NCBI GenBank assembly: GCA_035084275.1
Contig: CM068758.1
Coordinates: forward strand, 434,001 to 498,000
Reading direction: 5' to 3'
Source of the DNA: Hydrolagus colliei
Lineage: Eukaryota
Length of the DNA: 64,000 nucleotides
The translations under genes were made by a program, and so were the position numbers. The stretch's first letter is position 1. The number at the start of each line of letters is the position of its first letter. This document shows, piece after piece, positions 1-64,000 of the stretch. The notes beneath the pieces were generated by a model. The model searched no databases and had not been told where the DNA came from. It was given only the letters and a program-made list of their open reading frames with translations.

Positions 1-3000
1 TTCACTCAGCTGATTCAAGTATTGAAGTACAAGCGGGTCAAACTTGATGAAAGTCAGGTAAGACTGTTTGCTGAAATTGTACGAGAGAGAGAAATGTTTC
101 ATTGCATTTGGGTTCACTTTCCTTTGTTTATTGGTGAGTTTGAGCCAGGAGTAATTGTTATAGACAGTCCTTTGGGAATTATTACTCTGTTGTGTCAACC
201 CCTCCACAAAAGTACTCCAGGTTCTGCTGGAATTGATGTCCTCGTTCAGGTAGCCTTTAACAATTGGTTTGCTCTCTCACGTTACAGCTCAGTTGCATAT
301 TCTTTCGACTAAAATCGGATGAAATAGAGGTCGAGGTAGACGAGGTCCCGGAGGATGTTCTGCTGTATTTCAAGTAAGTATTTGTCTTTTGTACATACAA
401 CCATAAAAGGATGAGAAGTGGAAACCAATTCTGCTTCGCTGGAGACTGGTCCTCCCGTCTACTGACAGAAGGAATACTGTTTTTAAAGAATAGGCAACAT
501 ATATTTTACCCCAAAGCCTCACACCATTTAAGTATTAAAGATATATTTATATCCACTTGTTTTAGCTCTGCAGAATTCAAAACAACTCCAGAGTGCAAGA
601 AATTCTTCAAGGCTGTTGGAAAATCGAACATTAATGCCTTACCAAAGGGATTAGGAAGATACCAATTGTTGCAGAACGCTAAAACCTGCTTGGTAAGAAC
701 GGATCTTATTTGGTCTTCTGCTATGCTTTTGATTACAGAATCTGTTGTTCAATACAAAGATACTTAAATGGATTGAATTTACTGTACAGACATCATGTGG
801 AAATGGTCCAGTGACCGTTGTAACTGTTGAATTATTCTCTCATAACCTTAGGGTATTCGTGAAGGAAGTCTGACAGAAGACAATGTAGAAACATTAGGTG
901 CTTTGGTCTGTGATCTCGATGGGGCCTCTATCAAGACGTCTCATGTTTCCATTTTGGAGCAATTAAAGCATTGCGTTTCATACACTGAAAGTCAAAAGTC
1001 AGTGATTGAAGCTGTACTCAACAACAAGACAACCAGATACGGGTATGTTTGGAGCTGATTTCCTTTAGATTTCTTGGAGAACCAATATCAGCAGGGTTTC
1101 GATCTAGAGCTTGGAATAGTTCCTCTCAATCCGCTGCCTGCTGCACTTGTCATTTGCACGCATCCTAAATGGGACTCCCATTGTATTTGCTGTTTGACAA
1201 TAACCTTATTTCATTGAGACGTTGAGAGCCTTGACCTGAGTGTTAGTGTATGGCCTGGAATACTGGACAAATGACAGGGATTATTTCCTTGTAGTTTCTC
1301 CAGGAGATGAGATTTAGATTGGAAACCTCTGATTGGAGATGTGTGAATTCTAGTGAGAAACTGCGCTCAAAATACTTATTGGTGAACTTTTTGTTTGAAT
1401 ACAGTCTACCTTCATCATGGACCTCATTGTCGTTGACTGACCTTGGAAACCTACCTTTGGCTTTCACCTTCACATGGAGAAGTGTAAACTTGGTGAGTTT
1501 CAACTGGTAAAGAATTCTTTCAGATGAAGTTAAGGGTAAAAGTAACTTTCTTTTCCAAAGTATTTTGCATGCTGCTTTACACATTGGAATATGTTGTGGT
1601 AAACAGTGTTACTCTGTAAACTGGATTTGTCTGTAGTTGACGCTTTATTGGGTTAATTAATCTCTTTGAGGTACTGACTATATTCTACCTTGCAGCCTGC
1701 CTTGAAATATGCCCTCCCAAGATTTCTCAAGAGATTGAAAACTACCAACTCACCGAATGCTGTCCTGGGATTCATCAATCAGTTGAAGTTGCACGCAAAC
1801 GTTACAGAAAGTATGTCATTTTCTTACAGGATTGGTTAAAGAAATAACATTGTGTGTGTGTGTGTATATATATATACGTGTGTGCAGTGTACAAATGGAT
1901 GTTATATGTAACAAACTGTTGTGTTTGCAGCCTGTACAAATCTCAAAGCGGTCGACATTGATGAGCTAACCCCTGTTAAATATGATGCTACCCAGTTACA
2001 CAACTGTTTGAGTGATCGCGTACTGAAGAATAACATATTTGTATTGGGAACTCTGTCCTTTGATACTGCTCAGCTGCACGTTCTGAAAAACAAACTTGTT
2101 AAGGTAAAAATCCGGCTTGTAACCTTCGTAATAATAAATAATTTGAGAACCAAAGTGAGTTTTATGTTTTCCTTTGTTTAAAACTGCTCTTGATGATCCG
2201 TGTGTAAAATTATCGAGCAAATGATGCAAAACGGAGTAAATTATTATTATTCCAGCGATACAGATTGTTTTATCCTTTCCCTTCCATCACAATCGTTTCA
2301 CAATTATGCAAGAATCCTTCACAGTTGATGTAAATTTGAGTTCTAATAACTGAGTAATGCTATGATGAAGACAAATCCACACTCTTACAATAAGTGCTCG
2401 CCTGTGTGCTGGACAATAAGACCACATGTTGGGATTGAATCTGATTGTTTGGATCTCTGTGATGCAGCTTTACCCCGGTGGGATCCCAGAAGCTGCAATC
2501 CTACTGCTGGGCAACATATCTACTGTGTTCAACGCATCCCAAATGAGCAGCTGGAATATAACTCAAGTTGACACACTCGAACTAGTGCTGAGGAATCCGT
2601 TAGAGCACTTCCAGGTACTTAAACTGAGAAATGACGAGATGAGTTTGGATGGAAAGGAAAAGCCCTTTGATGCTCTGATCAGCCATGTTTGAGGAGATTG
2701 TCTAAGGGATGGATGGTGCAGCACTGATTGGTGGGGTTGGGTGTGAGGGTGGGTGTGCGTTTGGGGTTGGGGGTGGAGGTGGAGGAGGTGAAACCCAATT
2801 GGGAATCAAAGAAAGAAAAGTTGAAATGGGGCAAATGTTTGCTATTTATCTGGTGTTTCTCTGTGCAATGATAGCTGATCCGTGTTCACCTCTTACAGGT
2901 CACGACCATCATTGCAAGATTCTTGGCCTTTGATGGAAAACTGAATGGATCTGCATTGAAAGCTGTCGGTGGTGCAAACCTGTGCCTTCTGAATGAAAAC

Positions 3001-3956
3001 CAACTGAGGACAATTTCCTCCCTGGAGTAAGTGATGAAATCTTTCTGATCCACAATCAGGCAAGCAATCAGGAACTGGAGCCATGGTTGCTGTTGATGCT
3101 GTTCTTGGTGTTTGGTATTTTGGTGTATTTGGGGTGGAATGTGCAGCCAATGGAAATATTTTCCCTTTTCTCCCACAGAGATGCAGGAGCTCTAGATATT
3201 TCTTTGTGCAGTCAGTCAAAGAAGAACCTGCTTTACCAGAAAGCTGTTGTTGCTTTGAAGGCTCAGAATATTAACCCGATCCCCCAATTTCAACTGTTAA
3301 AGTCGTACATTAGTAAGTCTCGGAATATTTACCTTTCATTCTTGTCCACTTCATCCATTCGGCCTTAGTTGAGTTCACTGAGTCTTTGTCTGTAAAACAA
3401 GAAACTATTTCAATAGTTATATTAAACATTTTTTTCCTACTTTATAAACAATAATAACTTGCCTTTTTGTCAAGCCATGACTTAGGATATAGCGTATGGC
3501 GGAGCTGAAAGCGGAGGTGGTTCATATACTGTGTTAAGCTGATGGCTCTGATTTTTCCCTTCAGGTGGAGCGAGACTGGTTGATCTGCAAACTCTGGCAA
3601 ACCACACAGTCCATATGGATTTTGCAACCTTCAAGACACTGAATCCTGAAGAAGTGACGGTTGGTACATGGACAATATGTTGGCATCACTGTGGTTGGGG
3701 GGGGGGCATTTCTTTAGCTGCTTCCCTTTGTCCTTCTGTTGGTTCCCTTTGGCGACTCTATGAATGACAGAGATTTGTTAAATGTTTCTCTTTTAGAATC
3801 TGACAGCTGAGAACCTGATTGACTTACTTGGAAGTAACCTGCCTGCACTGATAACTGGATTCAATGAAACTGTTGTGATAGTTTGGGTGAATTCACACTT
3901 TGTATCTGAAGTCAGGAAAGTTGGGCTTACGGGAGGAATTCCAGATCCTCCTCTAG
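1..3956 (+). CDS. Mesothelin-like domain 1 (first exon truncated by the window)
   Basis: Exons <1-57, 288-373, 566-692, 852-1042, 1405-1492, 1696-1810, 1931-2103, 2468-2614, 2899-3026, 3179-3312, 3565-3659, 3797-3956. For example, 852-1042 encodes [43 protein letters not shown], resembling mesothelin GVRGSLLSEADVRALGGLACDLPG..YG. Confidence 0.9.
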
Positions 3957-6900
3957 GTATGTTCCTCGTCAACGGCAAATAAATCTGCACATCAATTGCG
4001 GCTTTTGAAACACTGCTCTGAGGAGGATATCCCCCTCTGATAATGTTTGCACTATTTCTGTTAGATTTGCTTTGGATTCTGTTGTGAGTGTTTCCAATAG
4101 TCATTAAATTCAGATGATTTTCTAATAAGTACATGACACTATTTTTGACAACAGATATATTTTATTAAGGATCAGATAAATGTAGTGCTCTATAGTTTTA
4201 TGTATCTTAATACTGTACTTTTCTGTTTGACTTTTCCAACAGAAACTGTTTTATGTGAAGCCAGAAATAGGTAAGTTTCTTCTGTTTCCCGCAGTGCCGT
4301 TGTCCTCACACTCAGTCCAAAGTCACAAAGACTTGGAGAAGTCTCTCTCAACAATATGGCTAGATTGGTGATTAGGCAGTGAAGCACATGGACATTACAG
4401 AATCCTGCCTCTGTTATCAGTCACAAAACCCACCTGTTTAACCGGTATCCTCTGTTTCCTTACAGTTCAGCGGTGAATGATTTCCTGATGACCCTCAACA
4501 GGACCCAACTCTGCAATGTTGCCATTATAGACTACGCATGTGCTCGGGTAAGCTGTGTTCCGCTCTAGAATTCCACACAACAGTGTCTTCCTTCACGCGG
4601 TTCATCCACAGGGAACAATGTTGTAGTCCTTCCCAACTTTCTTGGTTCCCTATACAAATGTAGTCAAATTGTTGTATCATCTCCGCCTGTCGAAATAATA
4701 CCTCTGATCGATTGTTTTCAGATAACTTAACAGTTTCCATTATTTGTCAACCGATTCCTTGCAGATTGAACTGCTGGCAAATCTATCCAGTTATGACGTG
4801 ACTGCTCTGTTTGACTGCTACACTCGCTCAAAGGCTTTGAGGGTCGCAGATGAAAAACCGCTGACTCTGTTTATTCAAAAGCTTGACAGAACCACACTTA
4901 ACCAGGCGTTGGACATGTTTAATAAAAAGGTAAGCCCTTATTGATTCCATACTGTAGGGGTACTACTGTAAACTATTAAACGCCTCCTTACTGATTCACA
5001 TTAAACTTATTGGTGTGTTTCAGACTTTAAATATGTCTTCAATTGGTCTGGAAAGCAAGACAACGTTCTTTAACGCCTTGTGGGAGAATGTGAAGCTCAA
5101 CGTGACCAGCCCTGCTCTCCTGGCCAAATGGTTTCAGCAAAGATTCAGACCATTCATTGCAGGCATTCCTCAATCAGTCCTGACTGACCTTCTGGTGAGG
5201 AATGTCACATGTGATGGATACCAAGCAGTGTAAGTCTATTGTTTTCTCTTACAATCACCTGGTGCTGGGAATTGCAGAACAATCCTGGGTATAAACAGTG
5301 ATGGAAAAGAAGGAAACATGGAACAATAAACTGACTTGTGCTGTCAATTTGTCTTCACTTAGTGTGAAAGGCCTGAGTGATGGATTTGGAGAGATGCCAC
5401 TGCCAACGAGACACACCATACTGCAAGTCTGGATCCTTAGATACCTGAACAGCACAGGTAACCTGGATCCAATCAGTATCTGTAAATCAATCATTTCTTT
5501 CACATGTCGGCAAACGCCGAGTTTGTAAACGCACAATAGATAACCTTCTTTGCCATTCATCTCCAGGTGCTGGCTGTATCAGCAACACCAATGGCTCTCG
5601 AGACTGGCTGGTGAAGAATTGGGGAACGTTCAGCAAACTGGCTGATATAAAGCATCTGTCGGACTTGAATTCCAATTTCAGCGCAGTAAGTGACTGACAC
5701 ATTTTGTTTTTTTTTGAGATGATAAGCAGCAGGAGATGCTTTGTGTTCTGAAGACATCAGTACCAACAACAACGACAAAATTACATTGATAGAGTGCCTT
5801 TCATGTCGGGAGGACGTGCCAAGGCGCTGAGATCAAAATGATGACATGAATTAAATGTTGCTTTCATTAATATTATCAAACATACCCCAAATATCTTGCT
5901 AAACATCAAGTATTGTATTTGTTTCACCGAGTAATCTCTGTCATCATTTGTGGTTACGTCAAAAAATACTTTTTCACACGGAGTCATCTTTTCTGACAGG
6001 TTGAAGCAGGGGGCTTGCTGACTGTATCACAACTTGGAGAATTTGTGGGGAGAAATGGTACCTTGAGAAATGTTTATGACGTACACAAGCTTTTCACCAT
6101 CATCACAAATGTTACCGTGACTGAATTCCTGGACAGCTTTGCCTCGGCTGCCTACAGGGTAGGAGAACTTTGTGTGTTGTTTTTAATATAACCTGTATCC
6201 GTCAAGCACACATTTGGAGTTTAGTATGTGAGCACTGAGAGACAATGGCTCTGCCCTTTTCCATGCTGTGTTTATAGTTGGTTGATGTGCTCTCTGTCTC
6301 CTGGCATTGAAGCAGTTGATTTATTCCTAAATGTTTACAGAACCACGTGAAGCTGTCCCCTAACGTCACAACAGCTTTCCTGAGGGAGGTTCTGAACCGC
6401 ACTCAGTCGATCCTTTCAAACGCAGACTATAATGAGCTCTCCATCTGGTTCAACAATAGACTGGCATTCCTCCTGCCGGGACTCACCGAACAGTTGGTGC
6501 CTTTGGTCCTGGTCACTCAGAGCTGCAAAGGATCCCAATTCATGTAAGTTTGATGCACTTTGTTTATACTCAGTGGATTGGAGTCCCAAAGTGAATTTCA
6601 TATTAAGCGTTTGTAAATTTAGTGGTAGCTTTCTGTTTCATAAATTATGTTGTACGTTGGTGACATAACCCTCTAATGCCTTGAATTTGACCTTTTATAG
6701 TGTATCTGTGCTGAGCTCCATCAAGCCACCGTTGTATTCTGATATTCAAGAAGCCATTTATGCAAAGATACTACACTTTAATAAAGGTAACAACACAGAT
6801 TTCATCCATTAGAACCTCGCAATGCAATTTAACCCAACGCAGTTCCCACCATTTGAAGTACTAAATGTTGCTGTTTGTTGGGTATTGTCAATAAGCAGGA

Positions 6901-9900
6901 ATGATGCTGTGGGCAACATTACATTGGTCATCGTTTAACCTAATCTCATTTTTGTGGCTATTTGCTTCAGCGCCTCGGGACGTCCTCCCAACATGAAAGC
7001 TGCTAATCCAGCTCAATAGAAACAACAACAACAACAACTTTGATCCACGCCGGACGGCGTCTCAGAGCGTTATTGAGTAAGACATCATTGAATAAGATGG
7101 GAGCTTGAACTGAACGTTTTTTCCACTTTCTTTCCAGAATTCCCCCTTCGGTGCTATGAAAACAACAATTTTGTTGTTTATCTGAACAACACCTTCCGAA
7201 ATTTCTCTAAACATTTGAGTTTGACGGATTTGGTCTCATTGATACCGAAGAACAGAGCAGCTCAGGTAAGAACACCAACAACAAAATGACACTTGTATAG
7301 ACGGCGCCTTTCCCGTCAGCAGGACATCCCAAGGCGCTGGACAGTCACTGTGTCAGTCCCGAGCTGGGGACAGGGTGGGGAGGGAAACGGGGGTATTAGG
7401 AGTTGCCGGTGGGACCATATTTAAGTTCAATCATTTTTTTGTCTGTTTTTCTTCCAGGTTTTGAATGCGACTGAACCCACAGATGTGGCTGATTTGCTGA
7501 GCAGACCTGAATTCATCGATGACAACAGCAATCTGACTCTGTTGTTACTGAGCTACCAATCCATCCAGAAACTAGGAATATTTGTGGACAGATTCAACCA
7601 AAACAGTCACAATGTAAGTGGCAGATGGTTTAGAACAGAACGCAGCATCTCTTCTGGGTCAGTGGCTTTAGGCCGACGTTAATAATGAGAGGTCGAAATG
7701 TTCTATTGTTCCACACGGTTGACAAACTCAGTCAATCAGGAATGTTGTAGTTGGAATGGGATTTTCTGTTCTGTGTGATTAAGAGAAGTTAAATATTAAT
7801 GTTATTCTACGTTTACAGAGTGACCTGAGAGACACCACCCTGGCTGCCATCATGGAGGGTCTGTGGCCACTGTTTGCCAGGAGCTTGTCTGAACTGAGTG
7901 ACGCCCAAGCCAAGGTGTGGCTTGATGCCAGGCTGGAACCGTATCTGCCTTTCATCAGCCAAGACCTGCTGGCTTCTCAAGACACCCTGAGAGTGAAGTG
8001 CCAACCCTACAGAACAATGTAAATACCGTGCGGGCTTTGTGTGTGGGTGGGTGCCTCTTCCACCGATAGCCAGGCTTCTCTCTCTCTCTCTCTCTCCCTT
8101 TTGCAGTGTAACGTCCGGCTTCATTTTAATTCTCTCATTCCTGCTCCCTGCGTTAGGCCGACAAACCGTCAACTCTCTCTCCGCTCAAACCCCCCCCCCC
8201 CCCGCCCCCACCGCCCTCCCCATTTATGTGGACATGTAAAACGAGTTTGGGTCAACTGCTCTTGTCAAATAATATTACCTTCTTATCTACCGTTTGGTTG
8301 TATTTAATTATTGAATGCTAAAATCTTGCAATTGTTATTTAGTGTGAAAACATTGAGTGCTGGATACAATTCTTTCGAACCAGCCAAACAGAAGGAAATC
8401 TACAATGGCATCAAAACGTACCTCCAAGAAGGTAAACGTTATTGTTATTTTGGTTAAAGTGATCGTAGTTGAGATGACAATTTGACTGTATCCATGTGTA
8501 AGGAAATTAATTTAGTGCAGCTCTGGTTGCTGGTACTTGTAAAGCTAAACCTAAAGCCAGTAAGAGATTTTGGCTGGTGCTGGTGGCGGTGAGGAAGAAA
8601 CTAGGAATCAGAATAATTTTTTAATTTGACTTTTAGATGAAAACATTAAAGACAGAGTCAAAGTGTTTGTGAAGTATTAAACACACGTTCAACATTAATT
8701 AGTAAAGTTGATTCTCAAATGAATTGAAGCCTTTGTGTAATCACACTTTTCATTCCTTTGTACAGCAGGTCCTAAACCCAAATGCTACAACGCCAGTGAC
8801 GCAGCTCTGAACTCTACTGCTTGGTTTGTTAACTACCTCGGACTATACCTGAGCCAAGTGACAGAGGCTGATCTTCTGTCTTTCTCTGATAACAAAGCAA
8901 AGGTAATTGTGAAGATAAAGTCAGCAGAAAACTTTTCTAAGTGTTTTATGCAGAAGAATAAGTTTTCAATGGCTCAATTCTCAATGCAATGCTTGACAAT
9001 TCTGCTGTTAATCAGATTATTAGCTGTTGTTGTTGGCTGTGTCAAGGAATGTATGTGTAGATCATTATATGGGTCATTCAGTTCTGGGTTGTATTTCAAT
9101 CCACCTCAACTTAATGCGATGGAAGTCACCAAATGAGATCAAAATTGTCTCTGTGGGTTGCCAACCATTTTTGAATTCCCCTTTTTCTTATTAGCCAATA
9201 TAAAGGTAACTGCTGTGGCCTGGCCAATATTGCCCCCGATTCCAAAATTCACAAAAAAAACAAAACCCTTTACATCGATTTGACAATTAACATCGCTGAT
9301 TATGAGAAGCTGCTACAAGAAATTGGCTTCCACATTTGCCCGCACACCATCCCATATTGAATATCAGACTATTTCACGAAGTGAATCATCACCGCATCAC
9401 ACCTATTGATCACTGTTCTTGGTTGAGTAAACGTTGCTAATTTCATTTCAATGTTTGTGTTTCCAGCTTCAGGAATTCGCAGCTGATCCTGACAATCTGG
9501 CATTGCTGGGAAACGTGACGTTGCCAATTGAAGTTGCGAAATTCTGCATTGCATTGGTGCTTGAAGGGAATCCGAATGTTAATATAATAAGGTATGGCAA
9601 TATATTTCCACCCAAAGATATGAAATCCAAGTTTCTGGTCGAAATCACCTGTCGATCATCGTTCAGGAGGTAGATATTCACAAGTAGAAATTGACTTAAG
9701 TTTGCCAATAAGTAGACAATGATGCCAAATGATTGGACGTTCTTAGTTTTTGATCAGTGTTACTCAAGTCACAAGGAGACACTCTAGAGAGCCATTTTGG
9801 GATGACCTTGTGGAGAGTCTCATTGGGGATCACTTAGTATCAGGGAGACCTGTTGGTCTGTCACTGACGCAGATTGCAAATACTGTTTTCCAGCCTGCCC

Positions 9901-12900
9901 GATTCTCTGATTTGCTTGATTGCTGGTACAAACGCTCTTCGGTCCGCGAATGAGCAGCAAGTCTTGGCTGTAATCCAAAAGAAAAACCAAGTGTGTCGGG
10001 TGAGCCCCAGCAACAATACAGCACGGCCTCAAGCACCTGTGACGGACGAACAACTGAAGGTAAATAGCAAAGAGCGTTTGACCACCTTGCTGCTCCAATG
10101 GGCTGTCCTTCAGCAGCCAGGTTTGATAATGTGGTCAATATGTGTCGCCTGAATAAACCTGGCACCCAATCTGTTGACTCTGAGGCTTTGAGTGAAGACA
10201 TTTGGCGAAAGGCACAGAAGTCCACGGTCATTGTTGGGAATTTTTAAACGTTTTTCAACTTGATGTATGCGTCCAGTGAAGCTTGAGGACTTACTCTGTT
10301 CTTGTTTCTACAGTTCTCCATATATTTAGTGAGCCAAATTACCAACTTCTCTGTGGTTACTCTGAATCAATTGGGGCAATCAGCTGTGGGTCTATCACTG
10401 AAGCAGATTGCAGATACCGATCGAAATAATCTTCAGCAAGCCCTGCCAAGCCTGGGGCAAGTTATGGGTTGGAATTTTGGACAAGTCCACTTGATTGTGA
10501 GGAATGTGTTGAGCAATGGCTACCAGGTAAGACTTGTATTTATATCTGAGTCCACAAAACGCAGCCTGTAATTATTGTGATTGCATGGGTTTTTATGCAA
10601 TATACGAGGCATGTTGAGTGGTGGTTAGAGCACTCACCTTCCAAGCGTGAGACCTGTGTTTCGAATCCAGGCAGGTCAAGGCAATGGCTTCCCAATGTTA
10701 GATGTCGTTTAGAGAAACCTTGAGGTGAGCACATCTCTGGGTTAAACAAACTGAATGACAGGCAGAAAGCAACAAGGGAAGCCAAATGGAAACGGTTTGG
10801 ATCAAACGATAAACCTCACGACTCAACTTTTGTTTCCCCCCCCATTACTCCTGAAAACCTTCTATTTGTTTTCTTTGTTGAAATAGATCCGAGATGAACA
10901 GACGCTGTTGAGTCTTGGAACCGTCATAGCTGGATGTCCAAGCAGACAATTCCAAAGCATTGAGCACAGACTACTCACCAATGTAACCAGAGACCCGGAG
11001 TTTGTGATCAATATTCAACAGGCCCCACAAGTTGTCCAGAGATTGATCGTTCTGAGGGTGAGTGATCATGAAATATCTGTCAGTAAGCGTCAGGAATATA
11101 AACCCAAGCCACGCCTTGTTTCCTATTGAGGATTGTATTTCTAGATTGGTTCAATCCTGCCTGCAGACAGTCATAATACTAAACAAAAAACTGCTTGCAC
11201 AGTGTGTTTTTGGTCAATTCTGTTGTGTTTAATTCCCATTCAGATATTGAATGCATCAAGTGGCAGTGCAGAAACAGTAAAGGACATTCCCCCAGGTCTA
11301 GCCAAACAGATCCCACTACTGTACCTGACCTCCTTAAACTTAGATCTTGGCCACATCAACAACAAAGAGTGGCTACCGAGTCAGGTGAGTGAATCGGCCT
11401 GTTACTTTTTTCCAAAGTAAAATAGCCGAATACAGTCCGAACGAATATTGTTGTGGTGGGTTAGTAATCCCACGTCTCTTCAATCCAAAGTTGCTCCACT
11501 GAGTTGAGAGAACCTGAAGGATAGTTGACGGCCTGAATTTAAACATTTCCAATGATTTCTCCCACAGGCCGCGGTGTTTTTTGAAAATATTGTCCGGAAG
11601 AACAAATTTTTTGACACGTAAGTAATATTTATTCAGAATCTACATATAAAAGAGGTTTAAATCTTATGTTTAAGCGCTATGTCAATGCAAGTTGTTGTTG
11701 TTCAATACGTTAAGGTAGCTCCCGAAGTTGTGATGAGCAAGGCTTTCTAAGAGTAAATGGAATGATTTCTGGTGCAGTTTGTTTCTTCCTAGAATGAAGT
11801 GAAGGGTGTGAATTAACACTGATTTGTTTGCGTAGCTTTTCACCTTCTGTGCTGCGAGGCTTCAGCTGTGGGGCAGTCAAGACCCTGAATTCTACTGACT
11901 TCACTCAGCTGATTCAAGTATTGAAGTACAAGCGGGTCAAACTTGATGAAAGTCAGGTAAGACTGTTTGCTGAAATTGTACGAGAGAGAGAAATGTTTCA
12001 TTGCATTTGGGTTCACTTTCCTTTGTTTATTGGTGAGTTTGAGCCAGGAGTAATTGTTATAGACAGTCCTTTGGGAATTATTACTCTGTTGTGTCAACCC
12101 CTCCACAAAAGTACTCCAGGTTCTGCTGGAATTGATGTCCTCGTTCAGGTAGCCTTTAACAATTGGTTTGCTCTCTCACGTTACAGCTCAGTTGCATATT
12201 CTTTCGACTAAAATCGGATGAAATAGAGGTCGAGGTAGACGAGGTCCCGGAGGATGTTCTGCTGTATTTCAAGTAAGTATTTGTCTTTTGTACATACAAC
12301 CATAAAAGGATGAGAAGTGGAAACCAATTCTGCTTCGCTGGAGACTGGTCCTCCCGTCTACTGACAGAAGGAATACTGTTTTTAAAGAATAGGCAACATA
12401 TATTTTACCCCAAAGCCTCACACCATTTAAGTATTAAAGATATATTTATATCCACTTGTTTTAGCTCTGCAGAATTCAAAACAACTCCAGAGTGCAAGAA
12501 ATTCTTCAAGGCTGTTGGAAAATCGAACATTAATGCCTTACCAAAGGGATTAGGAAGATACCAATTGTTGCAGAACGCTAAAACCTGCTTGGTAAGAACG
12601 GATCTTATTTGGTCTTCTGCTATGCTTTTGATTACAGAATCTGTTGTTCAATACAAAGATACTTAAATGGATTGAATTTACTGTACAGACATCATGTGGA
12701 AATGGTCCAGTGACCGTTGTAACTGTTGAATTATTCTCTCATAACCTTAGGGTATTCGTGAAGGAAGTCTGACAGAAGACAATGTAGAAACATTAGGTGC
12801 TTTGGTCTGTGATCTCGATGGGGCCTCTATCAAGACGTCTCATGTTTCCATTTTGGAGCAATTAAAGCATTGCGTTTCATACACTGAAAGTCAAAAGTCA

Positions 12901-15900
12901 GTGATTGAAGCTGTACTCAACAACAAGACAACCAGATACGGGTATGTTTGGAGCTGATTTCCTTTAGATTTCTTGGAGAACCAATATCAGCAGGGTTTCG
13001 ATCTAGAGCTTGGAATAGTTCCTCTCAATCCGCTGCCTGCTGCACTTGTCATTTGCACGCATCCTAAATGGGACTCCCATTGTATTTGCTGTTTGACAAT
13101 AACCTTATTTCATTGAGACGTTGAGAGCCTTGACCTGAGTGTTAGTGTATGGCCTGGAATACTGGACAAATGACAGGGATTATTTCCTTGTAGTTTCTCC
13201 AGGAGATGAGATTTAGATTGGAAACCTCTGATTGGAGATGTGTGAATTCTAGTGAGAAACTGCGCTCAAAATACTTATTGGTGAACTTTTTGTTTGAATA
13301 CAGTCTACCTTCATCATGGACCTCATTGTCGTTGACTGACCTTGGAAACCTACCTTTGGCTTTCACCTTCACATGGAGAAGTGTAAACTTGGTGAGTTTC
13401 AACTGGTAAAGAATTCTTTCAGATGAAGTTAAGGGTAAAAGTAACTTTCTTTTCCAAAGTATTTTGCATGCTGCTTTACACATTGGAATATGTTGTGGTA
13501 AACAGTGTTACTCTGTAAACTGGATTTGTCTGTAGTTGACGCTTTATTGGGTTAATTAATCTCTTTGAGGTACTGACTATATTCTACCTTGCAGCCTGCC
13601 TTGAAATATGCCCTCCCAAGATTTCTCAAGAGATTGAAAACTACCAACTCACCGAATGCTGTCCTGGGATTCATCAATCAGTTGAAGTTGCACGCAAACG
13701 TTACAGAAAGTATGTCATTTTCTTACAGGATTGGTTAAAGAAATAACATTGTGTGTGTGTGTGTATATATATATACGTGTGTGCAGTGTACAAATGGATG
13801 TTATATGTAACAAACTGTTGTGTTTGCAGCCTGTACAAATCTCAAAGCGGTCGACATTGATGAGCTAACCCCTGTTAAATATGATGCTACCCAGTTACAC
13901 AACTGTTTGAGTGATCGCGTACTGAAGAATAACATATTTGTATTGGGAACTCTGTCCTTTGATACTGCTCAGCTGCACGTTCTGAAAAACAAACTTGTTA
14001 AGGTAAAAATCCGGCTTGAAACCTTCGTAATAATAAATAATTTGAGAACCAAAGTGAGTTTTATGTTTTCCTTTGTTTAAAACTGCTCTTGATGATCCGT
14101 GTGTAAAATTATCGAACAAATGATGCAAAACGGAGTAAATTATTATTATTCCAGCGATACAGATTGTTTTATCCTTTCCCTTCCATCACAATCGTTTCAC
14201 AATTATGCAAGAATCCTTCACAGTTGATGTAAATTTGAGTTCTAATAACTGAGTAATGCTATGATGAAGACAAATCCACACTCTTACAATAAGTGCTCGC
14301 CTGTGTGCTGGACAATAAGACCACATGTTGGGATTGAATCTGATTGTTTGGATCTCTGTGATGCAGCTTTACCCCGGTGGGATCCCAGAAGCTGCAATCC
14401 TACTGCTGGGCAACATATCTACTGTGTTCAACGCATCCCAAATGAGCAGCTGGAATATAACTCAAGTTGACACACTCGAACTAGTGCTGAGGAATCCGTT
14501 AGAGCACTTCCAGGTACTTAAACTGAGAAATGACGAGATGAGTTTGGATGGAAAGGAAAAGCCCTTTGATGCTCTGATCAGCCATGTTTGAGGAGATTGT
14601 CTAAGGGATGGATGGTGCAGCACTGATTGGTGGGGTTGGGTGTGAGGGTGGGTGTGCGTTTGGGGTTGGGGGTGGAGGTGGAGGAGGTGAAACCCAATTG
14701 GGAATCAAAGAAAGAAAAGTTGAAATGGGGCAAATGTTTGCTATTTATCTGGTGTTTCTCTGTGCAATGATAGCTGATCCGTGTTCACCTCTTACAGGTC
14801 ACGACCATCATTGCAAGATTCTTGGCCTTTGATGGAAAACTGAATGGATCTGCATTGAAAGCTGTCGGTGGTGCAAACCTGTGCCTTCTGAATGAAAACC
14901 AACTGAGGACAATTTCCTCCCTGGAGTAAGTGATGAAATCTTTCTGATCCACAATCAGGCAAGCAATCAGGAACTGGAGCCATGGTTGCTGTTGATGCTG
15001 TTCTTGGTGTTTGGTATTTTGGTGTATTTGGGGTGGAATGTGCAGCCAATGGAAATATTTTCCCTTTTCTCCCACAGAGATGCAGGAGCTCTAGATATTT
15101 CTTTGTGCAGTCAGTCAAAGAAGAACCTGCTTTACCAGAAAGCTGTTGTTGCTTTGAAGGCTCAGAATATTAACCCGATCCCCCAATTTCAACTGTTAAA
15201 GTCGTACATTAGTAAGTCTCGGAATATTTACCTTTCATTCTTGTCCACTTCATCCATTCGGCCTTAGTTGAGTTCACTGAGTCTTTGTCTGTAAAACAAG
15301 AAACTATTTCAATAGTTATATTAAACATTTTTTTCCTACTTTATAAACAATAATAACTTGCCTTTTTGTCAAGCCATGACTTAGGATATAGCGTATGGCG
15401 GAGCTGAAAGCGGAGGTGGTTCATATACTGTGTTAAGCTGATGGCTCTGATTTTTCCCTTCAGGTGGAGCGAGACTGGTTGATCTGCAAACTCTGGCAAA
15501 CCACACAGTCCATATGGATTTTGCAACCTTCAAGACACTGAATCCTGAAGAAGTGACGGTTGGTACATGGACAATATGTTGGCATCACTGTGGTTGGGGG
15601 GGGGGCATTTCTTTAGCTGCTTCCCTTTGTCCTTCTGTTGGTTCCCTTTGGTGACTCTATGAATGACAGAGATTTGTTAAATGTTTCTCTTTTAGAATCT
15701 GACAGCTGAGAACCTGATTGACTTACTTGGAAGTAACCTGCCTGCACTGATAACTGGATTCAATGAAACTGTTGTGATAGTTTGGGTGAATTCACACTTT
15801 GTATCTGAAGTCAGGAAAGTTGGGCTTACGGGAGGAATTCCAGATCCTCCTCTAGGTATGTTCCTCGTCAACGGCAAATAAATCTGCACATCAATTGCGG

Positions 15901-18900
15901 CTTTTGAAACACTGCTCTGAGGAGGATATCCCCCTCTGATAATGTTTGCACTATTTCTGTTAGATTTGCTTTGGATTCTGTTGTGAGTGTTTCCAATAGT
16001 CATTAAATTCAGATGATTTTCTAATAAGTACATGACACTATTTTTGACAACAGATATATTTTATTAAGGATCAGATAAATGTAGTGCTCTATAGTTTTAT
16101 GTATCTTAATACTGTACTTTTCTGTTTGACTTTTCCAACAGAAACTGTTTTATGTGAAGCCAGAAATAGGTAAGTTTCTTCTGTTTCCCGCAGTGCCGTT
16201 GTCCTCACACTCAGTCCAAAGTCACAAAGACTTGGAGAAGTCTCTCTCAACAATATGGCTAGATTGGTGATTAGGCAGTGAAGCACATGGACATTACAGA
16301 ATCCTGCCTCTGTTATCAGTCACAAAACCCACCTGTTTAACCGGTATCCTCTGTTTCCTTACAGTTCAGCGGTGAATGATTTCCTGATGACCCTCAACAG
16401 GACCCAACTCTGCAATGTTGCCATTATAGACTACGCATGTGCTCGGGTAAGCTGTGTTCCGCTCTAGAATTCCACACAACAGTGTCTTCCTTCACGCGGT
16501 TCATCCACAGGGAACAATGTTGTAGTCCTTCCCAACTTTCTTGGTTCCCTATACAAATGTAGTCAAATTGTTGTATCATCTCCGCCTGTCGAAATAATAC
16601 CTCTGATCGATTGTTTTCAGATAACTTAACAGTTTCCATTATTTGTCAACCGATTCCTTGCAGATTGAACTGCTGGCAAATCTATCCAGTTATGACGTGA
16701 CTGCTCTGTTTGACTGCTACACTCGCTCAAAGGCTTTGAGGGTCGCAGATGAAAAAACGCTGACTCTGTTTATTCAAAAGCTTGACAGAACCACACTTAA
16801 CCAGGCGTTGGACATGTTTAATAAAAAGGTAAGCCCTTATTGATTCCATACTGTAGGGGTACTACTGTAAACTATTAAACGCCTCCTTACTGATTCACAT
16901 TAAACTTATTGGTGTGTTTCAGACTTTAAATATGTCTTCAATTGGTCTGGAAAGCAAGACAACGTTCTTTAACGCCTTGTGGGAGAATGTGAAGCTCAAC
17001 GTGACCAGCCCTGCTCTCCTGGCCAAATGGTTTCAGCAAAGATTCAGACCATTCATTGCAGGCATTCCTCAATCAGTCCTGACTGACCTTCTGGTGAGGA
17101 ATGTCACATGTGATGGATACCAAGCAGTGTAAGTCTATTGTTTTCTCTTACAATCACCTGGTGCTGGGAATTGCAGAACAATCCTGGGTATAAACAGTGA
17201 TGGAAAAGAAGGAAACATGGAACAATAAACTGACTTGTGCTGTCAATTTGTCTTCACTTAGTGTGAAAGGCCTGAGTGATGGATTTGGAGAGATGCCACT
17301 GCCAACGAGACACACCATACTGCAAGTCTGGATCCTTAGATACCTGAACAGCACAGGTAACCTGGATCCAATCAGTATCTGTAAATCAATCATTTCTTTC
17401 ACATGTCGGCAAACGCCGAGTTTGTAAACGCACAATAGATAACCTTCTTTGCCATTCATCTCCAGGTGCTGGCTGTATCAGCAACACCAATGGCTCTCGA
17501 GACTGGCTGGTGAAGAATTGGGGAACGTTCAGCAAACTGGCTGATATAAAGCATCTGTCGGACTTGAATTCCAATTTCAGCGCAGTAAGTGACTGACACA
17601 TTTTGTTTTTTTTTGAGATGATAAGCAGCAGGAGATGCTTTGTGTTCTGAAGACATCAGTACCAACAACAACGACAAAATTACATTGATAGAGTGCCTTT
17701 CATGTCGGGAGGACGTGCCAAGGCGCTGAGATCAAAATGATGACATGAATTAAATGTTGCTTTCATTAATATTATCAAACATACCCCAAATATCTTGCTA
17801 AACATCAAGTATTGTATTTGTTTCACCGAGTAATCTCTGTCATCATTTGTGGTTACGTCAAAAAATACTTTTTCACACGGAGTCATCTTTTCTGACAGGT
17901 TGAAGCAGGGGGCTTGCTGACTGTATCACAACTTGGAGAATTTGTGGGGAGAAATGGTACCTTGAGAAATGTTTATGACGTACACAAGCTTTTCACCATC
18001 ATCACAAATGTTACCGTGACTGAATTCCTGGACAGCTTTGCCTCGGCTGCCTACAGGGTAGGAGAACTTTGTGTGTTGTTTTTAATATAACCTGTATCCG
18101 TCAAGCACACATTTGGAGTTTAGTATGTGAGCACTGAGAGACAATGGCTCTGCCCTTTTCCATGCTGTGTTTATAGTTGGTTGATGTGCTCTCTGTCTCC
18201 TGGCATTGAAGCAGTTGATTTATTCCTAAATGTTTACAGAACCACGTGAAGCTGTCCCCTAACGTCACAACAGCTTTCCTGAGGGAGGTTCTGAACCGCA
18301 CTCAGTCGATCCTTTCAAACGCAGACTATAATGAGCTCTCCATCTGGTTCAACAATAGACTGGCATTCCTCCTGCCGGGACTCACCGAACAGTTGGTGCC
18401 TTTGGTCCTGGTCACTCAGAGCTGCAAAGGATCCCAATTCATGTAAGTTTGATGCACTTTGTTTATACTCAGTGGATTGGAGTCCCAAAGTGAATTTCAT
18501 ATTAAGCGTTTGTAAATTTAGTGGTAGCTTTCTGTTTCATAAATTATGTTGTACGTTGGTGACATAACCCTCTAATGCCTTGAATTTGACCTTTTATAGT
18601 GTATCTGTGCTGAGCTCCATCAAGCCACCGTTGTATTCTGATATTCAAGAAGCCATTTATGCAAAGATACTACACTTTAATAAAGGTAACAACACAGATT
18701 TCATCCATTAGAACCTCGCAATGCAATTTAACCCAACGCAGTTCCCACCATTTGAAGTACTAAATGTTGCTGTTTGTTGGGTATTGTCAATAAGCAGGAA
18801 TGATGCTGTGGGCAACATTACATTGGTCATCGTTTAACCTAATCTCATTTTTGTGGCTATTTGCTTCAGCGCCTCGGGACGTCCTCCCAACATGAAAGCT

Positions 18901-21900
18901 GCTAATCCAGCTCAATAGAAACAACAACAACAACAACTTTGATCCACGCCGGACGGCGTCTCAGAGCGTTATTGAGTAAGACATCATTGAATAAGATGGG
19001 AGCTTGAACTGAACGTTTTTTCCACTTTCTTTCCAGAATTCCCCCTTCGGTGCTATGAAAACAACAATTTTGTTGTTTATCTGAACAACACCTTCCGAAA
19101 TTTCTCTAAACATTTGAGTTTGACGGATTTGGTCTCATTGATACCGAAGAACAGAGCAGCTCAGGTAAGAACACCAACAACAAAATGACACTTGTATAGA
19201 CGGCGCCTTTCCCGTCAGCAGGACATCCCAAGGCGCTGGACAGTCACTGTGTCAGTCCCGAGCTGGGGACAGGGTGGGGAGGGAAACGGGGGTATTAGGA
19301 GTTGCCGGTGGGACCATATTTAAGTTCAATCATTTTTTTGTCTGTTTTTCTTCCAGGTTTTGAATGCGACTGAACCCACAGATGTGGCTGATTTGCTGAG
19401 CAGACCTGAATTCATCGATGACAACAGCAATCTGACTCTGTTGTTACTGAGCTACCAATCCATCCAGAAACTAGGAATATTTGTGGACAGATTCAACCAA
19501 AACAGTCACAATGTAAGTGGCAGATGGTTTAGAACAGAACGCAGCATCTCTTCTGGGTCAGTGGCTTTAGGCCGACGTTAATAATGAGAGGTCGAAATGT
19601 TCTATTGTTCCACACGGTTGACAAACTCAGTCAATCAGGAATGTTGTAGTTGGAATGGGATTTTCTGTTCTGTGTGATTAAGAGAAGTTAAATATTAATG
19701 TTATTCTACGTTTACAGAGTGACCTGAGAGACACCACCCTGGCTGCCATCATGGAGGGTCTGTGGCCACTGTTTGCCAGGAGCTTGTCTGAACTGAGTGA
19801 CGCCCAAGCCAAGGTGTGGCTTGATGCCAGGCTGGAACCGTATCTGCCTTTCATCAGCCAAGACCTGCTGGCTTCTCAAGACACCCTGAGAGTGAAGTGC
19901 CAACCCTACAGAACAATGTAAATACCGTGCGGGCTTTGTGTGTGGGTGGGTGCCTCTTCCACCGATAGCCAGGCTTCTCTCTCTCTCTCTCTCTCCCTTT
20001 TGCAGTGTAACGTCCGGCTTCATTTTAATTCTCTCATTCCTGCTCCCTGCGTTAGGCCGACAAACCGTCAACTCTCTCTCTCCGCTCAAACCCCCCCCCC
20101 CCCGCCCCCACCGCCCTCCCCATTTATGTGGACATGTAAAACGAGTTTGGGTCAACTGCTCTTGTCAAATAATATTACCTTCTTATCTACCGTTTGGTTG
20201 TATTTAATTATTGAATGCTAAAATCTTGCAATTGTTATTTAGTGTGAAAACATTGAGTGCTGGATACAATTCTTTCGAACCAGCCAAACAGAAGGAAATC
20301 TACAATGGCATCAAAACGTACCTCCAAGAAGGTAAACGTTATTGTTATTTTGGTTAAAGTGATCGTAGTTGAGATGACAATTTGACTGTATCCATGTGTA
20401 AGGAAATTAATTTAGTGCAGCTCTGGTTGCTGGTACTTGTAAAGCTAAACCTAAAGCCAGTAAGAGATTTTGGCTGGTGCTGGTGGCGGTGAGGAAGAAA
20501 CTAGGAATCAGAATAATTTTTTAATTTGACTTTTAGATGAAAACATTAAAGACAGAGTCAAAGTGTTTGTGAAGTATTAAACACACGTTCAACATTAATT
20601 AGTAAAGTTGATTCTCAAATGAATTGAAGCCTTTGTGTAATCACACTTTTCATTCCTTTGTACAGCAGGTCCTAAACCCAAATGCTACAACGCCAGTGAC
20701 GCAGCTCTGAACTCTACTGCTTGGTTTGTTAACTACCTCGGACTATACCTGAGCCAAGTGACAGAGGCTGATCTTCTGTCTTTCTCTGATAACAAAGCAA
20801 AGGTAATTGTGAAGATAAAGTCAGCAGAAAACTTTTCTAAGTGTTTTATGCAGAAGAATAAGTTTTCAATGGCTCAATTCTCAATGCAATGCTTGACAAT
20901 TCTGCTGTTAATCAGATTATTAGCTGTTGTTGTTGGCTGTGTCAAGGAATGTATGTGTAGATCATTATATGGGTCATTCAGTTCTGGGTTGTATTTCAAT
21001 CCACCTCAACTTAATGCGATGGAAGTCACCAAATGAGATCAAAATTGTCTCTGTGGGTTGCCAACCATTTTTGAATTCCCCTTTTTCTTATTAGCCAATA
21101 TAAAGGTAACTGCTGTGGCCTGGCCAATATTGCCCCCGATTCCAAAATTCACAAAAAAAACAAAACCCTTTACATCGATTTGACAATTAACATCGCTGAT
21201 TATGAGAAGCTGCTACAAGAAATTGGCTTCCACATTTGCCCGCACACCATCCCATATTGAATATCAGACTATTTCACGAAGTGAATCATCACCGCATCAC
21301 ACCTATTGATCACTGTTCTTGGTTGAGTAAACGTTGCTAATTTCATTTCAATGTTTGTGTTTCCAGCTTCAGGAATTCGCAGCTGATCCTGACAATCTGG
21401 CATTGCTGGGAAACGTGACGTTGCCAATTGAAGTTGCGAAATTCTGCATTGCATTGGTGCTTGAAGGGAATCCGAATGTTAATATAATAAGGTATGGCAA
21501 TATATTTCCACCCAAAGATATGAAATCCAAGTTTCTGGTCGAAATCACCTGTCGATCATCGTTCAGGAGGTAGATATTCACAAGTAGAAATTGACTTAAG
21601 TTTGCCAATAAGTAGACAATGATGCCAAATGATTGGACGTTCTTAGTTTTTGATCAGTGTTACTCAAGTCACAAGGAGACACTCTAGAGAGCCATTTTGG
21701 GATGACCTTGTGGAGAGTCTCATTGGGGATCACTTAGTATCAGGGAGACCTGTTGGTCTGTCACTGACGCAGATTGCAAATACTGTTTTCCAGCCTGCCC
21801 GATTCTCTGATTTGCTTGATTGCTGGTACAAACGCTCTTCGGTCCGCGAATGAGCAGCAAGTCTTGGCTGTAATCCAAAAGAAAAACCAAGTGTGTCGGG

Positions 21901-24900
21901 TGAGCCCCAGCAACAATACAGCACGGCCTCAAGCACCTGTGACGGACGAACAACTGAAGGTAAATAGCAAAGAGCGTTTGACCACCTTGCTGCTCCAATG
22001 GGCTGTCCTTCAGCAGCCAGGTTTGATAATGTGGTCAATATGTGTCGCCTGAATAAACCTGGCACCCAATCTGTTGACTCTGAGGCTTTGAGTGAAGACA
22101 TTTGGCGAAAGGCACAGAAGTCCACGGTCATTGTTGGGAATTTTTAAACGTTTTTCAACTTGATGTATGCGTCCAGTGAAGCTTGAGGACTTACTCTGTT
22201 CTTGTTTCTACAGTTCTCCATATATTTAGTGAGCCAAATTACCAACTTCTCTGTGGTTACTCTGAATCAATTGGGGCAATCAGCTGTGGGTCTATCACTG
22301 AAGCAGATTGCAGATACCGATCGAAATAATCTTCAGCAAGCCCTGCCAAGCCTGGGGCAAGTTATGGGTTGGAATTTTGGACAAGTCCACTTGATTGTGA
22401 GGAATGTGTTGAGCAATGGCTACCAGGTAAGACTTGTATTTATATCTGAGTCCACAAAACGCAGCCTGTAATTATTGTGATTGCATGGGTTTTTATGCAA
22501 TATACGAGGCATGTTGAGTGGTGGTTAGAGCACTCACCTTCCAAGCGTGAGACCTGTGTTTCGAATCCAGGCAGGTCAAGGCAATGGCTTCCCAATGTTA
22601 GATGTCGTTTAGAGAAACCTTGAGGTGAGCACATCTCTGGGTTAAACAAACTGAATGACAGGCAGAAAGCAACAAGGGAAGCCAAATGGAAACGGTTTGG
22701 ATCAAACGATAAACCTCACGACTCAACTTTTGTTTCCCCCCCCATTACTCCTGAAAACCTTCCATTTGTTTTCTTTGTTGAAATAGATCCGAGATGAACA
22801 GACGCTGTTGAGTCTTGGAACCGTCATAGCTGGATGTCCAAGCAGACAATTCCAAAGCATTGAGCACAGACTACTCACCAATGTAACCAGAGACCCGGAG
22901 TTTGTGATCAATATTCAACAGGCCCCACAAGTTGTCCAGAGATTGATCGTTCTGAGGGTGAGTGATCATGAAATATCTGTCAGTAAGCGTCAGGAATATA
23001 AACCCAAGCCACGCCTTGTTTCCTATTGAGGATTGTATTTCTAGATTGGTTCAATTCTGCCTGCAGACAGTCATAATACTAAACAAAAAACTGCTTGCAC
23101 AGTGTGTTTTTGGTCAATTCTGTTGTGTTTAATTCCCATTCAGATATTGAATGCATCAAGTGGCAGTGCAGAAACAGTAAAGGACATTCCCCCAGGTCTA
23201 GCCAAACAGATCCCACTACTGTACCTGACCTCCTTAAACTTAGATCTTGGCCACATCAACAACAAAGAGTGGCTACCGAGTCAGGTGAGTGAATCGGCCT
23301 GTTACTTTTTTCCAAAGTAAAATAGCCGAATACAGTCCGAACGAATATTGTTGTGGTGGGTTAGTAATCCCACGTCTCTTCAATCCAAAGTTGCTCCACT
23401 GAGTTGAGAGAACCTGAAGGATAGTTGACGGCCTGAATTTAAACATTTCCAATGATTTCTCCCACAGGCCGCGGTGTTTTTTGAAAATATTGTCCGGAAG
23501 AACAAATTTTTTGACACGTAAGTAATATTTATTCAGAATCTACATATAAAAGAGGTTTAAATCTTATGTTTAAGCGCTATGTCAATGCAAGTTGTTGTTG
23601 TTCAATACGTTAAGGTAGCTCCCGAAGTTGTGATGAGCAAGGCTTTCTAAGAGTAAATGGAATGATTTCTGGTGCAGTTTGTTTCTTCCTAGAATGAAGT
23701 GAAGGGTGTGAATTAACACTGATTTGTTTGCGTAGCTTTTCACCTTCTGTGCTGCGAGGCTTCAGCTGTGGGGCAGTCAAGACCCTGAATTCTACTGACT
23801 TCACTCAGCTGATTCAAGTATTGAAGTACAAGCGGGTCAAACTTGATGAAAGTCAGGTAAGACTGTTTGCTGAAATTGTACGAGAGAGAGAAATGTTTCA
23901 TTGCATTTGGGTTCACTTTCCTTTGTTTATTGGTGAGTTTGAGCCAGGAGTAATTGTTATAGACAGTCCTTTGGGAATTATTACTCTGTTGTGTCAACCC
24001 CTCCACAAAAGTACTCCAGGTTCTGCTGGAATTGATGTCCTCGTTCAGGTAGCCTTTAACAATTGGTTTGCTCTCTCACGTTACAGCTCAGTTGCATATT
24101 CTTTCGACTAAAATCGGATGAAATAGAGGTCGAGGTAGACGAGGTCCCGGAGGATGTTCTGCTGTATTTCAAGTAAGTATTTGTCTTTTGTACATACAAC
24201 CATAAAAGGATGAGAAGTGGAAACCAATTCTGCTTCGCTGGAGACTGGTCCTCCCGTCTACTGACAGAAGGAATACTGTTTTTAAAGAATAGGCAACATA
24301 TATTTTACCCCAAAGCCTCACACCATTTAAGTATTAAAGATATATTTATATCCACTTGTTTTAGCTCTGCAGAATTCAAAACAACTCCAGAGTGCAAGAA
24401 ATTCTTCAAGGCTGTTGGAAAATCGAACATTAATGCCTTACCAAAGGGATTAGGAAGATACCAATTGTTGCAGAACGCTAAAACCTGCTTGGTAAGAACG
24501 GATCTTATTTGGTCTTCTGCTATGCTTTTGATTACAGAATCTGTTGTTCAATACAAAGATACTTAAATGGATTGAATTTACTGTACAGACATCATGTGGA
24601 AATGGTCCAGTGACCGTTGTAACTGTTGAATTATTCTCTCATAACCTTAGGGTATTCGTGAAGGAAGTCTGACAGAAGACAATGTAGAAACATTAGGTGC
24701 TTTGGTCTGTGATCTCGATGGGGCCTCTATCAAGACGTCTCATGTTTCCATTTTGGAGCAATTAAAGCATTGCGTTTCATACACTGAAAGTCAAAAGTCA
24801 GTGATTGAAGCTGTACTCAACAACAAGACAACCAGATACGGGTATGTTTGGAGCTGATTTCCTTTAGATTTCTTGGAGAACCAATATCAGCAGGGTTTCG

Positions 24901-27900
24901 ATCTAGAGCTTGGAATAGTTCCTCTCAATCCGCTGCCTGCTGCACTTGTCATTTGCACGCATCCTAAATGGGACTCCCATTGTATTTGCTGTTTGACAAT
25001 AACCTTATTTCATTGAGACGTTGAGAGCCTTGACCTGAGTGTTAGTGTATGGCCTGGAATACTGGACAAATGACAGGGATTATTTCCTTGTAGTTTCTCC
25101 AGGAGATGAGATTTAGATTGGAAACCTCTGATTGGAGATGTGTGAATTCTAGTGAGAAACTGCGCTCAAAATACTTATTGGTGAACTTTTTGTTTGAATA
25201 CAGTCTACCTTCATCATGGACCTCATTGTCGTTGACTGACCTTGGAAACCTACCTTTGGCTTTCACCTTCACATGGAGAAGTGTAAACTTGGTGAGTTTC
25301 AACTGGTAAAGAATTCTTTCAGATGAAGTTAAGGGTAAAAGTAACTTTCTTTTCCAAAGTATTTTGCATGCTGCTTTACACATTGGAATATGTTGTGGTA
25401 AACAGTGTTACTCTGTAAACTGGATTTGTCTGTAGTTGACGCTTTATTGGGTTAATTAATCTCTTTGAGGTACTGACTATATTCTACCTTGCAGCCTGCC
25501 TTGAAATATGCCCTCCCAAGATTTCTCAAGAGATTGAAAACTACCAACTCACCGAATGCTGTCCTGGGATTCATCAATCAGTTGAAGTTGCACGCAAACG
25601 TTACAGAAAGTATGTCATTTTCTTACAGGATTGGTTAAAGAAATAACATTGTGTGTGTGTGTGTATATATATATACGTGTGTGCAGTGTACAAATGGATG
25701 TTATATGTAACAAACTGTTGTGTTTGCAGCCTGTACAAATCTCAAAGCGGTCGACATTGATGAGCTAACCCCTGTTAAATATGATGCTACCCAGTTACAC
25801 AACTGTTTGAGTGATCGCGTACTGAAGAATAACATATTTGTATTGGGAACTCTGTCCTTTGATACTGCTCAGCTGCACGTTCTGAAAAACAAACTTGTTA
25901 AGGTAAAAATCCGGCTTGAAACCTTCGTAATAATAAATAATTTGAGAACCAAAGTGAGTTTTATGTTTTCCTTTGTTTAAAACTGCTCTTGATGATCCGT
26001 GTGTAAAATTATCGAGCAAATGATGCAAAACGGAGTAAATTATTATTATTCCAGCGATACAGATTGTTTTATCCTTTCCCTTCCATCACAATCGTTTCAC
26101 AATTATGCAAGAATCCTTCACAGTTGATGTAAATTTGAGTTCTAATAACTGAGTAATGCTATGATGAAGACAAATCCACACTCTTACAATAAGTGCTCGC
26201 CTGTGTGCTGGACAATAAGACCACATGTTGGGATTGAATCTGATTGTTTGGATCTCTGTGATGCAGCTTTACCCCGGTGGGATCCCAGAAGCTGCAATCC
26301 TACTGCTGGGCAACATATCTACTGTGTTCAACGCATCCCAAATGAGCAGCTGGAATATAACTCAAGTTGACACACTCGAACTAGTGCTGAGGAATCCGTT
26401 AGAGCACTTCCAGGTACTTAAACTGAGAAATGACGAGATGAGTTTGGATGGAAAGGAAAAGCCCTTTGATGCTCTGATCAGCCATGTTTGAGGAGATTGT
26501 CTAAGGGATGGATGGTGCAGCACTGATTGGTGGGGTTGGGTGTGAGGGTGGGTGTGCGTTTGGGGTTGGGGGTGGAGGTGGAGGAGGTGAAACCCAATTG
26601 GGAATCAAAGAAAGAAAAGTTGAAATGGGGCAAATGTTTGCTATTTATCTGGTGTTTCTCTGTGCAATGATAGCTGATCCGTGTTCACCTCTTACAGGTC
26701 ACGACCATCATTGCAAGATTCTTGGCCTTTGATGGAAAACTGAATGGATCTGCATTGAAAGCTGTCGGTGGTGCAAACCTGTGCCTTCTGAATGAAAACC
26801 AACTGAGGACAATTTCCTCCCTGGAGTAAGTGATGAAATCTTTCTGATCCACAATCAGGCAAGCAATCAGGAACTGGAGCCATGGTTGCTGTTGATGCTG
26901 TTCTTGGTGTTTGGTATTTTGGTGTATTTGGGGTGGAATGTGCAGCCAATGGAAATATTTTCCCTTTTCTCCCACAGAGATGCAGGAGCTCTAGATATTT
27001 CTTTGTGCAGTCAGTCAAAGAAGAACCTGCTTTACCAGAAAGCTGTTGTTGCTTTGAAGGCTCAGAATATTAACCCGATCCCCCAATTTCAACTGTTAAA
27101 GTCGTACATTAGTAAGTCTCGGAATATTTACCTTTCATTCTTGTCCACTTCATCCATTCGGCCTTAGTTGAGTTCACTGAGTCTTTGTCTGTAAAACAAG
27201 AAACTATTTCAATAGTTATATTAAACATTTTTTTCCTACTTTATAAACAATAATAACTTGCCTTTTTGTCAAGCCATGACTTAGGATATAGCGTATGGCG
27301 GAGCTGAAAGCGGAGGTGGTTCATATACTGTGTTAAGCTGATGGCTCTGATTTTTCCCTTCAGGTGGAGCGAGACTGGTTGATCTGCAAACTCTGGCAAA
27401 CCACACAGTCCATATGGATTTTGCAACCTTCAAGACACTGAATCCTGAAGAAGTGACGGTTGGTACATGGACAATATGTTGGCATCACTGTGGTTGGGGG
27501 GGGGGCATTTCTTTAGCTGCTTCCCTTTGTCCTTCTGTTGGTTCCCTTTGGCGACTCTATGAATGACAGAGATTTGTTAAATGTTTCTCTTTTAGAATCT
27601 GACAGCTGAGAACCTGATTGACTTACTTGGAAGTAACCTGCCTGCACTGATAACTGGATTCAATGAAACTGTTGTGATAGTTTGGGTGAATTCACACTTT
27701 GTATCTGAAGTCAGGAAAGTTGGGCTTACGGGAGGAATTCCAGATCCTCCTCTAGGTATGTTCCTCGTCAACGGCAAATAAATCTGCACATCAATTGCGG
27801 CTTTTGAAACACTGCTCTGAGGAGGATATCCCCCTCTGATAATGTTTGCACTATTTCTGTTAGATTTGCTTTGGATTCTGTTGTGAGTGTTTCCAATAGT

Positions 27901-30900
27901 CATTAAATTCAGATGATTTTCTAATAAGTACATGACACTATTTTTGACAACAGATATATTTTATTAAGGATCAGATAAATGTAGTGCTCTATAGTTTTAT
28001 GTATCTTAATACTGTACTTTTCTGTTTGACTTTTCCAACAGAAACTGTTTTATGTGAAGCCAGAAATAGGTAAGTTTCTTCTGTTTCCCGCAGTGCCGTT
28101 GTCCTCACACTCAGTCCAAAGTCACAAAGACTTGGAGAAGTCTCTCTCAACAATATGGCTAGATTGGTGATTAGGCAGTGAAGCACATGGACATTACAGA
28201 ATCCTGCCTCTGTTATCAGTCACAAAACCCACCTGTTTAACCGGTATCCTCTGTTTCCTTACAGTTCAGCGGTGAATGATTTCCTGATGACCCTCAACAG
28301 GACCCAACTCTGCAATGTTGCCATTATAGACTACGCATGTGCTCGGGTAAGCTGTGTTCCGCTCTAGAATTCCACACAACAGTGTCTTCCTTCACGCGGT
28401 TCATCCACAGGGAACAATGTTGTAGTCCTTCCCAACTTTCTTGGTTCCCTATACAAATGTAGTCAAATTGTTGTATCATCTCCGCCTGTCGAAATAATAC
28501 CTCTGATCGATTGTTTTCAGATAACTTAACAGTTTCCATTATTTGTCAACCGATTCCTTGCAGATTGAACTGCTGGCAAATCTATCCAGTTATGACGTGA
28601 CTGCTCTGTTTGACTGCTACACTCGCTCAAAGGCTTTGAGGGTCGCAGATGAAAAACCGCTGACTCTGTTTATTCAAAAGCTTGACAGAACCACACTTAA
28701 CCATGCGTTGGACATGTTTAATAAAAAGGTAAGCCCTTATTGATTCCATACTGTAGGGGTACTACTGTAAACTATTAAACGCCTCCTTACTGATTCACAT
28801 TAAACTTATTGGTGTGTTTCAGACTTTAAATATGTCTTCAATTGGTCTGGAAAGCAAGACAACGTTCTTTAACGCCTTGTGGGAGAATGTGAAGCTCAAC
28901 GTGACCAGCCCTGCTCTCCTGGCCAAATGGTTTCAGCAAAGATTCAGACCATTCATTGCAGGCATTCCTCAATCAGTCCTGACTGACCTTCTGGTGAGGA
29001 ATGTCACATGTGATGGATACCAAGCAGTGTAAGTCTATTGTTTTCTCTTACAATCACCTGGTGCTGGGAATTGCAGAACAATCCTGGGTATAAACAGTGA
29101 TGGAAAAGAAGGAAACATGGAACAATAAACTGACTTGTGCTGTCAATTTGTCTTCACTTAGTGTGAAAGGCCTGAGTGATGGATTTGGAGAGATGCCACT
29201 GCCAACGAGACACACCATACTGCAAGTCTGGATCCTTAGATACCTGAACAGCACAGGTAACCTGGATCCAATCAGTATCTGTAAATCAATCATTTCTTTC
29301 ACATGTCGGCAAACGCCGAGTTTGTAAACGCACAATAGATAACCTTCTTTGCCATTCATCTCCAGGTGCTGGCTGTATCAGCAACACCAATGGCTCTCGA
29401 GACTGGCTGGTGAAGAATTGGGGAACGTTCAGCAAACTGGCTGATATAAAGCATCTGTCGGACTTGAATTCCAATTTCAGCGCAGTAAGTGACTGATGCA
29501 CTTTGGGTTTTTGAAGATAATGACTGGAGGAACATGGTTTGCCTTTCTGATTTTTCAGTTGTCATTTACACAATGGCTGAAGTGGTAGGAGTGGGAGTTC
29601 ATGATTGATACCGAAAAGTAAATAAAATGAATTATATAAAGATTTCTTGAAATATTCAATTAAAGAATAATTTGAGAAGTTTGGAAAAAAAATAGTGGTT
29701 CAATTGAAGTGCTATGTGACAAGAATGAACAATGTCACTCTTTGTCTGAAGAATTTGGAATTTATAAAATATTGCTTTTGTTTCTTAGAAGTATTTGGTG
29801 TCCTGTAGCTCAGTTGTTAGAGCATTCACCTTACAAGGAAGAGACCTGGGTTCAATTCCTGGCATGTCAGGGCGAACTATTGGGCAAGTTTCCTTACTCC
29901 ACATGCCTGAAAATCCCTGAAAAGAAATTGGTCATTTCACTCCAAGACTTTTCGTTGGAATCTGCTGTGCGCTATTGGGTGCCACGTTTCGCCCACATAT
30001 ATATAATGAATTCACTTTGCAGTATATTCTGTGAAGCGCTTTGAGGCACAGTCTAGAAGATGTGAAAAGCGCTACGTATATCAAATGCAAAGGTTATTAT
30101 CATTATGAAATATAAACTTGTTGAAATAAGAAAAAAATCCTGTTGTTTAAACTTTCTCTTGGGTAGAAATTGTAGAAATAGCACAACAAATATTATTTTG
30201 CAGTCAAATAACTTTGATGGAACATTTTTTTCTCTGATAGATTGATGCAGCACAATTGTTGACTGCATCCCAACTTGGGGAGTTCACTGGAAGTAACGGA
30301 ACACTGAAAAGTGCTGGTGACGTACACAAGATTTTGAAGTACATCACAGGGGCCGCTGTTGCTGACTTTATTGATACATTCACAGATGCTGTTAACAAGG
30401 TACCAAAATCTCTTCAGTTGACTTATTTACTGGTCTATTATTGTCTTTGTTTCTGCACCCATCTTTCCCTCCCTCTCTTCCTTACCCTCCTTTCTCCCCC
30501 CTCTTCCTCCCTAACCCTAACCCATCCCACCTTTCCCTCCCTCTCCCCCCTTACCCTCTTTTCCCCCTTTCTCCCCTGGCACCATTTTTGCGATTGTTTG
30601 TGGGGACACTGCTGTGCGCAATTTGGCTGCCGCGTTTCGCCCACAAGTATACAGTCGACTTTCCTGCTTTTCTTCCCCCTGCCTCGACCCCTCCCCTTTT
30701 GCTTCTTTACCCCCTTTTGCCCCTAGTCCCACTTCCATGACTGATTGTGGGACACTGCTGTGCGCAATTTGGCTGCCACGTTTCGCCCTCTAATATACAG
30801 TTACTTTTCCTACTATTCTTCATCCTGCCCTGATCCTTCCCACCCTGCTCTTGTCCTACCTAACTGTACAGCGCCTTGGGACGTCCTCTCGACGTGAAAG

Positions 30901-33900
30901 GCGCTATATAAATGTAAGTTTTGTTTGTTGTTTGCATTGCTCCTGGAGCTCAGTGGTTAGAGCACTCGCCTTGCAAGTGAGAGACCTGGGTTCGATTCCC
31001 GGCAGGCCAGGGCAAAACCGTGGGTAAAGTTCCTTACTCCACACACACACGCCTGATAATAATCCCTAAAAAAAAATAATAATAATAATTTGGTCATTCA
31101 ATCCAAGACTGTTTGTGCGTAATTGGCTGCCGCGTTTTGCCCACAAATATACAGTCAATTTACTTTACAGTACATTCTGCTTTGGGAGGTCTCGAAGTCG
31201 TGATAAGATGCTATATCAAATGCAAGGATTATTATTACTAATGCTGTTTTCTCATAATCATTTTCAGAACAATGTGGCACTGCCCTCTGAGGTCAGAACA
31301 ACTTTACTGGGAGAGATTTTGAATCGCACTCAGTTGATTCTTTCAAACGCAAATAACAATGAGCTGCATATCTGGTTTGGCAGAAGGCTGCCACAACTGC
31401 TGTCAGGACTCACTGAAGACTTGGTGCCTTTAGTCTTTGCCAATCAGAGCTGCAACGCATCTCAAATCATGTAGGTTTGATGCAGACTATTTGTACCGAT
31501 TTAGAGATTAATGAGAGTGAATATGGAATTTGAAGCATTTGCCATTTTGTGCTATTAAATTCAACTCTTGGGTTGTTGTGGACTTTTATTTATTTAAAAT
31601 TTAGTCTTTTCCCCTGTAAAACAAAAACAAATTCTGGGGGTATTTGGAATGTGTTGTACTTGACTGGCCCTACTGTTACTTCATTCTAAAATGTTTATTT
31701 TGTTGTATCAAATGCAAGGATTATTATTAATTCTCAGCCAACATCAGGCAGAATTCCTCTCCTTTACCCATACCAATTCACTGAAGGAATAATGACCCAC
31801 ATTTCATTTATTTGGAGAGTATTGTTCATTGATATGATTTTGTTTCATTTTCATAGTGTTTCTTCACTGAACTCAATCAAACGAATGCTGAACATCAGTA
31901 TTCAAAGAGACATATACACAACAGTATTGGACTCTACTAAAGGTATTGTACAAATCTTGGCTTTATTCATTACCATAATCATTTTATTTCAGCCTTGATT
32001 GGCACCCAGCATCTCTTCAGGTGTTGGTGTGTTTTTGTATTGGTAAAATCCAATTTTTCCCAGTAGTGTGCTTTCCTCCTTAAATTGATCATTACAGTTC
32101 TTATTTGTGTTTGGTTGTGTATTATTTCTATGAGACTCATAACTTGGGACATTTAGACATTTATATGTTTAAACTGATTGAGAGCAGACTATTCACAAAA
32201 TTACACCATTGTGTCATTCAAATTATTGCTTCAAAAGTAACAATTTTTTCTGTTTTATCCAGAATTCCCCCTTCAGTGTTATGAAAACAATTACGTTACT
32301 TATCTAAACAGAACCTTCCAAGATTTCTCTCATTTTCTAATTCTGACGGATGTACTTTCTTTGGTTCCTTCCAACCGTTTTGTTGAGGTAAAAGAAAATG
32401 ATTTTGTCCTGAAAGGGTTGTGTGCATGCGTGTGTACGTGTGTGTGTGTCTTGTCCCAGTCCAACGTGACTAACTTGAGCTGCTAGTAAATACCTGAAGT
32501 GTAGTTGCTTCTAAATTTTAAAAACTTGTAATTTTCCATTGAAGCCACCTACATTCGAAACCCAACCAACTCCACCACAGACTATTCCACAGTCCATTGA
32601 TTACAGCCATCCCCAAATATCACCTTCCCAGCCATCCCATATCTGTTTAAACAAATCTTATTCCCCAATTATTTTTCCAACTCTTGAATCCCTAAAGTGG
32701 TTTCTCATGTATGGTTATGTGCGAGCCAGTCCACTCTTGAATCTCATTTCTCTGCGAGAAGATATTTTTTTCTCATCTAGGTTCCAACCCATTTTGCTTG
32801 AATTTAAAAGTGATCGGCTCTCAAAACTGTTGGACCCCCAATGGGGCAAAATATCACCTGCTATTTATTTTGTTCAACCGAGCCCTTTCCATTTCTAAGC
32901 ACTTCAATCGAACCAGCCCTCAGCTTCTATTGCACTGGAAACATATCTCTAATCTAACCAGACAAACATTGCAGGCCCAATTTTGAAGGGTTACAACAGT
33001 GTTTTATCATTTTTGTTCTCCCAAAAGTTAACGGTTTGATTGTTTGACACACTCATCAAAGCTTCCGGTGGGTGCACATTTTAAACATCAATATAAGTAG
33101 TAACTCCTGTATTTTTCTAGGTGTTGAATGCTGCTGATCCCAGAGCTATAGCTGACCTACTAACCCTGCCCGGATTCATCAATGACAACAATAACCTGAC
33201 TGTGCTGTTAAAAAGCTACGAATCCACTGAGAGACTGGGAATATTTATCGACAGATTCAATCAGAATAGCCAAGGCGTAAGTCGCAAATTTGTTTTACTT
33301 TATTTGAACAATTTGAGGTGTGATCTGGAAGAGGAGAGTGTATAGTACATGTCAGTGGGACAGCAGAAGTCAGGGCAATTCTGCACCAAATGAACAACCA
33401 TGCAGCACTTATTGGTGTGAAGAGGCATATGCAGAAAAGCTCAGATTTAACATGGATCAATCCAAGGGACAGATTGTTCATCATTTTTAATTATGTGGAG
33501 CTCTTGTAGCTCAGTGGTTAGAGCACTTACAAGCATAAAACCTGTGTTCAAATCCAGGCAGGGGAAAAACCTCTGGCAAGTTTCCTTACTCCACAGATAC
33601 CCACACAAGCCTGATAATAATCCCTCAAAAAAAATAACAATTGGTCATTTCAATCTGCGACTGTTTGTGGAGGACGCTGCTGTGTGCAATTGGCTGCTGT
33701 GTTTCTACGGTCAATTAACTTTACAGTGTATTCTGTGAAGCACTTTGAGAGACAGTCTGGAAGACGTGAAAAAGCCGCTATCTCAAATGCAAGGATTATT
33801 TTTTATATTATTAATGAATGTTTCCCCTTTCAGAGTAACCTGTCAGACTCTACTCTCGCAACCATCATGGATGGTTTGTGGACTCAGTTAGTCAGCAACT

Positions 33901-36900
33901 TCTCTGAGTTGAGCGATGCAGAGGTTGAGAAGTGGCTTTCCAGCAGGCTGCAACCATATCTGACGTTTATCACCACCAAACTCCTGACTTCCCAGGACAC
34001 GTTAGGCATCCAGTGCCTTCCCTACAGGAAAATGTAAATACAATCAAAACCACTCTAACTGAAGCCATCTCTCTAGCGTATTGTATTAGATACTGCAAGT
34101 GCATTGTATACTGATACAATGCACTTGTATACTGACTTTTACGTTTGTGCTAAGCGGATAAAAGTGAGAAACTAAAGTTACAGGAAAAAACCTACTGTAA
34201 TTTGGACTGTTTGGGGGACAGCTGCTCTTTTCTGCTCATATATTATGAGTGTTTTCAACACATTTATCCATAATTTTCCTTAAAGGAAAGACCACCAATG
34301 TTAATATATTGGATTTTCCATTTAGTGTGCGAATGCTGAGTGATCGCTACAATGATTTTACCCCAGCCAAACGCACCGAAATCTATAGTGGAATCAAAAC
34401 TTATCTGCTACAAGGTAATACATTTTTATTTAACGTATTTCATAGATCTGAAATTAGCTGTCTTTGTCATTTTATGGAGTATATTCACAACTTGTATTTC
34501 CCCACCACCCCCCATTTTTCAGACAGATCTACTCAGGAAGCTGTTATGTGTGCTTATCTAGAAAAACAAATCAGTTTGATTATCAGCTGGAACATGCTGC
34601 AGTTGAAGTGAATCATTATCCAGTTCCTTAATTAGAGTTCTCAACATTTTCTCTCCCCAGCTCCCTTACACGTTTGTGTTTGATTTTCCTTTGCACTCCC
34701 CTGTAAAAAAAAATACCATAAAAGCCTATTAAAAGGGTGAAATATTATGGAAGCCACTAGAACTGGAATAAGGCTCTGCTACAAGTGATCTTATATTGAA
34801 ACTATCTCCACATTTGCTCATTTAGTTATGGTTCCAGAGGAGGACACATTTTAGTCTACTGATATTGTTCAGGGTACATGACTACAGTATTTTGTCACTA
34901 GATTTACCATATTTGACTGCCTTTGTAGGCGAGTGAGGCTTCTCAAAGCAAAAGAGAGTGTTATCTTAATGACAACCACCTATATTGAAAAGAGTAGATT
35001 TTGATGATACGTTTTAAAAGTATGAAGTACTATTCACTCCCAAAGTTTTATTTTCCATTCGTACCAGTATCTGCTGATTAAAGTATTTTCTTTACTCTCT
35101 CTCTAGCCGGTCCCAAACCAAAATGTTACAATGCAACTGATCCAATTCTGAACTCCCTTGCTTGGTTTGCTAACTATCTGGGACTATTTTTCGAACAAGT
35201 AGCACTACCTGATCTTCAATCCTTCTCTGACAACGAAACAGTGGTACGTTTATTATTTTACTTCACTGCAGGACAGGCTCCTGTAGCTCAGTGGTTAGAG
35301 ACACTTTACCTTGCAAGTGTGAGACCTGTGTTCGAATCCAGGCAGATCAGGACGAAACCGTGGACAAGTTTCCTTACTCCACACACACGCCTAATAATAA
35401 TCCATCCAAAAAAACATAATCATAAAATTGATCATTTAATCCACGACTATTTGTGGGGACATTGCCGTGCTCAATTGGCTGCCGTGTTTCTCTCACAAAT
35501 ATATTGTCAATTCACTTTACAATATATTCTGTGAAGTGCTTTGAGATAAGATGTGAAAAGCGCTATATCAAATGCAAGGATTATTATTATATTATTATGA
35601 AGCACTATTCCTCGTGGATCTGGTTGCATGAATCAGCCATTGTATGACTAATTTTAAAAAAGCCAACAGTTGAGTTCATACATTATTTCTAACTTCTTTC
35701 AAATTTCCTTCACCTCAGCTTCAACAATTTGCAGCAGACGAAAGCAACCTGAAACTGATTGAGCCTATGATATTATCAGATGAAGTTATAAGCTATTATC
35801 TTGATTTGGTGATTAAAAATAATCCAAATGTCAATATCCTCAGGTATGTCTTGCTTGTTGGTCAATCTTTTTGTTCCCATAAATTGTTTTTTTTTTAGGA
35901 AGTTGGTTATTTATTGCTAATGCAAATGGAAAACCTGAGTGAGAGTCCAAAATCTATATTGTTTTCTAGTTGTAAATTGGTGTAACTATTAGCAATAATA
36001 ATAACTAATATATCTCTAGAGCTTGCAAAGGATTTAAAAAAAATCTTTCTGTGGATATGAGTTCCATTCCCTGTGATAATGAGGAATATGCATTTCAAAT
36101 CTGTGTATATCTGTGAACCAAGTACAGTACCACTAACTGATCTTCAGCCCTTCTCTAACCATAAAACAGTTTTACGTTCACCATATTTCTCCATTATAGT
36201 ACAGGATTTAATTGCATTTTGCAATCTGCATATGGACAGGTTAATAGGATGGCTATAACTAATTGAATTGTATTAAAAAGTAAATTTGATTCTTTGTTCA
36301 TGCCAGTAAAATGCAACCTTTTCTGTCAATCCTTTTATTTGATTCACTGAATTTTTAAAAAGATCCATTTTATTCTAAATGAATGCATTGTACCACGGAA
36401 ACACACACTAATAAAATAATTGGCTTTTATATCACAGTATTCCAAATTCTCTGATTTGCGATGTCACTGAAACTCAACTAACTCAGACCTTAGATACAGA
36501 GGGGACTTTGATCATCAATGAGAGAATAAGCCAAGTCTGTGGATTTGATTTGTCATCCAACACCACCAACATTCAAACATTGACAGATGAACAACTGGAG
36601 GTAAGTGAGAGAGGACCCTCGATGGTAAATTGGTCTATCTTAGATCATCTCATTTTGATTTTTATATGTATACTGCGTGATTTACCTGCTGTATCTAGCT
36701 TTAAACAGATTTTAAAAAATCAAATATCAAAGAATTAAAATGTCAGCCTTTTTTTTCTCACAATACAGATATTAATGTCCTGAGTACTAACACCTAAATT
36801 ACATAAACAGGCATTCTTCCTTTTGTCTGCTAGGAAGTGCCATAGCATAACACTTTGCTCGTCTACTCCTACCCAACGTGAAAGACGCTCTATAAATGTA

Positions 36901-39900
36901 ATGTTGTTGTTGTTGTAGTTATTCGTACCTTATTTGAAATGGATGTTCATTGAAGTTGCTGACCTCCATATCTTGTTTTCCTTACAGCTCGCCACAGCTT
37001 TAGTGAGTAACATTAATAACTTCACAGCGGACGTTCTGACAACTTTGGGCCAATCAGTTGTTGGAATCTCATTGACACAGATTGAGATTACTGGAGACAA
37101 TGAACTGCAGCAAGCTTTGCCAAGCCTGAGTCAAGCCACAAGCTGGGATATTGCACAGAGCAGTTTGATTGTCAACATTTTAATAGACAATGGTTTTGAG
37201 GTAAGATCTGCGTACACTGCAAACCCAAACTTTATATTAATGTACAAATTAATGAAGAATTAATAAAAGAATAAATTGCAAATCATTGGAATTAGATCTT
37301 TCTGGACTTGCATTTGGTCTAGTTTGGGTCAAGCCATAGTGCAAGAAATGAACTCTGGTTAAAGGTGGTACGTGATTGTTCCAGCAGACTGCAGCATTGC
37401 AAACCATCCTAATGGATAGAAGCAAACTTCAGTACTAGTTATGCTGACTCAATTCACCCTTTTGCAACTAATTATTTGAATTTTGGGCCCCTGGAGAGTT
37501 CATCTCTTTCCACAATGCTTTGATGTGAGGATGTTTCTTAACCCAGTATGCTATCCAGCACCTGGATAATTTGTTTTCCTATTCCAATCCACCTGTTTCT
37601 GTCTGTGCCTGTTTGACTAAACAAGTCAGGTACGATGTACGAAGTAACGAAAGGGCAGAGTGAACAAAGGAGATTTCCACTGGAAAAACAATTTTAATTA
37701 GCCAATTACAGCAGAGGGTGTCAGGCTGTTTATATAGGCTGTATAATCCAAGTTGAACAGAGTGACCTAAAGGTGGATTTTACATTGCGCACTCAGTTCT
37801 TTTCTAACACTAAATTCAAAACGCAAAGTGAGTTGTGCATGTGTTGAAATTGTGCTGAGCCCTGATGAGCCGCTACAAATATCAATCCGTTTCCCCACTC
37901 CTCGTTCTGGAATCAATACAACCTTGTTTCTCGTGGGGAGAAATTGTTTGTTATACTAATTTTTTATTTCCAATAATAATCTTCAAAATGAGGGACGGCT
38001 TTCAATTGCGTTTCTTTTTAATTCTAGGTCAACAACGAACAAGGTCTCGAAAGTCTGGGAGCTCTGGTGGCCGGTGTCCAAAACAGTGTCATTGAAAATA
38101 TTAACTCTACAGTCATCCTGAATACAGTCTCCAATCCTACATTCGTTGCACATCTACAAGCTGCTCCGCAAATCATCCAATATACAGTCGTTCAGAAAGT
38201 AAGTGATCACTGAACGTACAATAACATACATACACACGACCCCACCCCACCAGATCTGATGCCGAGACTTAGTTAATGACGCCGACTATAAACGCTATCT
38301 GCCTCTAACCCAGAATGTGGGGTGTATATTCTCTCTAAATGATGCTGTGTTTCATTCACAATCAGATTTTGTTCACGGAAAGTAACCCTGAAAATTCTGT
38401 GAAGAAAGTTCCAGCTGCGCTTGTCAAAGACATCCCACTTGTATTCCTATCCTCAGGCTTGGTTCTTGAAGATGTGAATAATAAAGCTTGGATTCCTGGT
38501 CAGGTGAGTGATCCTGTGCTTTAATCTCTGTAATAGAATGGTAACGAGCACCTTGTCGTAATGTGGTGGGTTGGATCATAATATTATAATAATAATACTA
38601 ACTGCACACAGCGGAGTCCTCACAAACAGCCGTGGATTGAAATGACCAATTTTGTTATTATGGTGTTTTTTGGATGCACTTACATTCATTTACATATACA
38701 TGCTTCAATACACCCACTCGCTCGTGTTAAATTGAACGCTGTATTATTGTAAAGGTCAGTCCTACATATTAATGTTTTCTTGTTCTCCCGATAGGCAACT
38801 GTGTTTTTCGAAAGTGTAATAACACAGGACAACAGTTATGACATGTAAGTGGCTTCTTCTGGTTCCACATATTCCTCCAGTTTCTCCTTCTCTTCATCTA
38901 CAATGAATTAAAAATATATTACCGTATATCTCCGCGTATAAGGCGCACCCGCGTATAAGGCGCACCCCCCGTTTTTGACCTTTTCTTGGTGAAAAAAACC
39001 GGAAGCATTTTCAATGATATTGCCGGCAGAACGGAGGAGAGACAGGAGAGACAGGTAGGTAGGGAGAGAGAGAGGCAGGCAGCCAGGGAGGGAGGGAGAG
39101 AGAGAGGGAGAGAGGCAGCCAGGCAGCCAGGGAGGGAGGGAGAGAGAGAGAGAGGGAGAGAGGCAGGCCGGCAGCCCGGGGGAGAGAGAGGGAGAGAGGC
39201 AGGCCGGCAGCCCGGGGGAGAGAGAGGGAGAGAGGCAGGCCGGCACGCAGGCAGGGAGGGAGGGAGGGAGAGGCAGGCAGGGAGAGAGAGAGAGCGGCAG
39301 GGAGGGACGCAGGCAGACTGGGTTCGGCAGAAGGTAAGCACAGCACTGAAGTCCGCTGCTGCTGCCGCTGCCCGGGCGGCCGAGGCCGAAGCCCCGTCAC
39401 CCGCTCCCCCCCAACCCCCGCCGGACACTGACCAAACCCCGGCTGACAGCGCGCCGGCCGCCCCTCCTGTTTACTGTATTTCCGAGGCTCAAAATTGCTT
39501 GTACCTGCGTATAGGGCGCACCCCCAACTTTCGAGATCTTCCGACCTGAAAAAAAGTGCGCCTTATACGCGGAGATATACGGTATTTGGTTTACACCAAC
39601 GCCCTAGGGGTTTGTCGGCCTTCCCAATTCCTCCCTCCACAGGTTGCAGATAATCCAGAAATCTGCGGCCTGTGTCCTCTACTGCTCGAAGCTTCGTGAC
39701 CCCATCACCCCCATCCTCACCCGACTCTATTGCTCTCCAATTCAAGATCCTGGTCCTCACATTCAAAGCCCTCCACAAGCTCGCCCCCCACATCCGTGAC
39801 CTATATCCGTGACCTTCTAACATCTCTACCAACCTGCGAGCCCACTCCGCTCAGCAGGCCCTGGCCTGCTCCATGTCCCCTGACCCACCCCCACCATTGG

Positions 39901-42900
39901 CGGGCGAGCCTTTAGCCACTCTGCCCCCAACCTCTGGAACCCCATTCTGCAATCCCTCTGCCTGACTGTCCAGTGCTATGGGACGTCCTCCTGATGTGAA
40001 AGGCGCTGTACAAGTGTAATTTTGTTGTTGTTTAGCTATTCAGCCTCTGTGCTCCAAGGCTTCAGCTGTGGTGCAGTAAAGTCAATGAATTCAAGTGATT
40101 TCATTCAGCTCATTCACGCGATGAACAACAACCAGGCCGTACTTGATGCCGGTCAGGTGAGCTTTTGATCCGTTTATCAAATATGAAAACTACACGGTTG
40201 AGATATGATAGTGGGTGGTGGTGGGGGGTGGTGAGTGTGGGATGAGAGAGTACATTGAGATCTGTCGCACTCAGGTGATTAGAAGTCGTGATCTTTTTGC
40301 TACGTGTTTGTTTTCATTGGGACAGTTGCATTTTGCTCTCCATTAAACTTTCCTAATCGCTCAAGGTCACGAGGGCTCTTCTGGTTCTGAGGAGGTTCAC
40401 CTCAATCTGAATCATTGGTGGCGGGATGACCAACCTTCCTCTTTGGCTCATCATTGGGGGTGTCCTCCTCAAACCCTGCCAGCTAAAGCAGCAGCCAGGA
40501 AGGCAATCCGGGATGGATAAATGTTGCGAAGGTTTCCAATGCATCCTATTGATGAGCTTCTCAGTTAATATGAGTGGATATTTCCAATTCATGTGTTGCT
40601 TTCCTTTTCAGCTGAGCTGCATAGCTTACAGACTCTCTTCTAATGGAACGCCATCAGATATAGACAACCTCCCCAAGGGCACTGTGCTATTTTTCAAGTA
40701 TGTTAAGAATTATTCTTAAAATTTCCTTTTACATCTGAATCTTGGACAGTCATCGGTTCCACAAAGTATTGTGGAATGGTTTGCTTTCTTCAACCTGTGT
40801 GGCTTTTTCAAGGCTACAACTAGATTATTATGGCTGGACAGAAAATCACCTTGCTTTGCCTATAGGAAAATGAAAACAGTTGATATTGTTGTAGAGCACT
40901 TAAGTGATACCACATACTCCAGTGCGCAAATTCATTGGATATGTGCACTGAGCCATGTGAAAGGTACGATACACGTGTAATTTTGTTGTTGTTGTGGACT
41001 GGAATGTTCGCAGTTTTTACTTTGCTCCTCTCTACTGAATGTAAATTGGGAACTTACCACCCAGTTGAGAGTGGCCTCAAATATTGGTCCCAATAATTCA
41101 CCATTATTTGTTTTAAAAAAAAGAAAATCAATTCATAAAACTCAACCTTTTTCTATTTAGTTCTACAGAATTCAGCACATTTTCGAATTGCAAAAAGTTC
41201 TTCCAAGTGGTGGGAAGGTCAAACATTAATATCTTGCAGAAAGAATCAGAAATAAGAATCGGACTGTTGAATAATGCCAAAATTTGCTTGGTGAGTTCAA
41301 TAATTTTTAATGCAATGATTGTGTCACAGTTCTCAAGTAGTAGTTCAGTCAAACTAAAAAAAAAGTGAGACTATGTACACCTGTGAAGATCATTTCACAA
41401 TTGAATTGATGACTCGGAAAATGTGTTTGAATTTTAGGGAGTGTCTGGCACAAATCTAACACAGGAGAACGTCAGGACATTGGGTGCTTTGACCTGTGAC
41501 CTCGACGCAGCCATGATCAAAGGATCTGATATTGCCATTTTGGAATCATTGAAAGCATGCCTTTCATACACAGAGAGTCAAAAGTTAGCAATCGAAGAAC
41601 GATTGGGCAAAGCAGATTCTAAATATGGGTAAGTACAGAGCTGTACACCTTCTGGTTTCCTGCAAATATTATCAGAATGGTTGAATGTTTATGTTTCATG
41701 TGTCATTGTGGGCTTCATGCACAGTGTAAAGGGGTTATTAACAGTGCAAGTTGTCTTTAACAAAATGTAAAGTCTGTTATGCTTAGATTAACCATCCTCT
41801 TGCCTACCGAGGTGTTTTCCAATGATCTATGTTTACTGTAACCAGGTGAGCTTTTTTGGAAAGGGACAAAATGTCTGTGGCAAAGCTATTAATCCAATCA
41901 TTTCTGATTTCTTTATTTGACTGCAGTCCATTTTCCTCATGGACATCATCCACTCTGAACAAACTGGGTAATCTTCCTCTGGCTTTGGCCTCTAAATGGA
42001 GTCTAGTAAACACGGTAGGTTTAAAGGAATTTTTGAATTGATTTCCATGTGAGATTAGCAATACCTTGTTCAAACTGCAATAGGCTCCTCAAGCATTGCG
42101 TTAACACATTTCCTGATATTTGAAACAACAACAACTTGCATTTACCCTTCACCCGAGGTAGCGCCATAGAGTGCTTCAAAATACTCCTTTGGCTAAAGCT
42201 GTAGAGAAATATTTTCAAAAGTAGCAAAAAAAACATGGTTCACCTTATCCACTAATCAAACATTTAATGTCATTTTTTTTAATACGATTTGCAAGTGTTT
42301 GTATTTTCTACTGTTGTGGAGTCCTGTAGCGTGCAAGCAAGAGATCTGGGTTCAATTCCTGACAGGGTGAAATGTTGGGCAAGTTTCCTTACTCCCATCT
42401 GTTTACCTAACAGTAAATAGGAATCTGGTTGTTAGTCAATTAGCGGATCTCTTTTACAGTTACTATTTTACAAAATAGTAACACAGTGGATAACGTGAAC
42501 TATTTTACAAAATAGTAATACTGATAAATTGGTCACTCAATCCATGATTGTTTGTGGGACACTGCTGTGTGCAATTGGCTGCCACGTTTCACCCGCAAAA
42601 TATTCAGTCAATTCACTTTAGAATATATTCTGTGAAGCGCTTTGAGATGTTTGAAAGGCGTGGTAATGCTCTACATCAAACGCAAGGATTATTTTTATTA
42701 TTATTATGATTGTTATTCAGGTTGTCTTTCGACAAGCTCTTCCAAGTTTTATCAAGAGAGTGAAAACATTCCAAAGGCGAACTGAACAGCTGATTTTCAT
42801 GACGCAACTCCAGCTACATACAACGAGATCGAGACGCGCAGCATGTATGTTATCTTTATAAAATTGTGAGATTGATTAAATAAACAGTGTTATATATACA

Positions 42901-45900
42901 GTAGAGTATATTTCATGAATGATTGTATAAGAAGTACTGTTCGTTCTTTGTTAGTCAAATGGAGTTTCAATACACAAGCATCCCGGGAAAGTCCATTTTA
43001 TGGGTGAGATCTTCCTTATGGTAATGCATTTTGTAATATTCACATTTGTAGAGCAATTTGTACACAATTGGCTGCCTCGTTTCGCCCACAAATATACAGT
43101 CAATTCACTGTATATTCTGTGAAACGCTTTGAGACACAGTCTAGAAGATGTGAAAAGCGCTGTATCAAATGCAAGGATTATTATTATTAATTTATCGTCC
43201 CCTAACCCTTCAGAAAGTTTTGTTATCAGCAGAATGAATATGTCACAAAAAGTGTGTGACTAAACAGCGAAATGCCTTTCCTTGCGATTATTATTGTTTT
43301 TTCGTTGGCTTTGAACTGTAGTATCAATACAATATTTCTTCTCAATAGTGAGCACAATAAGTACTATAGTTAAGAATTTTGATACAAGTTTTAGCCAATA
43401 AGCTTAAGCAAGCAAACCGAAAAATGCCATGAAATGTATTTGTCATCGACTGCTGTTTGTCGAACCTCACTGTGTGTAAAAAATTTTTTTAAAAAAATTG
43501 GGTTCTGCGCTTTGCCTAGAAATACATATTCACTCTGCTTGATCGCTATTCCCTGTGAAGTACTTTGAGATATTGTTACACCACACTGCGAGATTAAAAT
43601 CAAGGATTATGATGATTATGATTATTATTATTATTATTTGTTTGCAGCTTGTAATGTAAATACGATAACAGCACAAAATATCAATGAACTGACTCCTGCA
43701 CTGTATGCAGCTGATCAACTAGATGCCTGCTTGAGTGATCCTGTGTTGAAGGATTCTGTGCTTTCACTGGGAAATCTTAACTTTGATTCCTCACAGCTTT
43801 CCATTCTGAAAAAACGACTTGAACAGGTAAAAAGTATTTCATAAGGGTTTACAATTTTTAGATTAATTAATTCATGGATTCAAAAAGCAACAATTGGTGA
43901 ACTGTTAATGTACGGTCATTTATATATCAGTAGAGTAGCTCAGATATGGAATTAACAGATAATATGATTCTTGAAATTAATTTGAAAGGTTGGGAGAATC
44001 AGATTTTATTGAAGGTAACATTTATGTTTGTTGTGTGTTGGAAAACAACAAATGTTTATCATCTCACTGATCTGTCCTGTCTGTATATACTTATATAGAT
44101 ACTGTATATCCTTACTCCACACACCAAAATAATCAGTTCAAACAAAATAATCCGTTCAAACAAAACACATAATAATAAACTGGTAATTTCAATCCATGGC
44201 TGTTTGAGTGCTGTGTGTAATTGGCTGCCGCATTTCGCTCAGAAATATACAGTCAATTCACTTTATTGTACATTCTGTAAAGCGCTTTGAGACATCTCGA
44301 AGACGTAAAAAATGCTATATCAAATCCAAGGTTTATTATTAAAGTGCATACAGTTCCATCTGAAAAATATATGATCCTAGCACCTCTTCAAATCATTGAA
44401 TCATCTCAAAGAGCTCAAAATTTTGTTAACTATCAGTAGCAGATTATGACTTGATTAATAGACAATTTGGCTATTAAATATGTTGGGGGTATCACTGATT
44501 AAATAGCTGTAGAAAGCACTTTCTCTGTTGAGTTGCTCTGGGCATCTTGTACACTGTTCACTGAATTACACTGAAGTAAAGAAAATGCATTTTAGTATCT
44601 TGTTCAAACTCAGAACGAGCAGGCATTACAAAGAGTGATAAAATTCAAATACTTACTAAATATTATAATTGCAACCGAGGCATACTGTATTCGTAAGAAA
44701 TAAAGTACTAGGCAAAAAAAAATTATATATGATTTTGATTTTCCTAAAAACAGATTTACCCCAACGGGATACCAGAAGAGCAGATTAATCTCCTGGGAAA
44801 CATAACTACTGCATTCAACATCACAGAAGTTAATATGTGGAACATCACTCGAGTTGACACTCTTACAGGACTGCTGACGAGCCAGTTAGAAAGCACTATG
44901 GTAATAAACTCAGTGTGGTTTCTGCATATTCCTAAATGTGTGAAACAATACCAACAGATAACAATGTGGGAGTGGATGCGCGCTCATATGTTTGTGAGGA
45001 AATGTACCGGTAAGTACAGTAAAAGCCCGTTTATCCGGCACCCTTGGGATCTGGCCAATGCCGGTTAAATGGCATGCCAGATATTCGGACGGCAAGTTGC
45101 CAAAAACCAACACAAAAAAGATTAACTTATTTTTAAACATACCATATTAATAATAGACTAAATAATAACAGAATATTGTATGAATACTTACCAATAAAGC
45201 AATAAATATCAGTCTATAATTACAGCATACAATCACAAAACAAATTTCTACAACGGTGGAGGCTAGTGGCTTAAAGTGGTGCTGTCGTTTTTTCCTCTCT
45301 TTTTTCTTTCTCTCCCTCCTTCCCTCTCTCTCTCTTTCACACACACACTTAGTCAGTCTGGCATCTCAGTGGCTCCAAACCCAACTCCCATCCACTCCTC
45401 TCATTTTCCATCTAAATTAATCAACTCACACCCTCTCTCTCCTCTGCTCTCCCCCACCTATCTCTCCCCCTCCCACTCCTCTCTCTTTCTCCACCCCCAC
45501 TCTTTCCTTCTCTTTCCCCTCCACCCTCTCTCTTCCTGCCTCTGTCTCCTCCTACCCAAACCCCACCAAAATAGCATATAAACCCACGATACAGTCAGGC
45601 TACACAGGCAANNNNNNNNNNNNNNNNNNNNNNNNNNNNNNNNNNNNNNNNNNNNNNNNNNNNNNNNNNNNNNNNNNNNNNNNNNNNNNNNNNNNNNNNN
45701 NNNNNNNNNNNNNNNNNNNNNNNNNNNNNNNNNNNNNNNNNNNNNNNNNNNNNNNNNNNNNNNNNNNNNNNNNNNNNNNNNNNNNNNNCAGAAAAACCGG
45801 AAATGCCACTACCGGCAGCATTCAGAACTAACCGTACTGTACTCTCATGCAACAATCGACTCATTCAATTCGCCACCGCGATTGTGTGGGATAACATCCA

Positions 45901-48900
45901 GTTATTGGAATGGGCATGGATTCCCTGGTAGAATACAGTGTTGGTATGTGGCCACAGTTCCATGTTTGATTATAGTAATGCCGCTGAGCAAGGTTCAAAC
46001 TTCCTACACACCGTGACTGCACGTGTAGACCTTCAAGCAGTTAGTTATAAAGTGATTTGGGCAGAAATTTTAACAGAGGAGAAATTACAACAAGTATTTG
46101 CATTGATATAATACCCTTCACACAGCATAGTGTCTTGAAGCACTTAAATTAAAAGTTCTACTGAACATATTGCACAGAGGTAAATCCTGAGAATGGGATT
46201 TAAATATTTCTCAAGGAAGAATAACTTTTTGTTTGGATACTTTTCTGTGTAATAATGACAAGTGACCTGTCCTTCAAATCTGCGATTTGGTTTTTCAGGT
46301 AAAAGCCATCATTACAAGATTCCTAAATCTGGGCGGACAACTGAATGGAGTGGCTTTGAAAGCTATCGGTGGGGAATATTTGTGTACTCTGGACTTGAGC
46401 CAACTGGCAACAATCTCAAACTTGATGTAAGTTTTGATATCTTTGTGTTTGAATTTGCCGTTAGTTTTAACCAAGTTAGTTTTATGTTATTTTTAAACGT
46501 TTAAAAGACTTTCAATCATTTTTTTAATGCTGTGTGTATTTTTAAGATCATTAATAAAAACTAATTACTGTACATCACACATCTACCTTAACGCAAATCA
46601 AATCTGTTTTTTTCCTCGTTCTCTGGTAGGGATGCGGGAACACAGGATGTTTCCACGTGCACTCAGTCAAAGAAGAACTTTCTTTACAACAAAGCTGTAT
46701 CGGCATCTGCATCTTCACTGAGATCTATTAACAGTGACGCAACCACCTTCTACAATCAAATAAAGTCATATATTGGTAAGTAAACGTTACTCTTGTGTTA
46801 AGCAGCTTGAACTTTTTTGTTAACCATCGGCGGACGAGCCTTCAACCACTCTGCCTTCCCCCAACCTCTGGAACTCCATCCCGCAGTTCCTCCGCCTCGC
46901 CCCCCTCCCTGGCCTCCTTCAAGTCACGTAAAGTTGTGCATTGACCCTATCGATACAAACAATATACCGGTAATTGTGATGTGTGTCGAAAGTTTTAGAC
47001 CTATTATGGTTTAGAATCGACTCCAAATATATGTTTTTAATACTTTTCAATCATGTTTAAAGTTAATGTATGCAGCTTTGCTAACGGAATGCACTTTAAG
47101 AGCTTTTCCTATTTACTTCAGGTGGGGCCCCAGCAGAGGATCTGAAGATTCTGGCCAACCATACTGTCAACATGGACTTTGAAACCTTCAGAAATCTCAA
47201 TGCTGATGAAGTTAAGGTTTGTTACAGTCATCTTCCCGCTGTCTTATTCAGCGCGTAAACCCAAACACACACCATGTAGTAAAATGGCTTCACGGAAAGA
47301 TGCAGGCTGATGGTTGTAACGTGATCTCTTGTCAGTGTAGCCTTTACACGCTAAATACATGACCGATTTGTGAGTCTGCACATCAACAGATTATGTCACT
47401 TCCTACACCCTCCACATGTGCATTGTGTGGCAAACCTTCCTACACACACATCACACACACATATCAAATGCTGGGATTATTATTATTATTTTTAATGTGT
47501 GGTTAAATCGCCACACCCGCGAGTGGGTTCATTTCCCACGCTTTGTAAGTGAACCGATTTATCGAGCGGGTTCTACTGTATTATGAATGAATTGATTTAA
47601 ATAGTGGGAGTGGTGGGGGTGAGTTTGGGGTGGAATTCTGAACGTTTGCGATGTGTGCTGAACCTTTCAAACATTTGTGTTTAAGCTGCTGAACGCTGAG
47701 GAGTTGATAAACCTGCTGGGAGCTTACTTGCCAGCTCTTAAGACTGGAAGAAACGAAACTGTCGTGAGAGCGTGGGTGGATGCAAACTTGGCTTCTGAAG
47801 TGGCCAGAGTTGGATTAAGTGGAGGTATTCCGGATTCAGCAACAACACCAACAACAACACCAGCAACAGCAACAACAACACCAGCAGCAACACCAACAAC
47901 AGCAACAACAACACCAGCAACAGCAACAACACCAGCAACAGCAACAACAACACCAGCAACAGCAACAACACCAGCAACAGCAACAACAACACCAGCAACA
48001 GCAACAACACCAGCAACAGCAACAACAACACCAGCAACAGCAACAACAACACCAGCAACAGCAACAACAACACCAGCAACAGCAACAACAACACCAGCAA
48101 CAGCAACAACAACACCAGCAGCAGCAACAACAACACCAGCAACAGCAACAACACCAGCAACAGCAACAACAACACCAGCAACAGCAACAACAACACCAGC
48201 AACAGCAACAACAACACCAGCAACAGCAACAACAACACCAGCAACAGCAACAACAACACCAGCAACAGCAACAACAACACCAGCAACAGCAACAACAACA
48301 CCAGCAACAGCAACAACAACACCAGCAGCAGCAACAACAACACCAGCAACAGCAACAACACCAGCAACAGCAACAACAACACCAGCAACAGCAACAACAA
48401 CACCAGCAACAGCAACAACACCACCAGCAACAGCAACAACAACACCAGCAACAGCAACAACAACACCAGCAACAGCAACAACACCACCAGCAACAGCAAC
48501 AACAACACCAGCAACAGCAACAACAACACCAGCAACAGCAACAACAACACCAGCAACAGCAACAACAACACCAGCAACAGCAACAACAACACCAGCAGCA
48601 GCAACAACAACACCAGCAACAGCAACACCACCAGCAGCAACACCAACAACAGCAACAGCAACAACACCAGCAACAACAACACCAGCAGCAACAACAACAA
48701 CTTCGATTTACATAGCGCCCTCCACGCCAGACGGCATCTCAGGTGTGTGTGTACGTACGCGCATGTGATCAAAGGAGAATAAAGGTATTTATTAAGTGGG
48801 TTGAATCATCCTGATCAGGCCAGCCTATCAAAAACTCCATGAGAATTAGGACAGCTAAAGGCATCAATGTGTATCTTTTTAGGTTTGTTAGTTAGGGTCA

Positions 48901-51900
48901 CACCAAAAATATTGTTTAATTGTAATTGTGATGTTGTTGTTACTGAGTGTTCCCAGCGATCACTATTTGTCAGAAACTTGTTTTCCTAATATTTCATGTT
49001 TTTGGTTTCAGGACCCATACCAAATTTTTCGGTAAGACTGATTTAAATCTTTACTGCTTCATTATTACTGTATTATTAAAATGTTAATTGCTTTCTTAAT
49101 GCTGGGAATAAATTTGGCAACTGAGAAGGCACAGACTGCCTTCTGATTAACCTGCTTGTGCAGAACTATGGGGAAGGGGGAAATAATAGACAGGAAAATA
49201 CATCAATGACAGAAAGTTATGGTAGCGTTAACTAAAGTTGTCCTACTCCACTATGGAAAAAGGTTCCTGAAGCGTTGCTATAATTCTTTGATTTATCCCC
49301 CAAACTCTCTTAACTTTGCATTGTGTTTGTGAAGATCTAGAGAGAGAAAACAATTGTTTTATTGAAATATCTCATAACTTTGTTCATGGGTCCAGCTGTA
49401 GGTTTATATTACATTGGTCAAAACTGAATACTAAACTTTAATTTACTTTCCTTTCTCGTTAGTGTGGCAACAGCACAGTTAACGGTAAGATTCTTCTTTT
49501 GTGGAATCCTCCTATTTGTAGTTTATTTCAGTATTTCAGTGCTGTGTATAGATTTCCTCAACTTATTTTTCTCTCATTTTTATATTTTAATGCAGTGGAA
49601 ACCTTCTGTGAAAACGTCACCAGGTAAGAAGCTAAAGAAACGCAGCTGATTGATGTGTTTGTGAACTAGACTTGCTTTACTCTCTGTTGTAACTAAGCTG
49701 ACACAGGTTGAGTTTTTCTGCTTTACTATGTCAGCCACATCAAATATATTCATGTGAATGACACGCATTTTTATGAGTCTGATAATATACAGTATAGCAT
49801 CTAATCAATGCACAGCAAAACACAAATACGTACCACAGTGTGTAATTAGAGGATACAACTTCACCGGAAAGCTCCATGTAACTTGGCAAGGAACATTAAC
49901 TATAAAACAATGGCTGAAAATATATATATTTTTTGAATTATGGATTGGTGAGGAAGCTTCATGTTTTTCTGCTAAAAGTGTAAAGGAATACATGTGAACT
50001 GTATTGAACCAGTTATTGAATTTAATGTTCTCTTATTCTCATTTGGATTTATTTCCTGAAGTATGTGACTTATTTTTCCCCTGTAGCGTGGAAGTGAATC
50101 ATTTCCTGATGGCTATTAACGTAACCCAAATCTGCAATTTTACTATCACTGACTATGCATGTGCTCAGGTAAGCTCCAAACTCTATCTAAAGATGTTAAC
50201 TTTGGTTTTCTTTATACTGTACTGTTCTTTTAGCATCCTTTTTTTAAATGCCACTGTACTGAGGCAGAAAGTATTTTATGTGTGGGTTTTTTTTTGCTGG
50301 TGGGGGAAATATAACAACAAGTTTCCTTATACACACCTAATAATAATCCTTCGAAAAATACAATCATAAATTGGTCATTTCAATCCACGACCGTTTGTGG
50401 GGATGTTGCTGTGTGCAATTGGCTGCTTCGTTTCATCCACAAATGTACAGTCAATTCACTTTACAGCATATTCTATGAAGCGCTTTGAGACATCGATAAG
50501 ATGTGAAAAGCGCTATCTCAATGCAAGGATTATTATTTTTATTATTATTATTAAGTGTTGGTTTATGAGGTAAAAATAATAATATAATATACCACATTAT
50601 ACCATAGAGGTACCATAGAATAACACATCATTACACTGAATTCAATCCTCATCAATCAAGAATTCTTATAGTCTTGAAGTCTTTAAGTGAGTGAGATGTT
50701 ACCTACTGCCTTAACCGAATATACATGTCCAATTATCTTCCTTTACAGAATAACCTTGTGGCTAATCTACCTGATGGTTATGTGACTGATATATTTGATT
50801 GCTTCACTGGCCAAAAGGCTGTGAAGAGATCAGATGAAACTGCACTGACTATATTTATTCAGAAGCTGAATGGAATTGCACTTAATAATGCTTTGGACAA
50901 CTTCAATAATAAGGTATTCAATACTCACTAAACTGTGTGTAGTCACGTCATTTGTAAAGGGGGTTATAATATAATTCATTGTTAAGATTCAGTGCCAGCT
51001 TTACCGTTTGTATAATAAAATAAGGCACCACAGATTTGGCAGCGTGATTACGTACATATACTCTGCTCTACTTCTGTGGAGCTTCTGTAGCTCAGTGGTT
51101 AGAGCACTCGTCTTACAAGCGTGAGACCTGTTTTCGAATCCAGGCAGATTAGGGCGAAACCTGGGGCAAGTTTCCTTACTCCACACACACACACACACAC
51201 GCCTAATAATAATCCATCCAAAAAAAACACAATAATTTTAAAAATGGTAATTTCAATCCACGACTGTTTGTGGGGGATGCTGCTGTGAGCAATTACCTGC
51301 CGCGTTTCGCCCACAAATGTAGTGAATTCACTTTACAGTATACTCTGTGAAGCACTTTGAGACATTTGTAAAATGTAAAAAGCTGCCATATCAAATGCAG
51401 GGATTATTATTATTTACTCATTAAAAAGAGAAATAACATCTGTCAGAGGCAGCAGTCCATTGTTAGGTTACCTGTGCTGTAAATTGCCAAGTAAATCATT
51501 CTAGCCTGCGGACTGCTGTTGTGTTGGTGTTTATCGTGTGTCAAGCACAAACACGAGTGAAAACACCCTTTGAAAACTGTAAAACTAACCGTCCCGTACT
51601 CACAAAACCTCCTTCGTTATGTGTTGCAGACTGTGAACTCGTCAACAATCCCTCTGGCCACAAAGACAGCGTTCATGACCGCCTTGTTGGAGAAAGTGAA
51701 GACAAACGAGGACTTAACCAATGCAACGTTCCTAACAAAGTGGTTCCAGGAACGATTCAGGCCGTTTATTGCTGGCTTTCCCCCGACTTTCTTCAACTGC
51801 TTTTTCATCAGGAACACCAGCTGTGATGGCTACCAAGCGGTGTAAGTTGCCATCGGACATTGCAGGGGATGAGATGAAAATGGAGATGTTTTTTTAATTA

Positions 51901-54900
51901 AGAAAGTGTCCCACATTTTAAACTCAAATGTTGATAAATCTTTTAAAATTAAATGAGTAAATCTACTTGCTATTGTCATATTGAGTATCAGTTTGGAAGC
52001 TTGTTGATCCCGCTGTAAATAATAGGACCTAAAACTAAGCAACCTGTTTGTTTATGGTGAACAAATAATATTAGATTTCCACACATAAGATCATATATAA
52101 AAAAAAGGCTGTACTTTTGAAACTGTCCAATGGCTTTGACTTGTTTCATTTTACAAATGTCAAGAGGTTTTTGTGTTGAATGTTTAGGGACAAGTACGAA
52201 CACAGTCCCTTCATGATCTTTAGAGAAATATAATATATATATATCTTTTAATACAATTGAATGCTGTTGGTGTAACTAATGCTTTCAATGTTTCATCCTG
52301 TCAGTGTGAAAGGACTCGATGATGGATTCAGAGAAATGCCACTGACAACAAGACAGACTTTAGTGCAAATATTGATTATTGGTTACCTCAACAGCACAGG
52401 TACAACAATTAAATTACATTTATAAAGCGCCTTTCACATTGGGAGGATGCTGGTAAACTTGAAAGGCAATTGAAAAATGCATCAAAGACATCTTCATCTA
52501 AAAAATTGTAATAGGATCCCTCAACCTAATTAGAATGGGAACTTTTCTTTTATTTGTAAATGTACTTGGAATGCATTGCCTGAAAAGGTGGTGGAGCCTT
52601 ATTCGATAACAGCTTTTAAAAGAGAATTAGATCTTTATTTAGGGAGAACAGGTCTGTTAGGTTATGGGGAGAGAGCTGGTCAGTGGGATTGAGTTGCTCT
52701 TTTCAAAGAGCCAGCATAGACTAGATGGGCTGAATGGCTTCCTTTTGTGCCGTAAAATTCTATGATTCTATGATACTTTCACTGGTAGTATGATCCTAAC
52801 ATGGGGAAAAATATATATTTATTGACTGGCCAGATAATCACTGATTTCCAATAACAACAACAGTTTTGTTGAGCAGAAGGAAGATAAGTCAGACCACCTA
52901 GCCAGTTCTGTCACTAGCTAGTAACCAGACTTGTGAACAGTTGAAGTTGTATGACCTCTTAACTAGTGGCTATCCTTAATTGCCACAATGCTCAGATCCC
53001 AAATACTCGATGGCCTTGGAACACATTTGTGAAAAAATAATGCTCAACCTACTTTTTAACTTTATCTGGTCAAACTGAGCTGTCAACTCAGGTCTAACTA
53101 AGTTAATAATAATCAATTGATTTATAAGAAGCTGGGATTATTGAAGTACGTTTGCTGGTTAGTAAAGAGGTTAAGTGTCATTACACATTTGCTAAATATT
53201 CATGAGAACATAAGAATTAGGAGCAGACGTAGGCCATTCAGCACCTCAAGCCTGCCCCCTCCATTCAATAAGATCATGGCTGATCTTCTAATCTAATTCC
53301 ACGCGCCCCTGCCTTATCCCATATCCTTTAGTCTCTTTATCCATAAGAAATCTATCAATCTCAGTCTTGAATATGAGCATCTACAGCCTTTTGGGGTAGA
53401 GAATTCCATAAATTCATGACGATCCATTGGCTTACTGGCAAAGGGCGAGTAATTGAGTTTCTTTCCTGTTGGACTCCAGGTACTGGTTGTGTCAACAACA
53501 CCAACGGATCCAGAGACTGGCTGGTGACCAACTGGGGAAGCTTCTATAATCTGGCTCAGATAAAGGATCTAACTGACCTGAACTCCAATTTCAATGCAGT
53601 AAGTTTTGTGCTTTTGAGAGATTGAATGAGGTTTTTTTGTGATTGGAGAAATTGGTATCTCTTGTCTGTGTTACTGATTCCTTCAACGCAACAAAAGAAC
53701 CTTGCTTGACCTTTGGCAACTTTTGAAATATCTTTAGTTTGAAGTCCTGGATCTGCTGAACACACGGCATTTCTCCGAGCTGACTGTGAACTCAATCAAC
53801 GCGGACAATATTGTTAACATCAACCAAATCCTCAATGAACTCGCAAAGAGAAGCTTTGGTGAACTGGATTCCTACATGGTCAATTTTGTCAGCGATGCAA
53901 AGAACGTAAGTTGTCTAATGCTTTAATATTGAGAGCATCAAACCTTGTTTGCCGTGGTCAAGCCTTGACTAGTTGCTAAAGGGCCATGGGTTAGATGGAA
54001 ATGTCAGATTTTTTTCATTAAAATTAACAATCATGACTTTCTGAAATAGTTAAATCTGCTCAACAGTCCTGCTTGTTCTGATGAATAGATTAAAATTGAA
54101 GCTACAGTAATAAATTTCTTTATGAAACAGAATGAGATAGACCACTAATATAACTGCTGCAAAACAAAAATGCTCCATATATATATATATATATATATAT
54201 ATTAAATGTCAGCCTGGCACAGTTGGTGGAACTTTTGAGTTTACCGATCACACAGTTACTAGACCTTACGCTCTACACTAAAATCCTGTGAAGTGGATTG
54301 TGGTGTTTTGATGGTGTGATAAAGAGGCTACTTCAAACGCAGGGATTCTTCAATATTACGCAGTACAAATCATCACCTCAACGCTTATTTTTATTTTTAA
54401 TTTAGAAATGTTTTTGAATATTAAAACTTTTTACTGTCGCGTTTTCGTTTGATTTCAGGTGGGAATAACCGACATTACAAACACAACTATAAGGTATGCA
54501 ATGCTGAGTAGCATTGTCCAGAAACTGCAGCCTCGGTTTACAGCATTTACAACCACACAGTATGCTGACTGGTTCCAAGGGAAATTACAGCTGTTACTAC
54601 CCAGTGTGACACCCAGCGAACTTGGCACCATCCCCACAGACACAACATGTCAATCTTACCAAGCTGTGTGAGTATAAACTGTGTGGATTTATGATTTATC
54701 GGAACATTTCAGGAAGGAAGCTCAGTTTCAGTCGCGGTTGCGGTTTAGTCTTGGGAACCAGTGATCTGGATTAGGGTTCGAATCATGGTAGGTGCACTTT
54801 AGCAGGTTAAAGTGATTTAACAGGTTGTGAATAGGTATAGCTAGCTAGCTCCGCAGTAATTCAAGAGACACTGCTTGCTGTCCGCCTGTTTTATGAGTGA

Positions 54901-57900
54901 GATTTTGTGATATCTTTAATCTTGTGAGTCAAAGCTAGTTTGCTGTGAAAACCTAGTAGAATGAGTGAGTTTGCCTTTACAAATATAACAATCTCACTCG
55001 TACATCCCCCTGAAATAGAGATGTTTTTTCAACAGTAATTCCCATTATCAAGACGTAATCACAAAACAAATCATGTATAGCTCAGCACGGCTGACACTGA
55101 TAGAAACAAAGCAAGATTCACTCCCTGCGATGGAGGGGAACATTGCTAGCACATAAAAGACATTTCCCCCCCTCTGTTTTACTGTCAAATGTTGTGGATT
55201 ATAAATAGGCAAATCTACAAAGCAAATGGTATTCCTAAACCTTTGTATTTGTGGTTATATTGCAAATATTGGGCTATTAGAGTTATTCTGCAATCAGATA
55301 ATATTTTTCATATATGAACAACATTAATATAATGTTACGTATTTTTACTGTTTATTTGCATTCTTAATGTTGATAAATGAATGAATGCAGCCTCACTGCT
55401 ATTATTCCTAGAAATGTTATCAATTATTATTTTGTTTTTAAACCTTTGCAGGATTAAAGGTTTAGACAATGTCTCTTCAAAGTTATCAGTGACGCAAATT
55501 GGTCATGTCTACACCTTTGTTTCAAATTATTTATCAGGACAACTGAACACATCAGGTAATGTACAAACAAGTTGAAACACAAAAGCAATAATGCATTAAC
55601 CTTGCTTTACAATGTTTTTTGATTCAGGGACAGAAAACGTCATCGGTTGTAACTGTTAGGATTGATGTGCTGTGGGGAAACATGACAAAGCTTTTTAACA
55701 ACAACAACAAACAACAAAATTAATAATAATTATTTGAAAGTTCACTGATAATACACAATCGCTACACTTTAAAATAAAATAGTTTCTGATGTTTTGTTAG
55801 CGTGATACGCTGCCTCTACGCCCCGAGGCTTGGGAACTCCCTTCCTCACTCCCTTTGCCTCGCGCCCTCTCTTCCCAGTTTCAGGTCATGGCTAAAGACC
55901 TTTCTCTTCGACCGCGCCTTTGGTCACCTTTCTCCCCCTGCCCCTGGCTCGGTCCTGGGATCTGTTGCTGTGAAGCGCTCTGAGACGCTGTCCGGTGTGG
56001 AGGGCGCTGTATAAATCAAAGTTGTTGTTGTTGTTGTGATAAACAGCTATATAAAAATGCAAGTATTAACAGAGCAAAGATAATTAAAGTACAAACACTT
56101 CCTCTGCTGTAGTCCTGATTAATGATTGTATTATAAATCCTCCGCTGGTAGGTTCGGCATGTGTGGCAAACACTAACGGTGATGGGGATTGGTTACAGAA
56201 GAACTTTGCCGCGTTCCGGTCACAAGCCAAATACAGCGAGTTCATACACCTAAAGAGCAACTTTATTGGGGTAAGTTATTCATGTTCTATGAGGGTATGA
56301 GAGTGAGAAAGCACAAGAGGGCACAATTTAGGGTGGGGTGAAAGGGCAACGTCAAGACGGACAACCACAATGTATTTATTTCCCCCAAAGGGAATCCATA
56401 ACAGGAATGTTTAACAAGCAGTGTGATGCTGCGATGGCAAGGGTATTCTGGAAGCATAAGATCAGATAAGGTTTAACTCAGTTACTCCTATTCACCCTCA
56501 CGATGAGGTGGTAAACTAAGGTTATGTCTTGCTGTTCAGGTAAATCTTAAAGATTACATGACCTCTTTTTTTAAAAAAAAACAGGTGAGTTTCTCAAGGC
56601 AACAATATTCCAAATAAAGTTGGCCATTCACTCCATGGCTGTCTGTCTGCAAATTGGTTCCCACTTTTACCAACAAATGCTCAACTGTTACCCATCACAA
56701 CAAGATTAGGAAGTGATTTGAACATCGGGCATTAGATCAAATGCAATTATTATCAGCATCTTTCATTTTCCTGCTTGTTTAAAACCTTAAACAAGTTTAA
56801 ACAACTATTCTTAACCCAACACAAAAAACACCCAATCATTTAAAATGTACTCCATTCATAAAGCGATGAGTGTATTTTGCAGGGTTTCACTGCAGTGCTC
56901 CTGGGGGAAATACAGTCTTTTTGGAACATTCTAAAATGGAATAAAACGAATGAGGCATTTTTCACGATAATAAATTTTTATTCGGGATGTGTGTTTTTTA
57001 TGTTACAGGTTGAGGTTGCGGGTTTGCTGACTGTAAGGCAGTTGGCAGACTTGACTGCCAGTAACGGAACATTGAAGAGTTCAGTTGATGTCCGCAAGGT
57101 TATGAGCAGGGTTACGGCTGAAAACATCATTCAGTTTATGGACATTTTCAGCTCTGGTGCAAAGCAGGTAGAAAATTTGAATGCTTGCTCATTCAAGGAT
57201 TTGCGATGGTTAATTCCAGTGTGAAAGTAAACGTTTCTCTACTCAATAAAATGTTCACAATTGCTAAATGTATGTAGTTCACCATCACAAATGATATATT
57301 CTGTGAGCCCTGCATCAACGGATATTAGGAGTGTGATATTAGGAGTTCTGCTGCTAAAAACACAATTACAAAATGCGTTTGACACTTTTTTCTGCTGCTA
57401 AAAACACAATTACAAAATACGTTTGACACTTTTAAAACACTTTTAGTGTTTGATTTGCTAAATCCTCATGTCCTACAATACCACGATCACAAATCTGTCC
57501 ATCTGTGAATTATTTAAAAGAGATGGTGATAAGAAAGGATTTTGAAGAATGAGGTGGAAAGGCGGTCAGATAGAATTAAAGAACAGTGTGAGAAATTCCT
57601 TTTGGATATGGTTCGTCCAAAACACAGTATTTTGGGGCAATACAGTATTGTCAAATAGATTCCTAGAAGGTCATTTGTGATCTTTACCACACTCTGGTCA
57701 AGCTGTAAACTGTACCTGACCAGAATGTTGGATTCATTTGAGAAACATTATGCTATTATGGGGTGGGTGGGCAATGTTACAGGGTGGGTATTGCAGAAGG
57801 AAGCTGTTCTCCATTCGAACTTCTCCTGATCTGATGAATTTGGGGACCGAGAAAGAGATCGTACTGTATAGCAGAAACGCTTAGGTCACAAAAAAAAATT

Positions 57901-60900
57901 ATATGGGGGGATATGAATCGACTTACGTATGTTTTAATTTGATCAAACTTTAAACAAATACATTTTTTACTCATGTGTGTTTTTTTTAAACTTTACCAGA
58001 ACAACATATTTTTGGCCCCCAATGTGAAATCCGCTTTGCTGACCGAAGCGCTGAATCGCAGCCTGCCGATCATCCAGCGTTCCAGTGACGCAGAACTTCG
58101 GATCTGGTTTGGTACAAGGCTTGAAATGCTGATACCAGAACTCAACGGAAACTTGACTGAACAAATCCTGGCCAACGCGAGTTGCAATGGTTCACAGATC
58201 ATGTGAGTCTGAACGGTTGTTTTCACCTTCAAGAACATTCACGATCTTGCCCCCACCTATCTCTCCGACCTACTGTCTCCCTATCAGCCCGCCCGTCCCC
58301 TCCGTTCAGTGGGTTCTGGCCTTCTCCATGTCCCCCGCCCGAACTGCCTCACCATCGGTGGATGGGCTTTCAGCCTCTCTGCCCCCACACTGTGAAACTC
58401 CATCCTGCAATCTCTTCACCTCGCTTCCTCCCTTTCCTCCTTCAAAGCGGTCTCAAGACCTTCCTCTTCGACCATGCCTTCTGCTGCCCTCCTAACTCTT
58501 CCACCCATTCCTTCTCTCATTCCCCCTGCCCCTTGCCCGACCCTTCCCCCCACCCCCACCGCTCGGGTCCTGACCTAACACAATGTTCAGCACCTTGAAC
58601 ATTGTGTTTTTTATTAATGAGATAAATAATTTTCAGCTCTGCAAAGATAAAAGCTTTTTATTTCTTCTTCTTTTAACTTCGATCAAAACCTTCTAAAATG
58701 TACAATGGTGTATATATATAGCAGATCTCGAGTTTTCATTTCGTGATGACATAAACAAAAGTAAAATGTGAAATATAATCACTGAAAGGTGTAATGTGAC
58801 TCCTGTTTGATTTAGAATACAAAGCTTGAATGCCCAGTTCTTTAAGTTTGATACTGCCCAGCAGGAGGAGCTGTATAATAGCATCAAAGATTATCTTCTG
58901 AAAGGTAAAGCCAAAATCAATCTGTGTTTTTGTCCATTATCTGTGATTAGCTTTGAGATTTGAATGACGCAGATTTAAGATTGCATTCTCCTTTTAGTAC
59001 TAAGTACTTAAAGTACTTTTAATCTGAAGCAGTAACTGTCCAGCGCCTTGGGACGTCCTCCTGACGTGAAAGGCACTATATAAATGTAATTTTGTTGTTG
59101 TTGTTATAAGTGACTTCACATGGATTTTTCAGGTTAAGTATTAAAAATGGACGAGTGAGTGTCTGAACATGGTGTTGCGATTAACCAAAGCATTTTTTTT
59201 ACTTGTATTGAAGGTTTTTGTGTTGAACTCTATTCTGATATACATATATATGCTTTGTATTTCATTCATTCCTTTAGCTCCCCAAACAAGATGCTTTAAC
59301 TCAGCTAACCCAAAGCTCAATTCCCCTGCATGGTTTGTGAATTATTTGGGGAAATTTATGAACCACACAAGCAAGAATGACCTAAATTTGCTTGTTAAAG
59401 ATACTGATGTAAGTATAATACTACCAAGTAATGCCCGGACTGTTTTTCTTGCTGTCCTTGAACAGGCAAAGCTACGTTGAAGCCTTATGAAGTGGTGTTT
59501 ATTGTTCCTTTGTGTAACTTGCTGTTGTATTGATGGTGAACATTTATTGTGTGCAGCTTCAGATATTTGCGAATGATCCAACCAACCTGGAGCTGGTGAG
59601 CAACCTTGCTCTTTCAAGGGACATCCAAGAGTTTTACGCTAACGCTCTCTTCAGAAACACAAACGTCAATTTCACAAGGTACATTTTTACACTGCTTTTC
59701 GATAAGAGTTGAAAAGTGATAGTTGTGTGATAAGTGTGAATGTACAGAATCAATTCATCATCGACGTTAAAATATTAACTTGAAAATGAAAGCACTTTGA
59801 GACATCCTCCAAATGTGAAAGCCGCTCATATAAATGTAAATTTTCATTATATTAATTAAATAAAAAGGACAATATGTTGTGTATTCTTTGTAGGATTTTT
59901 TTGCAATAAATCTTGTCTTATGCTGACTTCTTCTATGTGTATAAACGTGGAACACTCTAACGGATATGTTTTTTATGCAGAGTTCCTGATAGTATGATTT
60001 GTTTTGTTGCTGGTACCCCATCATTTGAGTCCTTAAATACCCAGCAAACCTTAAAGATAATTAACAGAATCAACCAAGTCTGCCTCACTCCTGCCACAAA
60101 TGAAACTGCACCCGAAGAGCCGACAGATGAACAATTACAGGTAACATAAGGAGGCGATTAAGGATAAGTGTTGGATTATTCTGTCATTATTCTACCAGTG
60201 CTGAGGACTTGAACTGACCTCCCACTACTGCCACTGTTCTTTTATGTAAAGATGATTTATTATCCTGTTACTGTCTACCTGATAAAAGTTCCCATTTGAT
60301 ATACAAATGATTAACTCACACTTTAATCTTTCCAAACCTGTTCTCTCGCCCTCCACACTGCTCAGTGTCCGCGCGAAGCCCCTAGATGGATTATTTTATG
60401 CGAGACTATGTTCTCTGTCAGTCTATAAGATGGGCTATAACTTGTAACATTATATAGTCTTTTATCTGACCTCGGTTGTTTTGTTTAATGAGAAGTCTAA
60501 CTTTGTCTCAACAAGAAAAATATCTGTTAATGCTGGGAGTTTAATGTTCCCCTGCTCTCGCTATGGCATGCAAAGAATTCAACGTTTATGAATAAGTCTT
60601 TTTAAACCGAAAACAGTGAACAACTAATGAGTGTTTGTGGCTCTGTATTAACTGAAACTCTTCATGGTGCAATCATTTGAAGACTATTTTCTTTATTTTT
60701 GTAAGTCAGCTCAAATTGTATAATATGCTAACAGAAAAACAATTGATGTTATTTTAATGATTATGATTCCTTCTAAATAAAAAAATTATCCCCAAACTGT
60801 GTTTTCCTGTAGCTTGCAATTTCGGCTGTGACTAACATTACGATCAACTCACCTGAGACGCTTGTTAATTTGGGGCAATTGGCGGTTGGACTGTCAACCA

Positions 60901-63466
60901 CACAGATTGGCAGCACAGATAAGAACGTTGTTTTAAAATCCCTGGATAGTCTGGCCAAAGTCAGCGGCTGGAAACTTGGCCAGTCCAGAGTAATTATTCG
61001 TAAGTTGTTGGCTGCCAACTTTCAGGTAAGGATGACATAAATTCAATTCAAACTTTTTTTTCACATCCATAATAAGTAACAGGACACTATCTCGACAGTA
61101 TCACTGTAGCTCACAGTGCTCCAAACTTAGTCGTGGATTGAAATGAACAATTTCTTATAGGTTTTTTTTGAGAGATTATTATTAGGTGTGTGTGTGGAGT
61201 AAGGAAACTTACCAGGTCTCACGCTTGTAAGGCAAGTGAGTGCTGTACAACAACAACAAAATTGCACTTATATAGCGCCTTTCACATCGGAAGGACGTCG
61301 CAAAGCGCTGAACAATCAGGTTGGGACCAGAGTGGGGGTGGGGGAGGGTTGGGGTAGAGGGAAGGAGAGAGGGGAGAGTTAGTGGGGGAGCCGAAGGCGC
61401 GGTCGAACCTCTGAGCTTTAGGGAGCTCCACTCAATATGCCTGTTTAGGATGAGGTTAGGGTGACATCTAACTTTTGTTTTTACTTTACATTCACCAGGT
61501 TAACAGTGCTGGGAATATTTTGAAAATGGGAAGTCTGGTGTCTGGCCTGTCCATGAAAACAGTTCAATCGTTGGATGTCAGTGTGATTGTCACCGCCTTT
61601 AAAAACACAAACTTTGTCAGGCATATAAAACTCGCCCGAGCTCCTGTGCAAAGATCAGTCGTCAAAAAGGCAAGTCAACTAATTTACGTGTGTGTGTGTG
61701 TGTATGTGTATGTAATTAAAAAAAATAACTCTTGCATTTGAAACGAGAGGCCTATATTGGATCAAATCATCTCAACATGTTGTGCAGATTGGGTTACCGC
61801 AGTAAATTGATGGAATTCTCTCTACCCATAAAAGCCTAAAGGGAGGGGGAAGGTGGAGTTAGATTAGCAGATCAGCCATGATCTCATTGAATAGCGGGGC
61901 AGGCCCGAAGGGCTGAATGGCCTACCCCTGCTCCTAATTCCTATCTTCTTATGTAAGTAGTAAGTAGAGACGGTTCTCAAAAGAGAGGTAAATAAGAATA
62001 AGAAAGCCCTACAGCCCATTTGATATTGACTGAATATCCACTAAGGTGTTTTTCCAATGTCAAATACCTTATAAAGCCCACTTTGCTGCCTCCTGTGATC
62101 GATCGATCCGCGGTTTCGCTTTGCTGCCACCTGCAAATTGACCACCTTAAACTGAGACCGCAAATCCAGGTCATAGATTTATACCCAGAACAGGGAGGGG
62201 AACCAATACAGATACCCGAATATCATATCACCCAATCCCCATTTTGATATCGTTCCCATCATGACTATACTCTGATTCCTTCCCTTTGGCTTGAAACCTC
62301 AACTGACAGCTTCTCCTGAACGCTTATAAAATGAAAGATATGAGCTTGTATTTTGTGGGTTTTTAGTGAATCTTTTTACAATCTCTGCATTCTACGTGGC
62401 TCCAGTCACTTGGCTTATTTGGAGAATTCAGTTACAGTATTGTAAAAGCTGTATTTTAGATGTGTTTAATATAGTAATGTATGTAACACATCTTTCAGAT
62501 TTTCGGATCTTCGAGTGACCGAGTGACAGACCTCCAACTGGTTCCAGACTCTCTTGCAGACAAGATACCTCTGCGTTTTCTGACCTCCAAAAATATTAAG
62601 TTAAATCACGTGAACAAGAAAAAATGGAAACGCAATCAGGTAAGTGATGATTTGGATTATTTATTCGATGACCAGCATACTGGGTTTTTATAAAGTTTTC
62701 TTTGAGGTTTTGTACTGACTTTGGGTGAGTGTTTTTTATTCGAGGAAGAAAAGGAACATTTGTCTACTTATATACACTGCTTAAATGAAGCTTTAACACA
62801 TTAACGTTCTTCGTAGCTATAACGTAGCATTCCTAGTTTGAACGATGCCTATCTTATTTGTCAGTTAAGTGAATATTATAATAACAATAATAATTATTAA
62901 ATGAATAGCTATGATCCTCATAACATTAAATTGGTATAACTCCCTATCACTTTATCTAAGACTGTAAATGTTTTTTTTAAACCTTTTAGGCTGCTATGTT
63001 CTTCCCGAATTTTGCAAAGGATGCCACTATAGATTTTAATAGGTAAGTATTCATTTTCCAATCATTGTAATAATCCTTGCTTTTGACATAATAAGAAATT
63101 TGAGCTCTGCGACACCGTCCGGCGTGGAGTGAGGGCGCTATATACATCAATGTTGTTGTTGTTATAACCACTGTATTGCAGCTTTAAGGCATATATTTTC
63201 TCACAACAATTTGCATTTATTTAGCTCCCCTCAGCCGATGTGGGATAGCGCCCTGGAGCCCTTCCCTATGGCAGAGTTAGACAACGAGATCAATGTAAAG
63301 GCAATGTAAAGATTCCCAAAGCTAATGTTTTTTTATTGTACTCCTCAGTGTTTCAGGCTCTGTTCTACAAGGATTTACTTGTAACGGTGCAAAGACATTG
63401 AAAAACTCCCAATTCAAGATGTTTGTTAAGGCATTGAGGGGCAAGGCTACACTGGATTCCGATCAG
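1..63466 (+). CDS. Giant multi-domain mesothelin-like protein gene (internal part only; 131 predicted exons, about 6,058 aa in frame; runs off both window ends)
   Basis: Exons were found by eye at polypyrimidine-AG and GT(R)AG boundaries. Phases match at every junction, and exon lengths are conserved between repeat units. Translations match the human mesothelin motif order: [13 protein letters not shown] / LSCIFFRL / [14 protein letters not shown] / [10 protein letters not shown] / YGLPSSWT / LYPGGIPE / WNITQVDTL / [23 protein letters not shown] / GLTGGIP. The exact orthologue (MSLN, MSLNL or lineage-specific) cannot be assigned from sequence alone. Confidence 0.85.
4243..11617 (+). CDS. Inter-domain region 1: Cys linker, three 4-exon modules and helical pre-mesothelin segment
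   Basis: Linker exons 4243-4270 and 4466-4547. Module A: 4765-4929, 5024-5229, 5363-5457, 5567-5685. Module B: 6000-6158, 6341-6543, 6701-6786, 7138-7265. Module C: 7458-7613, 7819-8018, 8343-8431, 8766-8902. Then 9467-9591, 9894-10059, 10314-10526, 10887-11057, 11244-11384, 11568-11617. All are phase-compatible and stop-free. Confidence 0.85.
10615..10685 (+). mobile_element. Isolated SINE tRNA-head remnant (second copy at about 22515-22585)
   Basis: gtggttagagcactcaccttccaagcgtgagacctgtgtttcgaatccaggcaggtcaaggcaa matches the heads of the full SINEs. Confidence 0.65.
11836..15855 (+). CDS. Mesothelin-like domain 2 (copy of domain 1)
   Basis: First exon 11836-11956 ([40 protein letters not shown]). 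The remaining exons are the domain 1 coordinates +11,899. Confidence 0.9.
16142..23517 (+). CDS. Inter-domain region 2 (copy of region 1)
   Basis: Region 1 exons +11,899 up to 19917, then +11,900 from 20243. One coding change seen: CCG>ACG (P>T) at 16757. Confidence 0.85.
23736..27755 (+). CDS. Mesothelin-like domain 3 (copy of domain 1)
   Basis: First exon 23736-23856. The remaining exons are the domain 1 coordinates +23,799. Confidence 0.9.
28042..38844 (+). CDS. Inter-domain region 3 (hybrid: homogenised linker and module A, then diverged modules B and C and pre-domain)
   Basis: Region 1 exons +23,799 up to 29484. Diverged paralogous exons follow: 30241-30399, 31268-31470, 31857-31942, 32263-32387, 33121-33276, 33834-34033, 34326-34414, 35107-35243, 35719-35843, 36438-36600, 36988-37200, 38028-38198, 38366-38503, 38795-38844. 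Their lengths equal those of the region 1 exons or are one codon shorter. Confidence 0.85.
29797..30106 (+). mobile_element. tRNA-derived SINE (Deu-domain type, L2-like 3' tail)
   Basis: A/B-box head (tagctcagttg...gggttcaattcc), core ctgctgtgcgctattgggtgccacgtttcgcccaca, tail gtgaaaagcgcta..tcaaatgcaa(att)n. Boundaries approximate. Confidence 0.8.
30938..31238 (+). mobile_element. tRNA(Ala)-derived SINE
   Basis: Head gagctcagtggttagagcactcgccttgcaagtgagagacctgggttcgattcc (TGC anticodon loop, B box), followed by the same core and tail as the other copies. Confidence 0.85.
33497..33810 (+). mobile_element. tRNA-derived SINE
   Basis: tgtagctcagtggttagagcac...gctgtgtgcaattggctgc...gtgaaaaagccgctatctcaaatgcaaggattatt. 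Confidence 0.8.
35276..35598 (+). mobile_element. tRNA-derived SINE
   Basis: gctcctgtagctcagtggttagag...ttgcaagtgtgagacctgtgttcgaatcc...gtgaaaagcgctatatcaaatgcaaggattattatt. Confidence 0.85.
38922..39582. mobile_element. Non-autonomous Tc1/mariner-superfamily (pogo/Tc2-like) DNA transposon, MITE
   Basis: Perfect 27-bp TIRs: ccgtatatctccgcgtataaggcgcac at 38922, reverse complement ending at 39582. TA flanks both sides (38920-21, 39583-84). The interior is a GA-rich minisatellite plus a GC-rich block, with no transposase. Confidence 0.9.
39720..40030 (+). mobile_element. L2-type LINE 3' fragment
   Basis: ttcaagatcctggtcctcacattcaaagccctccacaagctcgccccc ([16 protein letters not shown], typical of the L2 ORF2 C-terminus) ... 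gtgaaaggcgctgtacaagtgtaattttgttgttg tail. Confidence 0.75.
40036..48742 (+). CDS. Mesothelin-like domain 4 (diverged; furin-type RSRR site; mucin-like tail in last exon)
   Basis: Exons 40036-40156, 40612-40697, 41161-41290, 41438-41628, 41927-42014, 42721-42844, 43648-43826, 44754-44900, 46299-46426, 46630-46775, 47122-47216, 47686-48742. 47122-47216 encodes [32 protein letters not shown], resembling mesothelin GGAPTEDLKALSQQNVSMDLATFMKLRTDAV. Confidence 0.9.
42318..42707 (+). mobile_element. tRNA-derived SINE (degenerate head, internal insertion)
   Basis: gggttcaattcc B box, gggcaagtttccttactcc, gggacactgctgtgtgcaattggctgccacgtttc, tail caaggattatt. Confidence 0.7.
43064..43189 (+). mobile_element. 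SINE 3' fragment
   Basis: caattggctgcctcgtttcgcccacaaat...gtgaaaagcgctgtatcaaatgcaaggattattatt. Confidence 0.7.
44109..44340 (+). mobile_element. 5'-truncated SINE
   Basis: tccttactccacac...gctgtgtgtaattggctgccgcatttcg...agcgctttgagac...atatcaaatccaagg. Confidence 0.7.
45612..45788. other. Assembly gap (177 N) within an intron of domain 4
   Basis: Run of n. The flanking exons 44754-44900 and 46299-46426 are consecutive by paralogy with 2468-2614 and 2899-3026, so no exon needs to lie in the gap. Confidence 0.99.
47836..48699 (+). repeat. Coding minisatellite (21/18-bp units, CCAGCAACAGCAACAACAACA) encoding a mucin-like (PATATTT)n tract
   Basis: 288 consecutive NCA codons (one TCA, then ACA/GCA/CCA) in frame with the preceding GLSGGIPD sequence of exon 47686-48742. 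Confidence 0.95.
49012..63042 (+). CDS. Inter-domain region 4 (diverged, with rearranged modules)
   Basis: Exons 49012-49031, 49463-49484, 49596-49623, 50087-50168; 50749-50913, 51630-51841, 52305-52399, 53480-53598; 53738-53905, 54459-54667, 55452-55555, 56152-56270; 57009-57167, 58000-58202, 58816-58904, 59278-59408; 59557-59678, 59981-60140, 60813-61025, 61499-61669, 62499-62639, 62990-63042. Frame is continuous. Confidence 0.8.
50320..50552 (+). mobile_element. 5'-truncated SINE
   Basis: agtttccttatacac...gctgtgtgcaattggctgcttcgtttc...gtgaaaagcgctatctcaatgcaaggattatt. Confidence 0.75.
51078..51413 (+). mobile_element. tRNA-derived SINE
   Basis: gagcttctgtagctcagtggttagagcactcgtcttacaagcgtgagacctg...tcaaatgcagggattatt. 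Confidence 0.85.
52565..52772 (+). mobile_element. CR1-type LINE 3' end
   Basis: tggaatgcattgcctgaaaaggtggtggag...ttttaaaagagaattagat...gatgggctgaatggcttcctt..(attctatg)2, a CR1-like terminal octamer repeat. Confidence 0.75.
53204..53415 (-). mobile_element. CR1-type LINE 3' end, antisense
   Basis: gaacataagaattaggagcagacgtaggccattcagc...cattcaataagatcatggctgatct...ggggtagagaattcca. Its reverse complement matches 61860-61951. Confidence 0.75.
54176..54202. repeat. (TA)n microsatellite
   Basis: Run of atatatat... Confidence 0.9.
55815..56036 (+). mobile_element. L2-type LINE 3' end
   Basis: tgggaactcccttcctcactccctt...ctaaagacctttctcttcgaccgcgccttt...gtggagggcgctgtataaatcaaag(ttg)n. Confidence 0.75.
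57347..57433. repeat. 44-bp intronic tandem duplication
   Basis: tctgctgctaaaaacacaattacaaaat(g/a)cgtttgacactttt occurs at 57347 and 57391. Confidence 0.9.
58225..58600 (+). mobile_element. L2-type LINE 3' fragment
   Basis: accttcaagaacattcacgatcttgcccccacctatctctccgacct...ctcaagaccttcctcttcgaccatgccttc. Confidence 0.7.
61120..61235 (-). mobile_element. SINE fragment, antisense
   Basis: gtcgtggattgaaatga...gtgtggagtaaggaaactt..caggtctcacgcttgtaaggcaagtg is the reverse complement of the SINE head and body seen elsewhere. Confidence 0.7.
61250..61410 (-). mobile_element. L2-type LINE 3' end, antisense
   Basis: (aac)n..ttgcacttatatagcgcctttcacatcggaaggacgtc..aaagcgct...ccgaaggcgcggtcgaa is the reverse complement of the L2 tail. 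Confidence 0.7.
61860..61951 (+). mobile_element. CR1-type LINE 3' end
   Basis: agatcagccatgatctcattgaatagcggggcaggcccgaagggctgaatggcctacccctgctcctaattcctatcttcttatg. Confidence 0.75.
63349..63466 (+). CDS. First exon of mesothelin-like domain 5
   Basis: ctcctcag|T GTT TCA GGC ... GAT CAG|gtgag encodes [39 protein letters not shown], paralogous to 11836-11956 and 40036-40156. Confidence 0.85.
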
Positions 63467-64000
63467 GTGAGCTGACTTACAAAATAAATTTTGTCCAGTA
63501 AAATGTATTTGACTTATTGGTCCATTACCGTGATGCTGTACTCTGATATAATTTGATTATTAAGGACAAGTATGTAAGTCTGCCTATTTCTGTAATTTTT
63601 AATATCTATACAATACATAAATTAGTTTTTAGCCTGTATAATCAATCAAGATTCATTTTTTGGGGAAAAAATATATATTTTGTGTTGTTTTGCTGCAGAG
63701 GTAGGTGAAAGCTCTATTTTAGACCTTTATTATATAACAATAACAATAACATTTGATATAGCTCCCTTCACATCAGGTAGGCGTCTTAAACAGGGTCACG
63801 TGATGTACTGTAAGGTCCAGTGATTGTGTATTTTGCAGCTGTACACTATATAAAAGTCACGATAATGTTAATCTATGGTGAATACTATAACTAAATCATA
63901 TAAAATATTGGTATATTAGGGGGGAAATTGTGTGTGTGTGTGTGTGTGAGAGAGAGAGTGTGGGTGTGTGTGATTATTAATGACAGGTTGCAGGAGTATT

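Follow-up and report, generated by a model that had tools for sequence, protein, structure and literature searches.

A predicted giant mslna-type gene with seven mesothelin domains in the chimaera Hydrolagus colliei

Mammalian mesothelin (MSLN), in humans a small cancer marker of the cell surface, is the closest described system. The human precursor has 622 aa. It is reported to be cut by furin into a soluble MPF and a GPI-anchored mature part (PMC10035497; PMC2628672). Its disulfide pairs have been assigned to C302/C326 and C442/C468, and its MUC16-binding surface is centred on W321 (PMC10035497). Mesothelin is described as a major target of cancer therapy with an unclear normal function (PMC10035497), and one account gives knockout mice as having no phenotype (PMC2628672). 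The same source proposes that mesothelin-family proteins act as superhelical lectins by which glycoprotein matrices are tied to cells. It also describes otoancorin and stereocilin as GPI-anchored mesothelin relatives with a long helical N-terminal extension, which were proposed to bind the inner-ear gel (PMC2628672).

The window analysed here is a stretch of 64,000 nucleotides from the 1.0-Gb genome of the chimaera Hydrolagus colliei (C25:434001-498000), and our analysis also took in 300 kb upstream, 100 kb downstream and all of the unplaced contig C295. We read the window as very likely the middle of a single mslna-type gene. The predicted product is a GPI-anchored, heavily N-glycosylated chain of ~11,500 residues with seven mesothelin domains, of which furin would likely cut the last two only, and an uncut ectodomain of ~9,500 residues would be shed. 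We assign this reading as a whole, shedding included, a probability of roughly 0.7. Compared to mammalian MSLN, a single-domain protein of ~620 aa, this amounts to seven domains, ~880 aa of additional repeats per unit and an ~18x longer chain. The closest protein relative, from Callorhinchus milii, reached 84% over one exon.

For the gene model, a 32-exon unit was read from positions 1-12000, candidate exons were scored against it, and gaps were judged by eye. Every exon border of the unit is AG-GT and its 4,281 nt (1,427 aa) are stop-free; the chance that 32 random segments of equal lengths are all stop-free is ~10^-26.5 under a null that disregards that the exon borders were chosen. Exon by exon, 131 exons comprising 18,168 nt within 1-63466 remain stop-free when joined. 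Extended into the flanks, the C25 model consists of 215 exons, 29,450 nt and 9,816 aa (1.08 MDa for this part alone) with 0 internal stops and one GC donor. Exon lengths and phases are nearly equal across all units, and the N stretch of the window sits within an intron, leaving the model untouched. The sequence-only reading had arrived at 4,284 nt for the unit and 18,174 nt for the window. The open frame and the divisibility by three stand, the unit is shortened by use of acceptor 8769 instead of 8766 (NAGNAG), and two copies of this NAGNAG fully explain the gap in the total.

The donors at 3956, 15855, 27755 and 48742 are GT, in phase 1 and behind the GL(T/S)GGIP motif, just as had been stated, and the postulated minimum of five chained mesothelin domains was borne out as well. 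Three complete domains lie in the window, preceded by the remainder of one that is cut by the window edge and followed by the beginning of a fifth; the gene runs past both window edges, and the assembly contains seven. Domain calls are based on a search of the genome with PF06060, which scored above cut-off on single exons, and on a profile built from the mesothelin domains, as defined by Pfam, of ten database homologues. Against the C25 model this profile gave seven full-length matches of 615-682 bits.

All features of the gene lie on the forward strand. A near-identical 11.9-kb tandem array occupies 1..29512, with ~2.5 units in the window and ~4.8 in C25, each of 32 exons and 1,427 aa. A unit is composed of a two-exon Cys cap, three four-exon repeats of ~200 aa, a six-exon arm and a 13-exon mesothelin domain of ~545 aa. 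The earlier description as a chain of whole-mesothelin repeats therefore had to be given up, since ~880 of the 1,427 aa per unit are non-mesothelin. N-glycosylation sequons number 34 per unit and 215 in the C25 chain.

Mesothelin domain 3 of 7 starts just upstream of the window and fills 1..3956; it is devoid of a furin site and its last exon ends in phase 1. Two linker exons encoding the Cys-rich cap follow at 4243..4547 (28 nt, phase 1-2; 82 nt, phase 2-0). This exon pair is also found near the gene start on C295, and the homologous junction is present in the C. milii fragment P0004, in sharks and in skate. Three ~200-aa repeats at 4765..8902 (exon phases 0-0, 0-2, 2-1 and 1-0) share conserved Trp and Cys residues and are predicted to form an all-helical solenoid. 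An arm of ~270 aa (9467..11384) leads into mesothelin domain 4 at 11568..15855, which comprises an MPF-like and a mature part and carries an N-glycosylation sequon in place of the furin site. Mesothelin domain 5 (23468..27755) is identical in protein sequence to domains 1-4.

The linker, repeats and arm of unit 6 extend over 28042..38503. The linker and first repeat lie within the array (to 29484), and the following part is diverged, with 52% identity to the array unit. Mesothelin domain 6 (38795..48742) shares 53% identity with domains 1-5, and its last exon, 47686-48742, is lengthened by an in-frame minisatellite at 47837..48701. This encodes a mucin-like tract of 302 aa with 157 Thr, 87 Ala and 48 Pro and is succeeded by two additional micro-exons. 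Hence, of the four junctions that had been taken as alike, the first three are, and the fourth at 48742 differs by the Thr/Ala/Pro tract and the micro-exons. Unit 7 (49012..62639) contains micro-exons of 20, 22 and 28 nt, the Cys cap, three repeats and the arm, with the GC donor after 61669. Mesothelin domain 7, which bears an RVSR site, starts at 62990..64000 and continues past the window. The GPI/stop exon that had been expected in the flanks was located 8 kb beyond the window. This last coding exon (C25:505973-506068) encodes a Ser-rich spacer, a hydrophobic, putatively GPI-type tail (hydropathy 2.67) and the stop, with an AATAAA ~0.4 kb beyond. Two short mesothelin genes lie ~220-240 kb upstream.

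The full MPF plus mature domain of mammalian MSLN, its GG-x-P end and the GPI-type tail behind it are also present in the chimaera gene, and the homologues match the solved mesothelin chains 7ued and 8cxc in sequence. A counterpart of the human Cys pair C302/C326 exists in all seven domains, and the exon translations show another pair at the C442/C468 position. W321 is found in none of the seven domains, which have Thr or Asp there and retain the neighbouring Tyr. Hence, mucin binding cannot be transferred to the chimaera chain. Gel-forming mucins themselves are characterised by VWD and cystine-knot domains with dominant PTS tracts. Classification of the chain as such a mucin was rejected, as Pfam gave no VWD or cystine-knot family in 21 homologue entries and the chain has only one Thr-rich tract of 302 aa.

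Otoancorin and stereocilin are similar in size to one chimaera unit and have one mesothelin-like region each, in contrast to seven in the chimaera chain. Atlas feature scores of 0.86-0.89 between the non-mesothelin part and the otoancorin and stereocilin clusters, and thereby any likeness of the arm to these proteins, serve as a lead only. Matches of PF21058 (Otoancorin_N) in the genome were confined to C22, and profile matches to the otoancorin/stereocilin-like loci on this contig were weak (E 0.025-0.45). No homology of the arm to otoancorin or stereocilin was obtained among shorter proteins, and the single-exon search revealed no paralogous locus. In the 21 homologue entries scanned, no Pfam family was assigned to the non-mesothelin part. 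The AlphaFold model of P0004 (42 rows) is all-helical with a pLDDT of 90.8. In a fold search its first 61 residues matched mesothelin (Z 9.3, rmsd 1.4), and the remainder gave weak matches to HEAT/ARM-like solenoids, the best being Enp1/bystin with Z 6.8, a level common for helical repeats, and rmsd 5.5 over 214 residues.

Several lines of evidence argue for one gene and against a cluster, as the sequence-only reading had proposed. The 286-nt intron after 3956 is too short to accommodate a gene end plus a new start, and our scan for terminal exons found no phase-1 candidate in it. Where a gene does end, at the 3' end of the chain and after each of the two short mesothelin genes, the same scan retrieved a strong GPI exon (3/3). 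Behind 48742 it returned several weak hydrophobic candidates, all devoid of the Ser-rich spacer of real tails. The short introns flanking the internal junction yielded neither a signal-peptide exon nor a GPI exon, and a single GPI-type tail is present in the entire chain. In comparisons of the array unit with the diverged copies, dN/dS was 0.32 for the linker and first repeat, 0.33 for the repeats and arm, and 0.34 for the mesothelin domain, which suggests that the linker exons are under the same purifying selection as the mesothelin exons.

Further support comes from skate. The Logan proteins P0024 and P0173 (3,067 aa, 20 residues apart), from contigs of 10,469 and 10,496 nt, span a signal peptide, a whole mesothelin domain and 852 aa past it, across the GGIP junction. 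They are 99% identical to both little-skate mslna (1-2218) and the separate RefSeq model LOC129706689 (2393-3066) and thus bridge what RefSeq splits. These contigs are best read as spliced RNA because their 9.2-kb frame is unbroken. They end before the second mesothelin domain, apparently in an intron, and so document the junction and not two domains per molecule.

Alternatively, each unit might be transcribed alone, or its transcripts might mostly be terminated by polyadenylation in the intron that follows the GGIP exon. One-domain secreted proteins would result, with the open chain as a by-product of duplication. Shortly after the internal donor 3956, an AATAAA at 3978 shares bases with the read-through stop, and another is located at 48778 behind 48742, so that truncated forms with short read-through peptides are possible. 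RefSeq also splits the locus in little skate, C. milii and Chiloscyllium, and its little-skate mslna model stops just after the GGIP motif. Nevertheless, in view of the junction introns, the single tail, the constrained linker and the junction-crossing skate contigs, we regard separate units as very unlikely and the single chain as the preferred reading.

The array begins 27.6 kb upstream of the window, at a scaffold gap of 200 N. This gap also cuts a fascin gene, whose last exon lies on the far side. Array copies are 99.84-99.97% identical; the five copies differ at few positions, mostly intronic, with an exonic share of 2/9 among the classed differences. Such similarity next to a gap would also fit an assembly artefact concealing a real gene with about three mesothelin domains. 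Contig depth speaks against this. In run X4 the array is covered at 239-255 vs 45-64 for the single-copy flank and in run X1, which may be the source sample, at 172-177 vs 37-42, a ratio of about 4-4.5x that does not convert into an exact copy number. Run X11 from a related species shows depths of 149-560 over the array vs 24-70 over the flank, with fixed differences from the window. These values would fit four to five real copies, amplification in the related species too, and homogenisation within species. Moreover, the shark and ray chains contain 4-6 domains, and their upstream copies are likewise near-identical. An artefact thus appears extremely improbable, and the array is treated here as real. 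None of the 13 sequencing runs listed was marked as RNA from this species, and run X13 covers introns and hence consists of DNA reads.

The 5' part of the gene is provided by C295, which joins the array at unit position 6321 through a 1,739-nt overlap with the C25 start (99.9%, inside a repeat). Its 38 exons (5,205 nt, ~1,735 residues) comprise an exon with Met and a hydrophobic stretch, a Cys cap and about seven further repeats, bringing the total predicted chain to ~11,500 residues, or about 11,550 aa if the overlap is direct. The first of these exons (C295:9875-9941), recognised by eye, is a candidate for the signal-peptide exon that had also been expected in the flanks, on a separate contig and with frameshifts downstream of it; the skate homologue starts similarly. 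Five exons in C295:10419-18734 are frameshifted or off-frame in length. Since, in the one stretch searched, no second copy of this 5' region was found in the assembly, a gene broken at its 5' end has to be considered, either as a recent pseudogene or with a start further downstream. From 20227 onward, though, the next 24 C295 exons (1,191 aa) are open and all 215 C25 exons intact, the frameshifts are grouped within one section of this small unplaced contig, and the skate orthologue is open over the corresponding region. On these grounds consensus errors would be the simpler reading of the frameshifts, and a broken gene is highly improbable. We therefore retain the intact chain.

At the boundary where mammalian MSLN has its furin site, domain 6 contains RSRR (42826..42837, between its MPF and mature parts), the most upstream predicted cut, and domain 7 contains RVSR, which conforms to the minimal R-x-x-R only. 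Domains 1-5 are without the site and have an N-glycosylation sequon at that position. In our cartilaginous-fish set R-x-x-R occurred in 0/14 upstream domains, five of which are the identical copies from the present gene, and in 9/10 of the last two domains. Three sharks fetched afterwards gave 0/10 and 6/6, so that the combined count is 15/16 for the last two domains vs 0/24 upstream, often as a polybasic run. Bony vertebrates break this rule, with no site in catfish and killifish and a variable pattern in medaka, characin and axolotl.

Judging from these motifs, a secreted and GPI-anchored precursor would be cut by furin in domain 6 and probably in domain 7, behind positions 7740 and 9490, respectively, of the C25 protein. 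A mature mesothelin of ~300 aa would be left on the membrane, as in mammals, and a middle piece of ~1,750 aa would include the Thr-rich tract. The released counterpart of mammalian MPF would be a megadalton glycoprotein of ~9,500 aa, in which five furin-resistant mesothelin domains are spaced by helical repeats.

The main rival to such shedding keeps the same giant gene with a chain that stays mostly membrane-bound, uncut or with its pieces held together, as a long tether of gel or mucus to the epithelium similar to otoancorin and stereocilin. The proposed gel binding of these GPI-anchored relatives (PMC2628672), the Atlas scores as a lead only, and the catfish and killifish multi-domain models without any furin consensus are in line with a tether. 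It is opposed by the retention of the furin consensus in the last two domains (15/16) and by direct homology tests against stereocilin-like loci, which were not significant. On balance we consider a tether unlikely and favour the shed ectodomain.

The homologue set consisted of 190 fetched proteins, 103 of which match the mesothelin profile. Two or more near-full domains were found in 18 of the 190, from 13 species, and three further sharks have 5-6; all of these are gene predictions. The mslna-type models of sharks, skates and rays share unit order, linker, 4-6 domains, a furin site in the last two only and, in most, a GPI-type end. Among them are Amblyraja XP_032896963.1 (7,628 aa), Stegostoma XP_059510198.1 (7,881 aa), Scyliorhinus XP_038675521.1 (7,331 aa) and Rhincodon XP_048465576.1 (4,700 aa). 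They are automatic predictions, mostly without an N-terminus, and very likely orthologues of the chimaera gene, which is longer with its seven domains and adds the Thr/Ala/Pro tract of 302 aa. As this architecture is already deposited in RefSeq/GenBank as unnamed models, it does not constitute a new gene family. No description of multi-domain mesothelins or of the furin pattern was found among the full-text literature matches listed, which mostly leave out subscription journals.

Teleost mslnb or long mesothelin-like models and axolotl XP_069503376.1 possess the same ~200-aa repeats ahead of the mesothelin domain. Two or three mesothelin domains are present in models of axolotl, medaka, characins, catfish and killifish, and many teleost-type models have one behind 10-31 repeat matches, with a furin pattern unlike that of the chimaera. 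In a quick tree search of domains (45 rows, midpoint root) the terminal domains of chimaera, sharks and rays formed one clade (SH-aLRT 100) and the non-terminal ones another. The bony-vertebrate domains grouped by species, which indicates separate amplifications or homogenisation.

The duplicating module would be the frame-preserving block from behind the N-terminal exons through the last mesothelin exon. Its last mesothelin exon ends in phase 1, its Cys-cap exon begins in that phase and each unit adds a whole number of codons, so that unequal crossing-over could add entire units. The split between terminal and upstream domains would be older than the divergence of chimaeras and sharks, with the upstream copies homogenised within species since. 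As a tentative view, which we hold with less than even confidence, jawed vertebrates may ancestrally have had a giant modular glycoprotein with mesothelin as its membrane-proximal end. In cartilaginous fish a poly-mesothelin may then have persisted for >400 million years with a division of labour, in which the distal domains resist furin and can be amplified and the two proximal ones are cleavable. It would release a multivalent scaffold of megadalton size into mucus or seminal fluid. Mammalian MPF and mesothelin would be the truncated remnant of this system.

Expression data on relatives provide some hints to the biological context. The catshark homologue scyTo_0003439 (P0007, A0A401PMK1) was detected by mass spectrometry in sperm preparations and is given in the spermatozoa list with a fold change of -2, p 0.035 and FDR 0.214 (PMC11083954). 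Salmon mslna is reported to be up in louse-infested skin (PMC12339338), and an MSLNL-like salmon gene to be differentially expressed in gill (PMC7316992). Quail MSLNL is listed as present in seminal foam (PMC12853081), and PMC4587967 names MSLNL only. By family analogy and from these indirect data, the shed piece would most likely act on wet epithelial or luminal surfaces, such as skin, gill or reproductive ducts, as a multivalent coat or cross-linker. The role of the chain in a filament, mucus or gel suggested by the sequence-only reading is likewise putative.

The predicted extracellular protein would be very large, and annotation pipelines split it or leave it unnamed. Seven domains in the chimaera and membrane-near furin sites across chimaeras, sharks and rays offer a natural experiment on what MPF, the furin cut and shedding are for, and little skate, catshark, axolotl, medaka and killifish lend themselves to tests. 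The chimaera chain suggests that the original role of the mesothelin family was structural and multivalent.

The neighbours of the giant gene, a predicted chain of seven mesothelin domains, were identified by Pfam. Downstream (loci L013-L015 and L020) these were MARF1 and a myosin tail, and upstream (L021-L040 and L001) two myosin heavy chains, an importin-alpha-like Arm gene, and a HECT ligase as well as WD40, PROPPIN, and HlyIII/PAQR genes. This set appears similar to the human 16p13/7p22/7q22 block.

The scaffold gap at the start of the tandem array truncates a fascin gene, of which the last exon is left (G000:C25:405979-406149, minus strand, L008), and no further fascin exons were found near this position. 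The gap conceals more sequence than C295 alone, the unplaced contig carrying the presumed 5'-end of the giant gene. In this 5' part, five off-frame exons are clustered at G000:C295:10419-18734 (L042), which are probably consensus errors. The exon at G000:C295:32165-32323 (L044), which lies on the border of the homogenised array, looks like a chimera of two exons, its first half resembling the exon at window 30241 and its second half the exon at window 6000. Within another exon, window 28704 is T in the window versus G in contigs from four runs, representing either a private variant of that array copy or an assembly error.

Directly 3' of the splice donors following internal GGIP motifs, AATAAA hexamers were located at window 3978-3983, where the signal overlaps the read-through stop, and at window 48778-48783. 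Judged from these motifs, intronic polyadenylation resulting in secreted short forms is possible.

Two short mesothelin genes were recognized at about 190,900-196,300 and 204,800-211,900 of G000:C25 (L026-L028). Small 5' exons, one of which encodes RREKR, are followed by six mature-domain exons and an own GPI exon, and the MPF half, the N-terminal part of the mesothelin precursor, seems to be missing from both genes. Furthermore, Stereocilin (PF21058) exons mark two loci at 7.46-7.48 Mb and 16.50 Mb of G000:C22 (L046-L057), each a candidate for stereocilin, otoancorin or a paralogue.

The homologues P0019, P0018, P0009, and P0023 comprise 4,900-7,100 aa and largely consist of the ~200-aa helical repeat or its sub-repeats. 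P0019 contains 31 matches to this repeat, followed by a single mesothelin domain. The ~200-aa repeat is an unnamed extracellular repeat of vertebrates without a Pfam model.

Follow-up and report, generated by a model that had tools for sequence, protein, structure and literature searches.

The 64,000-nucleotide window of Hydrolagus colliei DNA analysed here (contig CM068758.1, positions 434,001 to 498,000) carries, on its forward (+) strand, part of a giant mesothelin-family (msln) gene in which an 11.9-kb, 32-exon unit is repeated in tandem. We consider it likely that this array is old and that unequal crossing-over and gene conversion keep its units alike.

A tandem array of 11.9-kb coding units

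The sequence-only reading of this DNA had proposed a tandem 11.9-kb, 32-exon unit at about 99.9% identity, which self-BLAST and exact alignment bore out. The repeat period is 11,899–11,901 bp, and self-BLAST gave 99.898% identity between positions 1–17612 and 11900–29512 and 99.877% between 1–5713 and 23800–29512. Exact alignment recovered the same nine copy-to-copy differences that had been listed, comprising seven substitutions (2120, 14116, 15652, 16757, 22763, 23056 and 28704) and two indels (CT at 20072–20073 and C at 20090), and placed the last position of copy identity at 29496. The unit had also been read correctly as frame-preserving: its 32 exons, all with AG/GT ends, sum to 4,284 nt, or 1,428 codons with no stop. 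As supposed, the array continues left of the window, for a further 27.6 kb up to a 200-N gap, which brings the assembled total to five units, with the gap interrupting the first. Two genome searches returned four and five full-length copies of the probe, all on the same contig, and a partial copy on the unplaced contig C295.

Within the window lie the 3′ half of unit U3 (1–6320; exons 1–17 plus the inter-unit junction that holds exon 18; unit start at −5580), the complete unit U4 (6321–18219; exons 19–32, then 1–18; 11,899 bp, 1,428 codons) and the last unit, U5 (18220–29496; exons 19–32, then 1–17), in which the homogenised tract ends 12 bases inside the intron after exon 17. Pairwise, the array units on contig C25 differ by 1–6 substitutions per 9.5–11.9 kb (0.01–0.05%, about 0.03%, or 99.97% DNA identity over five units). 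The substitutions are mostly private to a single unit, and U4 holds both coding differences and most of the private ones. A junction segment made up of intron 17, exon 18 (6000–6158) and intron 18 (5698–6350, with a second copy at 17597–18249) occurs exclusively at between-unit positions; global-alignment identities for intron 17 (70–77%) were gap-inflated and were discarded.

Exons 2–11 (566–3956) encode a mesothelin module, MPF-like and then mature-mesothelin-like, as recognised by PF06060 matches on exons 2, 3, 7 and 10 and a junction alignment; RxxR is absent ahead of its mature part. Exons 14–25 (4765–8902) form three four-exon repeats of about 190–200 aa each, with conserved W and C, which are predicted to be all-helical, a prediction that leans on a model of the C. 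milii counterpart.

A mesothelin-family gene with diverged flanking repeats

The 5′ part of the gene is located on C295, where a signal-peptide-like start and seven further 200-aa repeats precede the array; the hydrophobic first exon (C295:9875–9941) was judged by eye and hydropathy. Two more super-repeats follow the array, their exons placed by hand with an error-prone ab initio exon finder as a guide only. Super-repeat Y (30241–53598; 34 exons, 1,750 aa) is diverged, being 52–56% identical to the unit, and has long SINE-bearing introns. One of its exons (42721–42844) ends in RSRR, a predicted furin site ahead of the mature module, and another (47686–48742) carries a 290-residue Pro/Ala/Thr mucin-like tract that is missing in the C. 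milii orthologue. The terminal super-repeat Z (1,241 aa) occupies 53741–64000 and extends past the window to about 72,070; it ends in a Ser-rich spacer and a hydrophobic tail that resembles a GPI signal by eye and hydropathy. Of 30 orthologous introns, 24 are longer in Y than in the unit (17,297 versus 7,015 bp; Wilcoxon p = 1e-6), and the intronic sequence matched by a SINE probe amounts to 58 bp in the unit, 2,120 in Y (the probe itself included) and 1,958 in Z. The locus offers a clean natural comparison of homogenised units with short, SINE-poor introns against adjoining paralogues with long, SINE-rich ones, with an older tract boundary visible.

Judged from its sequence, the gene is a member of the mesothelin family. 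PF06060 matched four of the 21 exons scanned, one of them above the cut-off (exon 3, 28 bits versus 25.8), and the sub-threshold matches on exons 2, 7 and 10 fall at collinear profile positions. A genome profile search gave eight above-cut-off matches in the gene, and orthologues score 295–1,120 bits. Pfam matches to DUF3556, TetR and CSTF1 were below cut-off and were dropped. The C. milii orthologue shares 74% identity with Y and Z, its match to solved mesothelin has an E of 5e-41, and close homologues carry the NCBI names mslna and mslnb. As to synteny with the neighbours of mammalian MSLN, one search for a neighbour family found none, and 145 flanking ORFs gave one weak match. A model of the C. 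milii terminal repeats is all-helical (pLDDT 74, pTM 0.50, three sequences); for the C. milii repeat-region model the best structural matches are HEAT/ARM proteins (Z up to 9.8, high rmsd), with mesothelin at Z 6.8. At an E limit of 0.001, Foldseek returned nothing for the repeat region, which does not imply a new fold. The full product is predicted to be an N-glycosylated, alpha-solenoid, GPI-anchored surface protein of about 11,000–11,500 aa.

Multiplicity, age and coding integrity of the array

Comparison of depth with the flanks, proposed as a check for false duplication, indicated that the multiplicity is real, with array contigs at about 4–5 times the flank (3.8–4.8x) in two runs. In run X1, which may be the assembled sample, contig depth was 39.8–42.2 in the flank, 141–143 at the junction and 177–183 in the unit, and in run X4 it was 59.5–60.3, 204 and 227–269, respectively, placing the junction at 3.4–3.5 times the flank, where depth is a single value per contig and is flagged as a poor measure of copy number. 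About 4.5 units and 3.5 junctions by depth are compatible with a 5+4 heterozygote and also with local read drop-out; each haplotype would carry four, five or more units, and the multiplicity itself is firm. Two unit-specific variants were traced in the contigs of the runs: the one at 23056 is there at low depth, and the T at 28704 is missing. That missing T, together with the start of the array at a scaffold gap and the location of its 5′ flank on an unplaced contig, would suit an assembler that multiplied one or two real units, the variants then reflecting errors or alleles. However, the raised unit and junction depths in both runs largely refute such an artefact, which we regard as extremely improbable.

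The near-identity of the copies had been attributed either to very recent amplification or to ongoing unequal crossing-over or gene conversion. Ongoing exchange fits better and very recent amplification less well, because the junction is also present in related organisms and a diverged intron 18 and exon 18 persist in the entry copy. X7, whose contigs span exon 17 to the junction and the junction to exon 19, shows 181 differences from the window over 11,081 array bases (1.6%), and X11 shows 35 over 1,566 (2.2%). One junction contig in X11 has a depth of 258 versus 24–70 in the flank, the flank being three short contigs in X11 and one contig at 4.3 in X7. Every one of the 36 X11 differences used is at full depth; contig assembly loses rare variants and may overstate uniformity in X7 and X11. 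Copies within this array (0.01–0.05%) are closer to one another than to the collapsed contigs of these junction-bearing relatives. Two relatives diverged by about 2% thus carry the same junction at raised depth; the array is therefore not simply recent, and the pattern is indicative of concerted evolution. Just outside the homogenised tract, the entry copy is 91.7% identical to the array in intron 18 and 80.5% in exon 18. One alternative is a sudden, very recent round of tandem duplication that started from a single unit of this species, without any homogenisation before it. It would agree with the small number of mostly private substitutions between units, and an array-type unit is lacking among the C. 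milii proteins found. We consider such a burst unlikely, since a junction exclusive to between-unit positions is present at raised depth in both relatives and the entry copy preserves an older boundary (80–92% identical); if one unit of an older array had lately re-expanded, that would itself be concerted evolution by the unequal-crossover route. Less likely still, in our view, is a genuine array in a gene that is a young pseudogene or evolves under relaxed selection, copy number then having no effect on a protein. As assembled, three exons in the 5′ part on C295 are out of frame relative to four intact paralogues, the unit has a long tree branch (0.62), and residue-changing differences make up nine of the 12 exonic X11 differences, near the neutral ratio, among the 40 of 567 rows listed. 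Yet the frame faults cluster within 5 kb of C295, a contig that also has homopolymer indels relative to the array, whereas the 1,428 codons of the unit, 1,750 of Y and 1,241 of Z are free of stops. Splice sites are canonical throughout the unit and Y, the exceptions in Z being one GC donor and an unplaced first acceptor. Moreover, an uninterrupted 3,067-aa skate homologue that covers a whole unit is encoded on a 10.5-kb contig, which points to a spliced transcript in a relative.

For an old array kept uniform by exchange, misaligned unit-to-unit recombination would spread or remove variants over all copies, introns included, and gain or loss of a block would shift protein length in frame by 1,428 residues per step. 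The homogenised tract is bounded where homology breaks, at a 4.3-kb satellite/SINE insertion on the 5′ side and a diverged intron on the 3′ side.

Giant homologues and furin-type sites

Sequence comparison makes the gene orthologous to the giant msln proteins of sharks and skates. The U-Y-Z plan is common to whale shark (4,700 aa), zebra shark (7,881 aa) and skate (7,628 aa), and, among 115 homologues of at least 900 aa, 44 (from sharks, teleosts and amphibians) contain long near-identical internal repeats, with periods that include 1,261, 1,403 and 1,627 aa. Many annotated giant msln proteins, which are database predictions titled 'uncharacterized', have lineage-specific near-identical internal repeats as in H. 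colliei. The repeat-plus-module plan is alike in zebra shark XP_059510198, whale shark XP_048465576, Amblyraja XP_032896963, axolotl XP_069503376 (6,351 aa), sea bass mslnb XP_051242506 and C. milii XP_007904336. Shark units are about 90% alike, compared with 99.97% at the DNA level over the five units here. In a module tree, terminal modules cluster by position across chimaeras and sharks, while five distal shark modules cluster together, separate from the chimaera unit. A one-exon, word-indexed search over proteins of 112–2,000 aa, a type of search that misses giants, gave no match.

The furin-type sites of the H. colliei gene are the RSRR of Y and RVSR in Z, with none in the amplified unit. 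Across related species, in counts that are not independent, RxxR precedes the mature part in eight of 10 last modules, seven of 10 second-last modules and none of nine more distal ones; axolotl has a near-site, KSKR, in one of nine distal modules. Because furin-type sites are limited to the two membrane-proximal modules, the amplified units would remain within a single shed piece, and copy number would determine how long that piece is.

Discussion

The mechanism is already known from NEB, TTN, CR1 and LPA, as are coding copy-number arrays of 10–18 kb. According to the sources cited here, the NEB triplicate region (eight exons three times, about 30 kb) and the TTN segmental duplication (nine exons three times) vary in copy number (PMC9109913, PMC9142044); both are in-frame tandem near-identical multi-exon blocks within a giant gene, but here the 11.9-kb block has 32 exons and 1,428 aa, in four to five copies, and the protein is predicted to be extracellular. 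CR1, with an intragenic 18-kb repeat and isoforms of 220, 250 and 280 kDa, likewise ties the ectodomain length of a surface protein to an intragenic repeat, although its step is about 30 kDa of sushi domains, compared with about 155 kDa here, where a helical solenoid is predicted (PMC3265835). The LPA KIV-2 VNTR shares a homogenised exon-plus-intron unit flanked by diverged paralogous units, but its unit is 5.6 kb with two exons in many copies, against 16 times the exons in few copies here (PMC11201333). Spidroin genes have homogenised repetitive introns with short, low-complexity units, unlike this complex 32-exon unit (PMC9779670). Among the arrays compared, as far as these sources describe them, the coding step here exceeds those of NEB, TTN, LPA and CR1. 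The human mesothelin precursor has 622 aa and one module (PMC10035497, PMC2628672); it has a homologous MPF-plus-mature module, an RxxR in the same place as in Y and Z, and a GPI-like tail and ARM/HEAT-like helical fold, both of which are predicted here. The chimaera gene differs in having at least seven modules spaced by 200-aa repeats, the amplified ones without a cleavage motif. Among the literature matches listed, which included few subscription journals, we found neither a giant or repeated fish msln nor an equal step size.

Tentatively, msln in cartilaginous and bony fishes and amphibians may be a giant, length-tunable surface coat, in which each lineage repeatedly re-amplifies and homogenises its uncleavable distal units and furin frees them as one megadalton piece. 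This chimaera would then segregate alleles differing by 155-kDa blocks, and mammalian mesothelin/MPF would be a one-module remnant. The array itself accounts for broken or collapsed msln genes in assemblies. If the coat model is true, the coat would be a mucin-like spacer built from a folded helical solenoid, not from disordered PTS chains. Mesothelin, known as a small mammalian cancer antigen, is a member of a family that is giant and repeatedly re-homogenised in non-amniote vertebrates; its reading as a one-module remnant would offer a fresh handle on the unclear normal role of mammalian mesothelin/MPF.

A frame-preserving array in a giant mesothelin-family gene

Self-BLAST of the window (G000:C25:434001-498000 of the 1.0-Gb genome) delimited a tandem repeat with a period of 11,899-11,900 bp ending at window position 29,496, and the copies within the window differ by seven substitutions and two small indels, the latter in simple repeats. 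These are the same nine differences that the sequence-only reading had listed by eye, and the unit it described, of 32 exons and 1,428 residues in a preserved frame, also held up: with exons positioned manually, all 32 have AG/GT ends and sum to 4,284 nt, or 1,428 codons with zero stops. Two differences between copies are coding, at unit residues 550 and 565. As had been proposed, the array continues leftward, reaching window position -27,646, where it abuts a 200-N gap; five units are assembled, the first one partial. The 5' part of the gene lies on C295, an unplaced 40-kb contig that extends 3.5 kb into the array and whose final 1.7 kb overlaps the array start on C25 with no substitution and two indels. 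This overlap would allow exactly five units on the assembled haplotype, without proving that number. Three repeat exons on C295 (L014; 14070-14277, 15436-15639 and 18531-18734) are out of frame relative to four intact paralogues; all fall within 5 kb of that contig and are probably errors rather than real lesions.

Each unit is built from a single mesothelin module together with about three repeats, each spanning four exons and 190-200 aa, and Pfam Mesothelin matches were found at collinear positions on 4 of the 21 exons scanned. Two diverged super-repeats follow the array. Y, of 1,750 aa, shares 52-56% identity with the unit and includes a mucin-like Pro/Ala/Thr exon; Z, of 1,241 aa, shares 34% and terminates in a GPI-like tail 8 kb past the window end. 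On C295, a signal-peptide-like first exon is followed by seven further repeats. By summation, the whole predicted protein has about 11,500 aa and about 250 exons, its 5' share (about 1,500 aa) being a rough figure. Y and Z share 74% identity with proteins of Callorhinchus milii, which makes another holocephalan the likely source; the C. milii protein matches solved mesothelin at E 5e-41, and its repeat region is all-helical in a predicted model (pLDDT 74), with weak HEAT/ARM-type matches.

Several further features were observed at the locus. Within exon 11 of Y, window positions 47837-48701 hold a repeat of 18-21 nt that keeps the frame and encodes a mucin-like PATATTT tract of about 290 residues; the tract is not present in C. 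milii and is likely a second, smaller coding VNTR. At 38920-39580, in intron 31 of Y, lies a GC-rich insertion whose ends are inverted and whose core is GA-rich; it looks like a non-autonomous DNA element. Relative to the unit, Z has an additional repeat ahead of exon 18 and lacks exons 20-23 (53741-56270), a pattern that records older gain and loss at the repeat level; its exon 29 is followed by one GC-AG intron donor (61499-61669). About 200 kb upstream, two small mesothelin-like genes (L022-L024; C25:192.7-195.3 kb and 206.2-211.3 kb) match mature-module exons only. Synteny with mammalian MSLN, sought around the locus, was not established.

Copy number and age of the array

To weigh false duplication, we compared depth with the flanks on contigs from four public runs, aligned to window 16,500-36,400. 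Depths are contig means, which the tool flags as unsafe to read as copy number. In X1, which may be the assembled sample, the four flank contigs stood at 39.8-42.2, the junction (the intron 17/exon 18/intron 18 segment found only between units) at 141-143 and the unit at 177-183, with a SINE-free unit bin up to 193; in X4 the values were 59.5-60.3, 204 and 227-269. False duplication predicts a ratio of 1, whereas the junction gave 3.4-3.5 and the unit 3.8-4.8, which argues for a real array. The half-integer ratios fit a heterozygote with 5+4 units, and 5+5 with read drop-out fits too, since within the unit depth climbs with distance from the C295 satellite. Support for the two displayed unit-specific variants was divided: that at 23056 formed a separate low-depth contig in both runs, while that at 28704 was absent from the contigs, which lose rare variants.

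The sequence-only reading had taken the near-identity of the copies to imply very recent amplification or ongoing crossing-over or conversion. Near-identity stands, the copies differing by 0.01-0.05%, but a merely recent origin is less likely, as the junction is present in two related organisms whose arrays differ from the window by 1.6% (X7, 181/11,081) and 2.2% (X11, organism B, 35/1,566). X7 contigs span both sides of the junction at depth 10-13, against 4.3 on a single flank contig, and junction depth in X11 is 258 against 24-70 on the flank. The displayed X7 and X11 differences are at full depth, as expected if common to all copies, although collapsed contigs may mask variation. On these comparisons, the array is probably old and not merely new. 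Among exonic differences from X11, 9 of 12 change the residue (from 36 differences, 40 being listed of 567 and four dropped because they fell beyond the span or on the branch point), and the unit may therefore evolve fast or loosely.

From offset 6,351 onward the entry copy on C295 matches the array exactly, homopolymers aside, while directly upstream identity falls to 91.7% in intron 18 and 80.5% in exon 18. Between this diverged segment, which we infer to be an older tract boundary, and the homogenised tract lies a stretch of about 4.3 kb made up of satellite and SINE. Intron 18 of the entry copy (L016:2580-5100) holds about 2.5 kb of C/T-rich satellite, then three 62-bp tandem copies and SINEs; this stretch marks the 5' end of homogenisation and may be the reason for the contig break. 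Unit introns are 2.5-fold shorter than their Y counterparts (24/30 shorter, p=1e-6) and half the length of those in Z (18/20, p=0.001), and the local SINE is almost missing from them. Homogenisation may purge insertions, or compact units may recombine more easily.

A shared plan among relatives

The unit/Y/Z plan is common to whale shark (4,700 aa), zebra shark (7,881 aa) and thorny skate (7,628 aa). When 14 modules were placed in a tree, terminal modules from chimaeras and sharks clustered according to position, the five distal shark modules made up a separate clade, and the chimaera unit sat on a long branch of uncertain placement. At E<=0.001, a profile of the 200-aa repeat matched 282 clusters, of which 150 were listed; ten top hits included teleosts (mslnb), frogs, axolotl, skates (mslna) and a shark. 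Most homologues are gene predictions; a 10.5-kb skate contig carries a continuous 3,067-aa homologue, 51% identical over the whole unit, indicating a spliced transcript in a relative. Long near-identical internal repeats occur in 44 of 115 retrieved proteins of at least 900 aa, the spacing usually being a multiple of about 200 aa; the longest periods are 1,627 aa (axolotl) and 1,403 aa (P0032, 99.3%). P0032, a 3,171-aa homologue only 29% identical to the H. colliei unit, represents an independent same-scale array in a distant lineage.

In-frame intragenic arrays of variable copy number are already described for NEB, TTN, CR1 and LPA KIV-2 (PMC9109913, PMC9142044, PMC3265835, PMC11201333), and spidroins likewise have homogenised introns (PMC9779670), so the array mechanism is not new. 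NEB repeats 8 exons three times (about 30 kb) and TTN 9 exons three times, against 32 exons here; the CR1 repeat of 18 kb gives steps of about 30 kDa, against 1,428 aa, and that of LPA KIV-2 is 5.6 kb, against 11.9 kb. Giant mesothelin-type proteins are present in databases as uncharacterised entries; the 32-exon/1,428-aa step, the giant plan and the cleavage-site pattern had no match among the papers listed by the literature searches.

Predicted cleavage

Human mesothelin is described as a 622-aa GPI-anchored precursor from which furin cleavage yields MPF and a helical solenoid (PMC10035497; PMC2628672 for the fold). Thin hints of tissue come from two sources, one placing mslna among genes up in louse-infested salmon skin (PMC12339338), the other listing a mesothelin-like protein in a proteomics table for catshark semen (PMC11083954). 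An RxxR motif lies ahead of the mature module in both Y and Z, but not in the unit, which carries 34 N-glycosylation motifs. Among ten C-terminally complete multi-module homologues, RxxR occurs in the last module in 8/10, the second-last in 7/10 and more distal ones in 0/9, counts that come from related species and are thus non-independent, one distal module having KSKR. With RxxR in Y and Z and none in the unit, predicted furin cleavage at Y would free the N-terminus and all units as a single glycosylated piece, whose length would grow with unit copy number.

Follow-up and report, generated by a model that had tools for sequence, protein, structure and literature searches.

The locus studied here raises the question of how a precursor built from several chained mesothelin-like modules would be processed, when one module carries a furin-type site and others carry an N-glycosylation sequon in its place. 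The window, i.e., the whole 64-kb stretch of DNA that was analyzed, was modeled by manual assembly of exons, guided by open frames and splice signals. The resulting 128-exon model encodes 6019 amino acids with no stop; its acceptors are all AG, and its donors are all GT except for one GC. With two further mini-exons, the full model comprises 130 exons and 6033 amino acids, is open throughout, and has AG acceptors everywhere. A complete module consists of 32 exons, and the two outermost modules, 1 and 5, are truncated by the ends of the window. The main features are as follows:

1..29512, plus strand: tandem DNA array with a period of ~11.9 kb and copies that are 99.8-99.9% identical, introns included
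288..3956, plus strand: module 1, partial (exons 22-32, 481 amino acids), the start of which lies upstream of the window
4243..15855, plus strand: module 2, 32 exons, 1426 amino acids, site-less
16142..27755, plus strand: module 3, 32 exons, 1426 amino acids, site-less, with 1 residue different from module 2
28042..48742, plus strand: module 4, 32 exons, 1734 amino acids, penultimate-type, with a canonical site
47837..48699, plus strand: Thr/Ala/Pro mucin-like stretch of ~290 amino acids in the last exon of module 4 (21-nt period, 41.7 copies)
49012-49031 and 49463-49484, plus strand: two mini-exons that join module 4 to module 5 in frame, located via the shark junction peptide
49596..63466, plus strand: module 5, partial (21 exons, 952 amino acids), terminal-type, with its linker and GPI-type tail past the end of the window

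Intron phases agree at every module junction, and the modules share one reading frame. The DNA unit of the array is offset from the protein module and takes in exons 1-6 of module 4. The junction peptide encoded by the mini-exons matches the module junctions of Callorhinchus milii and of sharks. Each module of ~1430 amino acids consists of N-terminal helical repeats, followed by a half resembling megakaryocyte potentiating factor (MPF) and then a mature-mesothelin-like half. Six of the 15 exons tested singly match the Pfam mesothelin family PF06060 (E values of 8.8e-7 to 0.19, one of them above the curated cut-off on its own), and these matches are collinear, falling in order at positions 132-171, 173-232, 361-404, 504-533, and 536-584. 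Exon 28 of module 4 matches positions 361-404 as well as PDB mesothelin chains; gp41 constructs among the PDB matches of this search were set aside as chance. Exon 26 had no match in Pfam, matches of the tested exons to Pfam Stereocilin were faint (E values of 0.057-0.16), and exon 27 gave only chance matches when searched singly against PDB and weak ones to mesothelin as a two-row profile (E values of 0.25, to the human mesothelin N-terminus in 4f3f, and 0.9). In the explanation that we favor, and that we consider likely as a whole, the window represents the middle of a single giant gene of the mesothelin family in a chimaera-like cartilaginous fish.

The candidate processing site of module 4 involves the following elements:

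42721..42844, plus strand: exon 26 of module 4, the final exon of the MPF-like half, with the basic linker (R-S-K-R in the C. milii ortholog)
42826..42837, plus strand: R-S-R-R, predicted furin/proprotein-convertase site (P4-P1), the sole R-x-x-R in the model
43648..43826, plus strand: exon 27 of module 4, which opens the mature-mesothelin-like half and has the conserved Cys four residues past P1

A sequence-only reading of this locus had placed RSRR at the close of exon 26, and this placement was confirmed: the exon is 124 nt long, has AG/GT ends, runs from phase 0 to phase 1, and ends in [16 protein letters not shown], with the terminus T-T-R-S-R-R-A-A. Including the split codon, the junction reads RSRR-AAS-C. 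The motif meets the R-x-K/R-R consensus (as in PMC13383088), is followed by Ala at P1' and P2', and is the only R-x-x-R in the entire protein, whether counted over 6019 or 6033 amino acids. Taken alone, it stands out only weakly from chance: when module 4 minus the mucin stretch was shuffled 5000 times, 11.7% of the shuffles had at least one R-x-K/R-R, although the rate per position was no more than 8.6e-5. RSRR counts beyond chance because it occupies the homologous position and is retained in orthologs. Human mesothelin precursor is cut at R295 of RPRFRR, according to PMC8946840. In module 4, P1' lies 62 residues ahead of the I-Y-P-N-G helix, compared with 63 residues in cleaved human mesothelin, the latter figure being based on exon 28 of module 4 aligning to PDB chain 8cxc ("cleaved form", 327 amino acids) from residue 64. 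As the sequence-only reading had supposed, alignment with human mesothelin (MSLN) therefore places RSRR in the mesothelin cleavage loop.

Structure models were built for the C. milii orthologs, the module-4 ortholog being 75% identical to module 4 of the window. For the half-module of this ortholog, AlphaFold with a 48-row alignment gave a mean pLDDT of 90.1 and a pTM of 0.80. In this model, a helix ends at residue 208, R-S-K-R occupies residues 212-215 within a coil spanning 209-225, and the predicted confidence is lowest, for an internal segment, at residues 214-216 (pLDDT under 50). A Foldseek search with the model returned human mesothelin as all of its top nine matches (E value of 4.7e-13, TM-score to the target of 0.58-0.84). 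In the model of the unit ortholog, which is about one exon short upstream of the linker (463 versus 515 amino acids), only 6 residues, rather than 10, separate the helix end from the Cys, and the low-confidence segment is absent. The basic site is thus predicted to lie in an exposed, flexible loop. The explanation judged likely as a whole holds that RSRR is the inherited mesothelin processing site, positioned in a short flexible loop between the two halves.

The corresponding exons of the array units differ from exon 26 of module 4:

1696..1810, plus strand: paralogous exon 26 of unit module 1, N-V-T at 1798-1806
13595..13709, plus strand: paralogous exon 26 of unit module 2, N-V-T at 13697-13705
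25495..25609, plus strand: paralogous exon 26 of unit module 3, N-V-T at 25597-25605, the Asn of which takes the P2 position relative to the conserved Cys

These three exons are identical to each other and end in L-K-L-H-A-N-V-T-E, and the junction including the split codon reads HANV-TET-C. The earlier description of them as three codons shorter than their counterpart in module 4, with N-V-T and no furin consensus at the loop, was borne out (115 versus 124 nt). A K-R pair is present further upstream in L-K-R-L, as it is in I-K-R-V of module 4, in a stretch that is helical in the ortholog models; modules 2 and 3 also carry K-Y-K-R-V in exon 21. Anchored on the Cys, the three missing codons sit upstream of the sequon, and the sequon overlies P2-P1'. 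In these outer modules, an N-x-S/T sequon takes the place of the P2-P1-P1' residues in a shortened loop, which furin-type convertases should therefore skip. With 34 sequons per unit and a sequon in 18.8% of the unit's 10-residue windows, the sequon at the linker is by itself unsurprising; the notable point is its register, with Asn at P2. The claim that the amplified units are uncleavable is too strong. In human cells, a 40-kDa product was still formed in all eight site mutants, one of them a deletion of residues 287-295, as well as in furin-deficient LoVo cells, at a lower ratio (PMC13383088). A glycan at P2 may guard the unit loop against such back-up proteases. A literature search for glycans that block furin sites led mostly to papers on viral glycoproteins.

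To place these linkers among those of relatives, we searched for homologs with a two-exon profile. A word-seeded search returned nothing among 876 candidates, and a HMMER search without a word index returned 128 proteins, 30 of which were looked up by name. The closest relatives are from C. milii, with 69%, 74%, and 75% identity to modules 3, 4, and 5, respectively, which marks the window as chimaera-like. Shark and ray models are 4700-7881 amino acids long and have four to five modules, which four of the models join in one protein; by eye, the orthologs have a hydrophobic N-terminus and a hydrophobic tail. With the first mature Cys as the anchor, we surveyed the linkers of 33 cartilaginous-fish modules, of which 29 came from 12 database proteins and four from the window. 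In all seven penultimate database modules, an Arg is present at P1 in the register of module 4 (canonical and in register in five, R-R-R-I-S-K-R in two), so that the basic site is found in 8/8 when module 4 of the window is counted in. The seven terminal database modules likewise all have a basic motif, which is canonical in three, K-R only in one (Hypanus), R-F-S-R in one, and R-R-S-R shifted by one residue in two (skate). No sequon is present at the linker of these 14 basic-site modules. By contrast, P1 Arg is absent from all 15 outer database modules, of which 10 have Asn-x-Thr at P2, four have only N-C-T at the Cys, and one has neither; hence, 14 of the 15 have a sequon at the linker or at the next Cys. 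Four of these 15, all from sharks, retain an R-R pair just upstream. Including the window, Asn is at P2 in 13 of 18 site-less modules from chimaeras, sharks, skates, and a stingray. The sequon is N-V-T in modules 1-3, N-F-T in C. milii, and N-N-T in sharks and rays, always in the same register: R-S-N-N-T of sharks aligns with R-S-R-R-A of module 4, and A-N-V-T of the window has its Asn in that place. All of these counts reflect one or two losses rather than independent events.

The sequence-only reading had a furin-type site in domain 4 only. This is true inside the window; however, module 5 groups with the terminal modules (support 100/100), all seven of which have a basic motif, and it most likely contains a basic site as well, perhaps a weaker one, past the end of the window. 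Module 4 may hold the only canonical site, given that the terminal module of the nearest relative, C. milii, has R-x-x-R motifs only, and its module-4 ortholog has the canonical R-S-K-R. If module 4 were the sole working site, a single cut would yield a huge N-terminal multimer and a large membrane-bound rest, comprising the remainder of module 4 and all of module 5. The C. milii pattern, the shifted R-R-S-R of skates, the bare K-R of Hypanus, and the finding that RSRR is the lone R-x-x-R in 6033 amino acids agree with such a single cut. Nevertheless, we consider it rather unlikely, as the basic motif is present in 7/7 terminal orthologs and canonical in three, and R-x-x-R itself is the minimal furin motif. 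A wider, redundant set of modules, from which 21 of 142 were dropped as incomplete, also speaks against it: among 52 terminal-type modules with an intact linker, a relaxed basic site is present in 43 and a canonical one in 21; none contains a sequon, and the nine without a relaxed site have, by eye, an Arg in the linker. No rate was drawn from the "internal" class of this set, because its 48 modules include single modules with long tails as well as true tandem modules. Outside cartilaginous fishes, the linker of a lamprey mesothelin-like protein is R-R-R-R. Nothobranchius (killifish) and Tachysurus (catfish) have near-identical tandem modules without a basic site and with no sequon there. Counterexamples to a general rule are three axolotl modules, in which K-S-K-R or R-x-x-R is retained, and one internal module of Hoplias, with R-Y-R-R.

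The loss of the site is not bound to the recent amplification, as Callorhinchus has the site-less state too and sharks and rays show a matching one. In the trees, modules 3 and 4 are each joined to a different C. milii module (100/100); because the Callorhinchus ortholog of the unit is site-less (N-F-T), the loss predates the split of these chimaeras. Thus, the site loss is far older than the array, and the recent amplification acted on an already site-less module. For the history within cartilaginous fishes, we computed three trees that excluded all other rows, one of them minus two more rows and one on 21 selected modules. In the best concatenated tree, the chimaera units and the site-less modules of sharks and rays come together with a support of 42/15, and AU tests over the three trees rejected neither one loss nor two (p values of 0.14-0.50). 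The shared Asn register leads us to favor one origin of the site-less state. In a broad tree, from which seven of 44 rows were left out (a near-identical module of axolotl and six others that were either near-identical or partial), the site-less teleost modules nest among teleost sequences; for this reason, and as they have no sequon there, we infer that they arose separately.

It could also be that the site simply decayed once in an internal module, that the sequon is one of many, that amplification is unrelated to either, and that the loops are cut by other proteases or the halves stay bound. The density of sequons (34 per unit, in 18.8% of 10-residue windows), the AU tests, the furin-independent processing in human cells (PMC13383088), and the position of exon 26 among the least conserved exons (37% between modules 3 and 4) are compatible with such a neutral relic. 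However, P2 Asn has been retained in 13/18 site-less modules and the basic site in 8/8 penultimate ones across a split of over 400 million years, a date given in an abstract listing, and the near-identical tandem modules of killifish and catfish are likewise without any basic site. Overall, we regard neutral decay as a fairly improbable account of the pattern.

Next, the modules might belong to separate genes, or intronic polyadenylation might end most transcripts after a unit. Read-through of the last exon of a unit leads to a stop overlapped by AATAAA (27777), the same read-through peptide ends a C. milii RefSeq model, and RefSeq divides the locus of Leucoraja and of C. milii among several genes; the database proteins are, for the most part, gene predictions, and no RNA run was among the sequencing runs listed for the locus. 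Against this, the gap between the end of a unit's final exon and the opening exon of the following module, as between modules 3 and 4, is a mere 286 bp, with matching phase, and no signal-peptide exon was found in it. Moreover, AATAAA occurs within the first 40 nt of four of 84 introns, four shark and ray models join four to five modules, and a 3067-amino-acid protein encoded on a 10,469-base Logan contig (skate cluster) crosses a module junction. This protein must be spliced, because 3067 amino acids fit on a 10.5-kb contig. Separate products are therefore a distinctly unlikely explanation.

Copies of the array differ pairwise by 6-9 mismatches and form three distinct haplotypes in their first 5.7 kb. 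We compared contig depth over 17613-33000, a stretch that does not include the RSRR exon, in four of 12 listed runs; since depth is no copy number, the resulting unit counts are hints. Depth in run X1, possibly from the source sample, was 143-177 for the unit and 37-40 for module 4, and in run X4, from another sample and another study, 204-255 and 60-65, respectively. Run X6, from a related organism, had listed unit pieces at 258-517 versus 23.6 for one short module-4 piece, with lower values (61-163) for part of the unit contigs in its variant table; depth in run X12 was too low for the comparison, and a dispersed repeat dominated the contig joints and loose ends. Despite the 99.8-99.9% identity of the copies, introns included, an assembly artefact is very improbable given the three haplotypes, the roughly fourfold unit depth in X1 and X4 (as a hint, not a copy number), the assembly of the unit-to-module-4 junction at single-copy depth in X4, and the comparable tandem modules in sharks and rays. 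The units are real, and the fourfold depth in two samples hints at about four copies here; the related organism perhaps carries over ten.

Taking these data together, we suggest that the gene encodes a GPI-anchored precursor that furin-type enzymes would cleave in module 4, and probably also in module 5, while skipping the outer modules. Cleavage in module 4 would free the N-terminal part as a heavily glycosylated chain at least 4481 amino acids long, or ~0.5 MDa before glycans as calculated from module masses, to which each extra unit would add ~158 kDa and 34 sequons. With two cuts, the region between them would form a separate piece that includes the mucin stretch, and a small mature-mesothelin-like piece would stay bound to the membrane; a cut in module 5 alone would likewise free the outer modules from the membrane. 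The idea that one cut in domain 4 frees a huge N-terminal multimer agrees with the at least 4481 amino acids in a single frame and is to be amended in that a second cut in module 5 is likely. A C-terminal part does remain after the module-4 cut, but it would not be a small mesothelin, as it spans at least 1552 amino acids within the window alone. Because the module-4 ortholog folds as one unit in the AlphaFold model (pTM 0.80), the halves may stay together after the cut. The most likely role of the long chain would be that of a multivalent filament, extracellular or mucosal, with a length that scales with the number of units. This overall explanation, in which old site-less outer modules, a canonical module 4, and a likely module-5 site lead to the release of a long filament, is probably correct in our view. 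The motifs, their register, the open frame, the orthology of the modules, and the conservation pattern are observed here; cleavage, glycan occupancy, release, and function are what we infer from them.

Compared with known systems, human MSLN (PF06060) has the same order of MPF-like half, basic linker, and mature half, and its cleavage position agrees within one residue. However, it is a single module of 622 amino acids, whereas the protein described here has at least five chained modules, each with ~900 extra N-terminal residues and the outer ones site-less; moreover, P1 is four residues from the first mature Cys here and seven in human MSLN. The proteins XP_048465576 (Rhincodon), XP_059510198 (Stegostoma), XP_032896963 (Amblyraja), XP_059834805 (Hypanus), and XP_007904336 and XP_042197119 (Callorhinchus) share the arrangement of site-less outer modules, a basic-site penultimate module, and a terminal module with a hydrophobic tail. 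What distinguishes the locus from them is a very recent, near-identical array of one site-less module with a shortened linker and, in relation to the C. milii models, which lack it, the 290-residue mucin stretch of module 4. The teleost, amphibian, and lamprey mesothelin-like proteins (mslna, mslnb) also have a long N-terminal repeat region and a basic site before the first mature Cys; unlike the protein described here, they mostly have one mesothelin part, and the tandem modules of axolotl retain basic motifs. Otoancorin and stereocilin match the window much more weakly than mesothelin does, and we know of no tandem modules or furin linker of such kind in either. They are large GPI-anchored helical-repeat proteins of the same superfamily for which binding to extracellular glycoproteins has been proposed, and the superfamily lectin idea is a prediction (PMC2628672).

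Mesothelin is a major cancer target, the normal function and processing of which are described as poorly understood in PMC8946840 and PMC13383088. The genes of cartilaginous fishes supply natural site-bearing and site-less versions of one module, with a conserved swap of protease site and sequon in exact register. They permit tests of whether release of the MPF half is needed, whether the P2 glycan blocks back-up proteases, and whether the family is a multivalent helical lectin. As a tentative possibility, we speculate that mesothelin of cartilaginous fishes is a giant polyprotein with a cleavage code: membrane-near modules would keep the convertase site, outer modules would be overwritten by a P2 N-glycan, and only these protected modules would be amplified into a shed megadalton filament of species-varying length (~4 copies here, possibly over 10 in the related organism). 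Killifish and catfish would have arrived at the same design separately, and mammalian mesothelin/MPF would be what is left, in trimmed form, of a filament of the mucosa or matrix. If true, this code would offer a testable lead to the normal function of mesothelin. The parts are ordinary (a furin site, a sequon, and tandem modules), and the proteins are already present as RefSeq and UniProt models, the cartilaginous-fish records being automatic annotations that are mostly named "uncharacterized"; the surprise is therefore limited. In the portion of the literature covered by our search, no paper described a multi-module mesothelin in cartilaginous fishes, and supplements of shark or chimaera genome papers may list the gene. 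A shark "mesothelin-like protein" is listed in a table of a catshark semen proteomics paper (PMC11083954).

The homogenised array does not end at a module boundary: the registers of the DNA repeat and the protein module differ (28042-29512), exons 1-6 of module 4, the penultimate module with the RSRR site, are part of the array (2 of 232 residues unlike module 3), and the array stops within intron 6 of module 4, the pattern that unequal crossing-over would give. In sequencing run X6 of organism B, a related species, the unit contigs (17613-29512) were ~11 to 22 times as deep as a single short contig from module 4 (31408-33000); this ratio, which reflects depth and not a copy count, hints at many more units in that species.

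When the last unit exon is read through (27756-27782), a few extra codons are followed by a stop codon overlapped by AATAAA, and units 1 and 2 carry this stop and AATAAA at the corresponding position. A Callorhinchus milii RefSeq model terminates in a peptide identical to the unit read-through peptide. The read-through end may represent intronic polyadenylation, which would yield secreted chains lacking an anchor. Of 84 introns, 4 have AATAAA within their first 40 nt.

Two weaker basic motifs could possibly serve as alternative cut sites:

11924 and 23824, + strand, K-Y-K-R-V, unit exon 21
62622, + strand, K-K-K-W-K-R-N, module 5 exon 19

K-Y-K-R-V of the units has Val at P1', a residue that is unfavourable at this position. 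Nothobranchius furzeri and Tachysurus vachellii have their own arrays of near-identical mesothelin-like modules, separate from that in the window, and the basic site in the linker between the MPF-like and mature-mesothelin-like halves is absent in all modules seen.

Module 4 spans 20.7 kb versus 11.6 kb for a unit module, and a dispersed repeat of ~300 bp, with very high genome-wide depth, is present in a large number of the introns in modules 4 and 5 (29789-51414). Three further features lie in these modules:

45612-45788, intron between exons 28 and 29 of module 4, assembly gap (177 N)
47837-48699, + strand, Thr/Ala/Pro mucin-like stretch of ~290 aa within the final exon of module 4
61669, + strand, GC donor of module 5 exon 18, the sole non-GT donor in the gene model

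The reading frame of module 4 is consistent across the gap. The mucin-like stretch is missing in three C. milii models of the same junction and is possibly a lineage-specific spacer. By eye, module 5 exons 8-10 (53738-56270) are closer to exons 4-6 of modules 3 and 4 than to exons 8-10 of those modules, and the order of the N-terminal repeats therefore varies between module types.
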